This document shows positions 1 through 64,000 of a DNA stretch of 64,000 nucleotides, in pieces. The stretch is from Gemmatimonadales bacterium (GTDB taxonomy: Bacteria; Gemmatimonadota; Gemmatimonadetes; Gemmatimonadales; GWC2-71-9). The notes under the pieces are model-generated. The model saw nothing but the letters and a program-made list of their open reading frames with translations, did no database searches and had not been told where the DNA came from. The stretch covers positions 2,641 through 66,640 of the forward strand of contig DATLXS010000098.1 of NCBI GenBank assembly GCA_035575675.1. The letters are read 5' to 3'. A program made the translations under genes and the position numbers. Each line of letters opens with the position of its first letter. The first letter of the stretch is position 1.

Positions 1-1176
1 GACCATGGAATCCTGCCGGCCGGACGGCCGGTCGGCCGGACGGTCCAACAGCTCGCAGAGAAATATGGATTGCCATTCGAATTCACTGAGTTGAATCTTG
101 GACCGGACGCGACCGAGACGGTAGCGCGCCGCGCGCGCTACACGTGGCTGCGCCACGTGCAACAACGCCGCGGCGCGAAGTACCTCGTCACGGCGCATCA
201 CGAAGATGATCAGGTCGAAACGATTCTGTTGCGTGCGCTGCGCGGCAGCGCCCCCGCCGGCCTCGCCGGTATCGCGGCGCGCGCGCGGGGCGGTCTCGTG
301 CGGCCGCTGCTGCCGTTCACGCGAGCTGAGCTGCGCGACTACGCGACCGAGCGCGGGCTGCCGAGTTACGACGATCCCGCAAACCGTGACCCTCGGCACC
401 TGCGCTCCTGGGTGCGCACCACGCTCCTCCCGCTCCTGAACGAGCGCCTCGGCGCGCGGCTGCGGCGTGACGTACTCGCGCAGGGACGACACGCGGCCAG
501 TGATCGCCGAGCGTGGGATCAGATGCTGGATCTTGTCCCGGATTTGAGCCTGACCGTGCAGCGCGAGGGCTTTACCGTTGCCCGCGCCAGTGTGGGCGGC
601 TATGATAACGCATTGTCCGTCGCACTTTTGCGCGCGGCGGCCCGCAGGGTCGGACTGATGCTCGGCCCGACCCGTGCGCGGCGCCTCGTGGACTTGGCGC
701 AACGACCCTCCGGACGCCGTCTGCGGTTAGGGGATGGCTGGTCGGCCGAAGTCGCCTTCGACAAGCTGCGCGTGAGCCGTGAGCTGGGCAGTGGTATCGA
801 CTGCGCGCTCGAGCATGTCTGGCCGTCCGGCGAGCAGGGGTCGGCTCGCTTCGGCGAGTTCGAGATCACCTGGGCTCCGGCGGCCGCACCACCCACGATC
901 GAGCGCGCGACGTGGACGACCTGGGTGGACGCGGCGGAGTGGCAGGTACGGGCACCGGCGCGCGGCGATTCGCTGGTGCCGCTCGGCGGGGTCGGGCACC
1001 GGCCGCTGAAGCGCCTATTAATGGAAGCACGGGTTCCGCGCAGCGAGCGGCCGCGCTATCCCGTCGTCAGTCGAGGGGAAACCATTCTCTGGGTCCCGGG
1101 CATCTGTCGTAGTGCGGAAGGCGTACCGGCGCCCGGAACTCGAGCGGTGAGGCTGGATGTTATCGAGTATCGCTGA
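1..1176 (+). CDS. tilS: tRNA(Ile)-lysidine synthase (5' end outside window)
   Basis: Frame +1 is open from base 1, so the listed ORF 70..1176 is only the part after an internal Met. LVTAHHEDDQVETILLRALRGS and the C-terminal ETILWVPGICRS segment are TilS-family hallmarks. hpt and ftsH follow, giving the classical tilS-hpt-ftsH order. Confidence 0.85.
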   Translation, partial: DHGILPAGRPVGRTVQQLAEKYGLPFEFTELNLGPDATETVARRARYTWLRHVQQRRGAKYLVTAHHEDDQVETILLRALRGSAPAGLAGIAARARGGLVRPLLPFTRAELRDYATERGLPSYDDPANRDPRHLRSWVRTTLLPLLNERLGARLRRDVLAQGRHAASDRRAWDQMLDLVPDLSLTVQREGFTVARASVGGYDNALSVALLRAAARRVGLMLGPTRARRLVDLAQRPSGRRLRLGDGWSAEVAFDKLRVSRELGSGIDCALEHVWPSGEQGSARFGEFEITWAPAAAPPTIERATWTTWVDAAEWQVRAPARGDSLVPLGGVGHRPLKRLLMEARVPRSERPRYPVVSRGETILWVPGICRSAEGVPAPGTRAVRLDVIEYR

Positions 1177-1687
1177 GCTGAAACGCGTCGTGTTTGACGA
1201 AGAGACCATCGCGGAACGGGTGCGCGAGCTGGGGCAGGAGATCAGCGCGGCCTATCCCGACGGCGAGCTGCTGGTGCTGGGCCTGCTCAAGGGCAGCTTC
1301 ATCTTTCTCAGTGATCTCGTGCGGAAGATCGATCGCCCGCTGCAGGTCGACTTCCTCGTTGCATCGAGCTACGGCGAAGGCACGGTGTCGAGCGGGAATG
1401 TGCGGCTGGTGTATGACCCCGAAACGGACCTGGCCGGGAAGCACATCCTGCTGGTCGAGGACATCATCGACACCGGCAAGACGCTGAACAAGCTGGTCGC
1501 GCTGCTGCGGCAGCGGCGGCCGCGGAGTTTGGAGATCTGTGCGCTGTTACACAAACATATCGCTGCCCACCTGGAGCTGGAGGCGAAATTCCTGGGATTC
1601 GACGCCCCGACGCTATTCCTGGTCGGCTATGGCCTCGATCACGCGGAAAACTTCCGGCACCTTCCCTATATAGCGAGTCTGACATAG
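1157..1687 (+). CDS. hpt: hypoxanthine phosphoribosyltransferase
   Basis: 176 aa. Contains LLVLGLLKGSFIFLSDL and the PRPP-binding loop ILLVEDIIDTGKTL. The start overlaps the tilS end by 20 nt. Confidence 0.93.
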   Translation: MLSSIAELKRVVFDEETIAERVRELGQEISAAYPDGELLVLGLLKGSFIFLSDLVRKIDRPLQVDFLVASSYGEGTVSSGNVRLVYDPETDLAGKHILLVEDIIDTGKTLNKLVALLRQRRPRSLEICALLHKHIAAHLELEAKFLGFDAPTLFLVGYGLDHAENFRHLPYIASLT

Positions 1688-3675
<1,988 letters not shown>

Positions 3676-3679
<4 letters not shown>

Positions 3680-4944
3680 CCGCGCCGTCGGCCGCAGACC
3701 TCTCCAAACTCCGAATCAATCGCGACGAGCCACCGCCTGCGGTCAAGCGGGCGCTGGGTCGGGTGCTCTGGTTGGTCGCGGCCGCGGTGGTCATCATCGT
3801 GGTCGTGGTGATCCTCGGCCGCGGCAGCGCGGTGCCGGCACAGGTGGTCACGGTAACGACGGCGGCGGGGGGCGGCGAAGGGGCGGCGAGGGGCGGCAAC
3901 GGCGGCGCCGTTGCTGTGGTCGCCAACGGTTATGTCGTCGCGCGGACCAAGGCTGCGGTTTCGGCGAAGATCCCGGGCCGGCTGGCAATGCTGAATGTCA
4001 GCGAGGGCTCCCGCGTGCAGAAGGGCGACGTCATCGCGCGGCTCGACAACGCGGATTACGCCGCTGCAGTGGGCCAGGCGGAAGCCGAGCTCGCGAGCGC
4101 GAGGGCGACCCTGATCGAAACGCAATCCGATCGTGATCAGCTGCAGCGCGAATTCGTTCGCGCGCGCGACATCCGGGCGCAGAATCCCAATCTCATCTCG
4201 CCCCAGGACGTCGAGAACGCCGACAGTAAGGCGCGCCAGGCAGACGCGCGGGTCAGCGCGCAACAGGCGCGTGTGGATGCCGCGGCCGCGGGACTGCGGG
4301 TCGCCCAGGCGAATCTCGAGAACACCTACATTCGCGCACCGTTCAGCGGGACGGTGCTGCGCAAAGAGGCCGAGGTCGGGGAAGTCGTCGCGCCGTCGGT
4401 GGGCGGCGGCCTGACGCGCGGCGCCGTGGTGACGATGGCCGACCTCGCGACGCTCGAAGTGGAAGTGGACGTCAACGAAGCCTACATCGCGCGGATCCAG
4501 AACGGGCAGGAGGCGCGGATCACGCTCGACGCCTATCCCGACACGGCGTTCCGCGGTACGGTGCGCCAGGTGGTGCCGACCGCGGATCGCCAGCGGGCGA
4601 CGGTGCAGGTGAAGGTCGCGATCGTCGATCGCGACCCGCGCATCCTCACCGAGATGGGCGCGAAGGTCGAGTTCCTCGCGCCACCCCGGCCCGCACAGGT
4701 GGGAGCCGCCCAACCGGTCGAGCGCCCGCGCATCATCGTCCCCGCCGAAGCCGTGCGCAACGCCAACGGCCACGACGTCGTGTGGATCGTCCGCGACGGG
4801 CGGTTACAGAGTCGTGACGTTGACGCAGGTCCGGTCAGCGGTAACTTCCGCGAGATTCGTGCGGGACTTTCGGGCGGCGAGCAGTTACTCGTTGGCGGGA
4901 TTGAAACTCCGCGTGAGGGTCAACGCGTTAAGCTCTCGCAGTAA
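3676..4944 (+). CDS. HlyD/MacA-type periplasmic adaptor (membrane fusion protein)
   Basis: 422 aa. One N-terminal TM (VLWLVAAAVVIIVVVVIL), a long coiled-coil stretch and C-terminal beta-rich domains. GTGA overlap with the ftsH stop. An ABC ATPase and two FtsX-type permeases follow. Confidence 0.85.
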
Positions 4945-4947
4945 TCC

Positions 4948-4975
4948 CCGATAACCGACAACCGATAACCGAGCA
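4948..4975. repeat. heptamer array (4 units) in the adaptor/ATPase intergenic gap
   Basis: CCGATAA CCGACAA CCGATAA CCGAGCA between the stop at 4944 and the ATG at 4982. No inverted partner. Confidence 0.85.
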
Positions 4976-4981
4976 GGGTTC

Positions 4982-5680
4982 ATGGCGCTAGTCGAAATCC
5001 GCGACGTCTACAAGTCATTTCAGCGCGACACCCAAAAGATCGAGGTCTTCACGGGGCTCACCCTCGACATCGAAGCGGGCAGCTTCACCGCGCTGATGGG
5101 ACCGTCGGGGTCGGGCAAGTCGACCCTCCTCAATCTCATCGCGGGGCTCGACAAGCCGACGCGCGGCTCGGTCCGGGTCGCGGGGGCGGCGGTCAGCGAG
5201 ATGTCGGCGGGCCGGCTCGCCGCCTGGCGGTCGAGCAACATCGGGTTCGTGTTCCAGTCGTTCAACCTGCTGCCCGTGCTCACCGCGTATCAGAATGTCG
5301 AGCTCCCGCTGCTGCTCACCCGGTTGTCGGGCAGGGAACGCATCGAGCGTGTGAAGATCGCGCTCGACGTCGTGGGTCTCGCCGACCGCGCCGATCACTA
5401 TCCCCGCCAGCTGTCCGGCGGACAGGAGCAGCGCACCGCCATCGCCCGCGCCATCGTCGCGGATCCGACCGTCATGCTGCTCGATGAGCCGACGGGCCAG
5501 CTCGACGCCAAAAGCTCGCAGGAAGTGCTCGCGCTGCTGCAGCGGCTGAACAACGAGTTCAACAAGACGATCATCATCGTCACGCACGATGCGCATGCCG
5601 CCGAGCGCGCCAAGACGGTTCTGCACCTCGAGAAGGGCGACCTGATCGAGAAGCCGCGCATGGCGGCGGCCGCCCGGTGA
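4982..5680 (+). CDS. ABC transporter ATP-binding protein (MacB/LolD type)
   Basis: 232 aa. Walker A GPSGSGKST, ABC signature LSGGQEQR, Walker B MLLDEPT, H-loop VTHD. Confidence 0.95.
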   Translation: MALVEIRDVYKSFQRDTQKIEVFTGLTLDIEAGSFTALMGPSGSGKSTLLNLIAGLDKPTRGSVRVAGAAVSEMSAGRLAAWRSSNIGFVFQSFNLLPVLTAYQNVELPLLLTRLSGRERIERVKIALDVVGLADRADHYPRQLSGGQEQRTAIARAIVADPTVMLLDEPTGQLDAKSSQEVLALLQRLNNEFNKTIIIVTHDAHAAERAKTVLHLEKGDLIEKPRMAAAAR

Positions 5681-6819
5681 AGTACGTCGGGCTGGTGCTC
5701 GCCAACCTCGGCCGCCACAAGCTCCGGTCGATCCTGACGATCGCGAGCGTGGCGCTCGCGCTGTTCCTCTTCGCCTCGCTCCGCAGCGTCACCACGACGA
5801 TGGCGGCAGCGGCGCAGTTCGGCGGCGCGCGTCGCCTGGTCACGCTGAACGCGACCGGGCTGGTCTTCCCGCTGCCCCTCGCCTACGGCAACCGCATCAA
5901 GGCGCTCCCCGGGGTGACCGGTCTCTCCTGGGCCAACTGGTTCGGCGGCCGCTACGGCGACGGCAAGAGCTTTTTCGCGAATTTTGCGGTCGATGCCGAG
6001 TCCTATCTCCACCTGTATCCCGAGATCGTGATGCCGGCCGATCAGAAGCAGGCGTTCCTGCAGGATCGCACCGGCGCGATCATCGGCGAGCGTTTGATCA
6101 GTCAGTTCGGCTGGAAGCTGGGGCAGAACGTCACGCTGCAGGGAACGATTTTCCAGGGTGACTGGACCTTCAAGATCGACGGCGTCTACCACCCCACCGA
6201 TCCGGCGATCGGGGACAACGTGCTGATCTTCCATCACGACTACTTCGACGAGCGCATCGGCCGCGCGGGGATCGCCGGCTGGTACATCGTGGAGATCGAT
6301 GATCCGGCCCACGCCCCCACCATCGCCAAGGCGATCGACGACGTGTTTCGCAACTCGAGCTCGCCGACCAAGACCGGCACGGAGCGGGAGTTCCAGGCGA
6401 GCTTCGCGACGATGTGGGGCAACGTCAGCTTCCTGATGAGCACGATCGGCCTGGCCGTGGTGTTCGCGATCTTGCTGGTCACGGCGAACGCCATGATGAT
6501 GAGCGCGCGCGAGCGCACCGGCGAGATCGCCGTGCTCAAGACCGTGGGCTTCTCGGACCGGCTGCTGTTCACCCTGGTGATGGTCGAGGCGGGCGCGCTG
6601 GCGCTGACCGGCGCGGCGATCGGCCTCGGCGGCGCGACGCTCCTCTATCCGGCGATCAACTTCAACGGCGCCGGCTTCCTGCCGGGCTTCAAGGTGGCGA
6701 CGAGTACGTTGATCATCGGCGCACTGGTGGCCCTCGGCCTGATGCTGGCGAGCGGTCTCGTGCCCGCGCTGCGCGCGGCCCGCCTGCCGATCGTCCAGGC
6801 CCTGCGGAAGGTCGAATGA
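5677..6819 (+). CDS. ABC transporter permease, FtsX/MacB type
   Basis: 380 aa. N-terminal TM, large extracytoplasmic domain, three C-terminal TMs. GTGA overlap with the ATPase stop. Confidence 0.88.
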   Translation: MKYVGLVLANLGRHKLRSILTIASVALALFLFASLRSVTTTMAAAAQFGGARRLVTLNATGLVFPLPLAYGNRIKALPGVTGLSWANWFGGRYGDGKSFFANFAVDAESYLHLYPEIVMPADQKQAFLQDRTGAIIGERLISQFGWKLGQNVTLQGTIFQGDWTFKIDGVYHPTDPAIGDNVLIFHHDYFDERIGRAGIAGWYIVEIDDPAHAPTIAKAIDDVFRNSSSPTKTGTEREFQASFATMWGNVSFLMSTIGLAVVFAILLVTANAMMMSARERTGEIAVLKTVGFSDRLLFTLVMVEAGALALTGAAIGLGGATLLYPAINFNGAGFLPGFKVATSTLIIGALVALGLMLASGLVPALRAARLPIVQALRKVE

Positions 6820-7976
6820 TCCCCATCGCCTACAACGTCCGCAGCGTGGTGCAGCGGCCCGTCTCCACCGCGCTCACCGCGCTCGGCGTCGGCCTGGTCG
6901 TTGCGGTATTCATCGGCATGCTCGCGCTCGCCAACGGCTTCAGCGCGGCGCTCGCCAAGACCGGGTCGAGCCGCAACGTCCTCGTGCTGCGCAAGGGCGC
7001 GGACTCCGAGCTCTCCAGCGGGCTCGGGCGCGACGTGTCGAGCATCGTGGCGGCCGACCCGCACGTCGCGACCGGCGCCGATGGCCGGCCGCTCGTGTCA
7101 CCGGAAGTGTATGTCCTGATTCCGCTCGCGAAATCGTTCGACACCACGCAGATCGCCAACGTCGTCGCGCGGGGCATCAGCGACCAGGCCTGGCAGGTGC
7201 GCAACAACGTCACGGTCACCGAGGGTCAAAAGCCGGCCTCCGGCCGCCCGGAAGTCTGCGTCGGCAGCCGCTTGACCAGGCGCTTTCCGCACACCGGCAT
7301 CGGTCAGACGCTGCATTTCGGCGGCCGCGACTGGACGGTGACGTGCCACTTCACGGCCGCGGGCTCGGCCTTCGAGTCGGAGATCTGGGGCGAGAACGAG
7401 CAGTTCATGCCGGTGTTCCGTGGCGAGGTATTCCAGTCGATCAGCTTTCGGCTGAAAGACCCGGCGTCGTTCCAGGAAGCGCAGCGCGCGCTGCAAGCGG
7501 ACAAGCGCATGACGATCGACGTGCACCGCGAATCGGAGTTCTACGCCCAGCAGTCGCAGCTCCTGGGGCGCATTCTCAGCTTCCTCGCGGTAATGATCAC
7601 CGGCATCATGGCGGTGGGTGCCGTCTTTGGGGCCATCAACACGATGTACGCCGCCATCGCGTCGCGCGCGCCGGAAATCGGCGTGCTCCTCACGCTCGGC
7701 TTCAGGCCCTGGAGCGTGCTCGTGAGCTTCCTCGCCGAGTCGGCCTTCATCGCGGCGATCGGTGGATTGCTGGGGTGCCTGTTCGCGCTGCCGCTGAACG
7801 GCATCGTGACGAGCACCACGAACTGGTCGAGCTTCAGCGAGATCGCGTTCAGCTTCCGCGTGACGCCGGCGCTGCTGCTGGTCGGCCTGATCTTCGCGGT
7901 CGTGATGGGCGTCGTCGGCGGGTTCTTCCCGGCGCTCCGCGCGGCTCGCCTGCAGGTGGTCCAGGCGCTCAGGTGA
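6816..7976 (+). CDS. ABC transporter permease, FtsX/MacB type (second paralog)
   Basis: Listed ORF 6414..7976 trimmed to the Met at 6816 (MIPIAYNVRSV...), which makes an ATGA overlap with the upstream stop. Same 1+3 TM architecture as the preceding permease. Confidence 0.85.
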   Translation: MIPIAYNVRSVVQRPVSTALTALGVGLVVAVFIGMLALANGFSAALAKTGSSRNVLVLRKGADSELSSGLGRDVSSIVAADPHVATGADGRPLVSPEVYVLIPLAKSFDTTQIANVVARGISDQAWQVRNNVTVTEGQKPASGRPEVCVGSRLTRRFPHTGIGQTLHFGGRDWTVTCHFTAAGSAFESEIWGENEQFMPVFRGEVFQSISFRLKDPASFQEAQRALQADKRMTIDVHRESEFYAQQSQLLGRILSFLAVMITGIMAVGAVFGAINTMYAAIASRAPEIGVLLTLGFRPWSVLVSFLAESAFIAAIGGLLGCLFALPLNGIVTSTTNWSSFSEIAFSFRVTPALLLVGLIFAVVMGVVGGFFPALRAARLQVVQALR

Positions 7977-9139
7977 AAGTCACCGCGCTCGCCGCGCACA
8001 CACCGGAAGCGGTGCGCGCGGCGCTCGCGGCCCGCGGCTGGGAAGCGCAACCGGCCTGGTTCGCCGCCACCGGCATCCAGCCTCTCGTCGTGCTCATCGA
8101 AGACATCAGCGAACCGGAGCGCGAAGCACTCGTGCATTGGGGCACGAAGTCCGGCGCGGATGTGCTGACCGGTGACGCCTGGGCGCTCGTGGCGGGCGCG
8201 GCGAGCCGCATCGCGCCGCTCGCGCGGTACGACCGCGTACCCGCGGAACTGTCGCGCCTCGCCCCCGAGCTCGGGAAGCTGCTGGGCGCGCGCGCCGAAC
8301 CGGCGCGCACCTGGGCGATTCGCGGCGCCGAGGTGTCGCTCGAAAAGCCGGTGATCATTGGCATCGTCAACGTGACACCCGACTCGTTTTCTGACGGTGG
8401 CCAGCTGCCGACAGCCGATGCGGCGATCGCGCACGGCGAACGCCTGATGGCTGATGGCAGCCGGCTGTTGGACGTGGGCGGTGAATCCACGCGTCCCGGT
8501 GCGGCGGCGGTCCCGGTTTCGGAAGAGATCGCGCGCGTCGTACCGGTGATTCGAGGCCTCGTCCGGCGGGGAATCGGCCCCGTGTCGGTCGACACCCGCA
8601 AGGCCGCAGTCGCGCGGGCCGCGCTGGACGCCGGGGCGGTGATCGTCAACGACGTCTCCGGGCTGCGTTCCGACGCGGCGCTGGCGGGCGCCGTGGGGGA
8701 CGCCCAGGCGGGCGTCATCCTCATGCATATGCGGGGGACGCCGGAGACGATGGACGACCTGGCGACCTACGATCATGTCGCTCCGGAGATCGCCGCGGAG
8801 CTGGCGGCGCTGGCGGAGAAGGCCGAGCGGGCCGGGATTGCGGGCGAGCGGATCGCGGTCGATCCGGGATTCGGGTTTGCCAAGACGGCCACCCAGAATC
8901 TCCGGCTGCTCGACGAACTGGCATCGGTCGTCGCGCTGGGCTATCCTGTAGCGGTCGGCCCGTCGCGCAAGCGGTTTTTGGGTGCCGCGACCGGCCGGCC
9001 CGTGGAGGACCGCGATCGCGCCACGGCCGTCGCTTGCGCCCTCGCCTGGGAGCGGGGGGCGCGGCTGTTCCGGGTGCACGACGCCCGGCTGGCACACGAA
9101 GCCCTTGCACTGGCGAGCGCCACGACCAATCCACCGTGA
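7973..9139 (+). CDS. folP: dihydropteroate synthase with about 105-aa N-terminal extension
   Basis: Core motifs GIVNVTPDSFSDGG, DVGGESTRPGA, SVDT and NDVSG. Listed ORF 7343..9139 trimmed to the GTG at 7973 (GTGA overlap with the permease stop). The region 7973-8290 has strong G/C third-position bias in this frame, so the extension appears to be translated. Confidence 0.85.
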   Translation: MKVTALAAHTPEAVRAALAARGWEAQPAWFAATGIQPLVVLIEDISEPEREALVHWGTKSGADVLTGDAWALVAGAASRIAPLARYDRVPAELSRLAPELGKLLGARAEPARTWAIRGAEVSLEKPVIIGIVNVTPDSFSDGGQLPTADAAIAHGERLMADGSRLLDVGGESTRPGAAAVPVSEEIARVVPVIRGLVRRGIGPVSVDTRKAAVARAALDAGAVIVNDVSGLRSDAALAGAVGDAQAGVILMHMRGTPETMDDLATYDHVAPEIAAELAALAEKAERAGIAGERIAVDPGFGFAKTATQNLRLLDELASVVALGYPVAVGPSRKRFLGAATGRPVEDRDRATAVACALAWERGARLFRVHDARLAHEALALASATTNPP

Positions 9140-9936
9140 ACGTCGACGCCTTCAAGTTCCTGTCGCCGCGGCTGTGGCCGGATCTCTTCGAGATCCTGGT
9201 CGTGTCGTTCGTCGTCTACCGGTTCCTGCTGTTCCTCGTCGGGACCCGCGCGCTGCAGATCGTCATCGGTCTCGTCATTCTGTCGCTGACCTACTTCGTG
9301 GCCGTGTTCGCCAAGTTCACGATGATCAGCACGCTGCTGGGCGTCGTGTTCACCTACGGCGCCTTCGCGGCCGTCGTCGTCTTCCAGCCGGAGCTGCGCA
9401 ACGCCCTGGCGCGGCTCGGCCAGTCGCGTCTCATGCGCGCGTTCTCGCGCGGCGACCGGCAGTCGGTGGCCGAAGAGATCGCGGAAGCGCTGGACCGGCT
9501 GTCGCGCGCCAGCACCGGCGCGATCATCGCGGTCGAAGGGGACATCGGCCTGGAAGAGTTCATCACCACCGGCGTGCCGATGGAAGCGAAGGTCTCGGCC
9601 GACCTCGTGACGACGATCTTCACGCCGTATTCGCCGCTGCACGACGGCGCGGTCCTGATCCGCGGCGATCAGATCATCGGCGCGGGGTGCGTGCTGCCGC
9701 TCACGCAGTTCAACGTCGCCGACAAATCGCTCGGCACGCGTCATCGCGCGGCGCTCGGGCTCTCCGAAGAGACCGATGCGACGGTGCTCGTCGTCTCGGA
9801 AGAGACCTCGACGATCTCCGTCGCGAGCCACGGCCTGCTGTATCGCCACCTCACGCCACAACAGGTACGCGATCTGCTCTCCGGCGCCGTGTCGCATCTC
9901 GAGGGCGGCGAGCGCGTGACTCAGCCTGCCACCTAA
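9136..9936 (+). CDS. cdaA: diadenylate cyclase CdaA (c-di-AMP synthase)
   Basis: Trimmed to the GTG at 9136 (GTGA overlap with the folP stop). Three N-terminal TMs, then a DAC domain with the HDGAVLI and GTRHRAA motifs. Confidence 0.9.
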   Translation: MNVDAFKFLSPRLWPDLFEILVVSFVVYRFLLFLVGTRALQIVIGLVILSLTYFVAVFAKFTMISTLLGVVFTYGAFAAVVVFQPELRNALARLGQSRLMRAFSRGDRQSVAEEIAEALDRLSRASTGAIIAVEGDIGLEEFITTGVPMEAKVSADLVTTIFTPYSPLHDGAVLIRGDQIIGAGCVLPLTQFNVADKSLGTRHRAALGLSEETDATVLVVSEETSTISVASHGLLYRHLTPQQVRDLLSGAVSHLEGGERVTQPAT

Positions 9937-9988
9937 ACCCCCCTACCGGGAGGCGGCCGCGGTCGCGCTCCTGGTCCTCATCGGATAT

Positions 9989-12217
9989 GTGATCACCCTC
10001 GCGCCCACGGTCACCCTGTGGGATGCCGGGGAGTTCATCACCGCCGCCAAGGTGCTCGGCATTCCGCATCCGCCCGGGACGCCGTTGTTCGTGTTGTTGG
10101 GAAACGTCTGGGGCGGCGTGGTCAGACTCGGCAGCTACGCGTGGCGGCTGAATCTGATGAGCGCCTGTTTCTCCGCGGCCGGCGCCGGGTGCCTGTTTCT
10201 CGTCGCGCACCGGCTGCTCGCGGGCCAGGTGCCATGGCTCAGGACGGGCGGCGCGGCCGCGGCTGCGATCCTGTCGGCGTTCACGTTCACCGGATGGCAG
10301 AACAGCAACGAGACCGAGGTCTATACCGTCGCGACATTCAGCATCGCCGCGATCTGCTGGTTGTGCGTGAGATGGCGCGACGTGCGGGGCACCGCGCGCG
10401 CGCCGCACATTCTGCTGCTCATCGTCTACGTCGCGGCCCTGTCGATCGGCAATCACCTGCTGGCGTTGCTCGTCGGACCCGCCGTCTCGCTCTTCATCGC
10501 GTTTACGCTCCGCGCGGCGCCCGCGCTCGATCGGGACGAGCGGCGGACGGAATGGGCCGAGTGGGCGACGCTCAGCGCGCTGTGGATCGTGTTGGTTGGT
10601 GGTGGGCTCGGCAACTTGCTCCTGCTCGTTCTCGGTGGGGCGGTGCTCCTCGGCGCGGTCGTGGCCTGCGCGCTGGCGGGTTCGCGCGCCTTCCCGGTTC
10701 TGGCGATCGGCATCGCGGCCGTCGGGATTTCGATCTACGCGTTCCTCTACATCCGCGCCGGCCTCCATCCGCTGCTCAACGAGGCCGACCCCGAACATTG
10801 GCGGCCTCTCCTCGCCGTCGTCCGGCGCGAGCAGTTCGGGAGCCGCGGCCTGCTGGACAATCCGATGATGCCGGGCGAGACCCGGACTCTCAAGATTGTC
10901 GGCCAGCAGTTCGTCAACTTCTTCCAATACTGTACCTGGCAATGGGGGCGCTCGCTGCCGGCCGTGGCCATGGTCGTGGTCGCGCTGGTGTTCGTCACGC
11001 TGGGAGTTTTCGGATTCGAATTCGCGCGGCGGCAGGACCGGGGCGTCGTGGCGCTGCTGGGCGCGCTGTGGCTCGTCACGGGCGCCGGGCTCGTGATCTA
11101 CATGAACTTCAAGGCGGGATTCTCGCTGTTTTGGAATGAGTACACGACGATCGCACAGCATGAAGTGCGCGAGCGCGACTACTTCTTCGTCGTGAGCTTC
11201 CAGGTCTGGGGCATGTTCGCCGCCTTCGGGCTCGTGCGCCTGGTGCGCGCGCTGTCGGTGGCCGCGCCGTCGCGCTGGGGCATCGCGGTCGCGTCGCTCG
11301 TGACGCTGCTCCCCTTCGGCGCCAACTTCACGGCGGCCTCGCGCCGTGGCGCGGACAGGACCGCGGCGCGCGACTTCGCCTACAACCTGTTGCAGTCCGT
11401 CGAGCCGTATGGCGTGCTGTTCGGCTTCGGCGACAACGACACCTTCCCGGTCTGGTATCTGCAGGAGGTCGAGGGCGTCCGGCAGGATGTGACGCTCATC
11501 AATCTCTCGCTCGCCAACCTCGACTGGTATCTGCACCAGCTGGCAGAGCGGCCCGTCCGGCCGTTCGTTGCGGCGGGCGCTCCGGCGCTGTATCGCGGGT
11601 TGGCGCCTCCTGAGCGGCCGGCCGGCCCTGCGTTGCCGCTCACGGCGCAGGAGATCGACAGTATGATGCCGGTCCAGATGCGCGATGACGGCGTGTTCCG
11701 CGCAGGCAACTTCGAGCTGCCGGTGCGGAAGGGACAGGTGCTCAACACGGCCGATCAGGTGATCCTCTACACCATCGCCGCCTATCTGCCCAACCGGCCG
11801 GTGGCCTTCGGCGTGGCGTCCGGCCGGGGCGCGTGGCTCGGCATGGATCCGCATCTGGTGTTCCAGGGACTCGCGTTCAAAGTCGTCCCACGCCCCGACA
11901 CCGTGCGGCGCTTCGTGCGCGGCATTCAGGGGACCATGGTCGACTCCGCGCGCACGCGGGTGCTCGTCGACTCCGTGTTCACGTTTGGGAGGATGTTCGG
12001 CCCCGACTCCCTCGAGCTCGAGCCCGCCGCCGACCAGGTAGCCCTGTCGTTCTCGGTTCCCTTTATCGAGCTGGGCAACATCGCGGCAACCCGTGGCGAC
12101 CAGCGGCAGGCACTGGCCTACCTGCGCCGGGCCTACCATCTCAATCCCAGCAAAGCGCTTGCGGACGTGCTCACCCGAGCCGAGACCCAGGGGGTACAGA
12201 GCCTCTTTAGGCGTTAA
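9989..12217 (+). CDS. DUF2723 (TMEM260-like, glycosyltransferase-type) polytopic membrane protein
   Basis: 742 aa. N-terminal APTVTLWDAGEFITAAKVLGIPHPPGTPLF signature, many TMs, TPR-like C-terminus. The frame is open back to 9920 with family-like sequence (AVALLVLIGY) but no ATG/GTG/TTG, so the start is uncertain. Confidence 0.8.
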   Translation: MITLAPTVTLWDAGEFITAAKVLGIPHPPGTPLFVLLGNVWGGVVRLGSYAWRLNLMSACFSAAGAGCLFLVAHRLLAGQVPWLRTGGAAAAAILSAFTFTGWQNSNETEVYTVATFSIAAICWLCVRWRDVRGTARAPHILLLIVYVAALSIGNHLLALLVGPAVSLFIAFTLRAAPALDRDERRTEWAEWATLSALWIVLVGGGLGNLLLLVLGGAVLLGAVVACALAGSRAFPVLAIGIAAVGISIYAFLYIRAGLHPLLNEADPEHWRPLLAVVRREQFGSRGLLDNPMMPGETRTLKIVGQQFVNFFQYCTWQWGRSLPAVAMVVVALVFVTLGVFGFEFARRQDRGVVALLGALWLVTGAGLVIYMNFKAGFSLFWNEYTTIAQHEVRERDYFFVVSFQVWGMFAAFGLVRLVRALSVAAPSRWGIAVASLVTLLPFGANFTAASRRGADRTAARDFAYNLLQSVEPYGVLFGFGDNDTFPVWYLQEVEGVRQDVTLINLSLANLDWYLHQLAERPVRPFVAAGAPALYRGLAPPERPAGPALPLTAQEIDSMMPVQMRDDGVFRAGNFELPVRKGQVLNTADQVILYTIAAYLPNRPVAFGVASGRGAWLGMDPHLVFQGLAFKVVPRPDTVRRFVRGIQGTMVDSARTRVLVDSVFTFGRMFGPDSLELEPAADQVALSFSVPFIELGNIAATRGDQRQALAYLRRAYHLNPSKALADVLTRAETQGVQSLFRR

Positions 12218-12228
12218 ATTGAGCGGCT

Positions 12229-12906
12229 ATGGGTTTCGAGGCCCTGCCCGAGCGGCTGGCACAAGTACGGGCCGTGTTGGCGCAGCGTGCCGCGCAGCCC
12301 GTGACGATTGTCGCGGTGACGAAGGGATTTGGAACGGACGCGATCCGCGCGGCACTCGCCGCCGGGATCGCCGACATCGGTGAGAACCGAGTCCAGGAAG
12401 CGGTGCAGAAGCAGGACGAGTTGGGGGCTGGGGGTCAGGGACTGGGGATTCGGTGGCACCTCATTGGCCACCTCCAGCGTAACAAGGCTCGCGTCGTCGC
12501 CGGCCGGTTCGACATCGTGCACTCGATCGACTCGCTGGAGTTGGCCACCGAGCTGAATCGACGATTGCAGGCACCGCTGCGGGTGTTGCTGCAGGTGAAT
12601 GTGGCCGGCGAGTCGCAAAAGAGCGGCTGTGCACTCGAAGACGCGCCGGCGCTGGCGCGAGCGGTGGCCGCGCTCACGCCGCTCCGGTTGGAAGGCATGA
12701 TGACGATGGCACCATTGACTGACGACGAAGACATGCAGCGCCGGACCTTCCGGGGACTGCGGGTCTTGCGCGATAGGATCAAGGAGGAGGAAGGGCTATG
12801 GCTGCCGACCCTCTCGATGGGGATGTCAGGCGACTACGCTTCAGCGGTCCAAGAGGGAGCAACGGTGATCCGATTGGGTACCGTCCTGTTCGGACCGAGG
12901 ATATGA
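12229..12906 (+). CDS. yggS: YggS/YlmE family pyridoxal-phosphate homeostasis protein
   Basis: 225 aa. Motifs VAVTKGF (PLP lysine), GENRVQE, WHLIGHLQRNK and C-terminal LSMGMSGDY...IRLGT. Confidence 0.93.
   Translation: MGFEALPERLAQVRAVLAQRAAQPVTIVAVTKGFGTDAIRAALAAGIADIGENRVQEAVQKQDELGAGGQGLGIRWHLIGHLQRNKARVVAGRFDIVHSIDSLELATELNRRLQAPLRVLLQVNVAGESQKSGCALEDAPALARAVAALTPLRLEGMMTMAPLTDDEDMQRRTFRGLRVLRDRIKEEEGLWLPTLSMGMSGDYASAVQEGATVIRLGTVLFGPRI
12423..12450. repeat. G-rich heptamer array inside yggS
   Basis: GGGGGCT GGGGGTC AGGGACT GGGGATT. Also fits a G-quadruplex motif. Confidence 0.8.
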
Positions 12907-13373
12907 ACGACGAAGCGTTCAACCTGACGCCGCACGACATCCGCAAGCAGGACTTTCGCAAAACCCTGCGCGGGTACGACACGCTGGGCGTGGACGATTT
13001 CCGCGTGCGCGTCGCGGACGCGCTCGAGCGCGCCATCCGTGAGCGCCAGATCCTGGAGGAGCGCGTCAACGCCCTGACCGAGCAGCTGCGCGTGTTTCGC
13101 GAGCGCGAGAAAGCGATGAATGAGGCGCTCGTCGCGGCGCAGCAGCTGCGCCAGGATTCGCGGGCGGCGGCTGACCGCGAGGGGCAGGTGATCCTGCGCG
13201 AGGCCGAGGCCGCGGCGAAGCGGCTGCTCGACGAGGCGAAGAGCGCCGAGGGCGCCGTGAAGACGCGCATGGCCGAGACCGAGCGTCAGTTCCAACAGTA
13301 CGTCGGCGGCTTCCGCGCGCTGCTCGAGCGCCAGCTTGCCGAGCTCCGCGCCCTCGACGGTCACCGCGGGTGA
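12903..13373 (+). CDS. divIVA: DivIVA domain protein
   Basis: Listed ORF 12798.. trimmed to the ATG at 12903 (ATGA overlap with the yggS stop). N-terminal LTPHDIRKQDFRKTLRGYD signature followed by a coiled coil. Confidence 0.88.
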   Translation: MNDEAFNLTPHDIRKQDFRKTLRGYDTLGVDDFRVRVADALERAIRERQILEERVNALTEQLRVFREREKAMNEALVAAQQLRQDSRAAADREGQVILREAEAAAKRLLDEAKSAEGAVKTRMAETERQFQQYVGGFRALLERQLAELRALDGHRG

Positions 13374-14182
13374 CACAGGTCGCCGCAGCGGTTCGCGCCG
13401 TGCAGGCGCGGACTGCCGTCGTTCCGGAAGTCGCGATCATTCTTGGAACGGGACTCGGGGCATTGGCCGATCAGCTGAAGGCCGAGACGACGCTCCCCTA
13501 CGCCGATGTGCCCGGCTTCCCGCGACCGACGGTCGAGACCCATGCGGGCCGGCTGCTGCTCGGGACGCTGGGCGGCCGCCGCGTCGCGATGATGCAGGGC
13601 CGCTTCCATCGCTACGAAGGGTACACGCTGCAGCAGGTCGCGTTTCCCGTGCGCGTGCTGCGCGCCCTGGGTGCACGGACCCTGATCGTCTCCAACGTCT
13701 CGGGCGGGATGCATCCGCTCTGGGCAACGGGCGACCTCGTGCTCCTCTCGGATCACATCAATCTGCTCGGCGACAACCCGCTGGCGGGGCCGAATGTCGA
13801 CGCCGAGGGTCCGCGGTTCCCCGACATGTCTGCCGCGTACGATCCGGAGCTCCGCACACTCGCCCGCGCGGTCGCGCTCGAACATAAAATCGTGTTGCGC
13901 GAGGGCGTGTACGTCGCGGTGCCGGGTCCGAACCTCGAGACCCGGGCCGAGTACCGGATGCTGCGCGCCCTGGGCGCCGACGTCGTCGGGATGAGTACCG
14001 TGCCCGAGGTGATCACGGCGGTCCATCAGGGCATGCGGGTCCTGGGGCTCTCGATCATCACCGATAATTGTTTGCCCGACGCGCTCGAGCCGACGTCGGT
14101 CGAGAAAATCATCGCCGTCGCCCGTGGTGCGGAGCCGAAGCTCGCGACGGTCGTGCGCGGCGTGCTGGAGCGTCTCGGCTAG
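13370..14182 (+). CDS. purine nucleoside phosphorylase (PunA/trimeric type)
   Basis: 270 aa. Motifs ILGTGLG, GRFHRYEGY and VGMSTVPEV. GTGA overlap with the divIVA stop. Confidence 0.92.
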   Translation: MTQVAAAVRAVQARTAVVPEVAIILGTGLGALADQLKAETTLPYADVPGFPRPTVETHAGRLLLGTLGGRRVAMMQGRFHRYEGYTLQQVAFPVRVLRALGARTLIVSNVSGGMHPLWATGDLVLLSDHINLLGDNPLAGPNVDAEGPRFPDMSAAYDPELRTLARAVALEHKIVLREGVYVAVPGPNLETRAEYRMLRALGADVVGMSTVPEVITAVHQGMRVLGLSIITDNCLPDALEPTSVEKIIAVARGAEPKLATVVRGVLERLG

Positions 14183-17100
14183 ATGCCGTATCCTCCCTCG
14201 GACCCGACCCAGGCGATCGACGAGCTGGAGAAACAGCTGCTCGCGAAGTGGAAGCACGAGCGGCTGTTCACGCGCGTCAGCGACGCGACCCGCTACGGTC
14301 CGCCGTTCGTCTTCTTCGAAGGTCCGCCGACCGCGAACGGCCGGCCGGGCATCCATCACGTTTTCTCGCGCACGCTCAAAGATCTGATCTGCCGTTATCA
14401 CACGATGCTGGGGCAGGGCGTGACGCGCATCGCGGGCTGGGACACGCACGGCCTGCCGGTCGAGATCGAAGTCGAAAAGGCGCTCAAGATCAACGGCAAG
14501 CGTGAGATCGAGGCCTACGGCATCGAGCGCTTCAACAAGCTCTGCCACGACAGCGTGTTCAAGTACAAGACCGACTGGGAGTCGCTGTCCGACCGCATCG
14601 GCTACTGGCTCGACTACGAGCATCCGTACGTCACCTACACGAATCAGTACATCGAGACGGTGTGGTGGCTGCTCAAACGCCTGCACGAAAAAGCGCTGCT
14701 CTACCGCGGGCACAAGGTGCTGCCGTACTGCCCGCGCTGCGGCACCGCGCTGTCGTCGCACGAGGTGGCGCAGGGGTACGAGACCGTCCAGACGAACTCG
14801 GTCTACGTGACTTTCCCGCTCGTCTCGCGCGACGGCGACGCGCCCCGCGAGCTCGCCATCTGGACGACGACGCCCTGGACGCTCCTGTCGAACGTCGCGG
14901 TCGCCGTGCACCCCGATATCGAGTACGGCGAGTACGCGGTCCCGGACGCCACGAGCGGCAAGATCACGCGCTACATCGCGGCGACGGCGCGCGCCGGCGA
15001 CGTGCACGTGCACGGCCGCCCCCTGATCCAGGGGGACCGCGTCGCGACCTATCTCGGCCGCGACCTGGTGGGCCGGAAGTACGTCCGCCCGCTGGACGTC
15101 GTCGCGCTGCCGCGCGACGGCCAGCACAGCGTGATCGTCGCCGGCGGGTTCGTCACCGTCGACGAGGGCACCGGGCTCGTCCACATGGCGCCCGCGTTCG
15201 GCGCCGACGACTACGCCGCCGGTCAGCAGAACGGGCTCGCGTTCGTGAATCCCGTCGCGGGCGACGGGACGTTCAGGGGCATTGGCTGGCCGGAGCTCGA
15301 GGGCAAACTCGTCACGGACAAGGAAACGAACAGGCTGATCATCGAGCGGCTGAAGCAGGACGGGCGCTGGCTCGAAACCAGGCCCTACACCCACAGCTAT
15401 CCGCACTGCTGGCGTTGCGACTCGGCGCTCATCTACTACGCCCGCAGCTCGTGGTTCGTCCGTACCACCGCGGTCAAGGCGCGGATGCTCGAGATCAACG
15501 CCCAGATCGACTGGCATCCGCCCGAGACGGGCGCCGGCCGCTTCGGCGAATGGCTCGAGAACAACGTCGACTGGGCGCTGTCGCGCGACCGCTACTGGGG
15601 TACGCCGCTCAACGTGTGGGAGTGCGATATCGATCGCGAGCATCGCGAGGTGATCGGCTCCTACGACGAGCTGGCGCGGCGGTGGGGGAAAGCGTTGCCG
15701 GAGAATTTCGATCCGCACAAACCGTACATCGACACCTACACCTGGGCGTGCCACAACTGCTCGGGAACGATGCGGCGCGCGCCGGAAGTGATCGACGCCT
15801 GGTTCGACTCGGGGTCCATGCCGTACGCGCAGTGGCATTACCCGTTCGAGCATGAGGCCGACTTCAAGGCGCATTTCCCGGCGGACTACATCTGCGAAGG
15901 CGTGGACCAGACGCGCGGCTGGTTCTACTCGCTGCTCGCGATCGGCGTCACCGCGTTCGACGCGCCCGTTTACAAGCACGTGATCGTGAACGAGCACGTG
16001 CTCGATGTGCACGGCCAGAAAATGTCGAAGAGCCGCGGCAACGTCGTCGATCCCTGGCATGTGATCGGCGCGCACGGCGCCGACGCGGTGCGCCTCTACC
16101 TGCTGGGCCAGAGCCAGGTGTGGCTGCCGAAGCGGTTCGACGAGCGCCAGATCCCCGAGGTCGCGGGCGGATTCCTGAACACGCTGCGCTCGACCTACGA
16201 CTTTTTCCGGCGCTACGCGCAGGACTGGACGCCACCCGCCGACGCGGCTGCCACACCGGCGGGCCAGCGGCCGGCGGCCGACCGCTGGCTGCTCGCCCGG
16301 CTCGACGAAGTCGTCGCCAGCGTGCGCCAGTCGTGGTCGGCGTATGACGTCACCGCCGGCGTTCGCACGATCATGGATTTCGTCGGCGAGGACCTGTCGC
16401 GCTGGTACATCCGGCGCAACCGGCCGCGGTTCTGGGCCCCGGACCGGGCGACCGACCCCGTGGCGCTCGAGACGCTCCACGAGGCCATGGTGGCCGCCGT
16501 GCGGCTGCTCGCCCCGGCCGCGCCGTTCATCTCCGACTGGGTGCACCGGGCGCTGACGGGGACCTCGGTTCATCTTGCCCCGTTCCCCGTGGACCGGGGA
16601 CACCGGGAACCCGAGCTGCTGTCCGCCATGGGGACCGTCCGGCGGCTGGCCTCGCTGGCCCGGGCGGCCCGGGAATCTCGCAATCTGCGGGTCCGGCAGC
16701 CGCTGGCCCGCATGCAGCTGGCTGTTCCGGCCGCCGCCCAGGGCCCGGCCTTGTCAGACCTGTTAGATATTCTGGCTGCCGAAGTCAACGTAAAAGCCGT
16801 TCAGGTGGTCGCATCGGACCACGATCTGGTCCGGCTGGGCGCCAAAGCGAATTTTCGGACCCTCGGCAAGCGGTACGGGAAGGCCACACCGCGGGCCGCC
16901 GCCGCCGTCGCCGAGTTGAGCGCGGCAGAGCTGCAGACGCTGGAGCAGGGCGGGACGGTGCGGCGCGGTGAGTTTGAGTACCAGCCGGACGACGTGACCG
17001 TCACGCGTGAAGTCGTCAGCGAGTGGCTCGTGCAGGCCGATGGGCCGTACGTCGTCGCGCTGGATCCCGTGTTGAGCGACGACCTGGTCCACGAAGGACT

Positions 17101-17374
17101 GGCGCGCGAGGTCGTGAATCGCGTGCAGCGCCTCCGCAAGGAGGCAGGCTATGACTACACGACGCGCATCGAGTTGAGCATCACCGGCGCTGAGACCATC
17201 GTCGCCGCGACTCGCGCGTTTCAAGGACTCGTCGAAGGGGAAACCTTAGCGCGCCGCTTGGTGTTGGGTGCGGGACTCGACGAGCCCGATTTGCAGCGTG
17301 AAGTAGACATCGAGGGGCGCCGGACCACGATTGCGCTCCGGCGTCACGACGGACGAAAGGGCGGAACCCGATAA
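14183..17374 (+). CDS. ileS: isoleucine--tRNA ligase
   Basis: 1063 aa. HIGH-region PTANGRPGIHH, KMSKS motif, CP1 editing-domain length. Begins the base after the PNP stop. Confidence 0.97.
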   Translation: MPYPPSDPTQAIDELEKQLLAKWKHERLFTRVSDATRYGPPFVFFEGPPTANGRPGIHHVFSRTLKDLICRYHTMLGQGVTRIAGWDTHGLPVEIEVEKALKINGKREIEAYGIERFNKLCHDSVFKYKTDWESLSDRIGYWLDYEHPYVTYTNQYIETVWWLLKRLHEKALLYRGHKVLPYCPRCGTALSSHEVAQGYETVQTNSVYVTFPLVSRDGDAPRELAIWTTTPWTLLSNVAVAVHPDIEYGEYAVPDATSGKITRYIAATARAGDVHVHGRPLIQGDRVATYLGRDLVGRKYVRPLDVVALPRDGQHSVIVAGGFVTVDEGTGLVHMAPAFGADDYAAGQQNGLAFVNPVAGDGTFRGIGWPELEGKLVTDKETNRLIIERLKQDGRWLETRPYTHSYPHCWRCDSALIYYARSSWFVRTTAVKARMLEINAQIDWHPPETGAGRFGEWLENNVDWALSRDRYWGTPLNVWECDIDREHREVIGSYDELARRWGKALPENFDPHKPYIDTYTWACHNCSGTMRRAPEVIDAWFDSGSMPYAQWHYPFEHEADFKAHFPADYICEGVDQTRGWFYSLLAIGVTAFDAPVYKHVIVNEHVLDVHGQKMSKSRGNVVDPWHVIGAHGADAVRLYLLGQSQVWLPKRFDERQIPEVAGGFLNTLRSTYDFFRRYAQDWTPPADAAATPAGQRPAADRWLLARLDEVVASVRQSWSAYDVTAGVRTIMDFVGEDLSRWYIRRNRPRFWAPDRATDPVALETLHEAMVAAVRLLAPAAPFISDWVHRALTGTSVHLAPFPVDRGHREPELLSAMGTVRRLASLARAARESRNLRVRQPLARMQLAVPAAAQGPALSDLLDILAAEVNVKAVQVVASDHDLVRLGAKANFRTLGKRYGKATPRAAAAVAELSAAELQTLEQGGTVRRGEFEYQPDDVTVTREVVSEWLVQADGPYVVALDPVLSDDLVHEGLAREVVNRVQRLRKEAGYDYTTRIELSITGAETIVAATRAFQGLVEGETLARRLVLGAGLDEPDLQREVDIEGRRTTIALRRHDGRKGGTR

Positions 17375-17796
17375 TGCCGACGAAGTCGACGAAGCTGAAG
17401 GCCAAAGCCGGCCTCAACAAGAAACAATTGAGCCATCTCGAGAAGCGGCTGCTCGAAGAGCGCGCCCGCGTCATCAAGGAGCTGGGTCATTACGGCGAGT
17501 CGTTCAATTCGAGCCTGCAGGCATCCGATGGCGACCTCTCGAGCTACTCCTTCCACATGGCCGATCAGGGGACCGACGCGATGGAGCGCGAGAAGCAGTT
17601 TCTGTTCGCGTCGCAGGAAGGGCGCTACCTCTGGCACGTGAACGAGGCGCTGCGCCGGCTGTACAGCGCTCCCGACCGCTTCGGCCGCTGCGAGCAATGC
17701 GGCGACTCGATCGGATTCGACCGACTCGATGCCCTCCCACACGCCCGCCTCTGCATCAAGTGCAAGGCCAGAGAGGAAGATGGTAAACGCCGCTGA
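17374..17796 (+). CDS. DksA/TraR-family C4 zinc-finger protein (YlyA-like position)
   Basis: 140 aa. Coiled-coil N-terminus and a C-terminal CEQCGDSI...ARLCIKC four-Cys finger. TAATG junction with ileS. Confidence 0.88.
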   Translation: MPTKSTKLKAKAGLNKKQLSHLEKRLLEERARVIKELGHYGESFNSSLQASDGDLSSYSFHMADQGTDAMEREKQFLFASQEGRYLWHVNEALRRLYSAPDRFGRCEQCGDSIGFDRLDALPHARLCIKCKAREEDGKRR

Positions 17797-18295
17797 GCGC
17801 AGGCTGTTCTGGGGGACGGCCGTCGCCATCGTCGTCTCCGATTTCGCGACCAAACTGATCGCCGAGTCGCTCCTCGCGCGGCGCCTGCCGCTCGCGGTGA
17901 TCGGCGACGTGGTGCAGTTCCGCCTGGTCTTCAACGAAGGCGCGGCCTTCGGCCTGCACGTGGGCGACAACTCGCGCTGGATCTTCCTCGGCCTCGCGAT
18001 CATCGCGCTGTTCGTGCTCGCCTCCCTGGTCCGCGGGACGCGCCCCGGCGACCGGTTCCGTCTCCTCGCGCTGGCGCTCGTATGCGGGGGCGCCGTCGGG
18101 AACCTCATCGACCGCATTCGCAGCGCGCAGGGCGTCGTCGATTTCGTGGACGTGGGCATCGGTGCCTGGCGCTGGCCGACGTTCAATGTCGCCGACTCGG
18201 CGATCACCGTCGGCGCGATCGCACTCGGACTCTCGCTGTGGCAGGAAGGCCGCGCGCAGCAACGGGCGAAGGAGGCGCGGGCGGCCGAGCCTTGA
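17780..18295 (+). CDS. lspA: lipoprotein signal peptidase II
   Basis: Trimmed to the ATG at 17780 (MVNAAERRLFWGTAVAIVVSDFATK). Motifs FNEGAAFG, GGAVGNLIDR and FNVADSAI. Confidence 0.88.
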   Translation: MVNAAERRLFWGTAVAIVVSDFATKLIAESLLARRLPLAVIGDVVQFRLVFNEGAAFGLHVGDNSRWIFLGLAIIALFVLASLVRGTRPGDRFRLLALALVCGGAVGNLIDRIRSAQGVVDFVDVGIGAWRWPTFNVADSAITVGAIALGLSLWQEGRAQQRAKEARAAEP

Positions 18296-19302
18296 ACCTC
18301 ACGTTTTGTGTGATTGTGCAGTCTGAACGTCTCGACAAATTTCTCGCTGACCAGCTCGCTCTCTCCCGCACACAGGCCGGACGCCTCATCGCCGATAAAC
18401 GCGTGACCGCGCGCGGCAAAGCGCTGCGCGCCTCCGCCCTGCTGGAACGCGGGACGGAAGTGACGGTCGACCTGCCGGACGAAGAACCCCCACGGAGCTA
18501 CACGCCGTTTCACGCCGATTTACGCTTTGTGTTCGAGGACGAGCATCTCGCCGTGCTCGACAAGCCCGCGGGCCTCGTCGTCCATCCCGGCCCCGGCCAC
18601 TGGAACGACACGCTGGTGAATGTGCTGGTTGGGCGGGGCACCGATCTGTCGGGCGGCCCGGCGGCGGAAGCCGGCCGTCCGGGTATCGTGCATCGCCTCG
18701 ACCGCGACACCTCGGGGCTGCTGGTCGTCGCGAAGAGCGATCTGGCGCATCGGCGTCTCGCCGGCGCGATCGAACGCCGCACGGTGAAGCGCGTCTACGC
18801 CGCGCTCGTGTGGGGCCACCTGCGCAAGAGTCCCGTCGATATCGAGGCGCCGATCGCGCGCCATCCCAAAGAGCGCAAGCGCATGACGGTGGCAGACGGC
18901 GGCCGCCACGCGGTCACGCACGCGGCACTCGTGGCGCGCTTCGCGCACAGCGATCTGTTGCGCGTGCGGCTCGGCACCGGCCGGACCCACCAGATTCGCG
19001 TGCACCTCGCGCACGTCGGGTGCCCGATCGTCGGCGACCGCGAGTACACCTTCGGCGGCAGTCGCCGCGTGACGCCGTCATCGCGCCCTGAGGCCGAGCG
19101 GCTCGAGCGGCTCGCGCCACGGCAGCTGCTGCACGCCGCCGCGCTGTCGTTCACGCATCCGGTGACCGGTGCGCCGGTCGCCCTGACGTCGGAATGGCCG
19201 GAGGACTTGCGTCCCGCGCTGGCTGAAGCGGCGGGAGACGCGAATTTGCTTGCCGAGCGCAACCCCTTGCAGTATCTTGGGTTCTTCGCATCCGATGACT
19301 GA
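18292..19302 (+). CDS. rluD: 23S rRNA pseudouridine synthase RluD family
   Basis: S4-like N-terminus (RLDKFLADQL) and catalytic motif HRLDRDTSGLLVVAK. Start taken at the TTG at 18292 (TTGA overlap with the lspA stop). In-frame GTGs at 18310 and 18316 are alternatives. Confidence 0.85.
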   Translation: MNLTFCVIVQSERLDKFLADQLALSRTQAGRLIADKRVTARGKALRASALLERGTEVTVDLPDEEPPRSYTPFHADLRFVFEDEHLAVLDKPAGLVVHPGPGHWNDTLVNVLVGRGTDLSGGPAAEAGRPGIVHRLDRDTSGLLVVAKSDLAHRRLAGAIERRTVKRVYAALVWGHLRKSPVDIEAPIARHPKERKRMTVADGGRHAVTHAALVARFAHSDLLRVRLGTGRTHQIRVHLAHVGCPIVGDREYTFGGSRRVTPSSRPEAERLERLAPRQLLHAAALSFTHPVTGAPVALTSEWPEDLRPALAEAAGDANLLAERNPLQYLGFFASDD

Positions 19303-19822
19303 CGGAAGCCTCGTCTCCGCTCGCTTACTCGTGTTCCGCGTGGGAGCACTGGTGTGCGCCGCCGAGGTGGACCAAGTGCGGGAGATTCTCCCGCGCCTCC
19401 CAACGACGCGTATCCCGGGCGCGCCCCCGGTCGTGGCGGGGCTCGTGAATGTCCGCGGCACTCTGGTGACGGTCGTGGAAGGGTGGCGTGCGCTGGGCCA
19501 GGCACCGCCGGGTCCGCCCGCATCCCCCCCCGCCGAGACGTCCCAGACTCAAGCACCTGAGGCCGCGGGCTCGACGATCATCCTCGAGATGGGCAAGGGT
19601 GAGTCAGGGGCTGGGGCGACCGGAGCGCACGAGGGACAGCTGATCGGGTTTACGGTGGATGAGGTGATGGACATGCTCGCGGGTGGTGCGACGACGCTGG
19701 AGGACCGCACCGGTCTTCCGGGGGTCGATCCCACGCTGGTGCGGGCGGTCGGGCGGCGGAATGGTGAACTGTTCATCGTGTTGGACGTCGCGGCGCTGTT
19801 GGGCCCGATTCTGACTACTTAA
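19295..19822 (+). CDS. cheW: CheW-like coupling protein with Pro/Gly-rich insertion
   Basis: Trimmed to the ATG at 19295. Contains LLVFRVGALVCAAEVDQVREILP...IPGAPPVVAGLVNVRGTLVTVV and a C-terminal FTVDEV...LFIVLDV. Carries an internal low-complexity segment with a C8 run and a G-rich array. Confidence 0.8.
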   Translation: MTDGSLVSARLLVFRVGALVCAAEVDQVREILPRLPTTRIPGAPPVVAGLVNVRGTLVTVVEGWRALGQAPPGPPASPPAETSQTQAPEAAGSTIILEMGKGESGAGATGAHEGQLIGFTVDEVMDMLAGGATTLEDRTGLPGVDPTLVRAVGRRNGELFIVLDVAALLGPILTT

Positions 19823-19832
19823 GGAGCGCGCA

Positions 19833-20195
19833 GTGAGCCACACGGTTCTCGTCTGTGACGACGCGATCTTCATGCGCACGATGATCACCGACATCCTGGC
19901 GCAGGCCGGGTTCGAGATCGTCGGCGAGGCGGAGACCGGCACGCAGGCCGTCGAGAAGTATCGGCAACTCAAGCCGGACCTGGTCACGATGGACATCGTG
20001 ATGCCCGACATGGGCGGCATCGACGCGGTCCGCGAGATCGTGAAACAGGATCCCGACGCCAAGATCCTGATGTGCAGCGCCATGGGGCAGCAGGCGCTGG
20101 TGGTCGAAGCCATCCAGGCGGGTGCCAAGGACTTCGTCGTCAAGCCGTTCCAGCCCTCCCGCGTCCTCGAAGCCGTGCAGCGCGTTCTGGGCTAG
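19833..20195 (+). CDS. cheY: chemotaxis response regulator CheY
   Basis: 120 aa single REC domain. VCDDA acidic pocket, phospho-Asp in VTMDIVMP, SAMG, VVKPF. AAGGAG-like RBS upstream. Confidence 0.93.
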   Translation: MSHTVLVCDDAIFMRTMITDILAQAGFEIVGEAETGTQAVEKYRQLKPDLVTMDIVMPDMGGIDAVREIVKQDPDAKILMCSAMGQQALVVEAIQAGAKDFVVKPFQPSRVLEAVQRVLG

Positions 20196-20197
20196 CG

Positions 20198-22144
20198 ATG
20201 GACCTTTCGCAGTACGCCGAGCTGTTCCTGGCCGAGAGCCGCGAGCACTTGAGCGCCTGCAATCAGCTGCTGCTCGAGTGGGAGCGAACCCCAACCTCCG
20301 CGGAGCCGGTCGGCGGCCTGTTCCGCGCGGTGCACACGATCAAGGGGATGGCGGCGACGATGGGCTACGCCAAAGTCGCCGATCTCGCGCACCGCATGGA
20401 AAACCTGCTCGACCATCTGCGCCGCGGCGGCCGGGCACCTGCCGCCGACGTCATTCAACTGCTGTTTCGCGCCACCGACGCGCTCGAAAAAGCGGTGGAG
20501 CTCGCCGTGCAGGGCCGCGAGGGAGAAGCGGATGTCGGCGCGATTCTCGCCGACGTCGACGGGGCCGCTGCGGCGCATCACGCGAAACCCGCCGCGCAGC
20601 CCAGCGCGCTCGCGCGTTTCACGCTTGCATCTCCTGAGCCCGACGAGCCTGACTCCTCCCCGAGTCTGCCTGCTGCGCCTGCTGCGCCTGCTGCGTCTGG
20701 CAGAACCCCCCTTGTCCAGGTGGTGATACGGTCGGAAGCGCCCCTGAAAGGTGGGCGCGCGATGCTGGTCGTTCGCAGAGTGCAGACCCTGGGCACCGTG
20801 AACCGCGTGCAGCCGCCGCTCGCCGCGTTCGAATCGGACGATTTCGACGGCCGCTTCTCGTTCGAGCTCGACACCGCGAAGTCGGCGGCCGACATCGAAG
20901 CCGCCATCCGGTCTGTGGGCGACGTCGAGCGCGTCAGCTTCGGCGGCGCGGCCGGCGACGAAGGGCAGGTCACGCCCGCGGAAAGCGCGGGCCGCGGCCG
21001 CCACATCCGCGTGGATCTGCGCCGGCTCGACACGCTGATGGATCTGATCGGCGAGCTGGTCACCGAACGCGGGCGCCTGAATGATCTCGCCGCGCGGTGG
21101 GTGGGCAAAGATCCGGAGATCGACGAAGTCGCGATCCATATCTCGCGCCTGTCCGCCGATCTGCAGAACGAAATCATCCAGGCGCGCATGACGCCGGTGT
21201 GGCAGGTGTTCGACCGCTTTCCCCGGCTCGTGCGCGACGTCGCGCGCCAGCTCGGCAAGCAGGTGGCCTTCCGGGTGGAGGGCAAGGAGATCGAGCTCGA
21301 TCGCGAAATCCTCGACGAGCTCGGCGATCCTCTGGTGCATCTGCTGCGCAACGCCGTCGACCACGGGATCGAGTCGCCGGCCGAGCGGAAACGGCTCAAG
21401 AAGGACCCGGAGGGGGAGATCGTGCTGGCGGCGGTGCGCGAGCGCTCCAGTGTGGCGATCAGCATCTCCGACAACGGCCGCGGCATCGATCGCGCCCAGA
21501 TTCTCGACAAGGCGAAGCGCGAGGGCGTCCTCGGGCCCCACGTCGAGACGCTGTCGGACGACCAGCTGCTGCGCGTGCTCGCGCGGCCCGGATTCTCGAC
21601 CGCCGAGGCGGTGACCAGCGTGTCCGGACGCGGCGTGGGTATCGATGTCGCCATGACGCGGATTCGCGCGCTCGGCGGCTCGGTCGAGATCCGCACCGAG
21701 CCGGGGAAGGGCACGGCCTTCGTGTTGCGGCTGCCGGTCACGCTGGCCATCGTGCGCGCGCTGATCGCCGCCGTGGGGCACGAGCGCTACGCGCTGCCGC
21801 TCACCTATGTCGCCGAGACGGTCGAGTTCGGCACGGTGCCGTTGACGACGATGGAAGGCCGCGACGCGATGGTGCTGCGCGATCGGGTCGTCCCCCTGGT
21901 CGATCTCCGCAAGCTCCTGGAGACCAATGGCGGCGCCCCTGCGCCGCCGCCGCGCCGTCCGGTGATTGTGTTGGAGATGGGCGAGCGGCGGGCCGGGATT
22001 GTGGTGGACGGGATGTTGAGCCAGCAGGAAATCGTGGTGAAAGGATTCGACGCGCCGCAGGGCACGCTGCCGGTCTTCAGCGGCGCGACGATCATGGGCG
22101 ATGGAGTGCCGGCGTTGATTCTCGATGCGGCGGGGCTGGTCTAA
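20198..22144 (+). CDS. cheA: chemotaxis histidine kinase CheA
   Basis: Listed ORF 20072.. trimmed to the ATG at 20198. Hpt domain with RAVHTIKG, HATPase motifs HLLRNAVDHGIE and DNGRGID...GRGVG, and a C-terminal CheW-like domain. No receiver domain. Confidence 0.95.
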   Translation: MDLSQYAELFLAESREHLSACNQLLLEWERTPTSAEPVGGLFRAVHTIKGMAATMGYAKVADLAHRMENLLDHLRRGGRAPAADVIQLLFRATDALEKAVELAVQGREGEADVGAILADVDGAAAAHHAKPAAQPSALARFTLASPEPDEPDSSPSLPAAPAAPAASGRTPLVQVVIRSEAPLKGGRAMLVVRRVQTLGTVNRVQPPLAAFESDDFDGRFSFELDTAKSAADIEAAIRSVGDVERVSFGGAAGDEGQVTPAESAGRGRHIRVDLRRLDTLMDLIGELVTERGRLNDLAARWVGKDPEIDEVAIHISRLSADLQNEIIQARMTPVWQVFDRFPRLVRDVARQLGKQVAFRVEGKEIELDREILDELGDPLVHLLRNAVDHGIESPAERKRLKKDPEGEIVLAAVRERSSVAISISDNGRGIDRAQILDKAKREGVLGPHVETLSDDQLLRVLARPGFSTAEAVTSVSGRGVGIDVAMTRIRALGGSVEIRTEPGKGTAFVLRLPVTLAIVRALIAAVGHERYALPLTYVAETVEFGTVPLTTMEGRDAMVLRDRVVPLVDLRKLLETNGGAPAPPPRRPVIVLEMGERRAGIVVDGMLSQQEIVVKGFDAPQGTLPVFSGATIMGDGVPALILDAAGLV

Positions 22145-22157
22145 TTAAAGGAGCGAC

Positions 22158-22775
22158 ATGGAAGACGTCCGTGATCTGAAAGCACTGCAGCTCGACGCGC
22201 TCAGAGAAGTCGCCAACATCGGCGCGGGCCACGCGGCGACGGCGCTGTCGCAGCTGACGCACCGGCGCATCATGATCTCGGTGCCGGAGATCAACATCGC
22301 CCGGCTCGAGGAGGTGCCGGGGCTGATCGGCGATCCGCAGGAAGTCGTCGCCGCGGTCCTCATGCACATGCTCGGCGATTTGACGGGACGCACGCTGCTC
22401 ATGTTCCCCGAGCCCGTCGGCCGGCAGCTGTGCGACATGCTGCTCAAGCGCCCCCTCGGGACGACCCAGGTGTTCGAGACGATCGAGCAGTCGTGCATCA
22501 AGGAGGCGGGCAACATCCTCTCGGGCGCGTACATGAACGCGCTGTCGGAGTTCATGGGGATGCTGCTGCTGCCGTCGGTGCCGAGCCTCGTGGTGGATCT
22601 CTCGGCGGCGGTCCTCACGACGACGTACCTGAACTTCGGGCACGACCGGGACTTCGTGTTTTGCGTCGAGACGGAGTTCAATATCGATGCCCAGGACGGG
22701 CTGCGCGGCCATTTCCTGCTCCTGCCCGACCTGGCGTCGCTCAAGGCGATTTTCGACGCCATTCGGTTGACTTGA
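22158..22775 (+). CDS. cheC: CheC-type CheY-P phosphatase
   Basis: 205 aa. Both copies of the CheC active-site pattern [DS]-x3-E-x2-N-x22-P are intact (DALREVAN +22 aa +P, and SCIKEAGN +22 aa +P). Confidence 0.9.
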   Translation: MEDVRDLKALQLDALREVANIGAGHAATALSQLTHRRIMISVPEINIARLEEVPGLIGDPQEVVAAVLMHMLGDLTGRTLLMFPEPVGRQLCDMLLKRPLGTTQVFETIEQSCIKEAGNILSGAYMNALSEFMGMLLLPSVPSLVVDLSAAVLTTTYLNFGHDRDFVFCVETEFNIDAQDGLRGHFLLLPDLASLKAIFDAIRLT

Positions 22776-25471
22776 CGGTCTCAGAGCGTGACGTAGCGGT
22801 CCTGAGGTCCTTTGCCCGCCGGATCGATCCCTCCGATGCGGGCGCGCATAACAATCTCGGCGTTCTCTACTACCAAAAAGCCCTCGTCCCCGAGGCGATC
22901 GAGCAGTTCACCCGCGCCCTCGAGCTCGACCCGCGCATGCAGGTCGCGCAGCGGAATCTCGAGATCGCCTACCACAATACCGGGTACTACGACCGCCGCG
23001 TGGCCGAGCTTCAGGAGAAGCTGCGCAGCGCGCCCGACGAGCGCGACGCGCGCTGGGAGCTGGGCCGCACGTATGCGATCCTGGGCGCCTCCGAGGAGGC
23101 GGTCGCCGAATTCGAAGAGCTGCTGGCACACAAGCCGAAGGACGTGGCGGCGATCATCCAGCTCGGACTCGCCGAGAAGGCCCGCGGACGTCTGGAAGTG
23201 GCGACCGAGTGGTTCCTGCGGGCCGTCGAAGACGAGCCGGACTCCTCCGTCGTCCACTTCTACCTTGGCGAGGTCTACTACAACCGCGGGCTGAACGAGC
23301 CGGCGCTGACCGCCCTCGAGCGCGCCGTCTCGCTCAATCCCGACAACGCGAACGCGCATTACCTGATGGCGTTCGTGCTGGGCGACATGGGGCGGCATCA
23401 GGACGCGCGCGCCGCGTCGAAGCGCGCCATCCAGCTGAACCCGCCGCTGGCGCGCGCGCAGACCAACCTGTCGCTGGAGCGCTACCGCGCCGAACGCCAG
23501 TCGGCCGAGCACCGCCTGCGCGAGCACCCCGCGCCCGAGGTCGCCGAGGGCAGCGAGCTCGCGCATTACAACCTCGGCCTCGCGTTCCGGCAGAAGGGCT
23601 ACTACGCCGAGGCGCTGCGCGAGTACCGCCTCGCGATCGAGCGCGGCGAGGATCGCAGGCTGGTGCGCCAGGCGATGGCGGAAGTGCATCTCCTCAAGCG
23701 CGACTTCACCGATGCGCTCGAGCTGTACGAGTCGCTGATCCATGAGATCCCCGACTCGCCCAAGCTCTGGAACGAGCGCGGCGTCGTGTTGCATCAGGCG
23801 GGCCGAACGGCGGACGCGCTGACGTCCTACCGCCAGGCGACGGAGGTCGATCCCCGCTACGCGCTCGCGTGGAACAACATCGGCGTCGTGCTGGCGCATC
23901 AGGCCGATACCGAAGATGCGATCGAGGGATTTCGGAAAGCCCTGCAGCTGTCGCCGGCGTTCGTCGGCGCCCGCCTCAACCTCGCGCTGCTCCTGACCCA
24001 CCTGCGCCGCTTCCAGCTCGCGCTCGAAGCGTATCGCCAGGTGCTGGCGGAACAGCCGGGCTCGGCGCCGGCGTGGAACGGGGTGGGACTCGTGCTCGTC
24101 GAGCTGAAGCGCTTCCCCGACGCCCGGAACGCCTTCGTCCGGGCCGTCGAGGCCGACCCGCAGAACGCGGGCGCCCACTACAACCTCAGCTTCACGCTCT
24201 CGAACCTCGGCGACTACGACGGCGCGCTGCGCGCGACCAAGCGCGCGCTCGAGCTGGACCCGTATTACGTGTCGCAGAAGTTCGCGCTGGCGATCGATCT
24301 GCAGTATGAGACGGTCGCGATCGGCATCGTGCCCGAGATCTCGGCCGACGTCGCGGCCGAGAGCCTGGGCGGCGAATTCGCGTTCGACCAGCGGCTGATC
24401 GACAACATCTTCCAGGAGCTGGAGCCGCCCGCCGGCGCGGCCCAGGCCGCGCCGGCCGGGCTGGCCAAGCGGGCCGACGATCCGCTGGCCCTGGCGCGCG
24501 ATTATGTGAGCAAGGGAATGATGGACCTCGCCGTGGCGGAGGCGATGCGCGCCGTGCAGCGCGGCGCGGACCGGGGCCAGGCCGCCACGCTGATCGGCGA
24601 CAGCTATGCCCGGCGCGGCCTGCACGGGGAGGCGCTGGAACGCTACCGCGAGGCGCGCACGCTCGATGCCGCGAACGCCCCGGCCGCGCTCGGCGAGGTG
24701 AAGAGCCTGCTCGCCGTGCACCGCTCCGCCGAAGCGCTGCCGCTCGCCGAAGACCTGGTCGCCAAGGCGCCCGAAGACGTCGAGGTGCTCGTCGCGGCCG
24801 CGAAGGCGCGCGCGGCGACGGGCGATGCGGCCGGCGCGCTGACGGCGCTGCGGCAGGCCCAGACCCGCGCGCCGGACCGGGCCGATCTGCACAAGCTGCA
24901 GGGCGACATCGCCCTGAAAGTCGGCGACCGCCAGGCCGCCCGCGCGGCGTACCGCTCGGCGCTCGACCTCGATGAAGGGTTCGTGCAGGTCTGGCTCGAT
25001 CTCGGGCGGCTGCACGAACAGGACGAAGAGTGGGTGGAAGCGCAGCGCGCGTACGAAGCGGCGCTCGAAGCGCTGCCGACCTTCCACGAGGCGGGGCTCG
25101 CGCACGCGGACCTGCTCAGGCGCACGGGGGATCTGCGGACCGCGGTCGTACGGCTCGCCGAGATGCTGGAGCAGGATCCGTACGACATGGACGCGCTGCT
25201 GCTGCTCGGTCGCACGCTGCTCGACGACAAGCGCGGCGTCGAGGCGCTCGAAGCGTTCCGGCGCGCGCTGAAATTCGATCCCGAGCACACCGGTGCACTG
25301 TTTTACCTGGGCGTGACGCTCGCGAAGCTGCAGCGCTACACCGAAGCGGTGGCCGCGTGGGACCGCGTGACGCGCATCGATCCCGGCGGGCCGTTCGCGC
25401 AACGTGCGCGCATGCACGCGCGGACCGCCGTCGACTTGCAGCACATCTTCTCCACCTCGGACGCGGCCTAA
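22772..25471 (+). CDS. large tetratricopeptide-repeat protein
   Basis: Listed ORF 22430.. trimmed to the TTG at 22772 (TTGA overlap with the cheC stop). 899 aa of near-continuous TPR units (repeated A..Y..AL.L.P pattern). No TM and no MCP signalling motif. Confidence 0.8.
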   Translation: MTVSERDVAVLRSFARRIDPSDAGAHNNLGVLYYQKALVPEAIEQFTRALELDPRMQVAQRNLEIAYHNTGYYDRRVAELQEKLRSAPDERDARWELGRTYAILGASEEAVAEFEELLAHKPKDVAAIIQLGLAEKARGRLEVATEWFLRAVEDEPDSSVVHFYLGEVYYNRGLNEPALTALERAVSLNPDNANAHYLMAFVLGDMGRHQDARAASKRAIQLNPPLARAQTNLSLERYRAERQSAEHRLREHPAPEVAEGSELAHYNLGLAFRQKGYYAEALREYRLAIERGEDRRLVRQAMAEVHLLKRDFTDALELYESLIHEIPDSPKLWNERGVVLHQAGRTADALTSYRQATEVDPRYALAWNNIGVVLAHQADTEDAIEGFRKALQLSPAFVGARLNLALLLTHLRRFQLALEAYRQVLAEQPGSAPAWNGVGLVLVELKRFPDARNAFVRAVEADPQNAGAHYNLSFTLSNLGDYDGALRATKRALELDPYYVSQKFALAIDLQYETVAIGIVPEISADVAAESLGGEFAFDQRLIDNIFQELEPPAGAAQAAPAGLAKRADDPLALARDYVSKGMMDLAVAEAMRAVQRGADRGQAATLIGDSYARRGLHGEALERYREARTLDAANAPAALGEVKSLLAVHRSAEALPLAEDLVAKAPEDVEVLVAAAKARAATGDAAGALTALRQAQTRAPDRADLHKLQGDIALKVGDRQAARAAYRSALDLDEGFVQVWLDLGRLHEQDEEWVEAQRAYEAALEALPTFHEAGLAHADLLRRTGDLRTAVVRLAEMLEQDPYDMDALLLLGRTLLDDKRGVEALEAFRRALKFDPEHTGALFYLGVTLAKLQRYTEAVAAWDRVTRIDPGGPFAQRARMHARTAVDLQHIFSTSDAA

Positions 25472-25474
25472 CGT

Positions 25475-26611
25475 ATGGCGATCGAAGGACCGCTTCGCGA
25501 GCTTGGGATCCACGACGTCTTCCAGCTGCTCGACTTGAGCCGGAAGACGGGTGCGCTGCGCGTCACCTCGGAGCTGCGCCACAACGAGGGCAAGATCTAC
25601 TTCGATAACGGCGTCGTGGTGTCGGCGGAGATTCGCAGCAACCCCCACCCGCTCGGCGCGTTGCTGCTGCGCACCGGCAAAATCGCCGAGGCCGATCTCG
25701 AGCGGGCGCGCGACATGCAGCAGCGGCAGGGCGACAAGCGCAGACTCGGCGAGATCCTCGTGGCGCTCGGCGTCATCACCCAGCGCGAGGTCGAGCGCCA
25801 GATCCACTTCCAGATCGAAGAAGTCGTCTTCGAGGTCATGAGCTGGAACGAAGGCTACTTCTCGTTTGCGGAAGAGGCCGAGAGCAAGGTGCCCACCGAG
25901 GTCACGGTCCGCATCCCGGTGGAAGCGCTCTTGATGGAAGGCGCGCGCCGCATCGATGAATGGTCCCGGATCGAGAACCGCATTCCCCATGTCGGCGTGG
26001 TGCCGTCGCTCGCGCCGCCGCCCGAAGGCGGCGGCGGCGAGCTGGATCTCCTGCCGCCCGAGTGGGAAGTGCTGGCGCTGATCGACGGCGATCGCTCCGT
26101 GCGGGGTCTCGCGACGGAGCTTGGCCGGTCCGATTTCGAAGTCGCCAAGACGCTGTTCGGGCTCGAGAGCGCCGGCGTCATCGTGCTGGTGGATCCGGGG
26201 ACGGCCAAGCGCGGGCGTCCGAGCGCCGCGGGCGAGCTCACGGAGCAGGTGGCGAAGGCGGAGCGTGCGCTCGTCGCGAAGGACCTCGACGCCGCCCGCG
26301 CCGCCGCCGAACAAGCGGGCAGCATGCAGCCGCACGACGCGACGATTCATCTTCTGCTCGGCCGCATCCATCTGGCGCAGGGGCACGCGTCCGCCGCCGC
26401 CGAGGAGCTGCGGCGCGCGCTCCGGCTCGATCCGTTGCTCGCCGCGACGCATCGCCACCTGGGATTCGCCCTCGTCGCGATGGGCCGGTTCGGCGAAGCC
26501 GTGCAAAGCTGGGACCAGTGGGAGCGCTTGGCGCGCACGACGGAAGAGGAGGCGCACAAACCGGACGTGCAGCGCGCCCGCGACGCCGCGCGAGTGTTCA
26601 GCAATGGCTGA
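25475..26611 (+). CDS. PATAN/DUF4388 domain protein with helical MshEN-like insert and C-terminal TPRs
   Basis: 378 aa. N-terminal GPLRELGIHDVFQLLDLSRKTGALRV...GKIYFDNGVVVSAE is the DUF4388 signature. Also carries paired RLG..LV..G motifs, a wHTH-like LALIDGDRSV segment and TPRs at the C-terminus. Confidence 0.8.
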   Translation: MAIEGPLRELGIHDVFQLLDLSRKTGALRVTSELRHNEGKIYFDNGVVVSAEIRSNPHPLGALLLRTGKIAEADLERARDMQQRQGDKRRLGEILVALGVITQREVERQIHFQIEEVVFEVMSWNEGYFSFAEEAESKVPTEVTVRIPVEALLMEGARRIDEWSRIENRIPHVGVVPSLAPPPEGGGGELDLLPPEWEVLALIDGDRSVRGLATELGRSDFEVAKTLFGLESAGVIVLVDPGTAKRGRPSAAGELTEQVAKAERALVAKDLDAARAAAEQAGSMQPHDATIHLLLGRIHLAQGHASAAAEELRRALRLDPLLAATHRHLGFALVAMGRFGEAVQSWDQWERLARTTEEEAHKPDVQRARDAARVFSNG

Positions 26612-27428
26612 CGAGATCCGCGCGCTCTCGGCGCAGCTCGCCCAGGATCCGCAGAGCCTCGTGTTCTTGCGGCTGGGCGAAGCCTTGCGCCGCAAGGGAC
26701 AGCTCGACTCCGCCACCCGAGTCGCGATGAACGGGCTCGAGCGGCATCCGCATCTCGCCGACGCGCACGACCTGTTCGCGCGGATCCTGACCGACAAGCA
26801 CGACTACGCGCGCGCGTTCGACGAGTGGGACATGGCCGTCCGGATCGCGCCCAACCATACCGGCGCCCTGAAGGGGCTCGCCTTCCTCTACTTCAAGGTC
26901 GGCGATATCGCCCAGGCCGAAACCCATCTCGAGCAGGCGCGCAAGGTCGAGCCGGACGATCCGACCATCGATCAGGCGTTTGAGATGATCCGCGGCGGGG
27001 CACATGCGCCGCCCTCCGCCGCCCCCTCGCCGCCCCCCGCCGCCCCAGCGCCGCCAGCGGGTGCGCTCGATGAAGCGCGCGTTTTCGCGGGATTAGAGGG
27101 CGCCAACGAAGGCCTCCTGCTCATCGACGGCGCGGGACGCGTCCTGGGTGGGTCGATCCGCGATGGATCGGGCTCGGATGTCACCGACAGCGTTGCCGCC
27201 TATCTTGCCGGCGTCTCGCAGGAGGCGGCGCGGACCGCGAAGCTGCTGGGGCTGGGAGCCTGGAACGGTTTGTCGGCGGAAGGGCAACACGGCAACGTGC
27301 ACCTGGCGCATCCGACGCCTGAAGCGCTGCTCCTCGTCGTCCGCGAGCGCGGGACGCCGCTCGGCCGCCTCGCGATTCTCGCGCAGCGGGCGACGTCGCT
27401 GGCGCGCCGCTGGCTGGAGCAGCAATGA
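26604..27428 (+). CDS. TPR - Pro/Ala linker - Roadblock/LC7 fusion protein
   Basis: Listed ORF 26121.. trimmed to the ATG at 26604. TPR N-terminus (LVFLRLGEALRRKGQLDSA...), then a Pro/Ala-rich linker. The C-terminal ~110 aa has a Roadblock-like pattern (GLLLIDGAGRVLGGS...ALLLVVRERGTPLGRL). Confidence 0.65.
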   Translation: MADEIRALSAQLAQDPQSLVFLRLGEALRRKGQLDSATRVAMNGLERHPHLADAHDLFARILTDKHDYARAFDEWDMAVRIAPNHTGALKGLAFLYFKVGDIAQAETHLEQARKVEPDDPTIDQAFEMIRGGAHAPPSAAPSPPPAAPAPPAGALDEARVFAGLEGANEGLLLIDGAGRVLGGSIRDGSGSDVTDSVAAYLAGVSQEAARTAKLLGLGAWNGLSAEGQHGNVHLAHPTPEALLLVVRERGTPLGRLAILAQRATSLARRWLEQQ

Positions 27429-27775
27429 CGAAGGGACCGCTCGATTTGATCACCCGCGTGCGTGGCGTGCGCGGCGCGATGCTGGTCTCGGCGGAGGACG
27501 GCCTCGTCGTGGCCGAGCAGCTCATGGAGGGGATCAAGGGCGGCGCCGTGGCCGCGCTCGCCGCGAGCCTCGCCGGCCGGCTGCGCCGGGCGATGGAAGC
27601 GGCGGGGACCGGGACGAGCGTCTTTTGGCACCTGCAGGCGGAGCAGGGAGCGCTGCTGGTCGTTCCCGGCGGGCACAATGCCGGCGGCATCCTGGTCGTC
27701 GCGGTGGCGGAGCCCGATGTGAACATCGGCCTGGTGCGCCTCGAGCTGCTGCGAGCGGCGGAGACGATGGTATGA
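27425..27775 (+). CDS. Roadblock/LC7 domain protein (MglB paralog, MglC-like size)
   Basis: 116 aa. VRGVRGAMLVSAEDGLVVAE...ILVVAVAEPDVNIGLVRLELLRAAE. ATGA overlaps at both ends. Confidence 0.8.
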   Translation: MTKGPLDLITRVRGVRGAMLVSAEDGLVVAEQLMEGIKGGAVAALAASLAGRLRRAMEAAGTGTSVFWHLQAEQGALLVVPGGHNAGGILVVAVAEPDVNIGLVRLELLRAAETMV

Positions 27776-28248
27776 GTCAACAGACCCGCGCCGTCGAAAA
27801 CTGGACGCTGCAACCGCTCACCGACTTCGTGCGGGAAGCATCGGCGCGTCTGGTCCTGGTGCTCACGCCGTCGGGGCAGGTGCTGGCGCAATCGGGATTC
27901 TCGCGCGCCGTCGATGTCATGTCGTCCGCGGCGCTGGCGGCGGCGATCGTCGCCACGACCGGCGAGCTGGCGCGCCAGCTGCGGCAGCCGCCCTTCGCGG
28001 CGCTCAGCCATCAGGGCCCCAAGACCGGGTTCTTCCTGGCGACGTTCTCGACCGAGCGCGGCACGCTGGCGGTGCTCGCCGTCTACGATCTCGATGTTTC
28101 ATCGCTCGGCTTGGTTCAGTTATTCTATGAGCAGCTTGCGGCGGACTTGAAGACGGCTAGCCCAAAGGGGGCGGTCCCCAAGCAGGTGCTCGCGGCCGAC
28201 TTCGAGCGCGAGTTGACGGACAGCCTCAACACGCTGTTTGGGAGATAG
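27772..28248 (+). CDS. mglB: MglB-like Roadblock/LC7 GTPase-activating protein
   Basis: Listed ORF 27148.. trimmed to the ATG at 27772. 158 aa with a Roadblock core ending in SSLGLVQLF, plus a C-terminal extension ending DSLNTLFGR, as in M. xanthus MglB (SLGLVRLR ... DNLFSE). Lies immediately upstream of mglA. Confidence 0.8.
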
Positions 28249-28250
28249 CG

Positions 28251-28853
28251 GTGTCCCTGGTCAACTTCACGACCCGCGAGATCACGTGCAAAATCGTCTA
28301 CTACGGACCTGGGCGGTCCGGAAAGACGACCAATCTCCATTACATCTACGGCCGCGTGCCGGAAACTCGGCGCGGGCGCATGGTGTCGCTCGCCACGCAG
28401 ACCGACCGCACGCTGTTCTTCGACTTCCTGCCGATCGATCTGGGCCAGATCTCCGGATTCTCGACGCGGTTTCAGCTCTACACCGTTCCGGGCCAGGTCT
28501 ATTACAACGCCACCCGGCGGCTGGTGCTGCAGGGCGCGGACGGCGTGGTCTTCGTCGGGGACAGTCAAGCCCGGCAGCTCGATGAGAATGTCGAAAGCCT
28601 GCAGAACCTCCAGAGCAATCTGCTCGAGCACGGCATCGATGTGCGCACCATGCCGCTGGTGATGCAATACAACAAGCAGGACCTGCCCGCCGAGCTGATC
28701 CTGAGGCAGGAGGACCTCGACGACGCGCTCAACTTCCGGAGCGTGCCGAGCTTCGCAGCCGACGCGCTGCACGGCAGAGGGGTGTTCGAGACCCTCAAGT
28801 CGATCTCGGAGCTCGTGCTCAAGAAGCTCGCGGCGGGAACCCCCGCGACATGA
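28251..28853 (+). CDS. mglA: Ras-like polarity GTPase MglA
   Basis: 200 aa, collinear with M. xanthus Mgl[18 protein letters not shown]-loop, intrinsic Arg in [12 protein letters not shown], MglA-specific YTVPGQ (Thr in place of the G3 Asp), NKQDLP. Confidence 0.93.
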
Positions 28854-30802
28854 CCAGCACGCTCAATCCCCGCTTCACGTTCGACACGTTCGTGGTCGGC
28901 GCCGCGAACCGCCTCGCCGTCACCGCCGGGCGCACCGTCGCGGAGAATCCGGGCTCGGCCTACAACCCGCTCTTCATCTATAGTGGCTCGGGGTTGGGCA
29001 AGACGCACGTGCTGATGGCCATCGGGCACGCCGCCAAGGTCATCGCGTCGCAGTTGAACATCGAGTACCTGACGTTGGACGAGTACGTTGAGGCGCTCCA
29101 CGCCGCGATCGCGGCGGGGCAGGGCGACGCCTTCCGGCGCCGGTTCCAGAACGTCGATGTCTTGCTCGTCGACGACGTGCAGTTCCTCACCAATCGCAAG
29201 GAGATGCAGACCGAGTTGCTCCGCCTGACCGAGGCGCTGCAGCAGGGCGGTCATCAGATCGTGCTCGCGAGCGATCGCCCCCCGGCCGAGATCGCGGACC
29301 TGGACGAGCGTCTCATCTCGCGCTTTTCCGGCGGGCTCGTCGTCGATATGGGCATCCCCGACTACGAAACGCGCGTCGCCATTCTGCGCCGCAAGGCCGA
29401 GGAGCGCGGGACGAAGTTCCAGCCGGGGATCCTCGAGACGGTCGCGAAAGTCGAGTATCCGAACGTCCGCGAGTTGATGGGCGCGCTCAATCGTCTGATC
29501 GCCTTCCAGGCGGTGAACGACACGCCGATAAACGCGGATGCGGCGAGCAAGGTGTTGGGCATCCCTACCGCCGCTTCACCGACCGCCGCCTCATCTACCG
29601 CCGCTTCACATACCGCCGCCTCACCCGATGAATTCAGCCAGTTCCTGACCGACGTCACCGTGACCGTGGGCAAGGCCGTCGAGGCGTGGCGCGCGCGCGT
29701 GACCGAGGCGGTGATGCGCTGGGAGGGAGAAGGCTACCGGACGGGCCGGCTCGAAAAGCTCCTCGATCAGGAGACGCCGGCCGCGGTGGACGAAGTGATC
29801 GCGTCGTACGTGCGCGACGTGGAACGGCTCAAGGCGCTCGAGGCGGAAGTGGCGGTGCTCGATCCCCAGGCCGCGGGTGAGAAAGTCTTCCGCGATCCCG
29901 AGCACATGGACGCGGCCGAGGCCGCCGCCGCGAAGGTTCGCGACGGCGCGGCGCCGCCGCCGGCCCCGTCAGGCGCATTTCCGCTCGACGCGTACGTCGC
30001 CGGGCCGTCCAACGAGGTGGCATTGAACGCCGCGCGCGACTGCGTCGCGAAGCCCGGGAAGAAATACAATCCCCTCGTGATCGTCGGCCGCAGCGGGCTC
30101 GGCAAGACGCACCTGCTCAACGCCATCGGGCTCGAGCTCGCGAAAAAGAAGAACGCGGTGGTCGCCTGCCTGTCGACCCAGCAGTTCGTCGACGAGCTGA
30201 TTGCGGCCATCGACGGCAACCGGGTGGACTGGTGGCGCGCGCGCTATCGGCGTGCGACCGCGCTGCTGCTCGACGACATCCATCTGCTCGCCGGCAAGGA
30301 GCGCACGCAGGAAGAGCTGTTCAACCTTTTCAATCAACTGGTCGACGCCGACCGGCAGCTCATCTTCACGGCGCCCGCGCACCCGAACACGCTCGAGGGG
30401 CTCGAGGAGCGCATCGTGTCGCGGCTCGAAGGCGGGCTCGTGACGGAGATCGCGGAGCCGGACAAGGAGCTGCGCCGGAGCATGCTCGAGCGCCTGCTCA
30501 CGCACCAGCACGTGGCGCTCGAGCCGGCGCTGCTCGACTACCTGGCGGACCGGCCCATCGATTCCGTCCGCAACCTGACCGGCGTGGTCCAGCGCGTGGT
30601 CGAGGCCGCCGCGGCGCAGGACGCGCCCGTGACGGCGGGTCTGGCGCGCGATGTGCTGGAGGGAGCGCCTCCGCCGCGCCGCACCGCGGGACTGCGCACC
30701 AGCGGCATCGTCGTGTCGAGCGCCGGCGGCGTGCGCAGCCGGGAGAAGATGGTCTGGGACTGGCCCGCCGCTGCTGATCGCGTCATCGAGGATCTGCGCT
30801 GA
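28850..30802 (+). CDS. tandem DnaA-type AAA+ protein (two DnaA domain-III modules; no domain I or IV)
   Basis: 650 aa. Module 1 (res 6-222): [54 protein letters not shown]. Module 2 (res 377-590): [44 protein letters not shown] saw no DnaA C-terminal HTH signature. ATGA overlap with the mglA stop. Confidence 0.85.
29567..29626. repeat. 15-nt x4 in-frame tandem repeat (TAAS-x pentapeptide)
   Basis: ACCGCCGCTTCACCG ACCGCCGCCTCATCT ACCGCCGCTTCACAT ACCGCCGCCTCACCC encodes [20 protein letters not shown] in the linker of the double-DnaA protein. Confidence 0.9.
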
Positions 30803-32418
30803 TGGCCATCAAGGGCTCGCTCAAGGAAGCGTCGCTCCCCGACGTGCTGCAGCTCCTGGCGCTGGGGCAGAAAACCGGCTGCCTGTCGATCGCCGACCGC
30901 TCCAACTTCGGCTACATCTATTTCGACCGGGGCCGGATCTCCTACGCGTCGATCGTGAACCGCCGCGATCGGCTCGGCGACATCCTCGTGAAGCACGAGA
31001 AGATCACGCAGGACCAGCTGGACGCCGCGATCCACCGCCAGGCGAAAGAGCGCGACAAGAAGCTGGGCGAGATTCTCGTGCTCCAGAGCGTGCTCACGCA
31101 GCAGGAGCTCGAGCGCTACATGCGCATGCAGATCGAGGAATCGGTCTACTATCTCTTCACATGGACGCAGGGCACGTTCAACTTCGAAGCCGACGTCCGC
31201 CCGGAGCAGCAGGACTTCCTCGTCTCGATCAACCCGGAGTCCCTGCTGCTCGAGGGCGCGCGGCGCGTGGACGAGTGGGGCCTGATCGAGAAAAAGATCC
31301 CGTCGTTCGATCTGATCTTCCTCGTGGACCGCGACCGCCTGGCCATCAGCGACGCGAAGCTGACGGAAATGCAGGATCGCCTGCTCCCGCTGCTCGACGG
31401 CTCGCGCGACGTCAATCAGGTCATCGAAGATTCCGGCCTGGGGGAATTCGAGGTCGGCAAGGCGCTCTACGGCCTCGTCACCGCCGGCTTCCTGCATCGC
31501 GCCGGCCGCACCGCCAGCGCCGAAGACGTGAAGATGACCGACGCGCGGGTGGAGGAGCACCGCAACCTCGGCATCGCCTTCTACAAGACGGGCATGCTCG
31601 ACGAAGCGGCGCGCGAATTTCGCCGCGTCGCCGAGCTGCGCGCGTCGGATGCCAACGCGCACTTCTTCATCGGCCTGGTCGCGCTGAAGCAGGCGCGCTG
31701 GCGCGAGGCGATGGAGGCGCTGCGGCTCGCCGCCGAAAAAGGCGGGTCACGGCCCGCCGTGCTCCACAATCTGGGGCTCGCCTACGAGCAGGTCGGCCGG
31801 CTGGAGGATGCCGAGGCGGCCTACTCCGAGGCGGCCACGCGCGCGCGCACCGATCCGCGGGTGTACGTGGGATGGGGCATCGTCGCGCTGAAGCAGGGCG
31901 ACCATGCCAGCGCCGCCGGGCGGCTCGACCGCGCCAAGGAGCTGTTCGCCGACAAGGTGCCCCCGATCTGGTTCTGGGCGCGCGCACTCACCGCGGCGGC
32001 GGCGGGCGATTTCGAGACGGCGGAACAGGTGGCCGTGCAGGCCGTGGAAACGCATCCGCACAACGGGGTGTTGCGCAACAATCTCGCCGTGCTGCACGAG
32101 CTGGCCGGCGCGCTGCCGCAAGCCGAGGCGCTGGCGCGCGCCGCGCTGCAGGACGAGCCGTCCCTGCCGCAGCTGTCCAAGAATCTCGGCGACCTGGCCT
32201 ACCGCGGCTCGCGCTACGATGAAGCCTGGGCGCTGTATCAGCGCGCGATCGAGCTGTCGCCCGAGCTGGGCGATGACGTCTACTTCAAGCTTGGCAACAT
32301 CGCCTACAAGCGAAACGAGCGCGACCAGGCGAGCGAGCTGTGGCGGCGCGCGCTCGAGCTCAATCCCAAACACGAGCTCGTCAAGGCCAATCTGGACACC
32401 CTGAGCAGTTTGTCGTGA
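30802..32418 (+). CDS. PATAN/DUF4388 domain protein with helical MshEN-like insert and long C-terminal TPR array
   Basis: 538 aa. GSLKEASLPDVLQLLALGQKTGCLSI...GYIYFDRGRISYAS signature, paired [RK]LG..LV motifs, wHTH-like LLPLLDGSRDV segment, then TPRs. Paralog of 25475..26611. Confidence 0.8.
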   Translation: MAIKGSLKEASLPDVLQLLALGQKTGCLSIADRSNFGYIYFDRGRISYASIVNRRDRLGDILVKHEKITQDQLDAAIHRQAKERDKKLGEILVLQSVLTQQELERYMRMQIEESVYYLFTWTQGTFNFEADVRPEQQDFLVSINPESLLLEGARRVDEWGLIEKKIPSFDLIFLVDRDRLAISDAKLTEMQDRLLPLLDGSRDVNQVIEDSGLGEFEVGKALYGLVTAGFLHRAGRTASAEDVKMTDARVEEHRNLGIAFYKTGMLDEAAREFRRVAELRASDANAHFFIGLVALKQARWREAMEALRLAAEKGGSRPAVLHNLGLAYEQVGRLEDAEAAYSEAATRARTDPRVYVGWGIVALKQGDHASAAGRLDRAKELFADKVPPIWFWARALTAAAAGDFETAEQVAVQAVETHPHNGVLRNNLAVLHELAGALPQAEALARAALQDEPSLPQLSKNLGDLAYRGSRYDEAWALYQRAIELSPELGDDVYFKLGNIAYKRNERDQASELWRRALELNPKHELVKANLDTLSSLS

Positions 32419-33194
32419 GCAAAGCTCCTCCGGAGCGAGGCTTCGAAGCGCTGACGGAAAAGATCTCACGCGAGCGGGGAGTCAGCTGCGGGTCGTACAA
32501 GGATAAATGCATGAAGCGCCGCATCGCGGTGCGCATGCGCGCCCGCGGCGTCCATACCTACGAAGACTACGGCAAGATTCTCGATCACGACGCGCACGAG
32601 TACCAGGAGCTCCTCGACGCGCTCACGATCAACGTCACCAAGTTCTTCCGCAACGCCGAAACCTGGACCGCGCTCCGGCCCCATCTGGAGGCGATCGCCC
32701 GGAGACGTCCCACACTGCGGGTCTGGTCGGCGGGATGCGCCTCGGGCGAGGAGCCGTACACGATCGCCGTGCTCATGACGGAGCTGGGCGCCCAGGGTGT
32801 CATCGACGCGACGGACGTCGATCGATTGAGCCTCGAGCGCACCCGGCAGGCGCACTATCCGGACGGGGCGTTCACCGAGATGCCGTCGCACCTCAGGCGC
32901 CGCTATTTCGAGGGCGGCCAGCCGGTGCCCGAGGTCCGCGCGCTGGTGCGCGTCCAAAGCCACGATTTGATGCGCGAGCGTCCCCCGCATCCGCCGTACG
33001 ACCTGATCGTATGCCGCAACGTCGTGATCTACTTCGAGCGCCAGGCCCAGGAGCGGCTGTTTCAGACCTTTGTGGATGCGCTGGCGCCCGGGGGCGTGCT
33101 CCTGCTCGGAAAAGTCGAAACCCTGTTCGGTCCCGCGCGCGAGCACCTCACCCTCGTCGATCCGCGCGAGCGGATTTACGTACGGCCCGGGTGA
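32415..33194 (+). CDS. cheR: chemotaxis protein methyltransferase CheR
   Basis: Trimmed to the GTG at 32415 (GTGA overlap). Motifs TKFFRN, VWSAGCASGEEPYTIA, CRNVVIYF. Confidence 0.92.
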   Translation: MSKAPPERGFEALTEKISRERGVSCGSYKDKCMKRRIAVRMRARGVHTYEDYGKILDHDAHEYQELLDALTINVTKFFRNAETWTALRPHLEAIARRRPTLRVWSAGCASGEEPYTIAVLMTELGAQGVIDATDVDRLSLERTRQAHYPDGAFTEMPSHLRRRYFEGGQPVPEVRALVRVQSHDLMRERPPHPPYDLIVCRNVVIYFERQAQERLFQTFVDALAPGGVLLLGKVETLFGPAREHLTLVDPRERIYVRPG

Positions 33195-33673
33195 AAGAAG
33201 TCATCGTCAAAGTCGCCGACTGGGCCGCCGAACGTGGCGATGGCGTCCTGATCACCCTCGGACTCGGTTCCTGCGTCGCGATCATGCTGCACGATCCGCA
33301 AGCCAAAACGGGCGCGATGGCGCACGTCCTGCTGCCGTCGACCAGCCTCGCGCGCGATCTCACGAACCGCGCCAAGTTCCCGGAAACGGCCGTGCCGCTG
33401 CTCATCGAGCGGCTCAAGGCGCTCGGCGCGGACCCGCGGCGGCTCGTGGCGAAACTGGCCGGCGGCGCCCGCATGTTCAGCCAGCTCGTCACGCCCGGCA
33501 CCATCCAGATGGGCGAGCGCAACGTCCTGGCGTCGCGCACCGCGCTCCGCGTCGCGGCCATCCCGGTCATTCGTGAGGCGGTGGGCGGCGACCGCGGCCG
33601 CAGCGTGCGGTTTTACGTGAAAGACGGCCGGGTAGAGATCCGGTCGGTGGGCGTCGATGCCGACGTCATCTGA
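33191..33673 (+). CDS. cheD: chemoreceptor glutamine deamidase CheD
   Basis: Trimmed to the GTG at 33191 (GTGA overlap). Motifs [31 protein letters not shown]. Confidence 0.9.
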
Positions 33674-34748
33674 CGCGTCCGGCCGCCCAAGCGTGGTCGT
33701 CGCCGACGACAGCGCGCTGATGCGCCGGGTGCTGGTCGATGTCCTCGGCGCCGAGTTTCGCGTCGTCGCGACCGCGCGCGACGGTCTCGACGCGATCAGC
33801 AAAGTGCACGAGCACAGGCCCGACGTCGTCACGCTCGATCTCGAGATGCCGCGGCTCGATGGGCTGGGCGCCATCGGCTACATCATGTCCGAGTCGCCGC
33901 GCCCGATCGTCGTCGTCAGCGCGCACGCTGGGCCAGGCACGCAGTCCGCGATTCGCGCCCTCGAGCTGGGCGCGGTGGAAATCGTCGCCAAACCGCCCCC
34001 TGAAGTCTTCGGTCATCCGCGCGCCGCGCTCGAGGCGCTGGCGCCGGAGCTCATCGGCGCCGTGCGCCGGGCGCTCGCGGCAGACCTCTCGCACGTCAAG
34101 GTGTTGGCGCGCCCGCCGGCGCCGGTGGTTCATCCGCCCGAGCACGCGCTGCGCGGGCGCGCCGTGCTCGCCGTGGGCGTCGCCGCCTCGACCGGTGGTC
34201 CGCGCGCGCTCGCCGACGTCGTGCCGCGCCTGCCGACGGGCCGCGGCGCCGCGATCTTCATCGTGCAGCACATGCCGCCGAAGTTCACGCGCAGTCTCGC
34301 CGAGCGGCTCGACTCCATGAGCCCGTTGCGCGTCGTCGAAGCGGCCGACGGCACCCCGATTGTGGCTGACACGGCGTACGTGGCCCCGGGCGATTATCAT
34401 ATGCGGGTGCGTTCTGCTCCCGACGGACCTGTCATCGCGCTCGACCAATCCGCGCCCCTGTGGGGCGTCCGGCCCGCGGCCGATCCCTTGTTCCGCTCCA
34501 TCGCCGAGGTCTATGGCGCGCGCGGCATTGGGGTCGTGCTCACGGGCATGGGGCGCGACGGGGCCAGCGGGCTGCGCGCGATGCATGACGCCGGCGGCAC
34601 CGGGCTCGCCCAGGATCGGGAAACGGCGGTGATTCCCGGGATGCCGGTGGCGGCGGTGCAGGCGGGCGGCGTCGACGCGGTCCTGCCGCTCAGTCAGATT
34701 GCCGACCGCGTCGCAGCCGAGTTGCTGCGGCGGGTGGGAAACCGATGA
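33657..34748 (+). CDS. cheB: protein-glutamate methylesterase CheB (REC + esterase)
   Basis: 363 aa. REC domain with VVADDS and VTLDLEMP. Esterase domain with ASTGGP, VQHMPP and GMGRDGA. Confidence 0.93.
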
Positions 34749-35164
34749 AGGGTTATTTGCTGGTGCGTTCCGAGGGAAAATCGTACGGCCTGCCGGTCGC
34801 CCGCGTGCTCGAGGTGGGTGACGCCACGGAAGTGCTTGCCATTCCGCGCAATCTGCCCGCGGTGCGGGGCCTGACGCCGCTGCGCGGACGGCTCGTGCCG
34901 CTGATTCATCTGGGCGCGCTGCTCACGGGGAGCGAAGCACCCCCCGCCGGCGGCCACGCGGTGCGCACGGTCGTCCTCGTCGAGCTCGGCGCGAGCGGGC
35001 GGCAGGTCGCCTTGGAAGTCGATGACGCCGATGCGGTCGTCCGCGAGCAGCCGCTGCCCGTGCCGCGCGGCCAGGCGCTGCCGTGGGCGGCCGGCGTGGC
35101 GGAGCAGGAGGGGGGATTGGTGCCGATCCTGGACCTCGACGCGCTCGGGGATCGCATTACGTGA
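34745..35164 (+). CDS. cheW: CheW-like coupling protein
   Basis: 139 aa. [20 protein letters not shown]...[24 protein letters not shown] overlap with the cheB stop. Confidence 0.8.
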
Positions 35165-35640
35165 CGACGACCACGACGCTGAGCTCGGGCGGCGACGATG
35201 TGCAGCTGGTCACCTTCAAAGTGGGCGGCCAGGATTTCGCGTTCAACATTTTTCAGGTCGAACGCATTCTGCGGTATGAAGCGCCCGCGCCGTTGCCGAA
35301 GGCGCCCGAGTTTCTCGAGGGCGTGCTGCAATATCAGGGCGGTGCCGTGCCGCTCATCGATCTGCGCAAGCGACTCGGCGCGGAGGCGCCGCTGCGCGAG
35401 GACACGCGGACCGTCATCCTCGAGTTCGATGGCGGCAAGATCGGCATGATTGTCGACACCGTGACCGAGGTGATGCAGGTGTCCGCGCAGGCGGTCACGC
35501 CGCCGCCGGGCATCGTCCGCGGGCTGGCGGCGGAGTACATCGCCGGCCTCCTCGTGCAGAACGGACGCACGATCGTCGTCCTGAATACGAACAAGCTGCT
35601 GAACTCGAAAGAGAAACTGGCTTTGCAGGGAGCGACCTGA
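35161..35640 (+). CDS. cheW: CheW coupling protein
   Basis: Trimmed to the GTG at 35161 (GTGA overlap). LVTFKVGGQDFAFNIFQVERIL...PEFLEGVLQYQGGAVPLIDLRKRLG...IGMIVDTVTEVM. Confidence 0.88.
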   Translation: MTTTTTLSSGGDDVQLVTFKVGGQDFAFNIFQVERILRYEAPAPLPKAPEFLEGVLQYQGGAVPLIDLRKRLGAEAPLREDTRTVILEFDGGKIGMIVDTVTEVMQVSAQAVTPPPGIVRGLAAEYIAGLLVQNGRTIVVLNTNKLLNSKEKLALQGAT

Positions 35641-36509
35641 TGGCTGAAACGCCGGTCGCGGCGCTGCGCCGGGAATACGATGCCATCGCCCGGCAGCTCG
35701 AAGGGGGCGGCCCCTCGGGCAACGCCGAGCGCGAAGCCGCCAAACGGGAGATCATCGCCTTTTTCAAGAAGGTCGACGGGATGCTGGGCGAGATGACGCA
35801 GTTGAAGGACGACATCCGCCAGCTCGTCGATCGCTACAAGCAGCTGGCCGCCGACACCAAGCAGGCCGCCGCGCCCGAGTTCACCGGGCAGCGACCGGTC
35901 CTGCATGCCGATCATATCGGCGCGACCACGTTCATCGAAAAAGGATGGAGTCTGATCTCGTTGGGCGACCACGCCGGCGCGATTCAAGCGCTCACCAAGG
36001 CACTCCAGCTCTCGCCTGGGGAGACGCAGGCGGAATCGCTGCTCGGCTGGGCACAGATGCTGCACGAAGACTACGACGATGCCCTCGGCACCTTCCAAAA
36101 AGTGCTGATGAAGGAGCCCGCGAATTCCCTCGCGCGCATCAACGTCGGCTACATCTGTCTGAAGAAGCGGATCTTTGGCGAAGCGATCGAGCATCTCTCG
36201 AAGGCGATCCGGCTGGACAACGACAAGAAGGCGACGCTGTACGCCCATTTCTATCTCGGGCTCGTCTACCTGCAGCGCGAGATGTTCGAGGACGCGGAGA
36301 CGTTCTTCGAGAAGACCATCAAGCTCGGCCCGAACCTGATCGAAGCCTATTACGAGCTGGGACGCGCGCACTGGTTCGGCGGCGACCAGGACAAAGCCAA
36401 ATCCACCTGGGCGGACGGCTTCAAGGCGAACAAGTTCAATCCCTGGGGCAAGAAGTGTCAGGAGATGCTGGAGCGTGTCGCCAAGGGCGAGGAGCCGCCG
36501 CGAGAATAG
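35640..36509 (+). CDS. coiled-coil + TPR protein
   Basis: 289 aa. N-terminal helical/coiled region, then 4-5 TPR units. TGATG junction with cheW. Confidence 0.75.
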   Translation: MAETPVAALRREYDAIARQLEGGGPSGNAEREAAKREIIAFFKKVDGMLGEMTQLKDDIRQLVDRYKQLAADTKQAAAPEFTGQRPVLHADHIGATTFIEKGWSLISLGDHAGAIQALTKALQLSPGETQAESLLGWAQMLHEDYDDALGTFQKVLMKEPANSLARINVGYICLKKRIFGEAIEHLSKAIRLDNDKKATLYAHFYLGLVYLQREMFEDAETFFEKTIKLGPNLIEAYYELGRAHWFGGDQDKAKSTWADGFKANKFNPWGKKCQEMLERVAKGEEPPRE

Positions 36510-37405
36510 CGCTGCTTGCCCTGCTGCTGCAGGGTTCGGTTGCCCCGTCGCATCCCCCCGTTGCCATCACCGTTGGGCGCGTGACCGCGATTGCCTGGCC
36601 GACGCAGGAGGGGCTCGCCACATCGCTCGCGGAGGTCGCCGATCGTGCGCGCGACTTCCCCGGCATCGGCGCCATGCCCGACCGTCCCATCCGGCTGATC
36701 CTCGCGCCGACGCGCGCGCAGTACGACTCGCTCACGCGCGGCCGGCTGCCGCTCTGGAGCGAAGGCGCCGCGTTCCCTGACGCCGGCACGATCGTGCTGT
36801 TGACCGACCGGCCGTCCGCCCGTCCGGCCGTCCTTCGTCACGAGCTCGGCCACCTCGCGCTGCGCTGGCACGTCGGTCGCTACGTCCCCCTCTGGTTTGA
36901 AGAAGGCTATGCCGCGGTCGCGGCCCAGGAGTGGGACCGGCTCGACGCGTTGCGCCTGAACTGGCAGCTCGCGCGCGGCGTGCGCATGGATCTCGACGAC
37001 GTCGATCGGGCGTTGCGGGGCGCGCGGGGCGATGCGGAGACGGGCTACGCGCTCGCGACGACCGCCGTGCTCCTGCTCGAGCGCTGGGGCGGCGATCGCG
37101 GACTCGCGCCGCTGCTCGCCAGCCTGCGCACGGCCGAGTCGTTCGATGCGGCGCTGCGCGTGACCTATCACGTCACAGAAGGCGATTTCGAGCTGCGCTG
37201 GCAGCGCGACGTCGGCTCACGCTACGGCTGGCTGTCGTGGCTGGCGGCGCTCGGCTTCTTCTGGCTGGCGATCGGCGCGCTGCTCGTCGCGCTGATCGGG
37301 CTGCGGCGCAGCCGCGACCGGCGCAAGCGCGCCGCACTGGAGGCGGAGGGCGCCGCCGAGGCGGACGGAAGCCAACTGCTTGACGATGTTGGGATTAACG
37401 AATAG
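36455..37405 (+). CDS. membrane-anchored HExxH (gluzincin-like) protein
   Basis: HELGH plus downstream FEEGYA (putative third zinc ligand). Signal-like RIALLALLLQGSVA near the N-terminus and a C-terminal TM (LSWLAALGFFWLAIGALLVALIGL). Start uncertain: the GTG at 36455 is the first canonical in-frame start and overlaps the upstream gene by 55 nt. Confidence 0.6.
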   Translation: MSGDAGACRQGRGAAARIALLALLLQGSVAPSHPPVAITVGRVTAIAWPTQEGLATSLAEVADRARDFPGIGAMPDRPIRLILAPTRAQYDSLTRGRLPLWSEGAAFPDAGTIVLLTDRPSARPAVLRHELGHLALRWHVGRYVPLWFEEGYAAVAAQEWDRLDALRLNWQLARGVRMDLDDVDRALRGARGDAETGYALATTAVLLLERWGGDRGLAPLLASLRTAESFDAALRVTYHVTEGDFELRWQRDVGSRYGWLSWLAALGFFWLAIGALLVALIGLRRSRDRRKRAALEAEGAAEADGSQLLDDVGINE

Positions 37406-37418
37406 ACTCCAGCCCCGA

Positions 37419-37604
37419 ATGCCGGACCAAACACTTGCCCGTTCGCGCCTCCGCTTCGGACCCAAGAACTACATCGTGCTTGGTGGCGCGGCCGTGTCCC
37501 TGGTGCTCGGTTACTGGCTGTTGTCGAAGGGATCCACAACGCTCGCGCCGGTGCTGCTGGTCCTGGGCTACTGCGTTTTGTTTCCAGTAGGCCTGGCCCT
37601 TTAG
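37419..37604 (+). CDS. small two-TM membrane protein (DUF3098-like)
   Basis: 61 aa from the Met at 37419. FGPKNYIVLGGAAVSLVLGYWLL ... TLAPVLLVLGYCVLFPVGLA. The family assignment is from memory only. Confidence 0.5.
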   Translation: MPDQTLARSRLRFGPKNYIVLGGAAVSLVLGYWLLSKGSTTLAPVLLVLGYCVLFPVGLAL

Positions 37605-37626
37605 CACCTCCGCCCCCCAATGGCAC

Positions 37627-37700
37627 GGGCGAATAGCTCAGCGGTTCAGAGCGCCTGCCTTACACGCAGGATGTCGGGGGTTCGAATCCCTCTTCGCCCA
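37627..37700 (+). tRNA. tRNA-Val (anticodon TAC)
   Basis: 74 nt cloverleaf folded by hand. Acceptor GGGCGAA/TTCGCCC, anticodon stem CCTGC/GCAGG with loop CTTACAC, T-loop TTCGAAT. No encoded CCA. Confidence 0.9.
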
Positions 37701-37735
37701 CTGGTGTAGCAGCCTCTTACGGAGGAACGAACAGA

Positions 37736-39556
37736 GTGAGAGCGCTTCAATTCGCCGTGGCTCTAACGGTCGGTGTTGCGACCACGGCAGCCGCACAGCT
37801 CGCCGCGCCGCAACAGCCGAGCGAACGACTCCTCATCCTGCCGCTCATGTGGGGCACCTCGGCCGATTCGGCCGGCGCGATCGCGCTCTCGGACGCCGTC
37901 CGGGACCGCGTGACGCAGCTTGTCAAGAACAAAGTCATGGTGGTGACGAAGGCAAAGCTGTGCGAGGCGCTCGCGCAGTCGGGCTTCCCCTGTAACGGTC
38001 TGCTCGACGATCAGCAGGCGAAGCAGCTCGCCCGGTTCCTGCAAGTGCACGCCTACGTCACCGGCGCGTACGCGAAAAGCGGGGCGAATCTGACCGCGGA
38101 TGTGCAGATGATCGACATCGCCAGCTCGGGGATCGCGGGACGCTTTACGGCGACGAACGGGAATCCGGGCACCGCGGCCGCCCTCGCCGAGATCGTCGCG
38201 CAACACATCGCGGTGACGGTGCGGCTCAGCGAAGGGGTCCGCAACTGCAACGAGGAGCGGAAAAAGGGCCGGTTCGCGCAGGCCCGCGCCGAAGCGCAGA
38301 AGGCGTTAACCATCGATCCGAATTCCACCGGTGCGTATCTCTGTATCGCCACGATCTTCGAGGCGCAACGCGCACCGGTGGACAGTGTGATCGCGTACGC
38401 GATTCTCGCGCTCAAGGGCGATTCGTGTAACGGGACGGCGTGGGAGAAGATCGCCAGCGGCTACCAGCAGAAAGGCGACACGCTCAAGGCCTCCGAGGCG
38501 TACATCAGCCAGCTCTGCGGCGAGCCCCGCAACACGCAGAAGCGCCTCGGGATCGCGCAGCTGCTCAGGCAGATGAAGCGGTCAGAGCGCGCCGTCGAGG
38601 TCCTGAACCGAGGACTCGAGCTCACGCCCGGCGATCAGCAGCTGCTCGACATGAAGCTGACGATTTGCACCGAGTCCAGCAATTTCAAGTGCGCGCTCGA
38701 CGTCTGGGCCGCCAAGGCGGATCGCGATAGCGCCCTGTTCGGTGACACGGCGTTTCTGAAGCCCGCGCTGGGAGCGGCGCAACAGGTCGCCGATACCCAG
38801 GTGCTCCTGCGATTCACCAAGGGCGCCTATCAGCACTTCCCCAACAATCCGATCTACGTGCGGGCGCGCGCCGGTGCCTTCGAGCTGGCGGGGCAAACCG
38901 ACTCCGCGATCGGGTACTACCGAAAAGCGCTGGTCATCGAGCCGAACGACGTCGGCACCAGCCTGCAGATCGGCAAGACACTGATCGATCGGGCCGTGTA
39001 TGACACGACGAAGGCCCGCATTCTGCGCGAAGCAAAGGACACGAGCGGGTTGCGCCGGATGCAGGAAGCCTTTGCCGTCCGCGTGGATTCCGCTCGCCCC
39101 TTCCTGCGGCCGGGCCTTGCCTCGGCCGACTCGGGCCAGCGACTCGCGGCCGCGGTGATCATGCTCACGGGCGGATCTAAGCTTGCCCAGGCCGCCGCGT
39201 ATGACGCGGGCTATCGCTGGCTCGACACGTTGCTCACGATCGTCGCGCCGAAAACCCCCACGGACACGCTGGGGCCGAAATACCAGGTGCGGATCAACGC
39301 GAGCTTCTGGTACGGGCTGTCGTCGGTTCTGACATTGACTGGACCGTATACCAAGATGACCAAGGCCAAAGGCCCGGAGAGATGCACAGAAGCGCGCAGC
39401 GTGTTCGATCGGCTGTCGAAGACCAAGGCCGCGTTGCTGCTGGGCCGGCGCGTGCACCCGCCCACGGCGGACCAGATGCTCGGCTTCGTCGCCCAGTACG
39501 AAAAGGCGAAGCCATCGGTACAGGCGGCGTTCAAATGCCGGCCGCCGTTGAATTGA
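37736..39556 (+). CDS. secreted TPR-like protein of unknown function
   Basis: 606 aa. GTG start preceded by GGAGGA. Signal peptide MRALQFAVALTVGVATTAAAQ. Helical-repeat (TPR-like) body with several Cys. Confidence 0.75.
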   Translation: MRALQFAVALTVGVATTAAAQLAAPQQPSERLLILPLMWGTSADSAGAIALSDAVRDRVTQLVKNKVMVVTKAKLCEALAQSGFPCNGLLDDQQAKQLARFLQVHAYVTGAYAKSGANLTADVQMIDIASSGIAGRFTATNGNPGTAAALAEIVAQHIAVTVRLSEGVRNCNEERKKGRFAQARAEAQKALTIDPNSTGAYLCIATIFEAQRAPVDSVIAYAILALKGDSCNGTAWEKIASGYQQKGDTLKASEAYISQLCGEPRNTQKRLGIAQLLRQMKRSERAVEVLNRGLELTPGDQQLLDMKLTICTESSNFKCALDVWAAKADRDSALFGDTAFLKPALGAAQQVADTQVLLRFTKGAYQHFPNNPIYVRARAGAFELAGQTDSAIGYYRKALVIEPNDVGTSLQIGKTLIDRAVYDTTKARILREAKDTSGLRRMQEAFAVRVDSARPFLRPGLASADSGQRLAAAVIMLTGGSKLAQAAAYDAGYRWLDTLLTIVAPKTPTDTLGPKYQVRINASFWYGLSSVLTLTGPYTKMTKAKGPERCTEARSVFDRLSKTKAALLLGRRVHPPTADQMLGFVAQYEKAKPSVQAAFKCRPPLN

Positions 39557-39576
39557 CCTCACCCCGGGTCTATATT
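39548..39576 (+). promoter_or_regulatory. candidate sigma70-type promoter for tRNA-Asp
   Basis: TTGAAT (39548-39553), 17-nt spacer, TATATT (39571-39576). The tRNA starts 23 nt downstream of the -10 element. The -35 element overlaps the upstream stop codon. Confidence 0.45.
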
Positions 39577-39598
39577 CCGGCGCTCCCTAAGGGGCTTT

Positions 39599-39672
39599 GG
39601 GGCTGTAGCTCAGCTGGTTAGAGTGCCGGTCTGTCACACCGGAGGTCGCGGGTTCGAGCCCCGTCAGCCCCG
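39599..39672 (+). tRNA. tRNA-Asp (anticodon GTC)
   Basis: 74 nt cloverleaf folded by hand. Acceptor GGGGCTG/CAGCCCC, anticodon stem CCGGT/ACCGG with loop CTGTCAC, T-loop TTCGAGC. Confidence 0.92.
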
Positions 39673-39692
39673 CCTCAAGGTTCCGATTGCAA

Positions 39693-39728
39693 ACCCCCGC
39701 CCCTTTGTGGCGGGGGTTTTCTTATTTT
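39693..39728 (+). terminator. intrinsic terminator after tRNA-Asp
   Basis: 9-bp GC-rich stem ACCCCCGCC/GGCGGGGGT with a 7-nt loop, followed by TTTTCTTATTTT. Confidence 0.8.
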
Positions 39729-39733
39729 GGAGC

Positions 39734-40693
39734 GTGCCCACGGCCGCCTCAGGCTCCTCAATTCACTACCACACCCCGGTCCTTGCCGCGGCGGTGAGAG
39801 AGTGGGCTCGCGGCGGCGCCCGCGCCGTCGACGCAACACTCGGCGGCGGCGGCCACGCCGCCATTTTGCGCGAGGCGGGCGCTCGTATCTTGGGAATCGA
39901 TCGCGACGCGGATGCAGTTGCCGCCTCTCGCCGCCGCCTTGGCACCGTCGATATCGAATACCTCGAGTCTTCGTTCGCCGCCCCTTCGGCCTTTGCCGCC
40001 ATTCGCGCCTTCCGCCCCGACCGCATTCTCCTCGACCTCGGCGTCAGCTCGCACCAACTCGACACGCCGGAGCGCGGCTTCACCTTCCGGCCCGGCACGC
40101 CGCTCGATATGCGGATGCGGGGCAAGGGGATGGGGGAAGGGGGAAAAGGAATAACCGCGCGAGATGTCCTGAACACGTGGCCGGTGGAGCGGCTGGGCGC
40201 GGTGTTTACGGACTACGCTGACGAACGACGCGGCCGTGCGCTGGCGAGAGAGATCATCCGGCGCCGCCTCACTGCCGCCTTTGTGATCAGCGACGATTTC
40301 GTGAACGCGATTCGGGCGGTCTTGGGGCCGCGCTCGGGGCCGCCCGATTTCGCGCGCCTGTTTCAGGCGCTTCGCATCGCCGTGAATGAGGAGCTCGATG
40401 CGCTGACCACGGCGTTGCCGGCACTGCGCGATGCGCTCGTCCCGGCGGGCCGCCTGGGAGTGATTACGTACCACTCCGGGGAAGACCGCATCGTGAAGCA
40501 CGCGTTTCGGGAGTGGGGCCGGGAGTGCATCTGTCCGCCCCGCCAGCCGGTGTGCACGTGCCGCGGCCGGGCGCTGGGCCTGGTGCTGACCAAGAAGCCG
40601 ATCGCGCCCCCATCCGACGAAATCGCGTCCAATCCCCGCGCGCGATCGGCCCGGTTCCGGGCCTTCGAAACTGCGGCGGCAGATGAAGTTTAG
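39734..40693 (+). CDS. rsmH: 16S rRNA (cytosine1402-N4)-methyltransferase RsmH (MraW)
   Basis: Listed ORF 39623.. trimmed to the GTG at 39734, because the upstream part covers the tRNA and terminator. Motifs HTPVL, DATLGGGGH, GVSSHQLD, PLDMRM, ITYHSGEDRIVK. Confidence 0.88.
   Translation: MPTAASGSSIHYHTPVLAAAVREWARGGARAVDATLGGGGHAAILREAGARILGIDRDADAVAASRRRLGTVDIEYLESSFAAPSAFAAIRAFRPDRILLDLGVSSHQLDTPERGFTFRPGTPLDMRMRGKGMGEGGKGITARDVLNTWPVERLGAVFTDYADERRGRALAREIIRRRLTAAFVISDDFVNAIRAVLGPRSGPPDFARLFQALRIAVNEELDALTTALPALRDALVPAGRLGVITYHSGEDRIVKHAFREWGRECICPPRQPVCTCRGRALGLVLTKKPIAPPSDEIASNPRARSARFRAFETAAADEV
40119..40146. repeat. G-rich heptamer array inside rsmH
   Basis: GGGGCAA GGGGATG GGGGAAG GGGGAAA encodes the GKGMGEGGKG loop after the LDMRM motif. 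Confidence 0.85.
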
Positions 40694-40970
40694 AGGCCGC
40701 CACTGGATCGCGTTCTGGCTCGTCGCGCTGCTCGCGGCGCTCTGGCTCGTCATCGCCCGGCAAACCTCTGCCCTCAATTCGGCGCGCGCTCTGGCGGACC
40801 TGCGTGAGGAGCGCGCGGCGCTGGAAGGCCGCCGTGCCGATCTCGATCGGAGGGTGCGGACCGCGCAGAGCCGGGCCGTGCTGTTGCCGCGGGCACGAAA
40901 GCAGGGGCTCCGGCTCCCCGCCGATACCGAGATCATTCTCATTCCCGCCCCCGGCTCGACTCCGCACTGA
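40683..40970 (+). CDS. ftsL: cell division protein FtsL-like
   Basis: 95 aa. Short cytoplasmic tail, one TM (WIAFWLVALLAALWLVI), then a coiled coil. Canonical position between rsmH and ftsI. Confidence 0.75.
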   Translation: MKFRGRHWIAFWLVALLAALWLVIARQTSALNSARALADLREERAALEGRRADLDRRVRTAQSRAVLLPRARKQGLRLPADTEIILIPAPGSTPH

Positions 40971-42925
40971 TGGCGAAACCCCTCGTGCGCCTTCGCGTGG
41001 TCGAGATCGGTCTCGCGGCCGGGCTGGTGGCGCTCGTGCTGCGGGCGGCGCAGGTGCAGCTCGTCGAGGGGCACAAGTACGCCGCGGCCGCCAGGGCGCA
41101 GCGCACCGAGCGGGTCGTGCTCGACGCGCGGCGCGGTACGCTGTTCGATCGCCACGGTCTCGGTCTCGCACTGACCCAGGAGACCTATCACGTCGGGATC
41201 GCGCCCAACGAGCTGCGCGATCCGGCGCGCGACGGCGCGACCATCGCGCGCCAGCTGCGGCTCGCGCCGCGGGACGTGGAGCGCGGGCTGCGCCGCCGCT
41301 ATGCGTGGTTCGCCGGGCCCTTCACGACCGCCGACGTACAGCCACTGCGCACGACCCGGGGCGTCCATCTCGAGCCCGTGTTGCGCCGTTTCTATCCGTC
41401 GGCCGAGTTCGCGCGGGCGGTGATCGGGAGGGTGGGGGAGGATGGGCGAGGTGGTGGAGGTGGTGGAGGAGGCTTGGAGCGGCTCCTCGACAGTCTGCTG
41501 GCCGGCACGCCTGGAGCCGCGGTCGTCCTGAAGGATCGGTCGGGCCGTGAGTACGAATCGCCCGCCCGCGTGATTGCCGAGCCGGTGGCGGGCAACGACG
41601 TCGTCCTGACGCTCGATGCCGAGCTGCAGGAAATCGCGCAGCGCGCGCTCGATGATGCGATCGACAACATGCAGGCCGATGGCGGCGACGTCGTGATGCT
41701 CGATCCTCAGTCCGGCGAAGTCCTCGCGGTCGCGTCCCGACGCGCGGACGGCAGCATGCGACCCAGCGCGTTCACCGAGACGTTCGAGCCGGGATCGCTC
41801 GCCAAGATCTTCGCGGCGGCCGCCCTCATCACATACGATCGCGTGCGGCCGGGCGAGCACGTGTCGGGCGAGGGAGGGCGCTACCGCCTGCCCGATCGCG
41901 TGGTTACCGACGAGCATCCGTTGCCCTCGCTGACGCTGGCGGACGCGATTCGGGTGTCGAGCAACATCGCGCTCGTGAAGTTCGCGGCGCGCCTGCACCC
42001 CGACGAGCAGTACGGCGTGCTGCGCGCGTTCGGCTTCGGGGCGCCGACCGGCGTCGAGTTCCCCGCCGAGTCGCCGGGGCGGCTGCGCCCGCCCCGGGAG
42101 TGGTCGCGACCCAGTTCCGCGAGCCTCGCGATCGGGTACGAGCTGGCGGTCACGCCGATCCAGCTGGCCGCGGCCTACGGTGCCATCGCCAACAACGGCG
42201 TGCTGCTCGAGCCGACGCTGATTCGCGAGATCCGCGCTCCCAACGGCTCGGTCCGATACCGCCACCGCCCCGAGCCGGTGCGCCGGGTGATATCCCCGGA
42301 GGTCGCGGCCAGGCTGCGCGACCTGCTGCGGGGCGTCGTGGAGCAGGCGGGAGGAACGGGTGAGCGGGCCGCGCTCGCCAATTTTCAGCTTGCCGCAAAG
42401 ACCGGCACGGCGCGGCGCGTCGTCGGCGGCCACTACGCCGCCGGGCAGTACACCGCGTCGTTCGCCGCGCTGTTTCCCGCCGATGAGCCGCAGCTCGTGG
42501 TCGTGATGAAAATCGACAATCCCCAGAAGGGCAGTTACTTCGCGGCGCAGACGGCCGCGCCGGTCACGCGTTCGATGCTGGAGCAGGCGCTTGCCGCCCG
42601 CACTGTGGCGCTCGATCGCGCCCGGCTCTCCAACGTGGCGGCCACCGCCGACCACGCGCACCTCGATGAGCCCGACGGCGTCGTGCCCTACGTCGTGCCG
42701 TGGCCGTACGCCCGGGACACGGCAGCGACCGAGCCGGACCGGATCATCCCCAACGTGACCGGTCGGCCACTGCGCGAGGCGATCCGTACGTTGCATCGGC
42801 GTGGCTTCCAGGTCGTGGTCAAAGGCTGGGGCGTCATTCACCACACCTGGCCGGCGCACGGGGAGCATGCGGCGGCGGGCACGACGATCACCGTATTCGC
42901 CGAACCTCCTCCCGCAAAGCGATGA
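40970..42925 (+). CDS. ftsI: peptidoglycan D,D-transpeptidase FtsI (class B PBP) with C-terminal PASTA domain
   Basis: 651 aa. N-terminal TM, SxxK (SLAK), SSN, KTG(T), and a single PASTA-like module IPNVTGRPLREAIRTL...GTTITVF. Confidence 0.92.
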   Translation: MAKPLVRLRVVEIGLAAGLVALVLRAAQVQLVEGHKYAAAARAQRTERVVLDARRGTLFDRHGLGLALTQETYHVGIAPNELRDPARDGATIARQLRLAPRDVERGLRRRYAWFAGPFTTADVQPLRTTRGVHLEPVLRRFYPSAEFARAVIGRVGEDGRGGGGGGGGLERLLDSLLAGTPGAAVVLKDRSGREYESPARVIAEPVAGNDVVLTLDAELQEIAQRALDDAIDNMQADGGDVVMLDPQSGEVLAVASRRADGSMRPSAFTETFEPGSLAKIFAAAALITYDRVRPGEHVSGEGGRYRLPDRVVTDEHPLPSLTLADAIRVSSNIALVKFAARLHPDEQYGVLRAFGFGAPTGVEFPAESPGRLRPPREWSRPSSASLAIGYELAVTPIQLAAAYGAIANNGVLLEPTLIREIRAPNGSVRYRHRPEPVRRVISPEVAARLRDLLRGVVEQAGGTGERAALANFQLAAKTGTARRVVGGHYAAGQYTASFAALFPADEPQLVVVMKIDNPQKGSYFAAQTAAPVTRSMLEQALAARTVALDRARLSNVAATADHAHLDEPDGVVPYVVPWPYARDTAATEPDRIIPNVTGRPLREAIRTLHRRGFQVVVKGWGVIHHTWPAHGEHAAAGTTITVFAEPPPAKR

Positions 42926-44388
42926 GATCCCTGAAAGAGATTGTGGACGCGCTGGCGCGGGCCGGCGTCCTGGTCGACGCGCCCAATGCGCTGCCGGCGA
43001 TCACGGGCCTGACGGCGGATGCGCGACGCCTCGAGCGCGGCATGCTGTTTTGCGCCGTGCGCGGCGCGGTGCTCGACGGTCACAATTTTGTCGCGGACGC
43101 CGCGGCGCGTGGCGCGGCGGCGGCGGTGGTCGAGTCGCGACAGTCGGTCGGGATTCCTCAGATCGTGGTTCAGGGCGGGGCCGGACGGCGCGCCGCCGCG
43201 CTTGCCGCCGAAACGTGGTATGGCCGGCCGGCGGCACGGCTGCAGCTCGTCGGCGTGACGGGAACGAACGGCAAGACGACGTCGGTCATTCTCGCGCGAC
43301 ACGTGCTGAGCGCCCTGTGGCCGATGGGGGCGATCGGGACGCTCGGCGCGTTCGATCCGGCGGGAGCGCCGGTCGAGAGCGAGGCCGGGAATCTGACGAC
43401 GCCCGGTCCCATCGACCTCCAGGCGACCCTCGCGGCCATGGTCGACCGGGGCGCGGCCGGCGTCGCGATGGAAGTGTCGTCCCACAGTCTCGATCAGGGC
43501 CGCGTCGATGGCCTCGTGTTTCAAGCCGCCATTTTCACCAACCTCACGCGCGACCACCTCGACTATCACGAGACGTTCGAGGCTTACTTCGCGGCCAAAG
43601 CCAGGCTCGTCGGGTATCTCGCCGATGCCGGTCTCGCGGTGATCAACGCGGACGACGCCGCCTGGGCCCGGCTCCCGCGCGCGCCGCGGCGAATCACCTT
43701 TTCCGCCACCGGCCAGACCGCTGACGTGACGGCGCGGGACGTGCGCGTGGATTCCAAAGGAGCGCGCTTCACGCTGGTGACGAAGCAGGGACGTCACGCC
43801 GTGGTGTTGCCGCTGCTCGGGCGGTTCAACGTCGCGAACGCGGTGGGGGTCGCGGCCTGCGCCGTGGGGCTCGCCGTGGAGCCCCGCGTCGTTGCCGAGC
43901 GCCTCTCGACGTCGCCCCAGGTGCCGGGCCGCATGGAGCGGATCGCGGCCGATCCCTGTGTGATTCTGCGCGACTACGCGCACACCCCCGACGCCCTCGA
44001 GCGCGCGCTCGAGACGATCCGCGAAGTGACGTCGTCCCAAGGCCGGGTGATCGTCGTGTTCGGCGCCGGCGGGGACCGCGACCGCGGCAAGCGGGCTCCC
44101 ATGGGGGAAATCGCCGTCCGCCTGGCCGACGTCGCGATCGCGACGTCGGACAATCCGCGGACTGAGGATCCCGAGCGGATTCTGGACGACGTCGAGGCCG
44201 GGATGACGGCGCGGCAGCACTATCGGGTCGTCGATCGGCGCGCGGCCATCGGCCAGGCGCTCGAGCTGGCGCGCCTGGGCGACACGATCCTGCTCGCGGG
44301 CAAGGGCCACGAGACCTATCAGGTCGTCGGCACGACCAAAGAGCCGTTCGACGAGCGGGAAGTGGTCCGCAGCCTGGGGGCGAACTGA
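42922..44388 (+). CDS. murE: UDP-N-acetylmuramoyl-L-alanyl-D-glutamate--2,6-diaminopimelate ligase
   Basis: Listed ORF 42700.. trimmed to the ATG at 42922 (ATGA overlap). Motifs GVTGTNGKTT, MEVSSH, DNPR. Confidence 0.93.
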   Translation: MRSLKEIVDALARAGVLVDAPNALPAITGLTADARRLERGMLFCAVRGAVLDGHNFVADAAARGAAAAVVESRQSVGIPQIVVQGGAGRRAAALAAETWYGRPAARLQLVGVTGTNGKTTSVILARHVLSALWPMGAIGTLGAFDPAGAPVESEAGNLTTPGPIDLQATLAAMVDRGAAGVAMEVSSHSLDQGRVDGLVFQAAIFTNLTRDHLDYHETFEAYFAAKARLVGYLADAGLAVINADDAAWARLPRAPRRITFSATGQTADVTARDVRVDSKGARFTLVTKQGRHAVVLPLLGRFNVANAVGVAACAVGLAVEPRVVAERLSTSPQVPGRMERIAADPCVILRDYAHTPDALERALETIREVTSSQGRVIVVFGAGGDRDRGKRAPMGEIAVRLADVAIATSDNPRTEDPERILDDVEAGMTARQHYRVVDRRAAIGQALELARLGDTILLAGKGHETYQVVGTTKEPFDEREVVRSLGAN

Positions 44389-45765
44389 ATGGGCGGACGG
44401 ACGGACGGTCCGACGGTCGGACGGTCGTGGACCAGCGACGAAGTCGCGGCCGCGCTCGGCGTGCCCTCGCCCGCCAAGCTCCGGTTTTCCGCCATCTCCA
44501 CGGACACCAGACACCTGACACCAGGCACCCTTTTTGTCGCTCTCAAAGGCGACACGTTCGACGCGCACAACTTCCTCGACCAAGCCAGGGCGGGGGGAGC
44601 AACGGCCGCCGTTGTGCGTCGCGGCACGCCCACGGTGGACGGGCTGGCTTTCTTTGAAGTGGACGACACGCTTGTCGCGCTCGGGCTGCTCGCGCGCGCG
44701 CGGCGCCGCATGTTCCCCGACGGGACCCCGGTCGTGGCGATCACCGGATCGAGCGGCAAGACGAGCACCAAGGAGATGATTCGCGCGGCGTTGGGCGCCC
44801 GCTACCGCGTCCATGCGACCGCGGCCAATCTCAACAATCTGATCGGCGTTCCATTGACGATCCTCAGTGCTCCGGAAAACACCGAAGCGCTGGTCGTCGA
44901 GGCGGGGGCGAGCGTGCCGGGCGAGATCGCCCGGCTGCGCGACATCATCGAGCCGACGATCGCCGTGATCACGAACGTCGGCTACGCCCACGTCGAGGGC
45001 TTCGGGTCGCTCGAAGGCGTGATGGCCGAGAAGCTGTCGTTGCTCGATCGCGTGCCCGTGGCCGTGCTTGGCTCCGGGCCCGAAGCGATGTGGCCCGAAG
45101 CGCGCCGCCGGACGCAGGTGATCCCGGCCGCGCTGCATGGCAAGAGCGTCGACGACAGCCTGCTCGACCGCTACCTCGATAAAGACGGGCATCCCCACCT
45201 GTCGCTCGATTCCGGGGAAAAGGTCACCCTGCCGGCGCTTGGCATCCATCAGCTCGAGAATGCCCAGATCGCGCTGGCCGTGGCGCAGCGTGCCGGGGTG
45301 GATCACGACGCCGCGGTGCGGGCGCTCGCCGGGCTCCAGCTGCCGGAGGGGCGGGGTAACGTGCGGGAGATCGGCGACATGGTGGTGATCGACGACACCT
45401 ACAACGCCAACCCCGCCTCGATGCGCCGGGCGGTGCAGACGGCGGACTGGCTGGCACGGCGGCAGCGCCGGCCGCTGGTGGTGGTCGTGGGCACGATGTT
45501 GGAGTTAGGGCCGGAAAGTGCAAGATTGCACGCCGCAGCGGCGCGCGAAATCGCCCAGCGCAAGCCGGCGCTCGTGGCGGCGGTGGGCACGTTTGCGCGG
45601 GTGTTCGAGGGGCAGCGGGAGGCGCTCGGTGGCCGGCTCATTACCGCCGCCGACGCCGACGCGCTCGGCCCGAAGTTGAAATCGGCGTTGCGTGGGAACG
45701 AGCTCGTGTTGCTCAAAGCGTCACGGGGAGTCGCCTTGGAACGTGTCCTCAACTACCTGACCTGA
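44389..45765 (+). CDS. murF: UDP-N-acetylmuramoyl-tripeptide--D-alanyl-D-alanine ligase
   Basis: 458 aa. Motifs ISTDTR, ITGSSGKTSTKEM, DTYNANP. The first 13 codons are encoded by a short-period repeat. Confidence 0.92.
   Translation: MGGRTDGPTVGRSWTSDEVAAALGVPSPAKLRFSAISTDTRHLTPGTLFVALKGDTFDAHNFLDQARAGGATAAVVRRGTPTVDGLAFFEVDDTLVALGLLARARRRMFPDGTPVVAITGSSGKTSTKEMIRAALGARYRVHATAANLNNLIGVPLTILSAPENTEALVVEAGASVPGEIARLRDIIEPTIAVITNVGYAHVEGFGSLEGVMAEKLSLLDRVPVAVLGSGPEAMWPEARRRTQVIPAALHGKSVDDSLLDRYLDKDGHPHLSLDSGEKVTLPALGIHQLENAQIALAVAQRAGVDHDAAVRALAGLQLPEGRGNVREIGDMVVIDDTYNANPASMRRAVQTADWLARRQRRPLVVVVGTMLELGPESARLHAAAAREIAQRKPALVAAVGTFARVFEGQREALGGRLITAADADALGPKLKSALRGNELVLLKASRGVALERVLNYLT
44392..44428. 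repeat. short-period [A/T]CGG array at the murF 5' end
   Basis: GGCGGACGGACGGACGGTCCGACGGTCGGACGGTCGT, with 4-nt period and three 8-nt units GACGGTCC GACGGTCG GACGGTCG. A related array GCCGGACG GCCGGTCG GCCGGACG GTCC lies at 19-46 in tilS. Confidence 0.8.
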
Positions 45766-46883
45766 TGCTCTATCACCTGCTCGCGCCGCTTGCACGCCAG
45801 CACATCATTTTCAATCTCTTCAACTACATCACGTTCCGTGCAGCGGGCGCGACCGTCACGGCGCTGCTGCTGGCCTTCATCGTCGGTCCCTGGGTTATCG
45901 GGAAGCTCCGCGAGCATCGGATCGGGCAAATCGTCCGCGCCGAGGGGCCCACGAGTCATCACGGCAAACGGGGCACGCCGACGATGGGCGGGCTGATCAT
46001 CCTCCTCGCGACGATCGTGCCGACGCTGCTCTGGGCGCGGCTCGACAGCCGCTATGTCATCGTCACCGTGGTCGCCACGCTGTGGATGGGGCTGATCGGG
46101 TTTCTCGACGACTACTTGAAGATCGTCCGCGGGCAGTCGCAAGGATTGGTGGCCCGCTGGAAGCTCGTCGGCCAGGTGTCGTTCGGACTCGGGTTGGGTG
46201 TCTATATCCTGCTGTTTCCCCTGATCGACGCCAATCCGCACGCGACGCAGCTGCCGCTCTTCAAGTACATCGTCTGGGTGCTGCCGTGGCCGATCTATCT
46301 GGCTTTCGTGACGTTCGTGACGACGGCGAGCTCGAATGCCGTGAACCTGACCGATGGGCTGGATGGCCTCGCGGCGGGGCTCACGGTCATCGCCGCCGGT
46401 GCGTTCGCGATCTTCTGCTACCTCTTCGGCCGGGTGGACGCCGCACGCTATCTCGGCGTCCTGCATCTCCCCGGTGCGGGGGAGCTGACGATTTTCTGCG
46501 GTGCCTTGATGGGCGCCTCCCTCGGCTTTCTCTGGTTCAACGCGTATCCGGCGCAGGTCTTCATGGGCGACACCGGCGCGTTGGCGATCGGCGGCGCGCT
46601 CGGCACGGTCGCGATCCTGCTCAAGACCGAGTTCCTGCTGGTCATCGCCGGCGCGGTGTTCGTCGCCGAAACGGTATCGGTCGTCATCCAGACGACGACG
46701 TACAAGTGGCGCAAGCGGCGCTACGGAAAAGAGTACGCGGATGCGCACAGGGTCTTTCGCATGGCGCCGTTGCACCACCATTTCGAGAAACTGGGCTGGG
46801 CGGAGCCGCAGGTCGTCATGCGGTTCTATATCCTGGGCGTGCTGAGCGCGATGATCGCGCTGGCCACGCTCAAGGTGCGATGA
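45765..46883 (+). CDS. mraY: phospho-N-acetylmuramoyl-pentapeptide transferase
   Basis: 372 aa polytopic protein. Motifs KxGTPTMGG, NAVNLTDGLDGLA, FMGDTGALAIGG, APLHHHFE. Confidence 0.96.
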   Translation: MLYHLLAPLARQHIIFNLFNYITFRAAGATVTALLLAFIVGPWVIGKLREHRIGQIVRAEGPTSHHGKRGTPTMGGLIILLATIVPTLLWARLDSRYVIVTVVATLWMGLIGFLDDYLKIVRGQSQGLVARWKLVGQVSFGLGLGVYILLFPLIDANPHATQLPLFKYIVWVLPWPIYLAFVTFVTTASSNAVNLTDGLDGLAAGLTVIAAGAFAIFCYLFGRVDAARYLGVLHLPGAGELTIFCGALMGASLGFLWFNAYPAQVFMGDTGALAIGGALGTVAILLKTEFLLVIAGAVFVAETVSVVIQTTTYKWRKRRYGKEYADAHRVFRMAPLHHHFEKLGWAEPQVVMRFYILGVLSAMIALATLKVR

Positions 46884-48265
46884 TCGAGCAGGCGCGCCTC
46901 GTCCCGGAAGCCTGGCGCCGCGCGGGGAGCGTGGTGGCGATCATCGGGCTCGGCAAGAGCGGCGTAGCGGCGGCGCGCCTCCTCGCCCGCGAAGGGGTGC
47001 GCGTCTACGCCAGTGACGCGTCCGAACATCCGTATGCGGGCGAAGCCGCGGAAGCGCTGAAGAGCGTGCCGTGGGTGGACGTCGAGATCGGCCGCCACGA
47101 TCTCACCAAGATTCGCCACGCCGTCGGGTTGGTCGTGTCGCCGGGCGTGCCGCCGGATGCACCGGTGCTGACTGCGGCGCGGCACGCCGGCGTGGAGATC
47201 GTCTCCGAGCTCGATCTGGGCTTCCGCGCCCTCGCGGCGCTGCAGCCCGGCACCCACAGCATCGCGATCACCGGCACGAACGGGAAAACCACGACGACCG
47301 CGCTGGTCGCCCACCTGCTCAGCGCGGCCGGTTTGCAGTCCACGACCGCGGGCAACATCGGCCGGCCGGTCACCGATCTCGCGATGGCGGATGAGCGCTA
47401 TCAATGGCTCAGCCTCGAGGTGTCGTCGTTTCAGCTGCACGACAGCCCCAACTTCGCTCCCGACATCGGTGTGATGACGAACCTCGCGCCCGATCACCTC
47501 GACCGGTATCCCTCGGCGCAGGCGTACTACGCCGACAAGCGGCTGCTCTTCCGCAACGCGAGCGAGGATAATGTCTGGATCCTGAACGGTGATGACGCGC
47601 TGGTGCTCGAGCTCGCGCACGGGGTGCCGGGACGCCGGGTGCTGTTTTCGCTCGTGAAGCCGGCCGATGCCTGGTACGATGCACCGGCCCTCCTCTTGCG
47701 GCTGGGCGGTGACGCGCTGCTTGAGCGCGAGGAGCTGCATCTGCTCGGCGATCACAACGTCGCCAACGCGCTCGCCGCGGCGCTTGCCGTGCACGAAGCC
47801 GGTGTGCCGACCTCGCTGATCGGCGAAGGCCTGCGCTCCTTCCGCGCGCTGCCGCATCGGCTCGAGCCGGTGCGCGAAGTGGCCGGCGTCGAGTGGATCA
47901 ACGATTCCAAGGCGACGAACATCGCGGCGACGACTGTGGCGGTGCTTGCCATGCGGCGGCCGTTCGTCCTGCTGCTCGGGGGCCGGCACAAAGGCGAGCC
48001 GTATACCAGCCTGGCGCCGCTCCTCGCGAAACGCTGCCGGCTGGTGATTGCCTACGGAGAAGCGGGACCGCTCGTCGAGCAGGACCTTGGGGGCACGGTG
48101 CCGCTCGAGCGTGGCAGCACGTTCGAGGACGTCATGGCACGGGCCGGTCTCGCCGCGCAACCGGGTGACGCGGTGCTGCTGTCTCCCGCCTGCTCGAGCT
48201 ACGACATGTTCAAGAACTACGAACAGCGGGGGGCCACATTCCGGCGAATCGTCGAAGCGCTGTAG
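46880..48265 (+). CDS. murD: UDP-N-acetylmuramoylalanine--D-glutamate ligase
   Basis: Listed ORF 46082.. trimmed to the ATG at 46880 (ATGA overlap). Motifs GLGKSG, ITGTNGKTTT, DSKATN. Confidence 0.93.
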   Translation: MIEQARLVPEAWRRAGSVVAIIGLGKSGVAAARLLAREGVRVYASDASEHPYAGEAAEALKSVPWVDVEIGRHDLTKIRHAVGLVVSPGVPPDAPVLTAARHAGVEIVSELDLGFRALAALQPGTHSIAITGTNGKTTTTALVAHLLSAAGLQSTTAGNIGRPVTDLAMADERYQWLSLEVSSFQLHDSPNFAPDIGVMTNLAPDHLDRYPSAQAYYADKRLLFRNASEDNVWILNGDDALVLELAHGVPGRRVLFSLVKPADAWYDAPALLLRLGGDALLEREELHLLGDHNVANALAAALAVHEAGVPTSLIGEGLRSFRALPHRLEPVREVAGVEWINDSKATNIAATTVAVLAMRRPFVLLLGGRHKGEPYTSLAPLLAKRCRLVIAYGEAGPLVEQDLGGTVPLERGSTFEDVMARAGLAAQPGDAVLLSPACSSYDMFKNYEQRGATFRRIVEAL

Positions 48266-48300
48266 CCTGGGAAGGACGGCTGCTCGCGGTCGTCACGGCG

Positions 48301-49362
48301 GTGCTGGTCGTGTTCGGTCTCGCCGCGGTGTACGGCGCGTCGAGTCTCGTGACCGTGGCCGGCGGCCAGGTTGGCGCGAGCTTCGCGCTCCGCCAGGCGG
48401 TCGGCGCAGCGGTGGGCGGCTTGCTGGCGATCGTCTTCGCGCGCACCGACTACCATCGCTGGCGGGAGTGGGCCTGGCCGCTGTTGGGCGTCACCATGTT
48501 TCTCCTCGTCATTCCACTGTTGCCGTTCACCCACTTCATCACGCCAACCATCAATGGCGCGCGGCGGTGGGTGAACCTCGGCATCCTCACGCTGCAACCC
48601 TCCGAGCTCGCGAAATTCGCCGTCGTGGTGTGGTGCGCGATGCTGGCCGCCAAGAAGGGGGAACAGCTGCGTGACTTCAAGCACGGCGTGCTTCCGTTTG
48701 TCGTCATTCTCGGGCCCGTCATCGGGCTCATTTTCCTCGAGCCCCATCTCTCCATGGCGCTGCTGGTCGCCCTCCTCGCGGGCAGCGTGCTGTTCACGGC
48801 CGGCGCGCGGATCGGGCACTTCCTCGTACTGGGCGCGGCGGCGGGACCGCTGCTGTTCGGCGCGGTGGCGACCGCGCAGTACCGGCTCGCGCGCGTCCTC
48901 ACGTTCCTGAATCCCGGCGCCGCCCCGGCGGAAGCCACGTGGCAAGTGCAACAGTCGCTCACCGGCATCGGGGCCGGGCAGCTGCTCGGCGCGGGATTCG
49001 GACAGGGCCAGCAGAAGCTCGGCTACCTGCCGTACGCGTATTCCGATTTCATCTTCTCCACGATCGGCGAGGAGTGGGGCTTCCTGGGCGTCCTGGCGAT
49101 CGCGCTGCTGTTCGGCACGTTCGTGTGGCTCGGGTTCCGCATCGCGCGCAACGCCCCCGATCTGTTTGGGCAGCTGCTGGCGACCGGCATCAGCGTGATG
49201 GTCGGACTGAGCGTCGTCGTGCACATGGGCGTGAGTCTCGCCGTCATTCCCGCCACGGGAGTCACGCTGCCGTTCATGTCGTATGGGCGGTCCTCGCTCA
49301 TTGTTGCGCTGGCGGCGACGGGTGTGTTGGCGAGTGTTGGGAGAGCGAGGAGGACTACGTGA
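48301..49362 (+). CDS. ftsW: SEDS-family peptidoglycan glycosyltransferase FtsW
   Basis: 353 aa from the first canonical start (GTG 48301). Multi-TM protein with SDFIFS and PFMSYGGSS-like motifs. Family-like N-terminal sequence (AWEGRLLAVVTA) continues upstream in frame without ATG/GTG/TTG, so the true start may be non-canonical. Confidence 0.85.
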   Translation: MLVVFGLAAVYGASSLVTVAGGQVGASFALRQAVGAAVGGLLAIVFARTDYHRWREWAWPLLGVTMFLLVIPLLPFTHFITPTINGARRWVNLGILTLQPSELAKFAVVVWCAMLAAKKGEQLRDFKHGVLPFVVILGPVIGLIFLEPHLSMALLVALLAGSVLFTAGARIGHFLVLGAAAGPLLFGAVATAQYRLARVLTFLNPGAAPAEATWQVQQSLTGIGAGQLLGAGFGQGQQKLGYLPYAYSDFIFSTIGEEWGFLGVLAIALLFGTFVWLGFRIARNAPDLFGQLLATGISVMVGLSVVVHMGVSLAVIPATGVTLPFMSYGRSSLIVALAATGVLASVGRARRTT

Positions 49363-49363
49363 A

Positions 49364-49440
49364 GAACGCGGAACGCGGAACTCGGAAGTCGGAACAGTGT
49401 CTTTGATGTTCGTTCCACGTTCGGCGTTCCGCGTTCCGCG
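49364..49440. repeat. inverted heptamer-array hairpin between ftsW and murG
   Basis: Left arm GAACGCG GAACGCG GAACTCG GAAGTCG GAAC. Right arm GTTC GTTCCAC GTTCGGC GTTCCGC GTTCCGC G. The outer 15 bp pair perfectly. Flanked by CGTGAAGA at 49358-49365 and 49443-49450. Confidence 0.9.
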
Positions 49441-49443
49441 GTC

Positions 49444-50529
49444 GTGAAGATCCTCATCGCCGGCGGCGGTACTGGCGGCCACCTCATGCCGGCGCTCGCA
49501 CTGGCGCGCGTGGCCACTGAACTCGGTCACGAGGTTGTGCTCGTCGGCGCGACCCGCGGCATCGAAGCCCAGATCCTGCCGCGCCATCCATTTCGATTTC
49601 TGCTCCTGCCGCTGGAGCCGATCTACCGGCGCGCGTGGTGGCGCAACCTGCGCTGGCCGGTGATCGCCGTGCGGGCGTGGCGCGCTGCGGGTCGCGTCCT
49701 GAGGGACGAGCGTCCGGCGATCGTCATCGGCACCGGCGGTTACGCGGCGGGGCCCGTGCTGTGGCGCGCGCAAAACGCCGGGATTCCGACGGCGCTCCAA
49801 GAACAGAACGCGTTCCCGGGACTCACACAACGATTGCTCTCACGGCGCGCGCAACAAGTGCACCTCGGATTTCCGGAAGCGCGGCTTCGCCTGTCGCCCG
49901 GACCGCGCACCAAGGTGTTCGTCTTCGGCAATCCGATCACGCCACCGGGCCGAGTGGATGCCGCCGCCGCACGCGGCGAGGTTGGTCTCACCGCGTTGCG
50001 GCGCACGCTGCTCGTATTTGGCGGGAGTCAGGGCGCGCGCGCGTTGAACGAGACGATCGCGCGCACGCTGCAACGCGGCTTGCTCGGCGACGTGAATCTG
50101 TTGTGGGGAACGGGGACGATGCACCTGGATCGGTACGCGTCGCTCGCGGTGCCCGGCCGAGTCGTCGTGCGCGGCTTCTTCGATCCGATCGGCCCGGCGT
50201 ACGCCGCCGCGCACCTCGTCGTCGCGCGCGCGGGCGCGATGACGGTGTCCGAGCTGTGCGCCTGGGCGAAGCCCAGCGTCCTGGTGCCGTTGCCCACGGC
50301 AGCGGCGGATCACCAAACCTTCAACGCCCGAGCGCTTGCAAACGCCGGCGCGAGCGTCTTGCTGCTCGAGCGGGAGCTCACCCCGGAGGGTTTTGCAAAA
50401 ACGGTCGGCGGGCTGATTCAGGACGACAAACGCCTGGATGCCCTGGCCCGGAGTGCCCGGGGCAGGGGTCACCCGAACGCCGCCCGAACCATCATGGAAA
50501 AGGTTTTAGAGCTTTCGCAAGTTGCGTAG
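49444..50529 (+). CDS. murG: undecaprenyldiphospho-muramoylpentapeptide beta-N-acetylglucosaminyltransferase
   Basis: 361 aa. N-terminal IAGGGTGGHLMPALA, plus GGSQGA and C-terminal ADHQTFNA. Confidence 0.94.
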   Translation: MKILIAGGGTGGHLMPALALARVATELGHEVVLVGATRGIEAQILPRHPFRFLLLPLEPIYRRAWWRNLRWPVIAVRAWRAAGRVLRDERPAIVIGTGGYAAGPVLWRAQNAGIPTALQEQNAFPGLTQRLLSRRAQQVHLGFPEARLRLSPGPRTKVFVFGNPITPPGRVDAAAARGEVGLTALRRTLLVFGGSQGARALNETIARTLQRGLLGDVNLLWGTGTMHLDRYASLAVPGRVVVRGFFDPIGPAYAAAHLVVARAGAMTVSELCAWAKPSVLVPLPTAAADHQTFNARALANAGASVLLLERELTPEGFAKTVGGLIQDDKRLDALARSARGRGHPNAARTIMEKVLELSQVA

Positions 50530-50553
50530 ATTTCCTATATTAGCTGCCCACAG

Positions 50554-51963
50554 ATGACCTTGTTTCGAACCGGGGATCCCCGACCTATCCATCTCATGGG
50601 CATAGCCGGGGCGGGGATGAGCGCCTTGGCTCTTATTGCCAGGCACCGGGGCGTCGCCATAACTGGTTGTGATTCAGACACTTCCGGGACAGGCGTTGAT
50701 GACCTGACCGCGCTGGGAGTTCCCGTTTGGAAGGGCCACGATCCGAGCCATGTGGAAGGGGCTCGGGCAGTTGTAGTTACGGCCGCGGTCCCACGGGATC
50801 ATCCGGAGCTGCTCAAGGCCCGTGCCTTGGGTCTGTCGGTCGTGCGTCGCGCGGATGCACTGGGCGAGCTGGTCGCTGGCGGAAAAGAGGGCGTCGTGGC
50901 GGTCGCCGGGACACACGGCAAGACGACCACCACGGTCATGGTCACTGAGGCTCTCACGGCCGCCAGGCGGAATCCCACGGGACTCGCCGGCGGCCGTGTC
51001 GCAGCGTGGGGCGGCAACGCCCGGATCGGCGGCGACGACTTGTTCGTCGTCGAGGCCGATGAGTACGACAAGGCCTTTTTGTCGCTGACGCCCAAGATCG
51101 CGGTGGTGAACAACGTCGAGGCCGATCATCTCGAGTGCTACGGCAGCATGGAGGCGCTCGAGGCTGCGTTCGTCGAGTTCGCGAGTCGCGCGGAGCGGGT
51201 GATCATCGGCGCGGACGACGCGGGAGCGGACCGGGTGGCGTTGCACGTGACGGCGCCGGTGTGGCGGGTGGGTCACGGTGCCACGGCGGATGTGCGGATT
51301 CGCGCGGTGCGGCTCGAGCCTGGTGGCTCGCGCGCGATGATCGCGCTGCCGGGCGGGCACACGATCGATCTGGCGTTGGCCGTGCCGGGATTGCACAACG
51401 TGCGCAACGCCGCCGCCGCGCTCGCGGTGTTGCAGGCGCTCGGGGCGGATGTGCAGGCGGGCGCGCAGGCGCTGGCGGAGTTTCGCGGCGTTGGCCGGCG
51501 GTTCGAGCGGTTGGGGGAAGCGGGAGGAGTGACTGTGGTGGATGACTACGCGCACCACCCGACGGAAGTCAGCGCGACGCTCGCAGCGGCGCGGCAAGCG
51601 TTCCCCGGGCGCCGGGTGATCGCCGTGTTTCAGCCGCACCTGTTTTCGCGGACGGCGTTGCACGGCGAAGCGCTCGGCAAGGCGCTCGCGGCGGCGGACG
51701 TGGTCGTCGTCGCGCCGATCTATGCGGCGCGCGAGCAGCCGCAGGACGGCGTGACGCACCATCTGGTGGTGCGCGGCGCGACACGCGCCGGCGCGGCGAC
51801 CGTGGCGGTGCGCGATCGCGCCACGCTGACGAATCACGTCGCGCGCGCGGTGCGCGAAGGCGACGTCGTGTTCACGCTCGGCGCCGGCGACATCACGCGC
51901 GTGGGACCCGAGCTGCTGAGTCGGCTCGGAGCGGGGAACGGGAAGAACGGAGCAGTCGCATGA
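50554..51963 (+). CDS. murC: UDP-N-acetylmuramate--L-alanine ligase
   Basis: 469 aa. Motifs GIAGAGMSALA, VAGTHGKTTTT, DDYAHHPTE. Confidence 0.94.
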   Translation: MTLFRTGDPRPIHLMGIAGAGMSALALIARHRGVAITGCDSDTSGTGVDDLTALGVPVWKGHDPSHVEGARAVVVTAAVPRDHPELLKARALGLSVVRRADALGELVAGGKEGVVAVAGTHGKTTTTVMVTEALTAARRNPTGLAGGRVAAWGGNARIGGDDLFVVEADEYDKAFLSLTPKIAVVNNVEADHLECYGSMEALEAAFVEFASRAERVIIGADDAGADRVALHVTAPVWRVGHGATADVRIRAVRLEPGGSRAMIALPGGHTIDLALAVPGLHNVRNAAAALAVLQALGADVQAGAQALAEFRGVGRRFERLGEAGGVTVVDDYAHHPTEVSATLAAARQAFPGRRVIAVFQPHLFSRTALHGEALGKALAAADVVVVAPIYAAREQPQDGVTHHLVVRGATRAGAATVAVRDRATLTNHVARAVREGDVVFTLGAGDITRVGPELLSRLGAGNGKNGAVA

Positions 51964-52694
51964 GGCTGAAGCTGCGGTTGCCGCGCGTGTCGTGGCGCGT
52001 GTTGGCGTGGGCGGGCGCAGCGATTCTCGCCATGGTGAGCTGGATGACGGCGCCGCTCGCCTTGCGCCGCGTGCGGTTCTTCCGCGTGCGGCAGGTGGAG
52101 ATCATCGGCATCCGCTACCTCAATGCCGATCAGGTGCTGGGAGCGCTGCGGCTGCCCGAGCAGGCGAGTGTGTTCGACGACACCCAGGTGCTCGCCGAGC
52201 GCTTGCGCGGGCTGGACGGTGTTGCCGATGCTTCGGTCAGCCGCCGGCCGCCCGCGTCGTTGAAAGTGATCGTGCGGGAGATCGAGCCGGTGGCACTCTT
52301 GATGAGTGGACGGGGCGCGCTGGCGCCGGTCGATGCCGATGCCCGAGCGCTGCCGTTCGATATCACGAGTCTCGACCTGCCCATCGTCCGGTCGGGAGGC
52401 GGGGGGGCAGACTCCGCTGTGGTCGGGTTGCTGGCGCGGGTGCAGGCCGTCGATCCCGCGCTGTTTCAGACGATCGATGCCGCGCGGCGGACCGAGACGC
52501 CACGCGGCGGCGTGCTTCTCGAGCTTGGAGGCGCTCATCGCGTGCTGCTCAACGGCGATGCGGGGCCGGAGGTGATCGAGGCGGTGGTGATGGTGGCGAG
52601 AGACCTGGCCGCGAAAGCGCGCCCCTATGCCGAGCTCGACGCCCGCTTTGCGGGACAGGTCGTGGTGCGGCGTCGTGGTGTGGGCACCGTCTGA
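51960..52694 (+). CDS. ftsQ: cell division protein FtsQ (POTRA)
   Basis: 244 aa. N-terminal TM, then a POTRA-like FRVRQVEIIGIRYLNADQV. Canonical position before ftsA. Confidence 0.8.
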   Translation: MRLKLRLPRVSWRVLAWAGAAILAMVSWMTAPLALRRVRFFRVRQVEIIGIRYLNADQVLGALRLPEQASVFDDTQVLAERLRGLDGVADASVSRRPPASLKVIVREIEPVALLMSGRGALAPVDADARALPFDITSLDLPIVRSGGGGADSAVVGLLARVQAVDPALFQTIDAARRTETPRGGVLLELGGAHRVLLNGDAGPEVIEAVVMVARDLAAKARPYAELDARFAGQVVVRRRGVGTV

Positions 52695-53944
52695 TGCCAG
52701 AGCGTCGCCTCGTCGCCGGACTCGACCTCGGAAGCACCAAAACGTGCGCCGTGATCGCGGAGCTGGCGGGCGACCTGCCGCGCGCGCCACTCGCCAAGAT
52801 CCTCGGCGTGGGCCTCGCGAAAAACACCGGCGTGCGCCGCGGGATGGTGCGCGATATCGACGAGACGACGCGCTCCGTCGCCGCCGCGCTCAAGGATGCG
52901 GAGCGGATGGCGGGCGCCCGCGTGCCGGACGTCACCTGCGGGATCGCGGGCGAGCACGTGTCGGCGCGGGGATCGACCGGCGTGGTCGCCGTGAGTGCCG
53001 AGGAAATCAGCCCGCAAGATGTGGCGCGGGTGAACGAAGTCGCGCGCGCGGTGTCGCTGGGACGCGATCACGAGCTGCTGCACGACATTCCCCAGGAATA
53101 CGTCGTCGACCAGCAAAAGGGCATCTCCGACCCGGTCGGCATGACGGGGACGCGGCTCGAGGTGGAGATGTATCTCGTGACGGTGCAATCCACCGCCGCG
53201 CAGAATCTCCGCAAGAGCGTGCAGCGCGCCGGCTACCGCGTCGCCGACCTCGTGCTCGAGCCGCTGGCGGCGTCGTACGCGGTGCTGAGCGATGACGAGA
53301 AAGAGCTGGGCGTCGCGCTCGTGGAAGTGGGCGGCAGCTCGACGGGCGTCGCGATCTTTCACGAAGGCAAGATCCGCCACCTCGCGTCGCTCAAATACGC
53401 GGGCTCGCACGTGACGAGCGACCTGGTGCAGGGCCTCGGGGTGACGCAGTCCGACGCCGAGCGACTGAAAGAGCGGCATGGCGCGGCCTACACGCCGCTC
53501 GTCGATGCGGGCGAGATGGTGACCCTGCCGTCGACTCCCGGGCAGGGGGCGCGCACCGCCTCGCGCGAGCTCGTCGCGCACATCATCCACCAGCGCGTGG
53601 ACGAGATCTTCCAGCTCGTGGGCCGCGAGTTCGAGCGCGCCGGGTACGGCGCGGGCCGGCTGCCGGCCGGCGTCGTGCTCTCCGGCGGCACGGCGCACCT
53701 GCCGGGCATGGTCGAGCTGGCCCGCGAGGTATTCGCCGCGCCGGTGCGTGCCGGCCATCCGGAGCTCGGTATCTCCGGACTCGTCGACAGCGTCCAGGCG
53801 CCGCGGTACGCCGTGCCGGTCGGGTTGGTGCTGTACGCGGCGCGCAAGTCTGCTCAGGGCGGGGGAGCTCCGGGCGTGTTGTTCGGCGGTCGACCCGACA
53901 AACTGTTTGCGCCTCTCAAGAGATGGTTGCAGGACTTCTTCTGA
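52694..53944 (+). CDS. ftsA: cell division protein FtsA
   Basis: Listed ORF 51992.. trimmed to the ATG at 52694 (TGATG junction). Actin-fold motifs GLDLGSTKTC, VEVGGSSTGVAIF, LSGGTAHLPG. Confidence 0.93.
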   Translation: MPERRLVAGLDLGSTKTCAVIAELAGDLPRAPLAKILGVGLAKNTGVRRGMVRDIDETTRSVAAALKDAERMAGARVPDVTCGIAGEHVSARGSTGVVAVSAEEISPQDVARVNEVARAVSLGRDHELLHDIPQEYVVDQQKGISDPVGMTGTRLEVEMYLVTVQSTAAQNLRKSVQRAGYRVADLVLEPLAASYAVLSDDEKELGVALVEVGGSSTGVAIFHEGKIRHLASLKYAGSHVTSDLVQGLGVTQSDAERLKERHGAAYTPLVDAGEMVTLPSTPGQGARTASRELVAHIIHQRVDEIFQLVGREFERAGYGAGRLPAGVVLSGGTAHLPGMVELAREVFAAPVRAGHPELGISGLVDSVQAPRYAVPVGLVLYAARKSAQGGGAPGVLFGGRPDKLFAPLKRWLQDFF

Positions 53945-53960
53945 GCCCTAGGGGAGAACC

Positions 53961-55139
53961 ATGATCTTCGAACTCGAAGAAACCGTTACGCAGAACGCGC
54001 GAATGAAAGTCGTCGGCGTCGGCGGGGGTGGCGGCAACGCCCTCAACCGCATGATCGACGAGCACGTGAGCGGCGTCGAGTTCATTTCGGTCAACACCGA
54101 TGCTCAGGCGCTCCTCAACAACAAGGCCGACGTCAAAGTCCAGATCGGCAAGAAGCTGACGCGCGGGCTCGGCGCCGGCGCGCGGCCCGAGATCGGCCGC
54201 CAGGCGATCGAGGAAAACCGCGACGAAGTGCTGCATTCGCTCCAGGGGGCCGATCTCGTGTTCGTGACGTGCGGCATGGGCGGCGGCACGGGCACGGGCG
54301 CGGCGCCGATCATCTCGCAGGTCGCCCGCGATCTGGGGGCGCTCACGATCGGGATCTGCACGAAGCCGTTTCTGTTCGAGGGCCGCAAGCGCATGCGTCA
54401 GGCGGAGATGGGCATCGCCGAGATGCGCAAGCACGTGGACACGATGATCGTCGTGCCCAACGAGCGGTTGCTGGCGGTCGTCGGGAAGGGAATCCCGTTC
54501 CAGGATGCGCTGAAAAAAGCGGACGAAGTGCTGCTGCACGCCACGCAGGGCATCTCGGCCCTCATCTGTGTCACCGGTCTCGTCAATGTAGATTTCGCCG
54601 ACGTCCGCACCGTGATGCAGAATGGCGGCGCGGCACTGATGGGGACGGGCCAGGGACGCGGCGAAAACCGCGCGATGGAGGCGGCGCAGCAGGCGATTTC
54701 GAGCCCGCTGCTCGACAACATCTCGATCGGCGGCGCGACGGGCGTGCTGATCAACATCACCGGCGGCGAGGACCTGACGCTGGGCGAAGTGACGCAGATC
54801 AGCGAAGCGATTCACGACGCCGCGGGCGACGAGGCCGAGATCATCTTCGGCGCGGTGAACGATCCGGCGATGCACGGGGAAGTGCGCATCACCGTCATCG
54901 CGACCGGGTTCGACAAGACGGGCGCGATGGCCGATGCCCTGGCGGGGGTGCAGCGTCCCGCGGCCGGGGTGTTGCCGTTCCGCGATCGCGGGGCCCGGCC
55001 GACGCCGGTGCCGCCGCCGGGATTCGCCAAGCCGGCCGAAACCCAGCCGAAGCGTCCGGGCGGACCCGCGCAGGCGCCGCTGAATCCCGAGTTGAATGAA
55101 ATGGAAATCCCGACGTTCATTCGGAGACAGATGGACTAA
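53961..55139 (+). CDS. ftsZ: cell division GTPase FtsZ
   Basis: 392 aa. Tubulin signature GGGTGTGAAP, VGVGGGGGNA, NTDAQAL, and the C-terminal conserved peptide EIPTFIRRQ. AGGGGAG RBS upstream. Confidence 0.97.
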   Translation: MIFELEETVTQNARMKVVGVGGGGGNALNRMIDEHVSGVEFISVNTDAQALLNNKADVKVQIGKKLTRGLGAGARPEIGRQAIEENRDEVLHSLQGADLVFVTCGMGGGTGTGAAPIISQVARDLGALTIGICTKPFLFEGRKRMRQAEMGIAEMRKHVDTMIVVPNERLLAVVGKGIPFQDALKKADEVLLHATQGISALICVTGLVNVDFADVRTVMQNGGAALMGTGQGRGENRAMEAAQQAISSPLLDNISIGGATGVLINITGGEDLTLGEVTQISEAIHDAAGDEAEIIFGAVNDPAMHGEVRITVIATGFDKTGAMADALAGVQRPAAGVLPFRDRGARPTPVPPPGFAKPAETQPKRPGGPAQAPLNPELNEMEIPTFIRRQMD

Positions 55140-56410
55140 TGGTCTGGCGAGCGAGTCATTACGTTGCGGCCGGCGTGCTCGCCGCCGGCATGCTCGGGTG
55201 GGCTGCACACGAAGCGTGGTCGTCGCGGCAGATTCCCGTCGCGCTGCCGCTTGTCGTGACCAGTGCCTATGACGAGTGGGCCGATACGCTCGGCCGCCGC
55301 GAGATGTTGTCCGACGTGCTGGAGCGGGCGGGGATCAGCGGCCGCGAGTACGTCGCGTTCATGAAAGCCACGCACGTCCTGAATCCCCGGCGCATGCAGC
55401 CGGGACTCATCTTCGAAATGCGGCGTTTGAAGGGGACGACCGTCGCCAATCGGTTGGGCGTCCGGCTCGATCCCGAGCGGCACCTGCTGATGAATCGCCG
55501 CGGCGGCGACTCGGGGTGGGTCGAGGCCGTCGAAGACATCCCGTGGACGACCGAGCGGCTGCGCACCACCGCGGTCATTCAATCAAACCTGTACGACGCC
55601 CTCGACGCCGCGATTCCGGATTCTTTCCTTCCCATGCGCCAGCGTGTTGCCCTGGCCTGGGCCATCGCCGACGTCTACGACTGGGAAGTGGACTTCACGC
55701 GCGACCTGCGTCCGGGCGACCGCGTCGAGGTATTGCTCGAGCGGCTGCAGTCGCCCGAAGGCGAGCGGCGCTTCGGCCGGATCCTCGCGGCGCGCGTCGA
55801 TGTCGCAGGATCGCCGAGCTTCGCGTTTGCCTACCAGAACGGTTTCTTCGACGATCGCGGCCGATCGTTGCGCCGAGCGTTTCTGCGGGCGCCGCTGCGC
55901 TTCAGCCACATCTCGAGCCGCTTCGGCAACCGCTTCCATCCCATTCTCAAGCGCTGGCGGTCGCACCAGGGGACCGACTACGCGGCAGCGTATGGGACCC
56001 CGGTCCGCGCCACCGCTGATGGGATCGTCACGGAAGCGGGTCGAAACGGCGGCTACGGCAACCTGGTGGAAATCCGGCACGCCAACGGCATCCGCACCCG
56101 GTACGGTCATCTTTCGAAATTCGCGAAGGGGTTGCATGCGGGGGACCGCATCAAGCAGGAGCAGGTCATCGGTTACGTGGGAGCGACCGGTCTCGCGACC
56201 GGTCCGCACCTCCATTACGAGTTTCTCGTGAATGGCCGGCCCACGAACCCGCAGCGCAAGGACGCCGGGGCCGGTGAGCCCGTGCCGTCGAAGTTGAAGT
56301 CGCAGTTCGACGATGTGCGTGTGCAGCTCCTGGCGGAGCTCGAGCCGACCGGTATTCCGTCCGCGGCGGCGGCGCTCGGCAATGCGGCCGCTCCGGCGCG
56401 CGACGACTAG
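55139..56410 (+). CDS. M23 family metallopeptidase (murein endopeptidase-like)
   Basis: 423 aa. N-terminal TM, HQGTDYAA, GNLVEIRHANGIRTRYGHL, GATGLATGPHLHYEF. Confidence 0.9.
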   Translation: MVWRASHYVAAGVLAAGMLGWAAHEAWSSRQIPVALPLVVTSAYDEWADTLGRREMLSDVLERAGISGREYVAFMKATHVLNPRRMQPGLIFEMRRLKGTTVANRLGVRLDPERHLLMNRRGGDSGWVEAVEDIPWTTERLRTTAVIQSNLYDALDAAIPDSFLPMRQRVALAWAIADVYDWEVDFTRDLRPGDRVEVLLERLQSPEGERRFGRILAARVDVAGSPSFAFAYQNGFFDDRGRSLRRAFLRAPLRFSHISSRFGNRFHPILKRWRSHQGTDYAAAYGTPVRATADGIVTEAGRNGGYGNLVEIRHANGIRTRYGHLSKFAKGLHAGDRIKQEQVIGYVGATGLATGPHLHYEFLVNGRPTNPQRKDAGAGEPVPSKLKSQFDDVRVQLLAELEPTGIPSAAAALGNAAAPARDD

Positions 56411-56437
56411 CCACCACCCTCCTTACCGACACATCGC

Positions 56438-57142
56438 GTGGAGCTCTACCCCGCCGTCGACATAGAAGGCGGGCGCGTCGCACGCGCCCACGGCGAGCTG
56501 GCGCACCCGCTCGCGGCGCTCGACACGTTCATCCGCGCCGGCGCCAAATGGATTCACCTGGTCGACATGGACCGCGCGTTCGGGCGGGGGCGCAAGGACA
56601 ACCATGAGCTCATCGGCGCGGTGCTGAGCGCGGCCGCGACGCGCGTCCAGGTGCAGGTCGGCGGCGGGCTGTTTCGGGAAACCGACATCGATCAGATGTT
56701 CAACCTGGGCGCGACCCGCGTCGTCATCGGCCCGCGCGGCGCGGTGGACTCGGGGTTGGTCGAGCGGCTCGTCACACGCTACGGCGCGCGCCGCCTCGCC
56801 GCGGGCATCGACGCGAGGGACGGCCGGGTCGCCCCGCGCGGCACGGCGGACATTCTCGATCTGACGGCGGAAGCGCTCGCGACGCGCGTCGCGACACTCG
56901 GGATCCGGACGATCATCTACAACGAGGTGACGCGCGACGGTAAGCTGACAGGCCCAGACACGGACGGAGCGAAGACGCTCGCCGCCCTCGGCGGGGGTCT
57001 CGACGTCATCGTCTCGGGTGGCGTTGGGTCGCTCGACGACCTGCGCGCCGCGCGGGCGGCGGGACTCGCCGGCATCTGTGTCGGTCGCGCGCTGTACGAC
57101 GGCAAGTTCACGATTGCGGAGGCGCTCGCGTGCCTCTCGTAA
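56438..57142 (+). CDS. hisA: HisA/PriA-like (beta/alpha)8 ProFAR-isomerase family protein
   Basis: 234 aa. LYPAVDIEGGRVAR N-terminus, VQVGGG, C-terminal IVSGGVGSLDDL...GICVGRALYDG. No other his genes in the window. Confidence 0.7.
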   Translation: MELYPAVDIEGGRVARAHGELAHPLAALDTFIRAGAKWIHLVDMDRAFGRGRKDNHELIGAVLSAAATRVQVQVGGGLFRETDIDQMFNLGATRVVIGPRGAVDSGLVERLVTRYGARRLAAGIDARDGRVAPRGTADILDLTAEALATRVATLGIRTIIYNEVTRDGKLTGPDTDGAKTLAALGGGLDVIVSGGVGSLDDLRAARAAGLAGICVGRALYDGKFTIAEALACLS

Positions 57143-58875
57143 CGCTGCGAATCATCGCCGTGCTGGCGCTGATCCTCCTGCTGTGGAATCCTGCCAGCTC
57201 GCGGCTGCTTCCCGCGGGCGATCAACCGATCGTGCTGCTCGACGGCTCGCTCAGCATGTCGGGATCGCCGTGGCACGCGGCGCTCGACAGCGCGCGGCGC
57301 TACGCGCGCGGGCGGGCGGTCGTCTGGCGCTTCGGTACCGGCGTCGCGTCGTTCGACACCACGGCGCCGACCGCGGGTGCGAGCCACCTCGGTCCGGCGC
57401 TCGAGGCCGCCGCGGGGCGGGCCGGTGAAGTCGTGGTCGTCACGGATGGAAATGTCGATGACCTGGCCGGCATTCCGCCCGATCTGCTGCGCCGGCCGCG
57501 CGTGATTCTCGCGCCGCGACCTGCATTCTTCGATGCGTACGTTGCGGCCGTCGCAGGGCCGAGGCATGTGACGCGAAGCGATACCATCCGGCTCAGGGTG
57601 AGCTACGGGACGGCGGGGACGAGGGACGGGGGAAGGGGGACGGGTAAGGCGACGCTAACGGTGTCGGTTGAAGGCCACCGGCTTGCGTCCGTCCCGGTAA
57701 TTCTGCCCGACAGTGGAGTCCTAAATACGGAGGTCACCCTTCCCGCGTCCCACGTCCCCCGTCCCGGTTGGATCGCACTCGACGTCCACCTTGATGGTGT
57801 GAACGACACGGAGTCTCGAGACGACACTCGCGCGTTCGTGATCGACGTGAGCCTCGAGCCCGCCGCGGTCCTGTTCGCGTCGCCGCCCGACTGGGACGCG
57901 CGGTTCCTCGCCCGCACCATGGCCGACGTCGCGCGTGTACCGGTCAAGGTGTTCGTCGAGACGGAAGCGGGCCGCTGGCGTGACGGCGCCACGCTGGCGC
58001 CGGTTGCGACGGCCGATCTAACGCGTGCGGCGGCGAACGCCCGCCTCGTGATCGCGACGGGTGAGCCGGGGCGGGCGCGGGCGTTTACCACCGATTCCCG
58101 CAGCGCGTTGCTGCTGTGGCCAACCACCGGGCAAACGGGCGATTGGTACGTGGAGCGGCCGGTGTCCTCACCCTTCACGGCCGCGCTTGCGGGCGTGGCG
58201 TGGGATTCACTTCCGCCTGCGACCGCCGTCACGATGCAAGTGCGCGACTCTGGGTCCGCCGCGACCGTCGCGCTGGCGGCGCGACTGGCGCGTCGCGGGG
58301 CGGCGCGCCCGATCGTGATCCTCGAGCAGCACGGCAGTCAGCGCGTCGCGACGGTCACCGCCGCCGGATTGTGGCGCTGGGCCTTCCGCGGCGGGGCCGC
58401 CGAGGAAGCCTATCGGAATGTGGTGGCGGCGATGGTGGACTGGCTATTGGGAGACGAGGGACGGGGGACGAGGGAGCGGGTCGTTCCGCAGATGTATGAA
58501 GTCCCGAATGGCATGCCCACGGTGTGGCGCTGGGCGGCCGCTGATTCTGCGCGGTCAATGGCGATCACATTGCGCACTCGCGACACGACGCGCCTCGACA
58601 CGCTGCGGTTCGATGCGGCGGGCCGCGCCGAGCTGCTCCTGCCACCCGGCGTCTATCGCTACGCCTTGAGTGGCGGCACGGAGCAGGGCGTCATCGCGGT
58701 CGAGACGTACTCCGATGAATGGTTGCCGCGTGCGCCGGCGCTCAGCGCTCAGCCGGGCGAGGCGACGGAGCGCTCGAGCACGGTGGGCCTGCGCGACCGC
58801 TGGTGGCTGTTCGCGATCGCGCTCGCGGCCCTCGCCACGGAATGGGCGCTGCGACGCCGCCAGGGCCTGCCGTAA
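57130..58875 (+). CDS. membrane protein with vWA-like N-terminal region, unknown function
   Basis: 581 aa. N-terminal TM (LRIIAVLALILLLW), IVLLDGSLSM (MIDAS-like) and a C-terminal TM (WWLFAIALAALATEWAL). Contains three heptamer arrays. Confidence 0.65.
   Translation: MPLVTLRIIAVLALILLLWNPASSRLLPAGDQPIVLLDGSLSMSGSPWHAALDSARRYARGRAVVWRFGTGVASFDTTAPTAGASHLGPALEAAAGRAGEVVVVTDGNVDDLAGIPPDLLRRPRVILAPRPAFFDAYVAAVAGPRHVTRSDTIRLRVSYGTAGTRDGGRGTGKATLTVSVEGHRLASVPVILPDSGVLNTEVTLPASHVPRPGWIALDVHLDGVNDTESRDDTRAFVIDVSLEPAAVLFASPPDWDARFLARTMADVARVPVKVFVETEAGRWRDGATLAPVATADLTRAAANARLVIATGEPGRARAFTTDSRSALLLWPTTGQTGDWYVERPVSSPFTAALAGVAWDSLPPATAVTMQVRDSGSAATVALAARLARRGAARPIVILEQHGSQRVATVTAAGLWRWAFRGGAAEEAYRNVVAAMVDWLLGDEGRGTRERVVPQMYEVPNGMPTVWRWAAADSARSMAITLRTRDTTRLDTLRFDAAGRAELLLPPGVYRYALSGGTEQGVIAVETYSDEWLPRAPALSAQPGEATERSSTVGLRDRWWLFAIALAALATEWALRRRQGLP
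57607..57648. repeat. heptamer array (6 units), GGGGGAC type
   Basis: GGGACGG CGGGGAC GAGGGAC GGGGGAA GGGGGAC GGGTAAG inside CDS 57130..58875. Confidence 0.85.
57733..57767. repeat. heptamer array (5 units), GTCCCCC type (reverse complement of 57607..57648)
   Basis: GTCACCC TTCCCGC GTCCCAC GTCCCCC GTCCCGG, 84 nt downstream of the G-rich array in the same ORF. Confidence 0.85.
58449..58476. repeat. heptamer array (4 units), GGGGGAC type
   Basis: GGGAGAC GAGGGAC GGGGGAC GAGGGAG in the same ORF as the 57.6 kb arrays. Confidence 0.85.
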
Positions 58876-59720
58876 TGGGGCGAGGCCTCTGGAGCAAGAT
58901 CGGTCGCTTTTTTTCCGGCGGCGCGGCCGCCGCGCAGCTCGACGCGGTCCAGCGGTTGCTCGTCGAAGCCGATTTTGGCGTCGCCGCAACGAATGAGACG
59001 GTCGAGCGACTCAGTCGCGCCGCCACGGTCGATGCGGCGAGCCTCGAGCGCATCGTGGCCGAGCAACTGGGTCCGCCCGGCGCCCCGCTCGCACGCGCGC
59101 CGGCGCCGCCCACCGTCATCCTCATCTTCGGCGTCAACGGAACGGGAAAGACGACGTCGGTCGCGAAGCTCGCGAAGCGACTGCAGACGGAAGGCCGGAC
59201 CGTGCTGCTCGCGGCCGCCGACACGTTCCGCGCGGGCGCGACCGAGCAGCTGAAGATCTGGGCCGATCGTCTGCACGTGCCGTTCGTCGGCGCCGCGCAG
59301 CGGGCCGATCCGGCGGCGGTCGCCTTCGATGCCGTTGCTGCCGCAGTGACGCGCGGCGTCGATACAGTATTGGTGGACACCGCCGGCCGCTTGCACACCG
59401 ATGAGCGGCTGCGCGAAGAGTTGAAGAAAATCGTGCGCGTGGTCGGCAAGCGCCTGCCTGGCGCGCCGCACGAGTCGCTGCTGGTGCTCGATGCCACCGT
59501 CGGACAGAATGCGGTGCGCCAGGCGGAGGCGTTCGCCGCCGCGGTGCCGCTCACGGGACTCGTCATCACGAAGCTCGACGGGACGGCGAAAGGCGGCAGC
59601 GTGGTCGCGTTGCGGCGCGCCGTGCCGGTGCCGATTCGCTATCTGGGGAGCGGCGAGACCGTCGACGATCTGGAGCCGTTCGACCCTGTGACGTTTGCCC
59701 ATCGCCTGGTTTCCGATTGA
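58875..59720 (+). CDS. ftsY: signal recognition particle receptor FtsY (short form)
   Basis: Listed ORF 58719.. trimmed to the ATG at 58875 (TAATG junction). Motifs GVNGTGKTTS, DTFRAGA, DTAGRLH, TKLDGTAKGG. Confidence 0.93.
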   Translation: MGRGLWSKIGRFFSGGAAAAQLDAVQRLLVEADFGVAATNETVERLSRAATVDAASLERIVAEQLGPPGAPLARAPAPPTVILIFGVNGTGKTTSVAKLAKRLQTEGRTVLLAAADTFRAGATEQLKIWADRLHVPFVGAAQRADPAAVAFDAVAAAVTRGVDTVLVDTAGRLHTDERLREELKKIVRVVGKRLPGAPHESLLVLDATVGQNAVRQAEAFAAAVPLTGLVITKLDGTAKGGSVVALRRAVPVPIRYLGSGETVDDLEPFDPVTFAHRLVSD

Positions 59721-61786
59721 ACCTCCAGCTCAATTCACCCGTCAAATTCCTCAAAGGCGTGGGCCCCAAGCGCGCCGAAGCCCTCCAACGGTTGGGCATT
59801 CGCACCGCGGGCGATCTGCTCTATCACACGCCGCATCGCTATCTCGACGCCACTACCGTCACGCGCCTAGCCCAGGCCGCGATCAATCAAGAGGTGACGT
59901 GCGTGGGTCGAGTCGTCAGCACCGGTGTGTTGCCGACCCGCCGGGGCCTGCGCGTATTCAGGGCCGTCCTGAAGGACAGCAGCGGCTTACTCGAGTGCGC
60001 CTGGCCGGGCCGGCCGTTTCTCGAGCGACAGATCAAGAAGGGCCAGCTGTTGCTGGTGACCGGGCCGGTGCGCTACTACCACGGCAAGCAGATCGTGCCG
60101 CACGAGTTTCTCGTGCTCGCCGAGCCGGATGAGGGCGAAGGGACGGGGGACCCGGGACTCGTACTGCCCGTGTATCCGGCCACGGAAGGGCTGACACACC
60201 GGCAGATCCGGGCGCTGGTCCAGCAACATCTGGATGCGCTACTACCGCTCGTGAGCGATCCGCATCCGCCCGCGTTCCGGGCGACGCACAACCTGATCGA
60301 GCTGCGGCGCGCGCTCGAGCTGATGCATCGCCCCAAGCAGGTCGAGGAAGCCGAGCTGGGGCGGCGCCGTCTCGCGTTCGACGAGCTGTTCGAGCAACAA
60401 CTGGTCCAGGCGCGGGCGCGCCATTTGGCCAAGCGGGCACGGGCCGGCATTCGGTTCACGCTGAAGCGGGAGCTGACCACCCGGCTGAAGGAGCACCTGC
60501 CGTTCGAGCTGACGGCCGATCAACGCCACGCGGTTCGGGAAATCACGGACGACATGACGGCGCCCCTGCGGATGCACCGGTTGCTCATGGGCGACGTCGG
60601 GACCGGAAAGACGGTCGTCGCGCTGTTTGCGATGCTGCTGGCGGCCGAGAACGACTATCAGGCGGCGATCATGGCGCCGACCGAGCTGCTTGCCGAGCAA
60701 CATGGTGCCACGCTGACTTCGCTGCTCGAGCCGCTGGGGATCCGGCCGGAGCTGCTGTTGGGCCGGATGACCGCGGCGGAGAAGGCGGCGGTTCGCGAGC
60801 GGCTCGCGGGCGGCGGAGCACGGATTGTCGTCGGCACGCACGCGCTGATTCAGGAGTCGGTCACGTTCCGCCGCCTGGGGCTCGCCGTCATCGACGAGCA
60901 GCACCGCTTTGGCGTCGAGCAGCGCGCCGCCCTCGTCGAGAAGGGTGATGCTCCAGACGTCTTACTGCTGACCGCCACCCCGATTCCCCGATCCCTCGCC
61001 CTCACCCTGTATGGCGACCTCGACGTCACCCAGATCCGCGAGCGTCCGCCTGGGCGCGGCGCGGTCAAGACGGCGCTCCGCACCGACGATGCCCGGTCCA
61101 AGATCTACGATTTTATTCGCAGCGAGTGCGCCGCGGGACGCCAGGTGTATGTGATCTATCCCGTGATCGACGAATCGGAGCGCGCCGATCTCAAGGCCGC
61201 GACGACGATGGCCGCGAAGCTGGCGAAGACGTTCGCCGAGTTTCGCGTGGGCCTGGTGCACGGCAAAATGAAGGCGGATGAGCGCGACGTCACGATGCGC
61301 GCGTTTCGTGACAACGCAGTCAACATCCTCGTCGCTACGAGCGTCATCGAAGTGGGGATCGACGTCGCGAACGCGACGGTGATGCTGATCGAGCATGCCG
61401 AGCGATTCGGGCTGGCGCAGCTGCACCAGCTGCGGGGCCGGGTGGGGCGGGGGGTGGCGGCGAGCCACTGCATCCTGCTGTCGGATTCACCGCAGGCGGC
61501 GCCGCGGCTCCAGGCGTTCTGCGAAACGACGGACGGCTTCAAGATCGCGGAGCTGGATTTGCACGAACGCGGGATGGGCGAGCTGGCCGGCGCCCGGCAA
61601 TCGGGCGGCGTGCCGCTGCGCTACGCCAATCTCGAGACCGACCTGCCGCTGCTCGACGCCGCGCGCACCGCCGCGGCCGCGATGATCGGCACCGATCCCG
61701 CCCTCGAGCAACGCGAGCACGCGGTTTATCGCGAGCGGATCGTTACGCGGTACGAGCGGGGGTTTGAATTATTTCGGGTGGGCTGA
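59717..61786 (+). CDS. recG: ATP-dependent DNA helicase RecG
   Basis: 689 aa. Wedge-domain N-terminus (KGVGPKRAEAL), GDVGTGKT, DEQHRFG, TATPIPRS, QLHQLRGRVGRG. TTGA overlap with the ftsY stop. Confidence 0.95.
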   Translation: MNLQLNSPVKFLKGVGPKRAEALQRLGIRTAGDLLYHTPHRYLDATTVTRLAQAAINQEVTCVGRVVSTGVLPTRRGLRVFRAVLKDSSGLLECAWPGRPFLERQIKKGQLLLVTGPVRYYHGKQIVPHEFLVLAEPDEGEGTGDPGLVLPVYPATEGLTHRQIRALVQQHLDALLPLVSDPHPPAFRATHNLIELRRALELMHRPKQVEEAELGRRRLAFDELFEQQLVQARARHLAKRARAGIRFTLKRELTTRLKEHLPFELTADQRHAVREITDDMTAPLRMHRLLMGDVGTGKTVVALFAMLLAAENDYQAAIMAPTELLAEQHGATLTSLLEPLGIRPELLLGRMTAAEKAAVRERLAGGGARIVVGTHALIQESVTFRRLGLAVIDEQHRFGVEQRAALVEKGDAPDVLLLTATPIPRSLALTLYGDLDVTQIRERPPGRGAVKTALRTDDARSKIYDFIRSECAAGRQVYVIYPVIDESERADLKAATTMAAKLAKTFAEFRVGLVHGKMKADERDVTMRAFRDNAVNILVATSVIEVGIDVANATVMLIEHAERFGLAQLHQLRGRVGRGVAASHCILLSDSPQAAPRLQAFCETTDGFKIAELDLHERGMGELAGARQSGGVPLRYANLETDLPLLDAARTAAAAMIGTDPALEQREHAVYRERIVTRYERGFELFRVG

Positions 61787-61790
61787 GAAT

Positions 61791-61854
61791 GGTGTCAGGT
61801 GTCTGGTGTCTGGTGTCAGATGTTTCTGACACCAGGAACCTGACACCCGACACC
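61791..61854. repeat. inverted heptamer-array hairpin in the convergent gap
   Basis: GGTGTCA GGTGTCT GGTGTCT GGTGTCAG, loop ATGTTT, CTGACAC CAGGAAC CTGACAC CCGACACC. Fills the 67-nt gap between the recG stop and the stop of the minus-strand gene. No U-tract. Confidence 0.9.
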
Positions 61855-62354
61855 TAGAACGGGACCCGCACCCCAACCTGCATCGGAGCAAAGGGAATAT
61901 TCCCCGGCCCTTCCCCCGGATGCAGATCAATAATGAAGAGAGCAGTCGTCGCCAGGAGGCTCGCCTGCGCGCCGAGCAGCCAGCGATTGGCTCGCCGGTC
62001 GTACGCGCGCGAGCGCTGATAGAGCTGCTCCGCGTCGCTGCGGATGTAGCGGCCGTCAGTACCCAGCGCGCAGGCGTCCTGCGCCGACCGGCAGACGTCG
62101 AGCAGGGCATTCCACTCGCGCCGTGAGTTGGTGTGCTGCTTCTCCGCGAAGACTATCAAGGCCCCCACACTCGCCGCAGTGAGCCATTTTCCGGTGTGCA
62201 CGACGGCGCGTTGGAACGATGCACGTTGGTCATCGGTCGTCAGTCGTCGGTTCTCAGTACCGATGACCGATGACCGATGACCGATCGCCTGGCTACGTAG
62301 CGAGGGCGCGAGGCCGCAACACAGCATCGCAACGAGAATCGTCGAGCGTCTCAT
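61854..62354 (-). CDS. secreted/membrane protein of unknown function
   Basis: Listed ORF trimmed to the Met at 62354 (MRRSTILVAMLCCGLAPSLRSQA signal peptide), which makes an ATGA overlap with the upstream BamB-like stop. A heptamer hairpin is translated in frame after the signal peptide. Confidence 0.6.
   Translation of the reverse strand: MRRSTILVAMLCCGLAPSLRSQAIGHRSSVIGTENRRLTTDDQRASFQRAVVHTGKWLTAASVGALIVFAEKQHTNSRREWNALLDVCRSAQDACALGTDGRYIRSDAEQLYQRSRAYDRRANRWLLGAQASLLATTALFIIDLHPGEGPGNIPFAPMQVGVRVPF
62227..62284. repeat. inverted heptamer-array hairpin inside a CDS
   Basis: GGTCATC GGTCGTC AGTCGTC GGT, loop TCTCAGT, ACC GATGACC GATGACC GATGACC GAT. About 24 bp pair, with the mismatches being G-U compatible. 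Confidence 0.9.
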
Positions 62355-63493
62355 CGATACGTATGAATATTGCCGCGGCCCGCGACGACAACCACCTGCC
62401 GGTCGCGGACCAGCGGCGGCTCCTCGATGGGACCGGCGACCTGCGCGCGCCACCGGATCCCGCCGCTCGCCGGATCGACGAGCAGCACTTCGCCACCGAC
62501 GCTGCCGACCAGCACCCCCGCGCCCGGCGCGAGGGGCGTAGGGCCCGCGGTCGCGACGATGTCGAGCGTGTGACTGGTCGCGCCGTCCGGGGCGTCCACC
62601 GGAATCACCCAGAGCCGGCCGTCGCGCGCGAGGACGAACAGCGTATCGCCCATCAGTGCCGGCGCGCCGTAGACGGCGTCACCCGCGGCGCGATCCCAGC
62701 TCACGGTCCACGTCGCCAGATCGACGGCGACGATGCGGCCGCTCGTGGTGCCGAGATACACGCGGCGGCCATCGGTGGCCGGCGTCGCCAGCACGGTGCC
62801 GGGGAGCTTCAGGTGCGAGCGCACGATCCCGGTCTGGCGGTCGAGTAGATAGAGCGTGTCGCTCGTGGTTGCGACCACGAGCCCTTGCGGAGTGGTGAGC
62901 GGCCCGGCGCGAATCGCCCCGCTCAGTGTCGAGCGCCACCGCACCTGGCCCTGCTCCGGCTCGAGGCGCAGCACGATGCCGCCCTCGGTGCCCGCGTAGA
63001 TCGCCTCGCCATCGAACGCGAGAGGCGCGACCACGCTGCCGGCGCGCGCGCGCCACAGCCGTCGCCCGTCGCGCAGGCGGATCGCATACACACGCCCGTC
63101 GGGCTGTGATTCGGTGGCGACGTACAGCCGGTCCACGTCGAGCAGGGGTCCCGAGCGCACCGTTCCGTCCAAGTGCGAGTGCCACAGCACCTCGCCGCTG
63201 GTGCGATCGATCAGCACAACGTTGCGGTCTGCGGTGCCGACCGCGGCGACCGCTTCGCCCAGGGCGGGACTGCCGCGGACGCCGCGCCCCATCGTCACAT
63301 GCCAGAGCGGGCGGGGATCGGGGTTCAACGTCTCATGCGCGCCCGCGTCGTGCCGCTGGCTGCCGAGGTAGGCGGGCCAGCCCGCTTCCTGCCGCGCCGG
63401 GCCGTACTTCATCGGGGCGGCGCACCCTGCCGTCATTGCGTTGACACTGAAAAGGCTCGCCACTAGTATGCCGCGCCTATGCCGGAACGTCAT
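62351..63493 (-). CDS. PQQ-like beta-propeller lipoprotein (BamB family)
   Basis: Listed 541-aa ORF trimmed to Met162 (MTFRHRRGILVASLFSVNAMTAGC, lipobox-like). Repeated ...G.V.A.D..TG...W motifs typical of eight-bladed PQQ/BamB propellers. Confidence 0.8.
   Translation of the reverse strand: MTFRHRRGILVASLFSVNAMTAGCAAPMKYGPARQEAGWPAYLGSQRHDAGAHETLNPDPRPLWHVTMGRGVRGSPALGEAVAAVGTADRNVVLIDRTSGEVLWHSHLDGTVRSGPLLDVDRLYVATESQPDGRVYAIRLRDGRRLWRARAGSVVAPLAFDGEAIYAGTEGGIVLRLEPEQGQVRWRSTLSGAIRAGPLTTPQGLVVATTSDTLYLLDRQTGIVRSHLKLPGTVLATPATDGRRVYLGTTSGRIVAVDLATWTVSWDRAAGDAVYGAPALMGDTLFVLARDGRLWVIPVDAPDGATSHTLDIVATAGPTPLAPGAGVLVGSVGGEVLLVDPASGGIRWRAQVAGPIEEPPLVRDRQVVVVAGRGNIHTYR
63441..63469 (+). promoter_or_regulatory. 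candidate sigma70-type promoter for asnS (leaderless or near-leaderless)
   Basis: TTGACA (63441-63446), 17-nt spacer, TAGTAT (63464-63469). The asnS ATG is 9 nt after the -10 element. Confidence 0.5.
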
Positions 63494-64000
63494 TGGATCG
63501 AAGCGCTGCCGCCGCTGGCGGGGCAGACCGCCATCGTACGCGGCTGGGTCGCGACCACCCGCTCGAGCGGGAAGATCGCGTTCGTCGTGGTGCGTGACGG
63601 CACCGGAATGCTGCAAGCGGTTCTCTCCAAGAAGGACGTGCCCACGGACGTGTGGGACGCGTTCGGGAAACTTACTCAGGAGACTTCGCTCGAAGTGACG
63701 GGCGTCGTGCGGGCCGAGCCGCGTGCCCCTGGCGGCGTCGAGCTGCAGGCCGCGGATCTCAAGATCCTCGGCCCGAGCCCCGATTTTCCGATCACCCCCA
63801 AGGAGCACGGCACCGCGTTTCTGTTCGAGCACCGCCACCTGTGGCTGCGCTCCAGGCAGCAGGTCGCGATCGCGCGCGTGCGCCACGAGGCCGTTCAGGC
63901 GATTCGCGACTTCTTTCATGAGCGGCATTTCACGCTGGTCGACACGCCGATTCTGACCGGCTCGATCGGCGAGCACGCCGGTACGTTGTTCTCCGTTGAT
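63479..64000 (+). CDS. asnS: asparagine--tRNA ligase (3' end outside window)
   Basis: Hand translation from the ATG at 63479: MPERHWIEALPPLAGQTAIVRGWVATTRSSGKIAFVVVRDGTGMLQAVL...FPITPKEHGTAFLFEHRHLWLRSRQQVAIARVRHE...FTLVDTPILT. OB-fold anticodon-binding domain plus class IIb motif 1 region. Absent from the ORF track because it runs off the window. AsnRS versus a non-discriminating AspRS cannot be fully separated from this fragment. Confidence 0.8.
   Translation, partial: MPERHWIEALPPLAGQTAIVRGWVATTRSSGKIAFVVVRDGTGMLQAVLSKKDVPTDVWDAFGKLTQETSLEVTGVVRAEPRAPGGVELQAADLKILGPSPDFPITPKEHGTAFLFEHRHLWLRSRQQVAIARVRHEAVQAIRDFFHERHFTLVDTPILTGSIGEHAGTLFSVD

Follow-up and report, generated by a model that had tools for sequence, protein, structure and literature searches.

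The window considered here is a 64,000-nt stretch of one strand from a metagenome-assembled genome (MAG) of a soil bacterium of the Gemmatimonadales (3.5 Mb, the assembly being 81% complete), in which genes were delimited with a home-made codon-usage caller. It carries, among others, tilS, a HlyD-family gene followed by that of an ABC ATPase, a YggS/PLPBP-like gene, the genes for RsmH/MraW, MurE, MurF, FtsW and MurG, a 581-aa membrane-protein ORF, and recG converging upon the gene of a small secreted protein. A preliminary description had drawn attention to micro-arrays of three to six heptamers dispersed over gene junctions and ORFs. The arrays now recognised are as follows (window coordinates, strand).

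17-43, plus strand: octamer array CGGCCGGA, 3.4 copies, in or at the 5' part of tilS.
3861-3897, plus strand: decamer array GGCGGCGAGG, 3.6 copies, in the HlyD-family gene, in the linker after the membrane anchor.
4948-4975, plus strand: solo CCGATAA array, 3.6 copies, lag-7 match 17/21.
12423-12450, plus strand: solo G-rich array of GGGGGCT type, in the YggS/PLPBP-like gene (12229-12906).
27007-27055, plus strand: decamer array CGCCGCCCCC, 4.7 copies, in the linker between TPR and Roadblock domains.
29564-29625, plus strand: 15-nt array, 4.1 copies, the (TAASx)4 linker between two DnaA-type ATPase domains.
36804-36833, plus strand: octamer array CCGTCCGG, 3.8 copies, inside a Peptidase_MA_2-like gene.
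40119-40146, plus strand: solo G-rich GGGGNNN array, in frame in the RsmH/MraW gene (Pfam Methyltransf_5).
44394-44427, plus strand: octamer array CGGACGGT, 4.2 copies, after the murE stop/murF ATG (TGAATG).
44503-44529, plus strand: heptamer array GACACCW, 3.9 copies, missed in the preliminary description.
49364-49440, plus strand: hairpin of GAACGCG (4.6 copies), a 12-15-nt loop and CGCGTTC (4.3 copies), separating the stop of ftsW from the start of murG.
57607-57767, plus strand: inverted pair in the 581-aa membrane-protein ORF (57130-58875), supported by aligned orthologs.
58449-58476, plus strand: solo array of G-rich heptamers, likewise in this membrane-protein ORF and translated as GDEGRGTRE.
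61791-61854, plus strand: hairpin of GGTGTCW (4.7 copies), the loop ATGTTT and a GACACC-type arm.
62227-62284, minus strand: hairpin of the GGTCRTC/ACCGATG family, lying in frame within the gene of the small secreted protein (61854-62354, also minus strand).

The sequence at all 13 stretches originally named reads as it had been given, and 12 of these loci are genuine, most of the 13 being called independently by TRF. Lag-7 matches are strong (17/21 to 22/25) at 4948, 49364, 49408, 61791 and 62258, moderate (0.63-0.76) at 40119, 57607, 57733 and 58449, and weak when taken alone (0.62-0.76) at 12423, 61826 and 62227, where the complementary arm or orthologs lend support. The remaining locus, 19591-19618 on the plus strand, is not periodic and was rejected as a period-7 array: its lag-7 match (8/21) is at chance, that at lag 6 is higher, and TRF makes no call.

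An inverted second array had been thought a frequent companion; it is found for 49364/49408, 61791/61826, 62227/62258 and 57607/57733, and the other arrays have none within 400 nt, a search for hidden partners of the solo arrays (including that at 58449-58476) being negative over this distance. The loops of the window hairpins measure 6-15 nt, with the exception of one 84-nt coding loop. That these are structured elements is borne out by the three short-loop pairs, which form strong hairpins with folding energies of -40 to -50 kcal/mol and z scores between -3.9 and -6.9. The hairpin at 49364-49440 (-45.4 kcal/mol, z -3.9) is flanked by an 8-bp direct repeat, CGTGAAGA. Among 18 genomes of the genus, which like all the congeners compared here are incomplete MAGs, the ftsW/murG site is occupied in 13, by hairpins with at least five different units (one genome, G007, having one arm only), holds a short insert without arrays in two, and is empty in three, where stop and start overlap as GTGA. 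The hairpin at 61791-61854 (-50.2 kcal/mol, z -6.9) fills the gap between the stop codons of recG (61784-61786) and of the small gene converging upon it (61854-61856); in a relative whose RecG is 79% identical, this gap measures only 21 nt. The third (62227-62284; -40.3 kcal/mol, z -5.6) is translated as IGHRSSVIGTENRRLTTDDQ directly behind the signal peptide of the secreted protein. G023 and G001 share this element, the corresponding site is vacant in G014 and G017, and in G021, G006 and G012 it is taken by another element, built of octamers (GCACGTCG).

The earlier suggestion of intrinsic terminators finds no support, in view of the lack of a U-tract, the position of the ftsW/murG hairpin within the essential dcw operon and three arrays or pairs lying inside ORFs. 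None of the four window hairpins is followed by a T-run, the single match of a terminator scan being an internal artefact of the array itself, and Rfam 15, searched over the whole window at gathering score, returned two tRNAs only and no array match.

The fourth pair lies inside the 581-aa ORF, which is kept in 23 of 25 genus genomes. Here a G-rich arm of GGGGGAC type (57607-57648) and a C-rich arm (57733-57767) enclose the 84-nt coding loop, with a fold of -99 kcal/mol (z -3.7). Both arms are present in all 16 aligned orthologs, where the unit differs and complementarity is kept: 80.1% of cells are paired, as against 32-54% in slid controls, and 38 cells have changed on both sides, as against 8-16, neither the percentage paired nor the covariation score being reached by any of 500 shuffles. 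The unit type carries no phylogenetic signal, as it takes 10 changes on a gene tree (7 of whose 13 forks are unresolved) and shuffled assignments take 7-11. It follows the genome instead, since the three genomes with GGGATGC at this site are those richest in GGGATGC arrays (65, 51 and 25), of which the present genome has none, and GGGAAAC likewise tracks genome abundance (p=0.007 and 0.010), these associations being uncorrected for phylogeny. In G003, one of the GGGATGC genomes, a PF05635 gene is enclosed by arms of that unit; G022 has GGGAAAC at this ORF and no further copies in its genome. At the solo array of the same ORF, the ortholog consensus GERGAGSRER appears to be a translation of (GGGGAGC)n.

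Comparison of orthologous loci revealed presence/absence polymorphism at ftsW/murG, YggS, the secreted protein, murF and RsmH. The YggS array, in a gene with the Pfam domain Ala_racemase_N, lies in frame in a variable loop and encodes LGAGGQGLGI; over 22 genus orthologs, a 28-nt array replaces 19 nt in about ten and is absent from the rest, and GGGGG has become GGGAG in three units together, in any codon phase. Such changes, spreading over units irrespective of codon phase, support the view that arrays within ORFs are features of the DNA and not amino-acid repeats. In RsmH/MraW the array stands directly behind the conserved LDMRM motif, five of 20 orthologs being shorter by almost exactly 21 nt (three units) and the others bearing arrays of different units (GGGGGAA, GGGAGCC, GGGAGCR and GGGGACG). 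In translation, the octamer array at 44394-44427 forms an extension at the N-terminus of MurF; 14 of 20 genus genomes have it, in six only a single unit is left, and G023 and G009 have at this site a GGGGCTC heptamer array of equal length. Further into murF, 44503-44529 encodes the conserved motif DTRHLTPGT with the rare codons AGA, ACA and CCA, and is heptamer-periodic in 20 of 20 orthologs, as GACACCW, GATACCC, GATAGCC or GANCCCC; in G023 and G009 it is complementary to the N-terminal array at 23-24 of 28 positions. The solo CCGATAA array (4948-4975) fills the 37-nt gap between the HlyD-family stop (TAA, 4942-4944) and the ATG of the ABC ATPase (4982), with neither an inverted partner nor a fold (z +0.8), and its unit has three loci in the genome compared with none for the reversed control.

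Regulatory G-quadruplexes, as proposed for the Xanthomonas GGGAATC repeats, come to mind for the G-rich arrays, as those at 12423, 40119, 57607 and 58449 match (G3+N1-7)x4 and GGGAATC repeats form G4 in vitro (PMC4692102). The largest families of the genome (GGTGTCW, GAACGCG, GATCATT, CGGACGGT and ACCGATG) nevertheless have no G-tracts, and at 57607 the G-rich arm has a complementary, covarying C-rich partner, which makes this account highly improbable.

Over the genome as a whole, arrays were counted against a null model in which codons were permuted within genes and bases between them. Period 7 yielded 89 arrays with at least 14 matched positions and at most one mismatch, against a mean of 1.0 in the codon-preserving shuffles, period 8 yielded 76 against 0.6, and period 10 yielded 32 against 0.8; arrays with periods of 9, 11 and 15 nt are also present. 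A chance origin is ruled out by these shuffles together with reversed-pattern controls, reversed units giving about 0 arrays. The 7-nt periodicity first noticed is thus real and yet not exclusive, as the window itself has octamers, decamers and a 15-mer, and period 7 is nothing special given the equal enrichment of periods 8 and 10. The median array has 3.9 copies, and arm length rises with the period (29, 30, 38 and 55 nt) at a constant copy number near four.

The units had been held to differ from locus to locus and to be peculiar to this genome, neither of which survived the wider survey. They fall into about two dozen recurring families of some 5-50 copies each, about 12 of them heptamer families beside the octamer, decamer and other families, with only eight singletons among 217 heptamer arrays; their seeming locus specificity results from the small size of the window. 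GGTGTCW has 35 copies and GAACGCG 28, the most abundant octamer family, CGGACGGT, comprises 52 arrays, and the decamer array at 3861-3897 belongs to the GGGCGGCGAA family of 26 arrays. The same families extend across the genus, other Gemmatimonadales and Acidobacteriota.

When the arrays were catalogued by gene ends, 22% lay within 10 nt of a stop codon compared with 3.5% of random positions, a six-fold enrichment. The genome holds 86 inverted pairs with a bimodal distribution of loop sizes, 0-72 nt on the one hand and 345-466 nt on the other, the latter belonging to the gene-bearing cassettes described below. Of 63 short hairpins, 57 have their G-rich arm on the 5' side, as do 13 of 14 pairs with loops of 150-500 nt (mostly cassettes), the polarity of the hairpins being found on both strands. 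Paired arrays might, in line with the main idea of the preliminary description, be functional RNA hairpins (3'-end stabilisers, RNase III sites or devices of translation coupling) maintained by selection on mRNA structure. The strong folds, the compensatory covariation over 16 species and the clustering near stop codons speak for this; in addition, G.U mismatches slightly outnumber those of A.C type (36 vs 23), and sense-strand stability is likewise in slight excess (28 vs 18). Neither excess is significant, however (p=0.12 for G.U/A.C, p=0.13 for sense/antisense energy), U-tracts and Rfam matches are missing, and selection for structure leaves unexplained the tandem units, the unit families and the non-folding solo arrays (z>=0), as well as the 5' G-rich polarity on both strands and the link to PF05635. 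This account is considered unlikely.

The link in question is that 12 of the 13 PF05635 genes in the genome stand between inverted arrays whose unit is peculiar to the gene. PF05635 comprises the Avd-like or 23S-rRNA-IVS proteins, four-helix bundles which some database entries label 'bAvd family'; among homologues of solved structure, XCC0516 of X. campestris (2GSC, E 5e-26) is nearest to the cassette protein. Each cassette, of about 0.5 kb, consists of the PF05635 gene and the pair of inverted arrays enclosing it, with some four units apiece. Two of the cassette units recur in hairpins of the window, GAACGCG (49364-49440) flanking the gene on C205 and GGTGTCW (61791-61854) that on C211, and the decamer unit of 3861-3897 is shared with the cassette on C40. 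Neither a cassette nor a PF05635 gene was found within the window, and the 115/166-aa gene at 61854-62354, considered as a divergent member, gave no Pfam hit and is a conserved secreted protein of the genus. Given the units common to hairpins and cassettes, the window loci are taken to be gene-less hairpins or solo arms belonging to these cassette families.

The association extends to other genomes, as five other genus genomes have C211 orthologs enclosed in GGTGTCW arms, and related arms bracket proteins 59-62% identical to the C211 protein in an Acidobacteriia MAG, where the cassette sits between yidD and yidC, and in another MAG. Genomes with an ortholog of at least 70% identity have a mean of 19.8 GGTGTCW arrays compared with 5.8 in those without (p=8e-4, uncorrected for phylogeny); G046 (35) and G050 (16) have many such arrays and no close ortholog. 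In the present assembly (81% complete), 41% of heptamer arrays share their unit with a PF05635 cassette, and 59% belong to families for which it holds no cassette, including GGGGGAC and GGTCRTC, as is also the case for CGGACGGT.

These data bear on whether the arrays could be simple sequence repeats born of local slippage, with inverted arms arising by template switching, that is, a mutational by-product requiring no trans-acting factor. Heptamer repeats of this kind are over-represented in many bacteria (cited in PMC4692102), the short murE/murF alleles retain one CGGACGG unit as a possible local seed, and neither target-site duplications nor, in a search covering reverse transcriptase, a mobility enzyme or another enzyme able to copy or insert arrays were found. 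Slippage would scarcely produce a small number of families reaching as many as 52 copies at loci that have nothing in common, and about 0 arrays for reversed controls, though, nor a unit linked to a specific PF05635 gene across phyla, a site's unit that follows the family abundant in that genome, or the consistent placing of the G-rich arm in 57 of 63 hairpins; this origin is judged quite improbable.

Another possibility is that the hairpins are miniature non-autonomous transposons (MITE/REP/RPE-like) served by a transposase encoded elsewhere, PF05635 being a mere passenger. Multi-copy families with orthologous sites either occupied or empty are what such elements would give, the ftsW/murG hairpin has its 8-bp direct repeat, insertion in frame within ORFs recalls the Rickettsia palindromic elements, and one cassette is inserted in the conserved rnpA-yidD-yidC operon. 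Against this, target-site duplications are not a general feature, the longest match between flanks averaging 3.57 over the genome and likewise 3.57 in controls, with ftsW/murG the sole tested site with an 8-bp flanking repeat. Sites within ORFs hold their length while the unit changes, units vary among the 13 of 18 genomes whose ftsW/murG site is occupied, a share well beyond the average occupancy, and partnerless solo arms are common. The transposon account is decidedly unlikely.

The recurring families, their PF05635 link, the polarity, the occupied and empty sites, the concerted units, the complementary arms and the match of unit to genome abundance are all observed. What may underlie the micro-arrays, with a probability of roughly 55%, is a PF05635-linked system by which arrays are copied or converted, each family in its own way, and the early suggestion of the footprint of a repeat-generating mechanism suits the concerted turnover of units between species. 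The complete form of each family would be the PF05635 cassette with inverted arrays of its own unit, and the window would display gene-less hairpins and solo arms left where they are tolerated, namely against stop codons and at gene junctions, or in frame in variable protein loops. A trans-acting, family-specific agent would keep copying or converting arrays to its own unit, by ectopic conversion or templated rewriting, with arm-to-arm correction in a folded single strand. The likeliest candidate for the unit reader would be the PF05635 protein, with about one unit per oligomer subunit. Synthesis by a telomerase-like enzyme or retroelement would suit the 5' G-rich polarity and is unsupported, reverse transcriptase PF00078 being absent from the genome contigs; with an assembly 81% complete, this falls short of exclusion. 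More tentative, and rather doubtful at present, is the proposal that PF05635 proteins are unit-specific readers or parts of a writer, the arrays of a genome being repeatedly overwritten to the units of its active paralogues.

Several known systems share parts of this picture. Intervening sequences (IVS) with an S23p/PF05635 gene occur in the 23S rRNA of Leptospira and Coxiella, and are excised by RNase III from the rRNA helices in which they lie. As in these, the PF05635 gene here lies in the loop of a long stem with inverted flanks (12 of 13 genes), and fixed sites are sporadically occupied with different sequences per lineage; unlike them, the cassettes and hairpins stand between or inside protein genes, and their stems are short-unit arrays. 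Rickettsia palindromic elements (RPEs) are inserted in frame in protein genes and translated, and RPE, REP/BIME and MITE have a fixed consensus of 35-150 nt, that of an RPE family measuring 100-150 nt. All are multi-copy palindromic elements at gene ends, as here, and the in-frame insertion is RPE-like, whereas in the present arrays the architecture of about four inverted tandem units is conserved, the sequence being set by the unit family, and units turn over in place without target-site duplications. REP/BIME, which go with a RAYT transposase, are moreover extragenic only, unlike the several arrays in frame within ORFs, and the inverted arms, in contrast to those of MITEs, have flank matches at control level. 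Diversity-generating retroelements (DGRs) overwrite a target without change of length, using a target-adjacent hairpin. PF05635 proteins are homologues of their Avd, although neither a reverse transcriptase, a TR/VR pair nor adenine-specific changes were found here.

Short tandemly repeated repetitive (STRR) heptamers were reportedly described in cyanobacteria by Mazel et al. in 1990. With these, the heptamer repeats of Xanthomonas and Nostoc (PMC4692102) and the TAACTGA repeats of Beggiatoaceae (PMC4679880), the statement that no such family had been described does not hold. TAACTGA repeats, found in Beggiatoaceae, Microcystis and Bacteroidetes (PMC4679880), resemble both STRR and the present arrays in being dispersed tandem heptamers of 2-6 copies beside genes. 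In each case a genome has several unit types, a patchy occurrence among taxa points to horizontal spread, and no mechanism has been described. The TAACTGA sets differ in being nearly all direct repeats upstream of start codons (inverted 1/170; PMC4679880), and for STRR/TAACTGA a hairpin architecture, covariation within ORFs and an associated gene family have not been described.

The resemblance extends to GGGAATC of Xanthomonas and GGGGAYT of Nostoc/Anabaena, G-rich heptamer repeats (Rehm et al. 2015, PMC4692102) of which 70-75 pairs are convergent, inverted and near the 3' end of the upstream ORF. They share with the present arrays the tandem heptamers, mostly in four units, the mainly intergenic position nearer the upstream ORF, the polarity with the G-rich arm 5', and the variation of length and sequence among close species at conserved sites (PMC4692102). 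They have one dominant G-tract unit (PMC4692102), unlike the approximately 12 heptamer families and the octamer and decamer families here, many without G-tracts, and in the present case conserved ORFs, too, contain arrays in frame, the arms of which covary. The PF05635 link receives no mention in PMC4692102. The present arrays resemble the Xanthomonas/Nostoc repeats, from which they differ in their many families per genome and in their presence inside ORFs.

Dispersed heptamers in cyanobacteria, Xanthomonas, Beggiatoaceae and others have gone unexplained for some 35 years. The genus examined here offers clear handles, with many unit families per genome, 12 families each tied to a small gene, arrays in essential genes with covarying arms, and units that follow the repertoire of the genome and not phylogeny. 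Combined, these lead to a concrete and testable hypothesis of a family-specific reader or conversion system linked to Avd-like proteins. On the practical side, the arrays break metagenome assemblies, cause false ORF extensions and alter the protein sequence of conserved enzymes. If PF05635 proteins were indeed the readers, the Xanthomonas and cyanobacterial heptamer repeats would be explained as well, and a previously unrecognised, horizontally mobile sequence-rewriting system would be at hand, reaching arrays inside essential genes.

Short-unit tandem arrays form a multi-family system, the complete form of which is a cassette comprising a PF05635 gene (Avd-like four-helix bundle, or 23S-rRNA-IVS protein) placed between two inverted arrays. 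Gene-less hairpins and solo arms, that is, arrays devoid of a partner, occupy gene junctions and tolerant protein loops, and the arrays change concertedly within the array, between the arms and genome-wide.

All 13 period-7 stretches listed in the preliminary description agreed with their transcription, and most were called independently by Tandem Repeats Finder. Lag-7 identity was strong (0.77-0.95) at 4948, 49364, 49408, 61791 and 62258, moderate (0.63-0.76) at 40119, 57607, 57733 and 58449, and weak when taken alone (0.62-0.76) at 12423, 61826 and 62227, which are supported by a complementary arm or by orthologs. The stretch at 19591-19618 was rejected as a period-7 array because its lag-7 matches (8/21) are at chance level. 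A heptamer array at 44503-44529 had been overlooked, and the window also holds octamer, decamer and 15-mer arrays. The source assembly (3.5 Mb, 261 contigs, 81% complete), of which the window is C98:2641-66640, belongs to Gemmatimonadales by its RecG relatives. Arrays were counted across it if they had 14 or more matched positions and no more than one mismatch, and the counts were compared with shuffles in which codons were permuted within genes and bases between genes. Period 7 yielded 89 arrays against a shuffle mean of 1.0, far above chance; the strictly 7-nt periodicity originally proposed holds insofar as period 7 is enriched, but is not specific, given that periods 8 (76 against 0.6) and 10 (32 against 0.8) are enriched too, with 4-6 arrays observed for periods 5, 11 and 13 (shuffle mean 0.4-2).

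Nor is the unit specific to each locus, as it had appeared to be from the window, for singletons make up only 8 of the 217 heptamer arrays genome-wide, and the majority of the window units belong to genome-wide families. The heptamer families include GGTGTCW (35 arrays), GAACGCG (28), GTGCGTG (18) and CTGCTCC (13), together with GATCAAT, GGGGCTC, ACCGATG and GGGGACG (14 each); the leading octamer families are CGGACGGT (52 arrays) and GGCGGATG (21 arrays), and the leading decamer family is GGGCGGCGAA (26 arrays). G-quadruplex function would explain part of this repertoire and was rejected as a general explanation because only some families have G-tracts, many being without them.

Relative to genes, which were called with a home-made codon-usage caller (rough for starts, reliable for stops), an array edge falls 10 nt or less from a stop codon for 22% of arrays against 3.5% of random positions, and 11% of arrays are that close to a start, against 3%. 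The arrays of the window are placed as follows.

Arrays of the window and their positions relative to genes
4948: starts 3 nt past a TAA stop
12423: in frame, YggS-like gene (Pfam)
40119: in frame, RsmH gene (Pfam)
44394 and 44503: in frame, MurF gene (Pfam); 44394 follows the murE stop / murF ATG
49364: starts at the ftsW stop
57607, 57733 and 58449: in frame, conserved 581-aa membrane protein
61791: starts 4 nt past the recG stop; 61854 abuts the stop of a converging gene
62227-62284: hairpin in frame, small secreted-protein gene (61854-62354, minus strand)

The last hairpin is translated immediately downstream of the signal peptide of a protein that has no Pfam family and is conserved in 25/25 genus genomes. 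The start of its gene overlaps the stop of a BamB-like gene (62351-63976, minus strand) in an ATGA at 62351-62354, which suggests that the two are translationally coupled. The window also carries tRNA genes at 37627-37700 and 39599-39672, the latter overlapping the long rsmH ORF call (39623-40693); this overlap, together with a Pfam match from residue 50 only, places the true rsmH start further downstream. At 28850-30802, a 650-aa protein has two DnaA-type ATPase domains joined by a (TAASx)4 linker, coded by a 15-nt tandem array.

The four window hairpins have folding energies of -40 to -99 kcal/mol (z -3.7 to -6.9), and solo arrays do not fold. Hairpin terminators had been proposed; however, none is followed by a U-tract, none matched in an Rfam search and one is located within the dcw operon, so these are not intrinsic terminators. 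Selection on RNA structure explains part of the data and fails on the rest; tests for RNA-level selection were not significant.

Comparison of orthologous sites within the genus, which had been put forward as a check, revealed sites that are occupied, empty or differing in unit between genomes. Among 18 genomes, the ftsW/murG junction is a bare GTGA stop/start overlap in three, holds a short array-free insert in two and is occupied in 13 (a hairpin in 12, a single arm in G007), the unit being GCGGAAC in the source genome and GCGGATT, GCGAAAT, GCGGCGT, GGTGCGT or GTGCGGA elsewhere. In YggS (22 genomes), a 28-nt array stands in place of 19 nt in about 10, and GGGGG has become GGGAG in three units at once, a change that is synonymous in one and non-synonymous in two. 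About 21 nt (three units) of RsmH are missing in five of 20 genomes, the others carrying arrays of different units. The small secreted protein site is empty in two genomes, carries the element of the source genome in two others and an octamer element in a further three (G021, G006 and G012), the former being G014 and G017 (empty) and G023 and G001 (same element). Of 20 genomes, 14 carry the octamer array at the N terminus of murF and six retain a single unit of it, and the murF stretch coding for the conserved D-T-R-x-L-x-P-G motif is heptamer-periodic in 20/20, with four different units; the two murF arrays are complementary in G023 and G009 (23-24/28 positions) and not in the source genome. 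At the recG 3' end, a relative with a 79%-identical RecG has 21 nt against the 67-nt hairpin region of the source genome. Classical transposition explains part of these observations and fails on the rest. Flanking direct repeats, of the kind that target-site duplication would leave, were not longer than controls; the sole exception, a CGTGAAGA repeat at ftsW/murG, may simply reflect the need to retain the stop of ftsW together with the start of murG. Reverse transcriptase is absent from the source genome (assembly 81% complete).

The 581-aa ORF, conserved in 23/25 genus genomes, also displays concerted change. Arrays 57607-57648 and 57733-57767 are both present at unchanged length in 16/16 aligned orthologs, with GGGAAAC, GGGAAGC, GGGATGC, GGGGGAC or GGGGCTC as the unit, and the downstream arm is the complement of the upstream arm in every one. 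Cells were paired in 80.1% of cases, against 32-54% with the partner slid by 1-3 columns, and 38 cells had changed on both sides, against 8-16; compensatory change was found in eleven pairs, and none of 500 shuffles attained the observed percentage paired or covariation score. Variation falls at unit positions 5-6 and recurs each seven columns, so the change is concerted within each array as well as between the two arms, and the peptide encoded there varies accordingly (e.g., GKRERGNGKRE against GMRDARNGMR). A pure slippage origin of the arrays explains part of the evidence and fails on the rest.

On a weakly resolved tree of the 581-aa protein, built with the array columns removed, the five unit types require 10 changes against 7-11 with shuffled labels, and the unit therefore carries no phylogenetic signal there. 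It tracks genome content instead. By pattern counts of units, which include overlapping matches, G005, G003 and G010, exactly the three genomes with GGGATGC in this ORF, contain 65, 51 and 25 copies of GGGATGC x3, compared with 0 in the source genome, 0-8 in most others and 14-23 in G004, G007, G018 and G013; in G003, a PF05635 gene (E 1e-23) lies between GGGATGC arms. Of five genomes using GGGAAAC in the ORF, four have counts of 17-41 and the remaining one, G016, has 5, against 0-7 elsewhere; an exception is G022, which has GGGAAAC in the ORF and zero further copies. The source genome uses GGGGGAC in the ORF, its most frequent unit among the G-rich heptamers counted. Tests of unit against genome abundance, with the site's own matches subtracted, gave p=0.007 and p=0.010 (phylogeny-uncorrected).

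None of the 13 PF05635 genes of the source genome lies inside the window; 12 are bracketed by two inverted arrays of period 7, 8, 9, 10, 11 or 15, with a unit peculiar to each gene. GGTGTCW, the unit of the cassette on contig C211, is also that of the window hairpin 61791-61854, and GAACGCG, from contig C205, that of the hairpin 49364-49440. Loop lengths of the 86 inverted pairs genome-wide are bimodal (hairpins 0-72 nt, cassettes 345-466 nt), and the G-rich arm is 5' in 57/63 short hairpins and in 13/14 pairs with 150-500-nt loops, most of which are cassettes. Since an inverted repeat reads identically on both strands, this polarity genuinely belongs to the element; it agrees with the 'convergent orientation' described for the Xanthomonas heptamer repeats (PMC4692102). 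Arms lengthen with the period, measuring 29, 30, 38 and 55 nt at periods 7, 8, 10 and 15 respectively, but keep about four copies, so that what is conserved is unit number, not length. At C211:17775-18253, outside the window, the PF05635 ORF extends into its own 3' arm, its C-terminal tail RYQTPGTRHQACQ thus being translated from the GACACC array. The closest solved homologue of this GGTGTCW-cassette protein is the uncharacterised XCC0516 (PDB 2GSC, an entry of five chains) from Xanthomonas campestris, the same species from which GGGAATC heptamer repeats are known (PMC4692102).

The tie between unit and gene extends across species. In five other genomes of the genus, GGTGTCW arrays spaced by about 477 nt bracket orthologs of the C211 protein with 71-81% identity, and those at 62-64% identity have a diverged dimeric GGTGYCW unit. 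In an Acidobacteriia MAG (JAIQEZ010000017.1, L243:1413-1937), a PF05635 cassette encoding a protein 61% identical to that of C211 lies between yidD and yidC with AGGTGYC and ACCTGAC arrays as arms, and the picture is repeated in a second MAG; the Acidobacteriia cassette interrupts the otherwise universal rpmH-rnpA-yidD-yidC operon, a clean example of insertion in another phylum. Across the genus genomes, themselves incomplete MAGs, GGTGTCW arrays number 0 to 41 and are commoner where a close C211 ortholog is present (mean 19.8 against 5.8; Mann-Whitney p=8e-4, Spearman 0.47, phylogeny-uncorrected), the exceptions being G046 and G050, which are rich in such arrays without one. Numerous close homologues of the cassette protein are encoded on metagenome contigs only about 900-1000 nt long, which would be expected if the arrays at either end of the cassette interrupt assembly. 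In another Gemmatimonadales MAG (L055), the 10 kb around recG contain at least nine arrays of heptamer or octamer units (2744-2939, 3884-3995, 6064-6221 and 9157-9292), with array pairs directly after the stop of its 581-aa ORF ortholog, seemingly split in two frames, and flanking recG on both sides. Period-7 arrays are absent from the 10-kb recG locus of Archangium, of similar G+C.

We infer that a family-specific process acting in trans, by conversion or rewriting, would keep the arrays uniform and matched to the repertoire of the genome. Judged from sequence, the PF05635 proteins would be the best candidates for readers of the unit, because the gene-unit link holds across phyla, the arms comprise about four units at every period and 2GSC has five chains.

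A full-text literature search returned no paper tying PF05635/TIGR02436 genes to tandem-repeat arrays. The descriptions that come closest concern three sets of repeats, all of them unexplained: the cyanobacterial STRR repeats, the Xanthomonas and Nostoc heptamer repeats (PMC4692102) and the TAACTGA repeats (PMC4679880). Dispersed heptamer repeats were already known; what is added here, in contrast to all three, is the coexistence of many families within a single genome, arrays inside ORFs the arms of which covary, a unit turnover that tracks the family repertoire of the genome, and the link to PF05635 cassettes.

Follow-up and report, generated by a model that had tools for sequence, protein, structure and literature searches.

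The window analysed here is a 64,000-nt stretch of DNA from a Gemmatimonadales bacterium, a soil member of the Gemmatimonadota. ORF and start analysis reproduced the string of 18 consecutive + strand genes described in an earlier note (19295-36509), in which two blocks of chemosensory (che) genes flank a block encoding an MglA-family GTPase with Roadblock, PATAN, TPR and AAA+ proteins (Table 1). Junction distances from g1 to g18 are +10, +2, +13, -4, +3, -8, -4, -4, +2, -4, -1, -4, -4, -17, -4, -4 and -1 nt, giving the same 12 overlaps among 17 junctions and the same widest gap of 13 nt as had been claimed. Starts on the near-identical public contigs L001-L003 match at 16 of 17, the exception being cheR; it is called as a 227-aa version on some public contigs, and the CheR_N match supports the longer call that begins with GTG at 32415. 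Profile-HMM annotation was run on the string, and Pfam agrees with every domain call made in that note. Pfam searches covering nearly every larger ORF also bear out its statement that the window holds no flagellar, type IV pilus or gliding genes, and an MCP (receptor) gene is absent from both the string and the whole window.

Table 1. Genes and other features of the string and its flanks, in window coordinates.
Feature	Coordinates	Strand	Details
YggS	12229..12906
DivIVA	12798..13373
rluD-like pseudouridine synthase	18082..19302	+	longest ORF; Pfam PseudoU_synth_2
g1 cheW	19295..19822	+	175 aa; Pfam CheW, E 2e-21
g2 cheY, single-domain response regulator	19833..20195	+	120 aa; Response_reg, E 4e-31
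g3 cheA	20198..22144	+	648 aa; Pfam Hpt-P2-dimerisation-HATPase-CheW; no receiver domain
g4 cheC, CheY-P phosphatase	22158..22775	+	205 aa; Pfam CheC
g5 all-TPR protein, TTG start	22772..25471	+	899 aa; multiple Pfam TPR families
g6 PATAN (DUF4388) plus TPR	25475..26611	+	378 aa; DUF4388, E 3e-33
g7 TPR::Roadblock fusion	26604..27428	+	274 aa; TPR families plus Robl_LC7, 24.1 bits (cutoff 23)
g8 Roadblock/LC7 protein	27425..27775	+	116 aa; Robl_LC7, E 9e-10
g9 MglB-like Roadblock protein	27772..28248	+	158 aa; Robl_LC7, 23.4 bits (cutoff 23)
g10 MglA-family small GTPase, che-linked paralogue	28251..28853	+	200 aa; PDB MglA match
g11 tandem DnaA-type AAA+ protein	28850..30802	+	650 aa; Bac_DnaA matched twice
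g12 PATAN (DUF4388) plus TPR, MshEN-like insert	30802..32418	+	538 aa; DUF4388, E 2e-38
g13 cheR, GTG start	32415..33194	+	259 aa; Pfam CheR plus CheR_N (residues 9-59)
g14 cheD	33191..33673	+	160 aa; Pfam CheD
g15 cheB	33657..34748	+	363 aa; Pfam receiver domain plus methylesterase
g16 cheW	34745..35164	+	139 aa; Pfam CheW
g17 cheW	35161..35640	+	159 aa; Pfam CheW, E 2.5e-33
g18 TPR protein	35640..36509	+	289 aa; Pfam TPR families
Peptidase_MA-like protein	36581..37405	+	274 aa; weak Pfam match, under cutoff
Conserved ORF	37419..37604	+	61 aa; tblastn, after peptidase gene in 24 loci
tRNA-Val (TAC)	37627..37701	+	ARAGORN
TPR protein, downstream neighbour	37736..39556	+	606 aa; Pfam TPR
Promoter-like site before tRNA-Asp	39548..39576		promoter scan
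tRNA-Asp (GTC)	39599..39674	+	ARAGORN
Strong intrinsic-terminator-like hairpin	39691..39719	+	11 pairs plus T run; terminator scan, sequence read

Judged by the models they match best, the Che proteins resemble those of Thermotoga and archaea (F1-like) and not Frz; proteins of this type usually control flagella or archaella. Identity between this CheY and that of T. maritima is 66%, and its top NCBIfam match is CheY_Halo, while the top matches of CheA, CheC and CheD are CheA_Halo (453 bits, under the cutoff), CheC_Thtogales and CheD_Thtga, respectively. Of all members, the CheW encoded by g16 varies most, and at some loci it is extended at its N-terminus.

Within the central block, g10 matches M. 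xanthus MglA (E 1e-72, 57% identity) and T. thermophilus MglA (56% identity), and its catalytic motifs are intact, with the P-loop, R53, T78 and Q82 invariant. The assignment of g9 as MglB is weak at the sequence level because its Pfam score is barely above the cutoff and the NCBIfam MglB model, although spanning the full length, gives 30.5 bits against a cutoff of 200; it does match M. xanthus MglB from the PDB (E 1e-8). Of the other Roadblock proteins, g8 matches the Robl_LC7 protein of PDB entry 7f8m (E 9e-7) and g7 matches the Thermus MglB model weakly. The PATAN proteins g6 and g12 have no receiver domain, the signal-receiving part of cyanobacterial PATAN regulators, and each contains an insert matched by NF053729 (g6 residues 59-113, 42.2 bits; g12 residues 57-110, 48.9 bits; cutoff 38); from this match and motif inspection, the g6 insert resembles the MshEN c-di-GMP-binding motif. 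The AAA+ protein g11 consists of two DnaA domain-III modules, 35% identical to one another and the first 45% identical to domain III of B. subtilis DnaA; domains I and IV are absent, and PF08299 and PF11638, found in true DnaA matches, are missing. The 899-aa call for g5 is identical on L001.

The string is flanked upstream by an rluD-like gene, the real start of which is probably later than in the longest ORF; it runs 8 nt into the beginning of cheW, and therefore the tight packing extends upstream of the string. Among distant loci, this gene lies immediately before cheW in all 17 that reach that far, and the Peptidase_MA-like gene is kept downstream in 17. The 61-aa ORF, with a weak DUF3098 match, is probably a small membrane protein, and the 606-aa TPR protein diverges fast (24-36% identity in distant loci). 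The dcw cluster does begin about 3 kb downstream, as previously noted; however, three ORFs, two tRNA genes and a predicted terminator with an 11-bp stem lie between the string and mraW, so that its proximity is a weak functional hint. The terminator-like hairpin would set mraW and the dcw cluster apart from all that precedes them.

A survey of mglA neighbourhoods found the same gene order, as far as contigs reach, at all 43 genome loci with an MglA at least 63% identical, both che blocks being visible in 18; within 10 kb of more distant MglAs, no che genes were found (0 of 37 loci). The interleaved order is also present in contigs labelled Candidatus Edwardsbacteria (L087) and Zixibacteria (L090) and in L088, L089 and L092. 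The order thus recurs across Gemmatimonadota and, by contig label, at least two candidate phyla, so that the interleaving reported in the earlier note is kept well beyond a single genome. Junctions still overlap or sit a few nt apart where most proteins are only 40-55% identical. In distant loci the two switch proteins, CheY and MglA, are by far the most conserved (median identity 88% and 78%, compared to 38-57% for most other proteins and 65% for g18), which is the pattern expected of hubs with many partners. In the other lineages, orthologues of g5 (about 895 aa, 29-31% identity) occupy the matching position in L087-L089, the g7-type fusion is found in L087-L090 and L092, and a TPR gene follows cheB in L087-L089 and L092. 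The Edwardsbacteria and Zixibacteria versions have a single-module DnaA-like ATPase and two MCP genes; receptors are part of the system, since L049 and L087-L089 have MCP genes within the cluster.

The embedded MglA is a dedicated paralogue, since Gemmatimonadota have in addition a canonical mglB-mglA pair at another locus, away from any che genes. One MAG holds both loci (L044 and L062), and for G. aurantiaca Table S2 of PMC4316618 lists GAU_1115 as 'MglB>MglA>' and GAU_1409 as 'PATAN>MglA>-PATAN>'. A neighbour-joining tree sets the che-linked MglAs apart as a bipartition, though the separating branch is short (0.018).

Taken at the level of sequence and gene order, functional coupling of Che and Mgl is strongly supported. 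The reading we prefer, with confidence about evenly balanced, is that the 18 genes form one co-inherited machine in which a classical (F1-like) chemosensory pathway acts through a dedicated MglA-type switch. Receptors, encoded elsewhere in Gemmatimonadota and within the cluster in Edwardsbacteria-type versions, would signal to CheA and three CheW proteins, with adaptation by CheR, CheB and CheD; CheA would phosphorylate the single-domain CheY, which CheC would reset. From the layout we infer the direction of signal flow and the target of CheY: CheY~P would drive the GTPase by acting on the regulators between the che blocks (the MglB-like GAP, the other two Roadblock proteins and the pair of PATAN-TPR proteins), and these would shift the nucleotide state or location of MglA. 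GTP-bound MglA, for which the TPR proteins and the DnaA-derived ATPase would serve as scaffold or effector, would then control either the polarity of some polar machine or its activity, the likeliest such machine being the type IV pilus apparatus. Two observations speak against this scheme: no exchange factor of the RomR/RomX type turned up in the string, and its PATAN proteins have no receiver domain. The MshEN-like inserts may bring in c-di-GMP, although such binding is speculative.

One of the nearest known parallels is Frz and MglA/MglB of M. xanthus, in which Frz acts on MglA/MglB (PMC3441718; PMC4316618). Both have CheA, CheW, CheR and CheB homologues, single-domain receiver outputs, a Ras-like MglA switch, a Roadblock-type GAP and a Roadblock paralogue (MglC in Myxococcus), and TPR effectors such as SgmX act downstream in Myxococcus. 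Unlike the interleaved string, frz and mglBA are separate loci there, as the earlier note had stated (PMC4316618). The FrzE CheA-CheY fusion, FrzZ, FrzCD, the FrzF CheR-TPR fusion and RomR/RomX/RomY were not seen here, where a plain CheA occurs with CheC and CheD; two PATAN-TPR proteins, the TPR::Roadblock fusion and the DnaA-derived AAA+ protein are extra, and MglA is a distinct paralogue. The cyanobacterial Tax/Pix phototaxis operons likewise encode PATAN proteins (PatA-type PATAN-REC) within a che-like operon, and in Synechocystis these hand the signal on to PilB1, the ATPase of the type IV pilus. In contrast, PATAN is here fused to TPR with the receiver as a separate CheY, a GTPase/GAP set is placed between CheY and PATAN, and CheA differs from the multi-Hpt pilus type. 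The actinobacterial conservon (CvnA-D) is also an operon in which a histidine kinase is wired to a Roadblock protein together with a GTPase of the MglA family (PMC4316618); however, its four genes include those for a membrane sensor kinase and a Group 2 MglA, and it lacks Che proteins, adaptation enzymes, PATAN, TPR and AAA+ proteins.

A possible alternative, to which we give limited credence, is that Che performs ordinary taxis, with CheY~P acting on the flagellar motor where one is present, and the Mgl block is a spatial organiser, which would place or partition either a polar organelle or the chemosensory array. Such organisers occur in Vibrio, where ParC/ParP are encoded within che operons, and in Rhodobacter, where PpfA is part of cheOp3, so that NTPase positioning modules among che genes have precedent; these are, however, ParA-type ATPases with one partner that position receptor arrays, whereas the string holds an MglA GTPase with a GAP-like set and a DnaA-type AAA+ protein, and the eight genes of its Mgl block, a GAP-type regulator set among them, go far beyond what known positioning modules need. 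The F1-like Che proteins, the similarity of CheY to the flagellar CheY of T. maritima, the three CheW with several scaffold-type TPR proteins, the single polar flagellum of Gemmatimonas and the PATAN-MglA locus in G. aurantiaca fit this alternative. Classical F1-type systems (Thermotoga, Bacillus, archaea) share the CheA domain order, CheC, CheD and CheY, but their genes neighbour those for flagella or archaella and their signal goes to FliM or CheF, whereas the string encloses an eight-gene GTPase module and its Gemmatimonadota version has no MCP. Against the organiser role, MglA family members studied so far target motility machines and not receptor arrays, the very high conservation shared by CheY and MglA suits a direct partnership, and the cluster is retained in soil lineages almost devoid of flagellar genes.

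That the genes are merely co-expressed under shared conditions, such as surface life, and inherited as an operon with no direct Che-GTPase signalling is unlikely. In favour of this reading, a physical interaction between the two is at this point a prediction, each module is self-complete except for MCP, and single adaptation genes are lost at some loci (cheR undetected in L042; cheB and cheW in L034). Yet che is split into two blocks flanking the Mgl block, an arrangement kept between diverged phyla; no locus has one half alone beside the che-linked MglA clade, and the canonical mglBA is available for general use. Control of polar growth, budding or division-site placement, suggested because the string has a yggS-divIVA-pnp-ileS-lspA-rluD block on its upstream side and the dcw cluster (mraW to ftsZ) downstream, is very improbable even with the rluD adjacency kept across Gemmatimonadota: two tRNA genes and the strong predicted terminator intervene before mraW, the fetched loci all end before mraW, the string encodes no division protein, and the visible flanks of Edwardsbacteria-type loci are instead MCP genes and a Ser/Thr kinase gene. 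Chance juxtaposition of che and mgl operons in one genome is refuted by collinearity in 43 species-level genome loci and five loci of other lineages, with protein identity as low as about 30%.

The choice of type IV pili over the flagellum as target is speculative. MglA acts on type IV pili through the TPR protein SgmX, as outlined in PMC7519303 and PMC7668184, and PilB1 of Synechocystis is bound by PATAN regulators. Pilus genes were found neither in any fetched locus nor in the window. Among soil Gemmatimonadota MAGs, flagellar genes occur in only one or two and type IV pilus genes are widespread (PMC10581226); this rarity is taken from published survey percentages for genomes that differ from the loci studied here, most of which, where they bear the cluster, are soil MAGs. 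Because the Che type is classical and cultured Gemmatimonas species have a polar flagellum, a flagellar or dual output is possible. Of the earlier proposal that Che is hard-wired to a GTPase in place of a flagellar motor, the wiring is strongly supported by the HMM calls and the conserved interleaving, while the replacement of the motor as output is weakened by the same Che type and flagellated Gemmatimonas. Given the recurrence of this gene order, Che and Mgl very probably operate as one machine, a combination for which no earlier description is known.

The best-supported reading of the 18 consecutive + strand genes at window positions 19295-36509 (g1 to g18) is that of a single machine, in which a chemosensory (Che) pathway works through a dedicated MglA switch. 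In a window with a G+C content of 66-72% and coding almost wholly on the + strand, the string is packed as tightly as the earlier note had described; taking for each gene the start codon closest to the preceding gene's stop, the 17 junctions measure +10, +2, +13, -4, +3, -8, -4, -4, +2, -4, -1, -4, -4, -17, -4, -4 and -1 nt, with overlaps at 12 of them and a widest gap of 13 nt. Independent annotations of near-identical public contigs use the same starts throughout, cheR excepted, where the longer start of the earlier note is preferred over the shorter public call because the CheR_N domain lies inside it. The domain assignments proposed there for all 18 proteins are each borne out by Pfam: block 1 (g1-g4) comprises CheW, CheY, CheA (Hpt-P2-dimerisation-HATPase-CheW, without a receiver) and CheC; block 2 (g5-g12) an 899-aa TPR protein, a PATAN/DUF4388 protein with TPR, a TPR and Roadblock fusion, a Roadblock protein, a Roadblock/MglB-like protein, a small GTPase, a protein with two DnaA-type ATPase modules and a second PATAN protein with TPR; and block 3 (g13-g18) CheR, CheD, CheB, two CheW and a TPR protein. 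A scan of positions 13500-33000 for sigma-70 promoters found no site, using a consensus that may not suit Gemmatimonadota promoters. Individual features in and downstream of the string are listed in the table.

Features of the che-mgl string and its 3' flank
Feature	Window position	Remarks
g6 PATAN insert	25475-26611, residues 59-113	helical; NF053729 above cutoff
MglA (g10)	28251-28853	P-loop GPGRSGKT
Tandem DnaA-like ATPase (g11)	28850-30802	two DnaA domain-III modules
g12 PATAN insert	30802-32418, residues 57-110	helical; NF053729 above cutoff
61-aa ORF	37419-37604	probably a small membrane protein; weak DUF3098 match
tRNA-Val	37627-37701	5' side of the 606-aa TPR gene
tRNA-Asp	39599-39674	3' side of the 606-aa TPR gene; promoter-like site in front at 39548-39576
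Very strong terminator	39691-39719	11-pair hairpin, after tRNA-Asp

Judged by its sequence, g10 is a genuine MglA, with 57% identity to MglA of M. xanthus (E 1e-72) and 56% to that of T. thermophilus (E 2e-68). Its catalytic motifs are intact; the residues G19...G24 K25 T26, R53, T78 and Q82 are unchanged across the three-way alignment of these proteins, and the GxxxxGKT P-loop, the intrinsic arginine R53 and Thr for Asp in the TxxGQ motif (T78, Q82) are those that define Group 1 MglA. The gene 2 nt upstream, g9, sits where mglB would be expected and shows weak but significant homology to MglB, with a putative role as a GAP: it matches M. xanthus MglB at E 1e-8 across 108 residues, scores 23.4 on Pfam Robl_LC7 (cutoff 23), and covers the NCBIfam MglB model at full length with 30.5 bits, below the cutoff of 200.

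The linkage of che and mgl genes is deeply conserved. MglA relatives were scanned in one genome per species and the 80 most similar loci compared, each taken at ±10 kb (an extent that ends about 900 nt before mraW), with the window proteins mapped onto them. The closest MglA sequences carry the names Gemmatimonadales or Gemmatimonadota, and near-identical metagenome contigs have the same genes. Among these best 80 loci, the 43 with an MglA 63-99% identical to g10 share one order as far as their contigs extend, namely rluD-cheW-cheY-cheA-cheC-TPR-PATAN-TPR::Roadblock-Roadblock-MglB-MglA-2xDnaA-PATAN/TPR-cheR-cheD-cheB-cheW(-cheW)-TPR-peptidase, with both che blocks visible in 18 of the 43. They are labelled Gemmatimonadales, Gemmatimonadaceae, Gemmatimonas sp. 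and Longimicrobiales, the contigs of the last being short and showing block 2 alone. In the more distant loci junctions still overlap or lie a few nt apart, and the proteins of the window are matched at median identities of 88% for CheY, 78% for MglA, 67% for CheC, 65% for the last TPR protein (g18) and 38-57% for every other protein of the string. The gene-neighbourhood survey that the earlier note had proposed finds its Che-Mgl interleaving kept as far as the contigs of the 43 loci reach, and the conserved order excludes chance juxtaposition.

Several irregularities were seen among these loci. No match was found for cheR in L042, for cheB or cheW in L034, or for the DnaA-like gene or cheD in L040; these apparent gaps may reflect divergence or true loss. 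In some Gemmatimonadaceae an additional gene, for an AAA_22 ATPase, separates cheB from cheW (L024, about 16500-18000; L033, about 16500-18100), and the CheW that follows has a long low-complexity N-terminal extension; the best match of this ATPase is a PEP-CTERM-associated ATPase model, below cutoff, and it was set aside as a clue to pili or secretion. A full che-mgl cluster on an Acidimicrobiia-labelled contig (L017) and a canonical MglA on a Bifidobacteriales-labelled one (L063) look like binning or labelling errors.

The remaining 37 of the best 80 loci, 14 of them labelled Gemmatimonadota, have an MglA 53-64% identical to g10, standing in an mglB-mglA pair or as a lone mglA with no che genes within 10 kb. 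Neighbour-joining places the che-linked MglAs on their own side of a bipartition, on a short branch, and their identity to M. xanthus MglA is 54-64%, against 64-72% for the canonical MglAs of Gemmatimonadota. The sole clade-diagnostic position found is residue 22, with Leu in canonical MglAs and Arg in over 90% of the che-linked ones. Because Gemmatimonadota hold a separate canonical mglB-mglA and the che-linked clade forms its own bipartition, g10 is a paralogue and not the ortholog of the canonical mglA paired with mglB only; both kinds of locus, che-linked (L044) and canonical (L062), occur in one MAG.

The cluster also extends beyond the phylum, by the taxon names given by the depositors of the MAGs. 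In the most divergent locus, L049, the DnaA-like protein has a single module and the TPR gene is followed by cheW and a HAMP-MCP gene; a search with this DnaA-like protein returned relatives named Candidatus Edwardsbacteria, candidate division TA06 and Zixibacteria. L087 (Edwardsbacteria), L088 and L089 have the order CheY-CheA-CheC-(~895-aa TPR)-PATAN/TPR-TPR::Roadblock-Roadblock-(182 aa)-(197 aa)-DnaA-like-PATAN/TPR-CheR-CheD-CheB-TPR-CheW-MCP-MCP, the L087 contig stopping within the second MCP gene while L088 and L089 continue with a further CheW gene and then a Ser/Thr kinase gene. The proteins of 197 aa are MglAs that share 59-66% identity with that of the window and group in the tree on the che-linked side, and the same cluster core is found in L090 (Zixibacteria) and L092. 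The kinase of L088 (from 21034) and L089 (from 21478) bears PEGA domains, and in L092, between cheW and the MCP gene (11592-14297), lie a TIR-domain (CAP12-PCTIR) gene, a uracil-DNA glycosylase gene and two small genes. On the TA06-labelled contig L091 a 986-aa AAA_16 and TPR (STAND-like) protein (140-3100) stands right before the DnaA-like gene, at the place expected for MglA, and no mglA is visible on this fragment, which begins just upstream of the AAA_16-TPR gene. A literature search on the motility of Zixibacteria gave nothing usable.

Directly after mglA, g11 consists of DnaA domain III in tandem, with 45% identity of module 1 to B. subtilis DnaA and 35% between modules 1 and 2; Walker A, Walker B, sensor II and the region of the arginine finger can all still be recognised. 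Domains I and IV are absent, as PF08299 and PF11638 are missing from g11 though carried by true DnaA matches, and the protein is therefore rejected as a true DnaA replication initiator. Its 510 bits on TIGR00362 exceed the cutoff of 344 because the scores of both modules sum. Automatic annotation would name it DnaA, and some database copies do read 'chromosomal replication initiator protein'. The two PATAN proteins, g6 and g12, are not response regulators of the PatA type, as TPR repeats follow PATAN (DUF4388) and neither has a Response_reg match. Their helical inserts both exceed the cutoff of NF053729, the NCBIfam model of the MshE-type c-di-GMP-binding motif, and are possible c-di-GMP binders. 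Of the tandem 24-residue MshEN motif RLGxx(L/V/I)(L/V/I)xxG(L/V/I)(L/V/I)xxxxLxxxLxxQ, however, only the second half fits even the relaxed published pattern, in g6 and g12 alike, and the first is degenerate (G to E in g12; Lys at a hydrophobic position in g6).

The string encodes CheA, CheY and three CheW, together with a complete adaptation set of CheR, CheB, CheC and CheD, each over its Pfam cutoff. Neither the string nor any other part of the window has an MCP gene, a gene present in the orthologous cluster of L049 and L087-L089. CheY of the string shares 66% identity with its flagellar counterpart in T. maritima, and the top NCBIfam matches are haloarchaeal (CheA_Halo, CheY_Halo) or from Thermotogales (CheC_Thtogales, CheD_Thtga), all under their equivalog cutoffs. 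By composition, that is, a plain CheA, CheC, CheD and a Thermotoga-like CheY, the set would be classed as F1-like. Unlike the Frz system, with its FrzE CheA-CheY fusion, FrzF CheR-TPR fusion, dual-receiver FrzZ and cytoplasmic receptor in the operon, the string has none of these, and Frz family membership is rejected. It also differs from the pilus-class systems (Pil-Chp/Tax), which have a multi-Hpt CheA with a C-terminal receiver and regulators of the PilG/PilH or PATAN-REC type; here CheA has a single Hpt and no receiver, and the PATAN proteins are likewise without one.

In a Che pathway working through MglA, phosphorylated CheY (CheY~P) would act on the Roadblock/MglB or the PATAN-TPR proteins, and thereby on MglA. 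Such a route has analogues elsewhere, as receiver proteins of the Frz system work on the MglA/MglB module of Myxococcus (PMC3441718; PMC4316618), and in Synechocystis the pilus ATPase is bound by PATAN regulators from che-like operons. MglA is also reported to act together with the TPR protein SgmX in pilus formation (PMC7519303; PMC7668184). It is speculative that type IV pili are the target and that c-di-GMP is an input. The main rival gives the Mgl block the role of organising the receptor array or a polar organelle in space, with CheY signalling elsewhere.

A real rival arises from the F1-like Che set, which belongs to neither the Frz nor the pilus class: the Che proteins may run a flagellum, and members of Gemmatimonas are indeed equipped with a single polar one. 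An indirect argument against this comes from a survey of more than 400 Gemmatimonadota MAGs, genomes other than those of the cluster loci, which detected flagellar genes in no more than one or two genomes from soil and type IV pilus genes in every environment except marine (PMC10581226), and soil MAG catalogues are the source of most cluster-bearing loci. The window itself holds no flagellar, pilus or gliding gene, in agreement with the earlier note. Less likely than the main rival is that the Che and Mgl parts of the string are co-expressed without cross-talk.

A link to division is also among the less likely readings. The dcw cluster does lie near the string on the same strand, as the earlier note had it, but it is not part of the same unit. 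After the string come a Peptidase_MA-like gene, the 61-aa ORF (kept in this place in 24 loci, with identity as low as about 40%), tRNA-Val, a 606-aa TPR gene, tRNA-Asp, the terminator, and then mraW with the remaining dcw cluster. The dcw cluster is a separate unit, and its operonic linkage to the string is rejected, because the tRNA genes, the promoter-like site before tRNA-Asp and the 11-pair terminator intervene; as tRNA-Asp and the terminator precede it, mraW is too long in the ORF list and its real start lies after about 39750. On the 5' side (window 12229-19302) are yggS, divIVA, a phosphorylase gene, ileS, a DksA-type zinc-finger gene, lspA and an rluD-like gene, whose stop and the cheW start share 8 nt. 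In Gram-positive bacteria, genes like those of this upstream block come after the division cluster; here, the che-mgl string is placed between the yggS-to-rluD block and mraW. Further upstream, a 765-aa protein (9920-12217) has a TMEM260-like protein O-mannosyltransferase domain at its N-terminus.

Each of the modules is known, as is their functional coupling from Myxococcus. A literature search found no earlier account of a linkage of che and mglA, though older papers may mention one, and neither Guzzo et al. 2015 nor a 2026 F1 preprint mentions it. The nearest earlier record is a supplementary-table entry for G. aurantiaca (PMC4316618), whose two Group 1 MglAs are given as 'MglB>MglA>' (GAU_1115) and 'PATAN>MglA>-PATAN>' (GAU_1409), with che genes unmentioned. 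From the literature searched, the interleaved phylum-spanning operon, the MglA paralogue dedicated to it, a Che set that is F1-like and not Frz-like, and the new components appear undescribed; these components are the tandem AAA+ protein from DnaA without DNA-binding domains, PATAN-TPR proteins with an MshEN-like insert, and the TPR::Roadblock fusion. The 2015 survey, in which the neighbourhoods of Group 1 MglA are called widely varying (PMC4316618), is thereby corrected.

In Myxococcus, the route from the chemosensory pathway to the MglA switch is still debated, and the partners are scattered on the chromosome and were discovered singly. Here, the parts list is one operon kept across phyla, and therefore the link from CheY~P to the GTPase regulator should be found among eight named genes and is directly testable. 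A more ambitious joint reading, which we regard as improbable as a whole, would be an ancient, self-contained 'sense-and-polarise' machine of the Gemmatimonadota, Edwardsbacteria and Zixibacteria lineages, in which CheY~P directly gates the Roadblock/PATAN complex of a dedicated MglA, the DnaA-derived ATPase, its DNA binding lost, serves as an ATP-dependent polymerising scaffold or GTPase effector, and the PATAN inserts read c-di-GMP. If this were true, signalling from Che to a small GTPase would be a widespread, independently hard-wired design and no speciality of Myxococcus, and a replication-initiator fold would have been recruited to cell polarity. The cluster is of interest to those working on bacterial polarity and chemosensory diversity, and it provides a functional lead for the Gemmatimonadota, a little-studied phylum that abounds in soil and whose members mostly lack flagella.

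Follow-up and report, generated by a model that had tools for sequence, protein, structure and literature searches.

To our knowledge, domain III of DnaA is regarded as a replication-specific engine, and Hda and the helicase loaders are the only well-known proteins derived from it. A second set of described systems that bears on the present locus is the MglA/MglB module of Myxococcus and Thermus. Genes for PATAN proteins occur near mglA or mglB, and Roadblock proteins have been predicted to regulate NTPases (PMC4316618). In Synechocystis, PATAN regulators bind the type IV pilus motor (bioRxiv 10.1101/2021.06.11.447907).

The window analyzed here is a stretch of 64,000 nucleotides from a Gemmatimonadales bacterium. 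It contains a gene, overlapping mglA, for a protein with two DnaA-type AAA+ modules, which is designated DnaA2x in this manuscript. The locus shares with the Myxococcus and Thermus systems a true mglA and an mglB-like Roadblock gene, but here a DnaA-type AAA+ protein is overlap-coupled between mglA and a gene for a PATAN-TPR protein. A literature search found no described MglA system with a DnaA-type AAA+ protein, and searches on tandem or domain-IV-less DnaA paralogs, Gemmatimonas DnaA and MshEN-DnaA gave no description of the family. As judged from the sequences, DnaA2x almost certainly puts the DnaA engine to a use not described so far, since a tandem without a DNA-binding domain is fixed in a polarity/signalling cluster across Gemmatimonadota.

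Architecture of DnaA2x

The gene and the parts of its product, all on the plus strand, are as follows.

28850..30802, +, tandem DnaA-domain-III protein DnaA2x, 650 aa (ORF call, ATG start; PF00308 in two stretches)
28859..29557, +, module 1, residues 4-236, DnaA-type AAA+ core plus lid (alignment to 8bv3, Foldseek)
29558..29629, +, disordered Ala/Ser/Thr/Pro linker, residues 237-260 (AF2 pLDDT <50 over 239-261)
29630..29947, +, family-specific helical middle domain, residues ~261-366 (conserved columns, AF2)
29978..30661, +, module 2, residues 377-604, diverged DnaA/Hda-type AAA+ core plus lid (TIGR03420, similarity to module 1)
30734..30799, +, C-terminal motif, after a disordered stretch (E632, K633, W638 and P639 conserved)

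In the Pfam scan, PF00308 (Bac_DnaA) matched DnaA2x in two stretches with an E-value of 2.7e-103, while PF08299 (domain IV) and PF11638 (domain I) had no match in the whole protein. When the linker and the tail were scanned separately at E<=10, no DnaA-like Pfam match was found there either; by fold, the middle domain has no PDB counterpart and the tail is disordered. As a positive control, the canonical DnaA P0219 matched PF08299 with an E-value of 6.5e-26. On the side of domain I, residue 2 of DnaA2x already aligns to position 101 of the TIGR00362 profile. The preliminary description had claimed that both domains are absent and that the protein is not the initiator, and both claims were supported. 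DnaA2x is not considered an initiator because neither HMM nor fold comparison shows a domain I or IV, and because the ORFs scanned in the window and the gene tables for the distant loci contain no dnaN. Sequence and model together indicate that DnaA2x is almost certainly a non-initiator descendant of DnaA with two initiator-clade AAA+ modules in one chain. The relative arrangement of these modules is not fixed by the AF2 model (pTM 0.48).

DnaA2x resembles DnaA in its initiator-clade AAA+ core with lid and in its recognizable Walker A and B, box VII and sensor II motifs. Unlike DnaA, it lacks domain I/II as well as the HTH of domain IV, it carries two ATPase modules per chain, it has a helical middle domain and a C-terminal motif of its own, and it is encoded in a polarity/signalling operon rather than in a dnaA-dnaN context. 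Hda/HdaA is likewise a DnaA-related AAA+ protein without domain IV, but it is single and not tandem, and its gene context is different. Scores against other curated models were below their cut-offs (NF038214 IstB, 96 vs 200 bits; DnaC, 28 vs 357 bits; DnaI, 48 vs 228 bits), and Pfam IstB_IS21 (63 bits) matches where Bac_DnaA matches far more strongly. The protein P0267, which consists of DnaA_N plus domain III, is 59% identical to module 1; a search with P0267 as bait returned Alphaproteobacteria-like DnaAs and no Gemmatimonadota DnaA. A defence-system reading of DnaA2x was rejected, as PADLOC gave P-loop-level matches only (mad8, 27 bits over 33 residues).

The two AAA+ modules

Domain III of B. 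subtilis DnaA (8bv3) aligned to module 1 without gaps at 44% identity (E 4e-59), and the target-normalized TM-score (TMt) from Foldseek was 0.94. In its closeness to B. subtilis DnaA, module 1 equals the canonical DnaAs of other phyla (44-46%). Module 2 shares 34% identity with module 1 (E 3e-44). Its best curated match was TIGR03420 Hda, which covered residues 379-604 with 182.1 bits, below the cut-off of 194.8; the PDB Hda entries 3sc3 and 3bos were weak matches. The motifs quoted in the preliminary description were located where it had placed them. In module 1 these are GSGLGKTH (46-53), LLVDDVQFL (105-113), SDRPP (141-145), ERLISRF (153-159) and NVRELMGAL (205-213), and in module 2 they are GRSGLGKTH (413-421), LLLDDIHLL (472-480), ERIVSRL (520-526) and SVRNLTG (572-578).

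The residues of a nucleotide switch (Walker A Lys, Walker B acidic pair and sensor II Arg) are intact in both modules. At least 90% of family sequences keep K51, D108/D109 and R207 in module 1, and at least 90% keep K419, D475/D476 and R574 in module 2. The Arg finger of module 2 (R525) is present in 23 of 28 distant representatives and that of module 1 (R158) in 12 of the 28; both are present in all 33 members of the ~55%-identity group, and R158 is conserved in the main clade only. Many distant members are without the Arg finger and the sensor-I Asp of module 1, and the sensor-I Asp is missing from module 2. Thus, hydrolysis by DnaA2x is uncertain from these residues.

Middle domain and C-terminal motif

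The linker of about 150 residues and the tail of 60 residues named in the preliminary description proved to be more than connecting sequence: the linker holds a conserved, confidently folded helical domain and the tail ends in a conserved motif. Residues 237-260 of the linker are disordered, and a 15-nt tandem repeat at 29565-29623 encodes part of this stretch. The middle domain has the consensus DEFxxFL..W..RWxxEGxRTxRLExLL...FRDPD, with conserved columns at F265, W291, G295, T298, D349 and P350, and folded alone it reached an AF2 pLDDT of 86. It had no Pfam match and no fold match in the PDB (best Foldseek E-value 4.9). An HMM of this domain finds the long variants P0187, P0228 and P0231; canonical DnaA and the MshEN and TPR fusions described below were not found with it.

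Residues 608-630 are disordered (AF2 pLDDT <50) and are followed by the C-terminal motif, with the consensus REKxVWxWPxxxDRxIEE. Residues E632, K633, W638 and P639 are present in at least 90% of 71 sequences. The same motif ends P0187, P0228, P0231, P0184 and P0192.

Gene neighborhood in the window

The genes around DnaA2x, all on the plus strand, are listed in order.

19250..22775, +, cheW, cheY, cheA, cheC (Pfam CheW, Response_reg, Hpt/P2/H-kinase_dim/HATPase_c/CheW, CheC)
22772..25471, +, large TPR protein, ~900 aa (many TPR families; kept in 69/80 loci)
25475..26611, +, PATAN (DUF4388)-TPR protein 1 with an MshEN-type c-di-GMP motif (PF14332 E 3e-33; NF053729)
26604..27428, +, TPR plus Roadblock protein (TPR families and PF03259; start candidate 26604)
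27425..27775, +, second Roadblock/LC7 protein, 116 aa (PF03259 E 9e-10; 7f8m Robl_LC7 match)
27772..28248, +, mglB-like Roadblock/LC7 gene (PF03259; M. xanthus MglB 6h5b E 1e-8)
28251..28853, +, mglA, 200 aa (E 1.2e-72 to M. xanthus MglA 5ymx)
30802..32418, +, PATAN (DUF4388)-TPR protein 2 with a tandem MshEN-type c-di-GMP motif (PF14332 E 2e-38; NF053729)
32415..35640, +, cheR, cheD, cheB, cheW, cheW (Pfam; overlapping start candidates; order kept in related loci)
35640..37405, +, TPR protein and MA-clan peptidase-like protein (TPR families; PF13485 26-28 bits, cut-off 32.4)

The match to 5ymx marks mglA as genuine. The mglA/DnaA2x junction reads ...gcgacATGAccagc, and the ATG of DnaA2x overlaps the mglA stop by 4 nt (ATGA), which confirms the 650-aa ORF and the overlap reported in the preliminary description. 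At the other end, the start of PATAN-TPR protein 2 abuts the DnaA2x stop (TGATG). The ATG of the mglB-like gene at 27772 also overlaps the stop upstream of it; this gene matches NF052242 MglB weakly, far under its cut-off. The translation of the MA-clan peptidase-like gene contains HELGH and a C-terminal hydrophobic helix.

The PATAN-TPR proteins carry the tandem motif RLGxxLVxxGxIxxxxLxxAxxxQ and score above the NF053729 cut-off of 38 bits (42.2 bits for protein 1 and 48.9 bits for protein 2). They are predicted to bind c-di-GMP. In this respect the neighbors of DnaA2x recall the MshEN receptors of type IV pilus and type II secretion ATPases, while an MshEN domain is missing from DnaA2x. Other proteins have DnaA domain III fused to TPR, among them P0255, which lies on a contig too short to show its gene context. 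In another lineage, MshEN-DnaA(III) fusions sit between pilD and pilB/pilT/pilC/pilS/pilR. Sequence comparison indicates that the MshEN-DnaA fusions are a family separate from DnaA2x, because the middle domain and the tail motif are missing there.

Conservation and deeper-branching loci

End-to-end homologs of DnaA2x have 640-690 residues and extend down to ~31% identity, and dozens of 50%-identity clusters align to it end to end. Homologs of >90% identity occur on hundreds of contigs, with a second set at ~55% identity. A genome scan with a profile built from a 7-sequence alignment of the middle domain found a relative encoded in 381 species-level genomes. All named sources of cluster members are Gemmatimonadales or Gemmatimonadota. 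The module tree, in which the module 1 and module 2 sequences of the family fall into separate clades, shows the tandem arrangement to be real and ancient.

DnaA2x is a fixed component of a polarity/signalling gene cluster throughout Gemmatimonadota. For example, the gene order is identical in 80 Gemmatimonadales loci and is the same as in the window, with mglA in 75 of the 80. The overlap of mglA with DnaA2x is ATGA or GTGA in all 74 loci with a scorable junction, and the gap from DnaA2x to the PATAN-TPR gene is -1 to +1 nt in 73 of 73 loci. Among the distant loci, a PATAN gene adjoins the tandem DnaA gene in 6 of 6. The members at 31-38% identity adjoin Roadblock, PATAN-TPR and MA-peptidase genes, without mglA or cheA.

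The preliminary description had proposed a co-opted module within the GTPase/chemosensory system and a survey of the mglA linkage across relatives. The embedding in the system and the overlap with mglA stood. The linkage was found in Gemmatimonadales and at one distant locus, L084, which keeps mglBA and has no cheA/R/D/B/W in that locus. At L081, L085, L087 and L088 there is no linkage to mglA, but Roadblock and/or PATAN genes remain. The GC content of the L081 locus is 49%. The association of DnaA2x with MglA and the Che genes is not its deepest one, since they are absent beside the members at 31-38% identity; the PATAN protein is the constant neighbor. The MshEN-type motif of the PATAN-TPR protein is kept in L084, L085, L087 and L088, and in the same four loci a Peptidase_MA_2 gene follows the PATAN-TPR gene. 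The conserved core consists of four genes, encoding a Roadblock protein, the tandem DnaA protein, the PATAN-TPR protein and an MA-type peptidase.

Proposed function and alternatives

The reading preferred here, to which we give a probability of about 0.5, is that DnaA2x acts as a nucleotide-dependent oligomerizing switch or scaffold in a c-di-GMP/Roadblock/MglA polarity module. The constant partners of the module would be the MglB-like Roadblock protein, the PATAN-TPR protein as a predicted c-di-GMP binder, and the membrane MA-type peptidase; the Gemmatimonadales version would add MglA, extra Roadblock and TPR proteins and the Che pathway. The ATP-bound modules may assemble head to tail like DnaA, by way of the better conserved Arg finger of module 2. 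Partners would dock on the middle domain and on the WP/acidic motif at the C-terminus, with a TPR groove as the obvious candidate. The assembly state could be set by c-di-GMP (through PATAN), by MglA-GTP or by the Roadblock protein. In the end the module would control a polar machine, for which type IV pili are the most plausible candidate; this last step is argued from analogy and from the different DnaA(III) fusion family, because no pil genes were found among the window ORFs scanned.

It is unlikely that DnaA2x is instead a replication regulator, in which the tandem would mimic a DnaA dimer and co-assemble with DnaA filaments, cap them or stimulate ATP hydrolysis in them. Such control would be Hda/RIDA-like or Soj-like, with the Roadblock, PATAN and MglA partners placing the activity at the pole. 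The near-canonical, ungapped module 1 fits this reading, and its closeness to B. subtilis DnaA would also fit retained DnaA-specific interactions; in addition, module 2 has Hda as its best curated match and keeps R525 and a canonical segment of 11 residues. However, a regular expression for a beta-clamp-binding motif (QL[SP]LPL-like) matched in none of 71 members when the 25 N-terminal and 60 C-terminal residues were searched, the Arg finger and sensor I of module 1 decay in distant members, and dnaN is absent from the genes surveyed. As recurrent partners one finds MshEN, TPR, PATAN and pil genes rather than replication genes. The locus does adjoin divIVA and, in Gemmatimonadales, the dcw cluster, but this neighborhood may be inherited synteny only, and the dcw genes are absent at L087 and L088. 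The preliminary description had suggested a link to replication or cell-cycle state, and no evidence for one was seen in this analysis. A spatial variant, which we regard as somewhat more doubtful still, has the tandem tethered at the pole or division site by the Roadblock and PATAN-TPR proteins (with MglA in Gemmatimonadales) and tuned by c-di-GMP, where it may co-assemble with the genuine DnaA or bind unwound origin DNA through its DnaA-like modules. If true, initiation would be tied directly to cell polarity or to the state of a second messenger, and this in a phylum whose budding-type division is well known. Comparable doubt attaches to a filament on nucleic acid, in which the ATP form would polymerize on ssDNA or RNA like DnaA domain III, DnaC, IstB and TnsC, and the nucleoid would serve as a matrix or positional cue for polarity proteins. 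Both modules do align to domain III of DnaA with five gap positions or fewer, over a region that contains the initiator-specific helical insertion. In module 2, I451 and K483-E-R485 are retained, which we take to match the ssDNA contacts I190/K222 of B. subtilis DnaA and K243/R245 of E. coli DnaA. Against this, module 1 has H84 and R116-K-E at these positions, the residues of module 2 are only partly kept in distant members, and neither a dsDNA-anchoring domain nor DNA-related neighbors were found.

Much less probable is a role as substrate adaptor or remodeller for the MA-type membrane peptidase, with AAA+ protein and protease as a functional pair. The Peptidase_MA_2-like gene with HELGH does belong to the four-gene core, but it is never overlap-coupled to DnaA2x, and the PATAN-TPR gene always lies between them. 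Type II AAA+ proteins (p97/Cdc48, NSF, ClpB) also have two AAA+ modules in one polypeptide, and the whole DnaA2x model matched p97 by Foldseek with an E-value of ~1e-13; at a query-normalized TM-score of ~0.27-0.29 and 15% identity, this similarity is generic. The modules of DnaA2x belong to the initiator clade and not to the classical clade. Initiator-clade AAA+ modules are generally known to form open spirals without the pore loops of unfoldases, and ring formation and threading by DnaA2x are not expected. Hardly credible is the reading of DnaA2x as the replication initiator or a second one, or as an artefact of assembly or annotation. DnaA2x does exceed the cut-off of the DnaA equivalog model TIGR00362 (510 vs 343.9 bits), and JGI/IMG calls many members 'chromosomal replication initiator protein DnaA.' This score, however, adds up two domain-III matches, both of which cover profile positions ~101-336 of 437, in a protein without domains I and IV. 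Misassembly or recent duplication was ruled out by the many independent contigs and genomes with this architecture, by the module tree and by the lack of any long nucleotide repeat shared by the modules, which diverged long ago; the preliminary description had also argued from nucleotide-level differences against a duplication.

Implications

Since DnaA2x passes the TIGR00362 cut-off, it may lead to false calls of a 'second dnaA' and to misled origin prediction in Gemmatimonadota MAGs. For the biology of the phylum, the locus indicates that the DnaA engine has been duplicated, stripped of its DNA-recognition domain and placed phylum-wide inside a small-GTPase/Roadblock/PATAN/TPR module. The separate MshEN fusions in a pilus cluster and the TPR fusions suggest a broader, unnoticed re-use of initiator ATPases in polarity and motility signalling. 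DnaA2x is a candidate for a new component of MglA systems, and it may connect c-di-GMP with two switches, a GTPase and an ATPase.

Domain architecture of DnaA2x

The tandem DnaA domain III protein, DnaA2x, is encoded by the following open reading frame.

window 28850-30802, + strand: DnaA2x, 650 aa

Its ATG lies within ...gcgacATGAccagc and has a 4-nt overlap with the stop of an upstream 200-aa gene, the mglA overlap reported in the preliminary description. Pfam identified the Bac_DnaA ATPase (PF00308) twice in the protein (E 2.7e-103), and neither domain IV (PF08299) nor domain I (PF11638) was found in its whole length, which confirms the tandem domain III arrangement proposed in that description; the motif strings it quoted were all found where it placed them. 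No dedicated model for DnaA2x exists in Pfam or NCBIfam. Against TIGR00362, the DnaA equivalog model of NCBIfam, DnaA2x scored 510 bits, a total made up of two matches that each cover the domain III portion of the model (residue 2 pairs with position 101 of 437), and the cut-off of 343.9 is passed because these two module scores add up.

Module 1, the first AAA+ core (residues 4-236), aligned without gaps to domain III of B. subtilis DnaA (E 4e-59, 44% identity). Module 2, the second core (residues 377-604), was 34% identical to module 1, and its best curated match was Hda, with a score under the cut-off. An assembly check found no nucleotide repeat common to the two modules, which upholds the earlier case against an assembly duplication. 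Foldseek matched each module to DnaA domain III (8bv3, TMt 0.94). The AlphaFold2 model from the 71-sequence alignment (pLDDT 85) contains two AAA+ cores with lids, a helical middle domain and disorder at residues 239-261 and 608-630; its pTM of 0.48 means that the geometry between the modules is not confidently predicted.

Conserved residues outside and within the modules

A HMMER search at representative level gave proteins 640-690 aa long in dozens of clusters (50% identity), which align with DnaA2x from residue 1 to 650 at identities down to about 31%. Family alignments of 29 and 71 members both showed conservation of two parts outside the AAA+ cores. The middle domain (residues ~261-366) has the pattern DEFxxFLSxV...W...RWxxEGxRTxRLExLL...FRDPD, in which G295 never varies and at least 90% of sequences share F265, W291, T298, D349 and P350. 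The C-terminal motif is RSREKxVWxWPxxxDRxIEE, with E632, K633, W638 and P639 in at least 90% of sequences. The linker and tail, previously described as showing no DnaA domain I and no domain IV HTH pattern, hold this conserved domain and motif. Pfam gave no DnaA-like match in either at E<=10, and there is no hidden domain IV. Folded alone, the middle domain reached a pLDDT of 86, and Foldseek found no PDB fold match for it (best E 4.9). The middle domain and the tethered WP/acidic motif, both conserved, are likely to be the partner-binding elements of DnaA2x. In addition, the disordered linker contains TAAS(P/S/H) repeats encoded by a 15-nt tandem repeat (window 29565-29623, three overlapping 29-nt copies), which probably accounts for the length variation of 645-655 aa among close relatives.

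At least 90% of sequences have, in each module, the Walker A Lys (K51, K419), the Walker B DD (D108/109, D475/476) and the sensor II Arg (R207, R574). Both closer clades carry the box VII Arg finger throughout; of 28 distant representatives, 12 retain R158 (module 1) and 23 retain R525 (module 2). The sensor-I Asp is missing from module 2.

Distribution of the family

DnaA2x represents a real, ancient, phylum-wide family. All source names on its members are Gemmatimonadales or Gemmatimonadota, and a middle-domain scan over GTDB, with each species represented by one genome, gave 381 positive genomes. The best 80 of the 381 were Gemmatimonadota MAGs throughout, bar one bin labelled Myxococcales (L062, DASWGQ010000203.1); this contig is probably mis-binned, since its genes follow the complete Gemmatimonadales order, with identities of 69-92%. 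In a crude neighbor-joining tree without support values, module 1s clustered together family-wide, as did module 2s, so the tandem is older than the diversification of the family. The exception was the most distant member, P0184, whose module 1 grouped with canonical and fusion modules. Members are named "DnaA/Hda family protein" or "DnaA ATPase domain-containing protein" by NCBI, and many are named "chromosomal replication initiator protein DnaA" by JGI/IMG.

Gene neighborhood

The product of the upstream 200-aa gene is a genuine MglA (M. xanthus MglA 5ymx, E 1.2e-72), and the gene before it is an MglB-like Roadblock gene (6h5b, 1e-8). The cluster genes lie on a single strand with overlapping starts and stops, in this order.

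Gene order of the cluster in the window
Upstream of DnaA2x: cheW, cheY, cheA, cheC, large TPR, PATAN-TPR, TPR-Roadblock, Roadblock, mglB, mglA
DnaA2x onward: DnaA2x, PATAN-TPR, cheR, cheD, cheB, cheW, cheW
After the last cheW: TPR gene, MA-type peptidase gene (HELGH), further TPR gene
window 36455-37405: MA-clan peptidase-like protein, HELGH, C-terminal hydrophobic helix, Pfam score under cut-off

The Che set thus comprises cheW, cheY, cheA, cheC, cheR, cheD, cheB and two more cheW, and no receptor (MCP) gene for it (window 19250-37405) was found among the Pfam-scanned cluster ORFs. Nearly every gene from cheC to cheW in this interval overlaps its neighbor's stop by 1-8 nt. When the cluster proteins were compared by tblastn with the best 80 of the 381 loci, the order was the same in all; genes are missing from some because contigs end there. 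In 74 of 74 loci mglA and DnaA2x share 4 nt at their stop and start (ATGA or GTGA), and in 73 of 73 the DnaA2x stop lies -1 to +1 nt from the PATAN-TPR start.

The flanks (window 12229-19302 and 39623-45765) hold a yggS-divIVA-pnp-ileS-lspA-rluD block on one side and the dcw cluster (rsmH, ftsI, murE, murF) on the other. The upstream block also adjoins the distant members at L087 and L088; at L084 its ileS-lspA-rluD part does so. Adjacency to dcw is retained in the window and L084 only.

Loci of distant DnaA2x relatives (protein handles in brackets)
L084 (P0150), 36% identity: mglB-mglA-DnaA2x-PATAN-TPR; without cheA, cheR, cheD, cheB, cheW
L085 (P0192), 35% identity: Roadblock - DnaA2x - PATAN-TPR - MA-peptidase
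L087 (P0187) and L088 (P0231), longer variants, same middle domain and tail: only Roadblock - DnaA2x - PATAN-TPR - MA-peptidase
L081 (P0184), 31% identity, GC 49%: cheW-cheY-cheA-(STAND-like ATPase)-cheW-cheC-TPR-PATAN-DnaA2x

At L081 no mglA was found within 10 kb upstream; the ATPase between cheA and cheW (4035-4853) is a 272-aa AAA_22/nSTAND-like protein. A Peptidase_MA_2 gene follows PATAN-TPR at L084, L085, L087 and L088, and a conserved core of four genes seems to include the MA-type peptidase as its fourth. From these neighborhoods, the constant partner of DnaA2x is a PATAN protein, in most cases accompanied by a Roadblock protein and the peptidase; MglA and the Che genes were added in particular lineages.

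Predicted c-di-GMP motifs and DnaA(III) fusions

Both PATAN (DUF4388)-TPR proteins of the window exceeded the cut-off of 38 for NF053729 ("cyclic di-GMP-binding domain, MshE-related"), with 48.9 bits (30802-32418) and 42.2 bits (25475-26611). Each carries RLGxxLVxxGxIxxxxLxxAxxxQ, a predicted c-di-GMP motif, twice in tandem within its PATAN region (residues ~57-113), in what we take to be the helical insertion known from PATAN domains. The PATAN-TPR genes of L084, L085, L087 and L088 retain this motif; in L081 it is degenerate.

Two other proteins, P0207 (1990 aa) and P0211 (1876 aa), each contain an MshEN domain together with two DnaA domain III modules; in P0207 the order is MshEN, DnaA(III), an unknown stretch of ~1200 aa and another DnaA(III). 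At its locus, P0207 and three more MshEN or MshEN-DnaA genes are consecutive between pilD and the remaining pilus genes.

L086 4309-15923 (GCA_030620115.1, JAUXFG010000024.1): type IV pilus cluster, pilD ... pilB, pilT, pilC, pilS, pilR

In addition, P0255 (L089 3-2633) and P0243 are fusions of N-terminal TPR repeats with one DnaA domain III and have no domain IV. The MshEN and TPR fusions have neither the DnaA2x middle domain nor its tail motif, and are a separate family. DnaA(III) is tied to the MshEN motif and TPR three times, two by fusion and one by overlap-coupled neighbors. PATAN genes near mglA/mglB were already recorded and Roadblock proteins predicted as NTPase regulators (PMC4316618), and in Synechocystis the type IV pilus motor is bound by PATAN response regulators (bioRxiv 10.1101/2021.06.11.447907).

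Possible function of DnaA2x

DnaA proper was ruled out by the absent domains I and IV and the non-origin context, Hda by the tandem layout, the sub-cut-off score and the lack of a beta-clamp-binding motif (0 of 71 family members), and DnaC/IstB by scores far under the cut-offs. An initiator, or an artefact, is extremely improbable. We consider a replication regulator acting on DnaA unlikely; the link of polarity signaling to replication offered in the preliminary description finds no support in our data and is speculative. DnaA2x might instead form a filament bound to nucleic acid, which is rather improbable. Module 2 retains the canonical 11-residue segment and I451 at positions that presumably correspond to ssDNA-contacting DnaA sites (B. 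subtilis I190/K222, E. coli K243/R245), and module 1 has H84 and R116-K-E there. With a peptidase encoded nearby, an adaptor for a peptidase may also be considered, and is very improbable.

We give about an even chance (roughly 0.5) to DnaA2x being a switch or scaffold of the Roadblock/PATAN-TPR (c-di-GMP) module through ATP-gated self-assembly. DnaA2x would work like an initiator-clade AAA+ protein, ATP-gated and self-assembling, and in this state may serve that module; in Gemmatimonadales the same module would extend to MglA/MglB and the Che pathway.

Full-text searches found no description of a tandem domain III protein, a DnaA-like component of MglA systems or MshEN-DnaA fusions. We rate the architecture and context of DnaA2x as new and its initiator-clade AAA+ engine as already known. 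For Gemmatimonadota MAGs, the pass against TIGR00362 together with the JGI/IMG names carries a risk of false second-dnaA calls and of wrong origin predictions.
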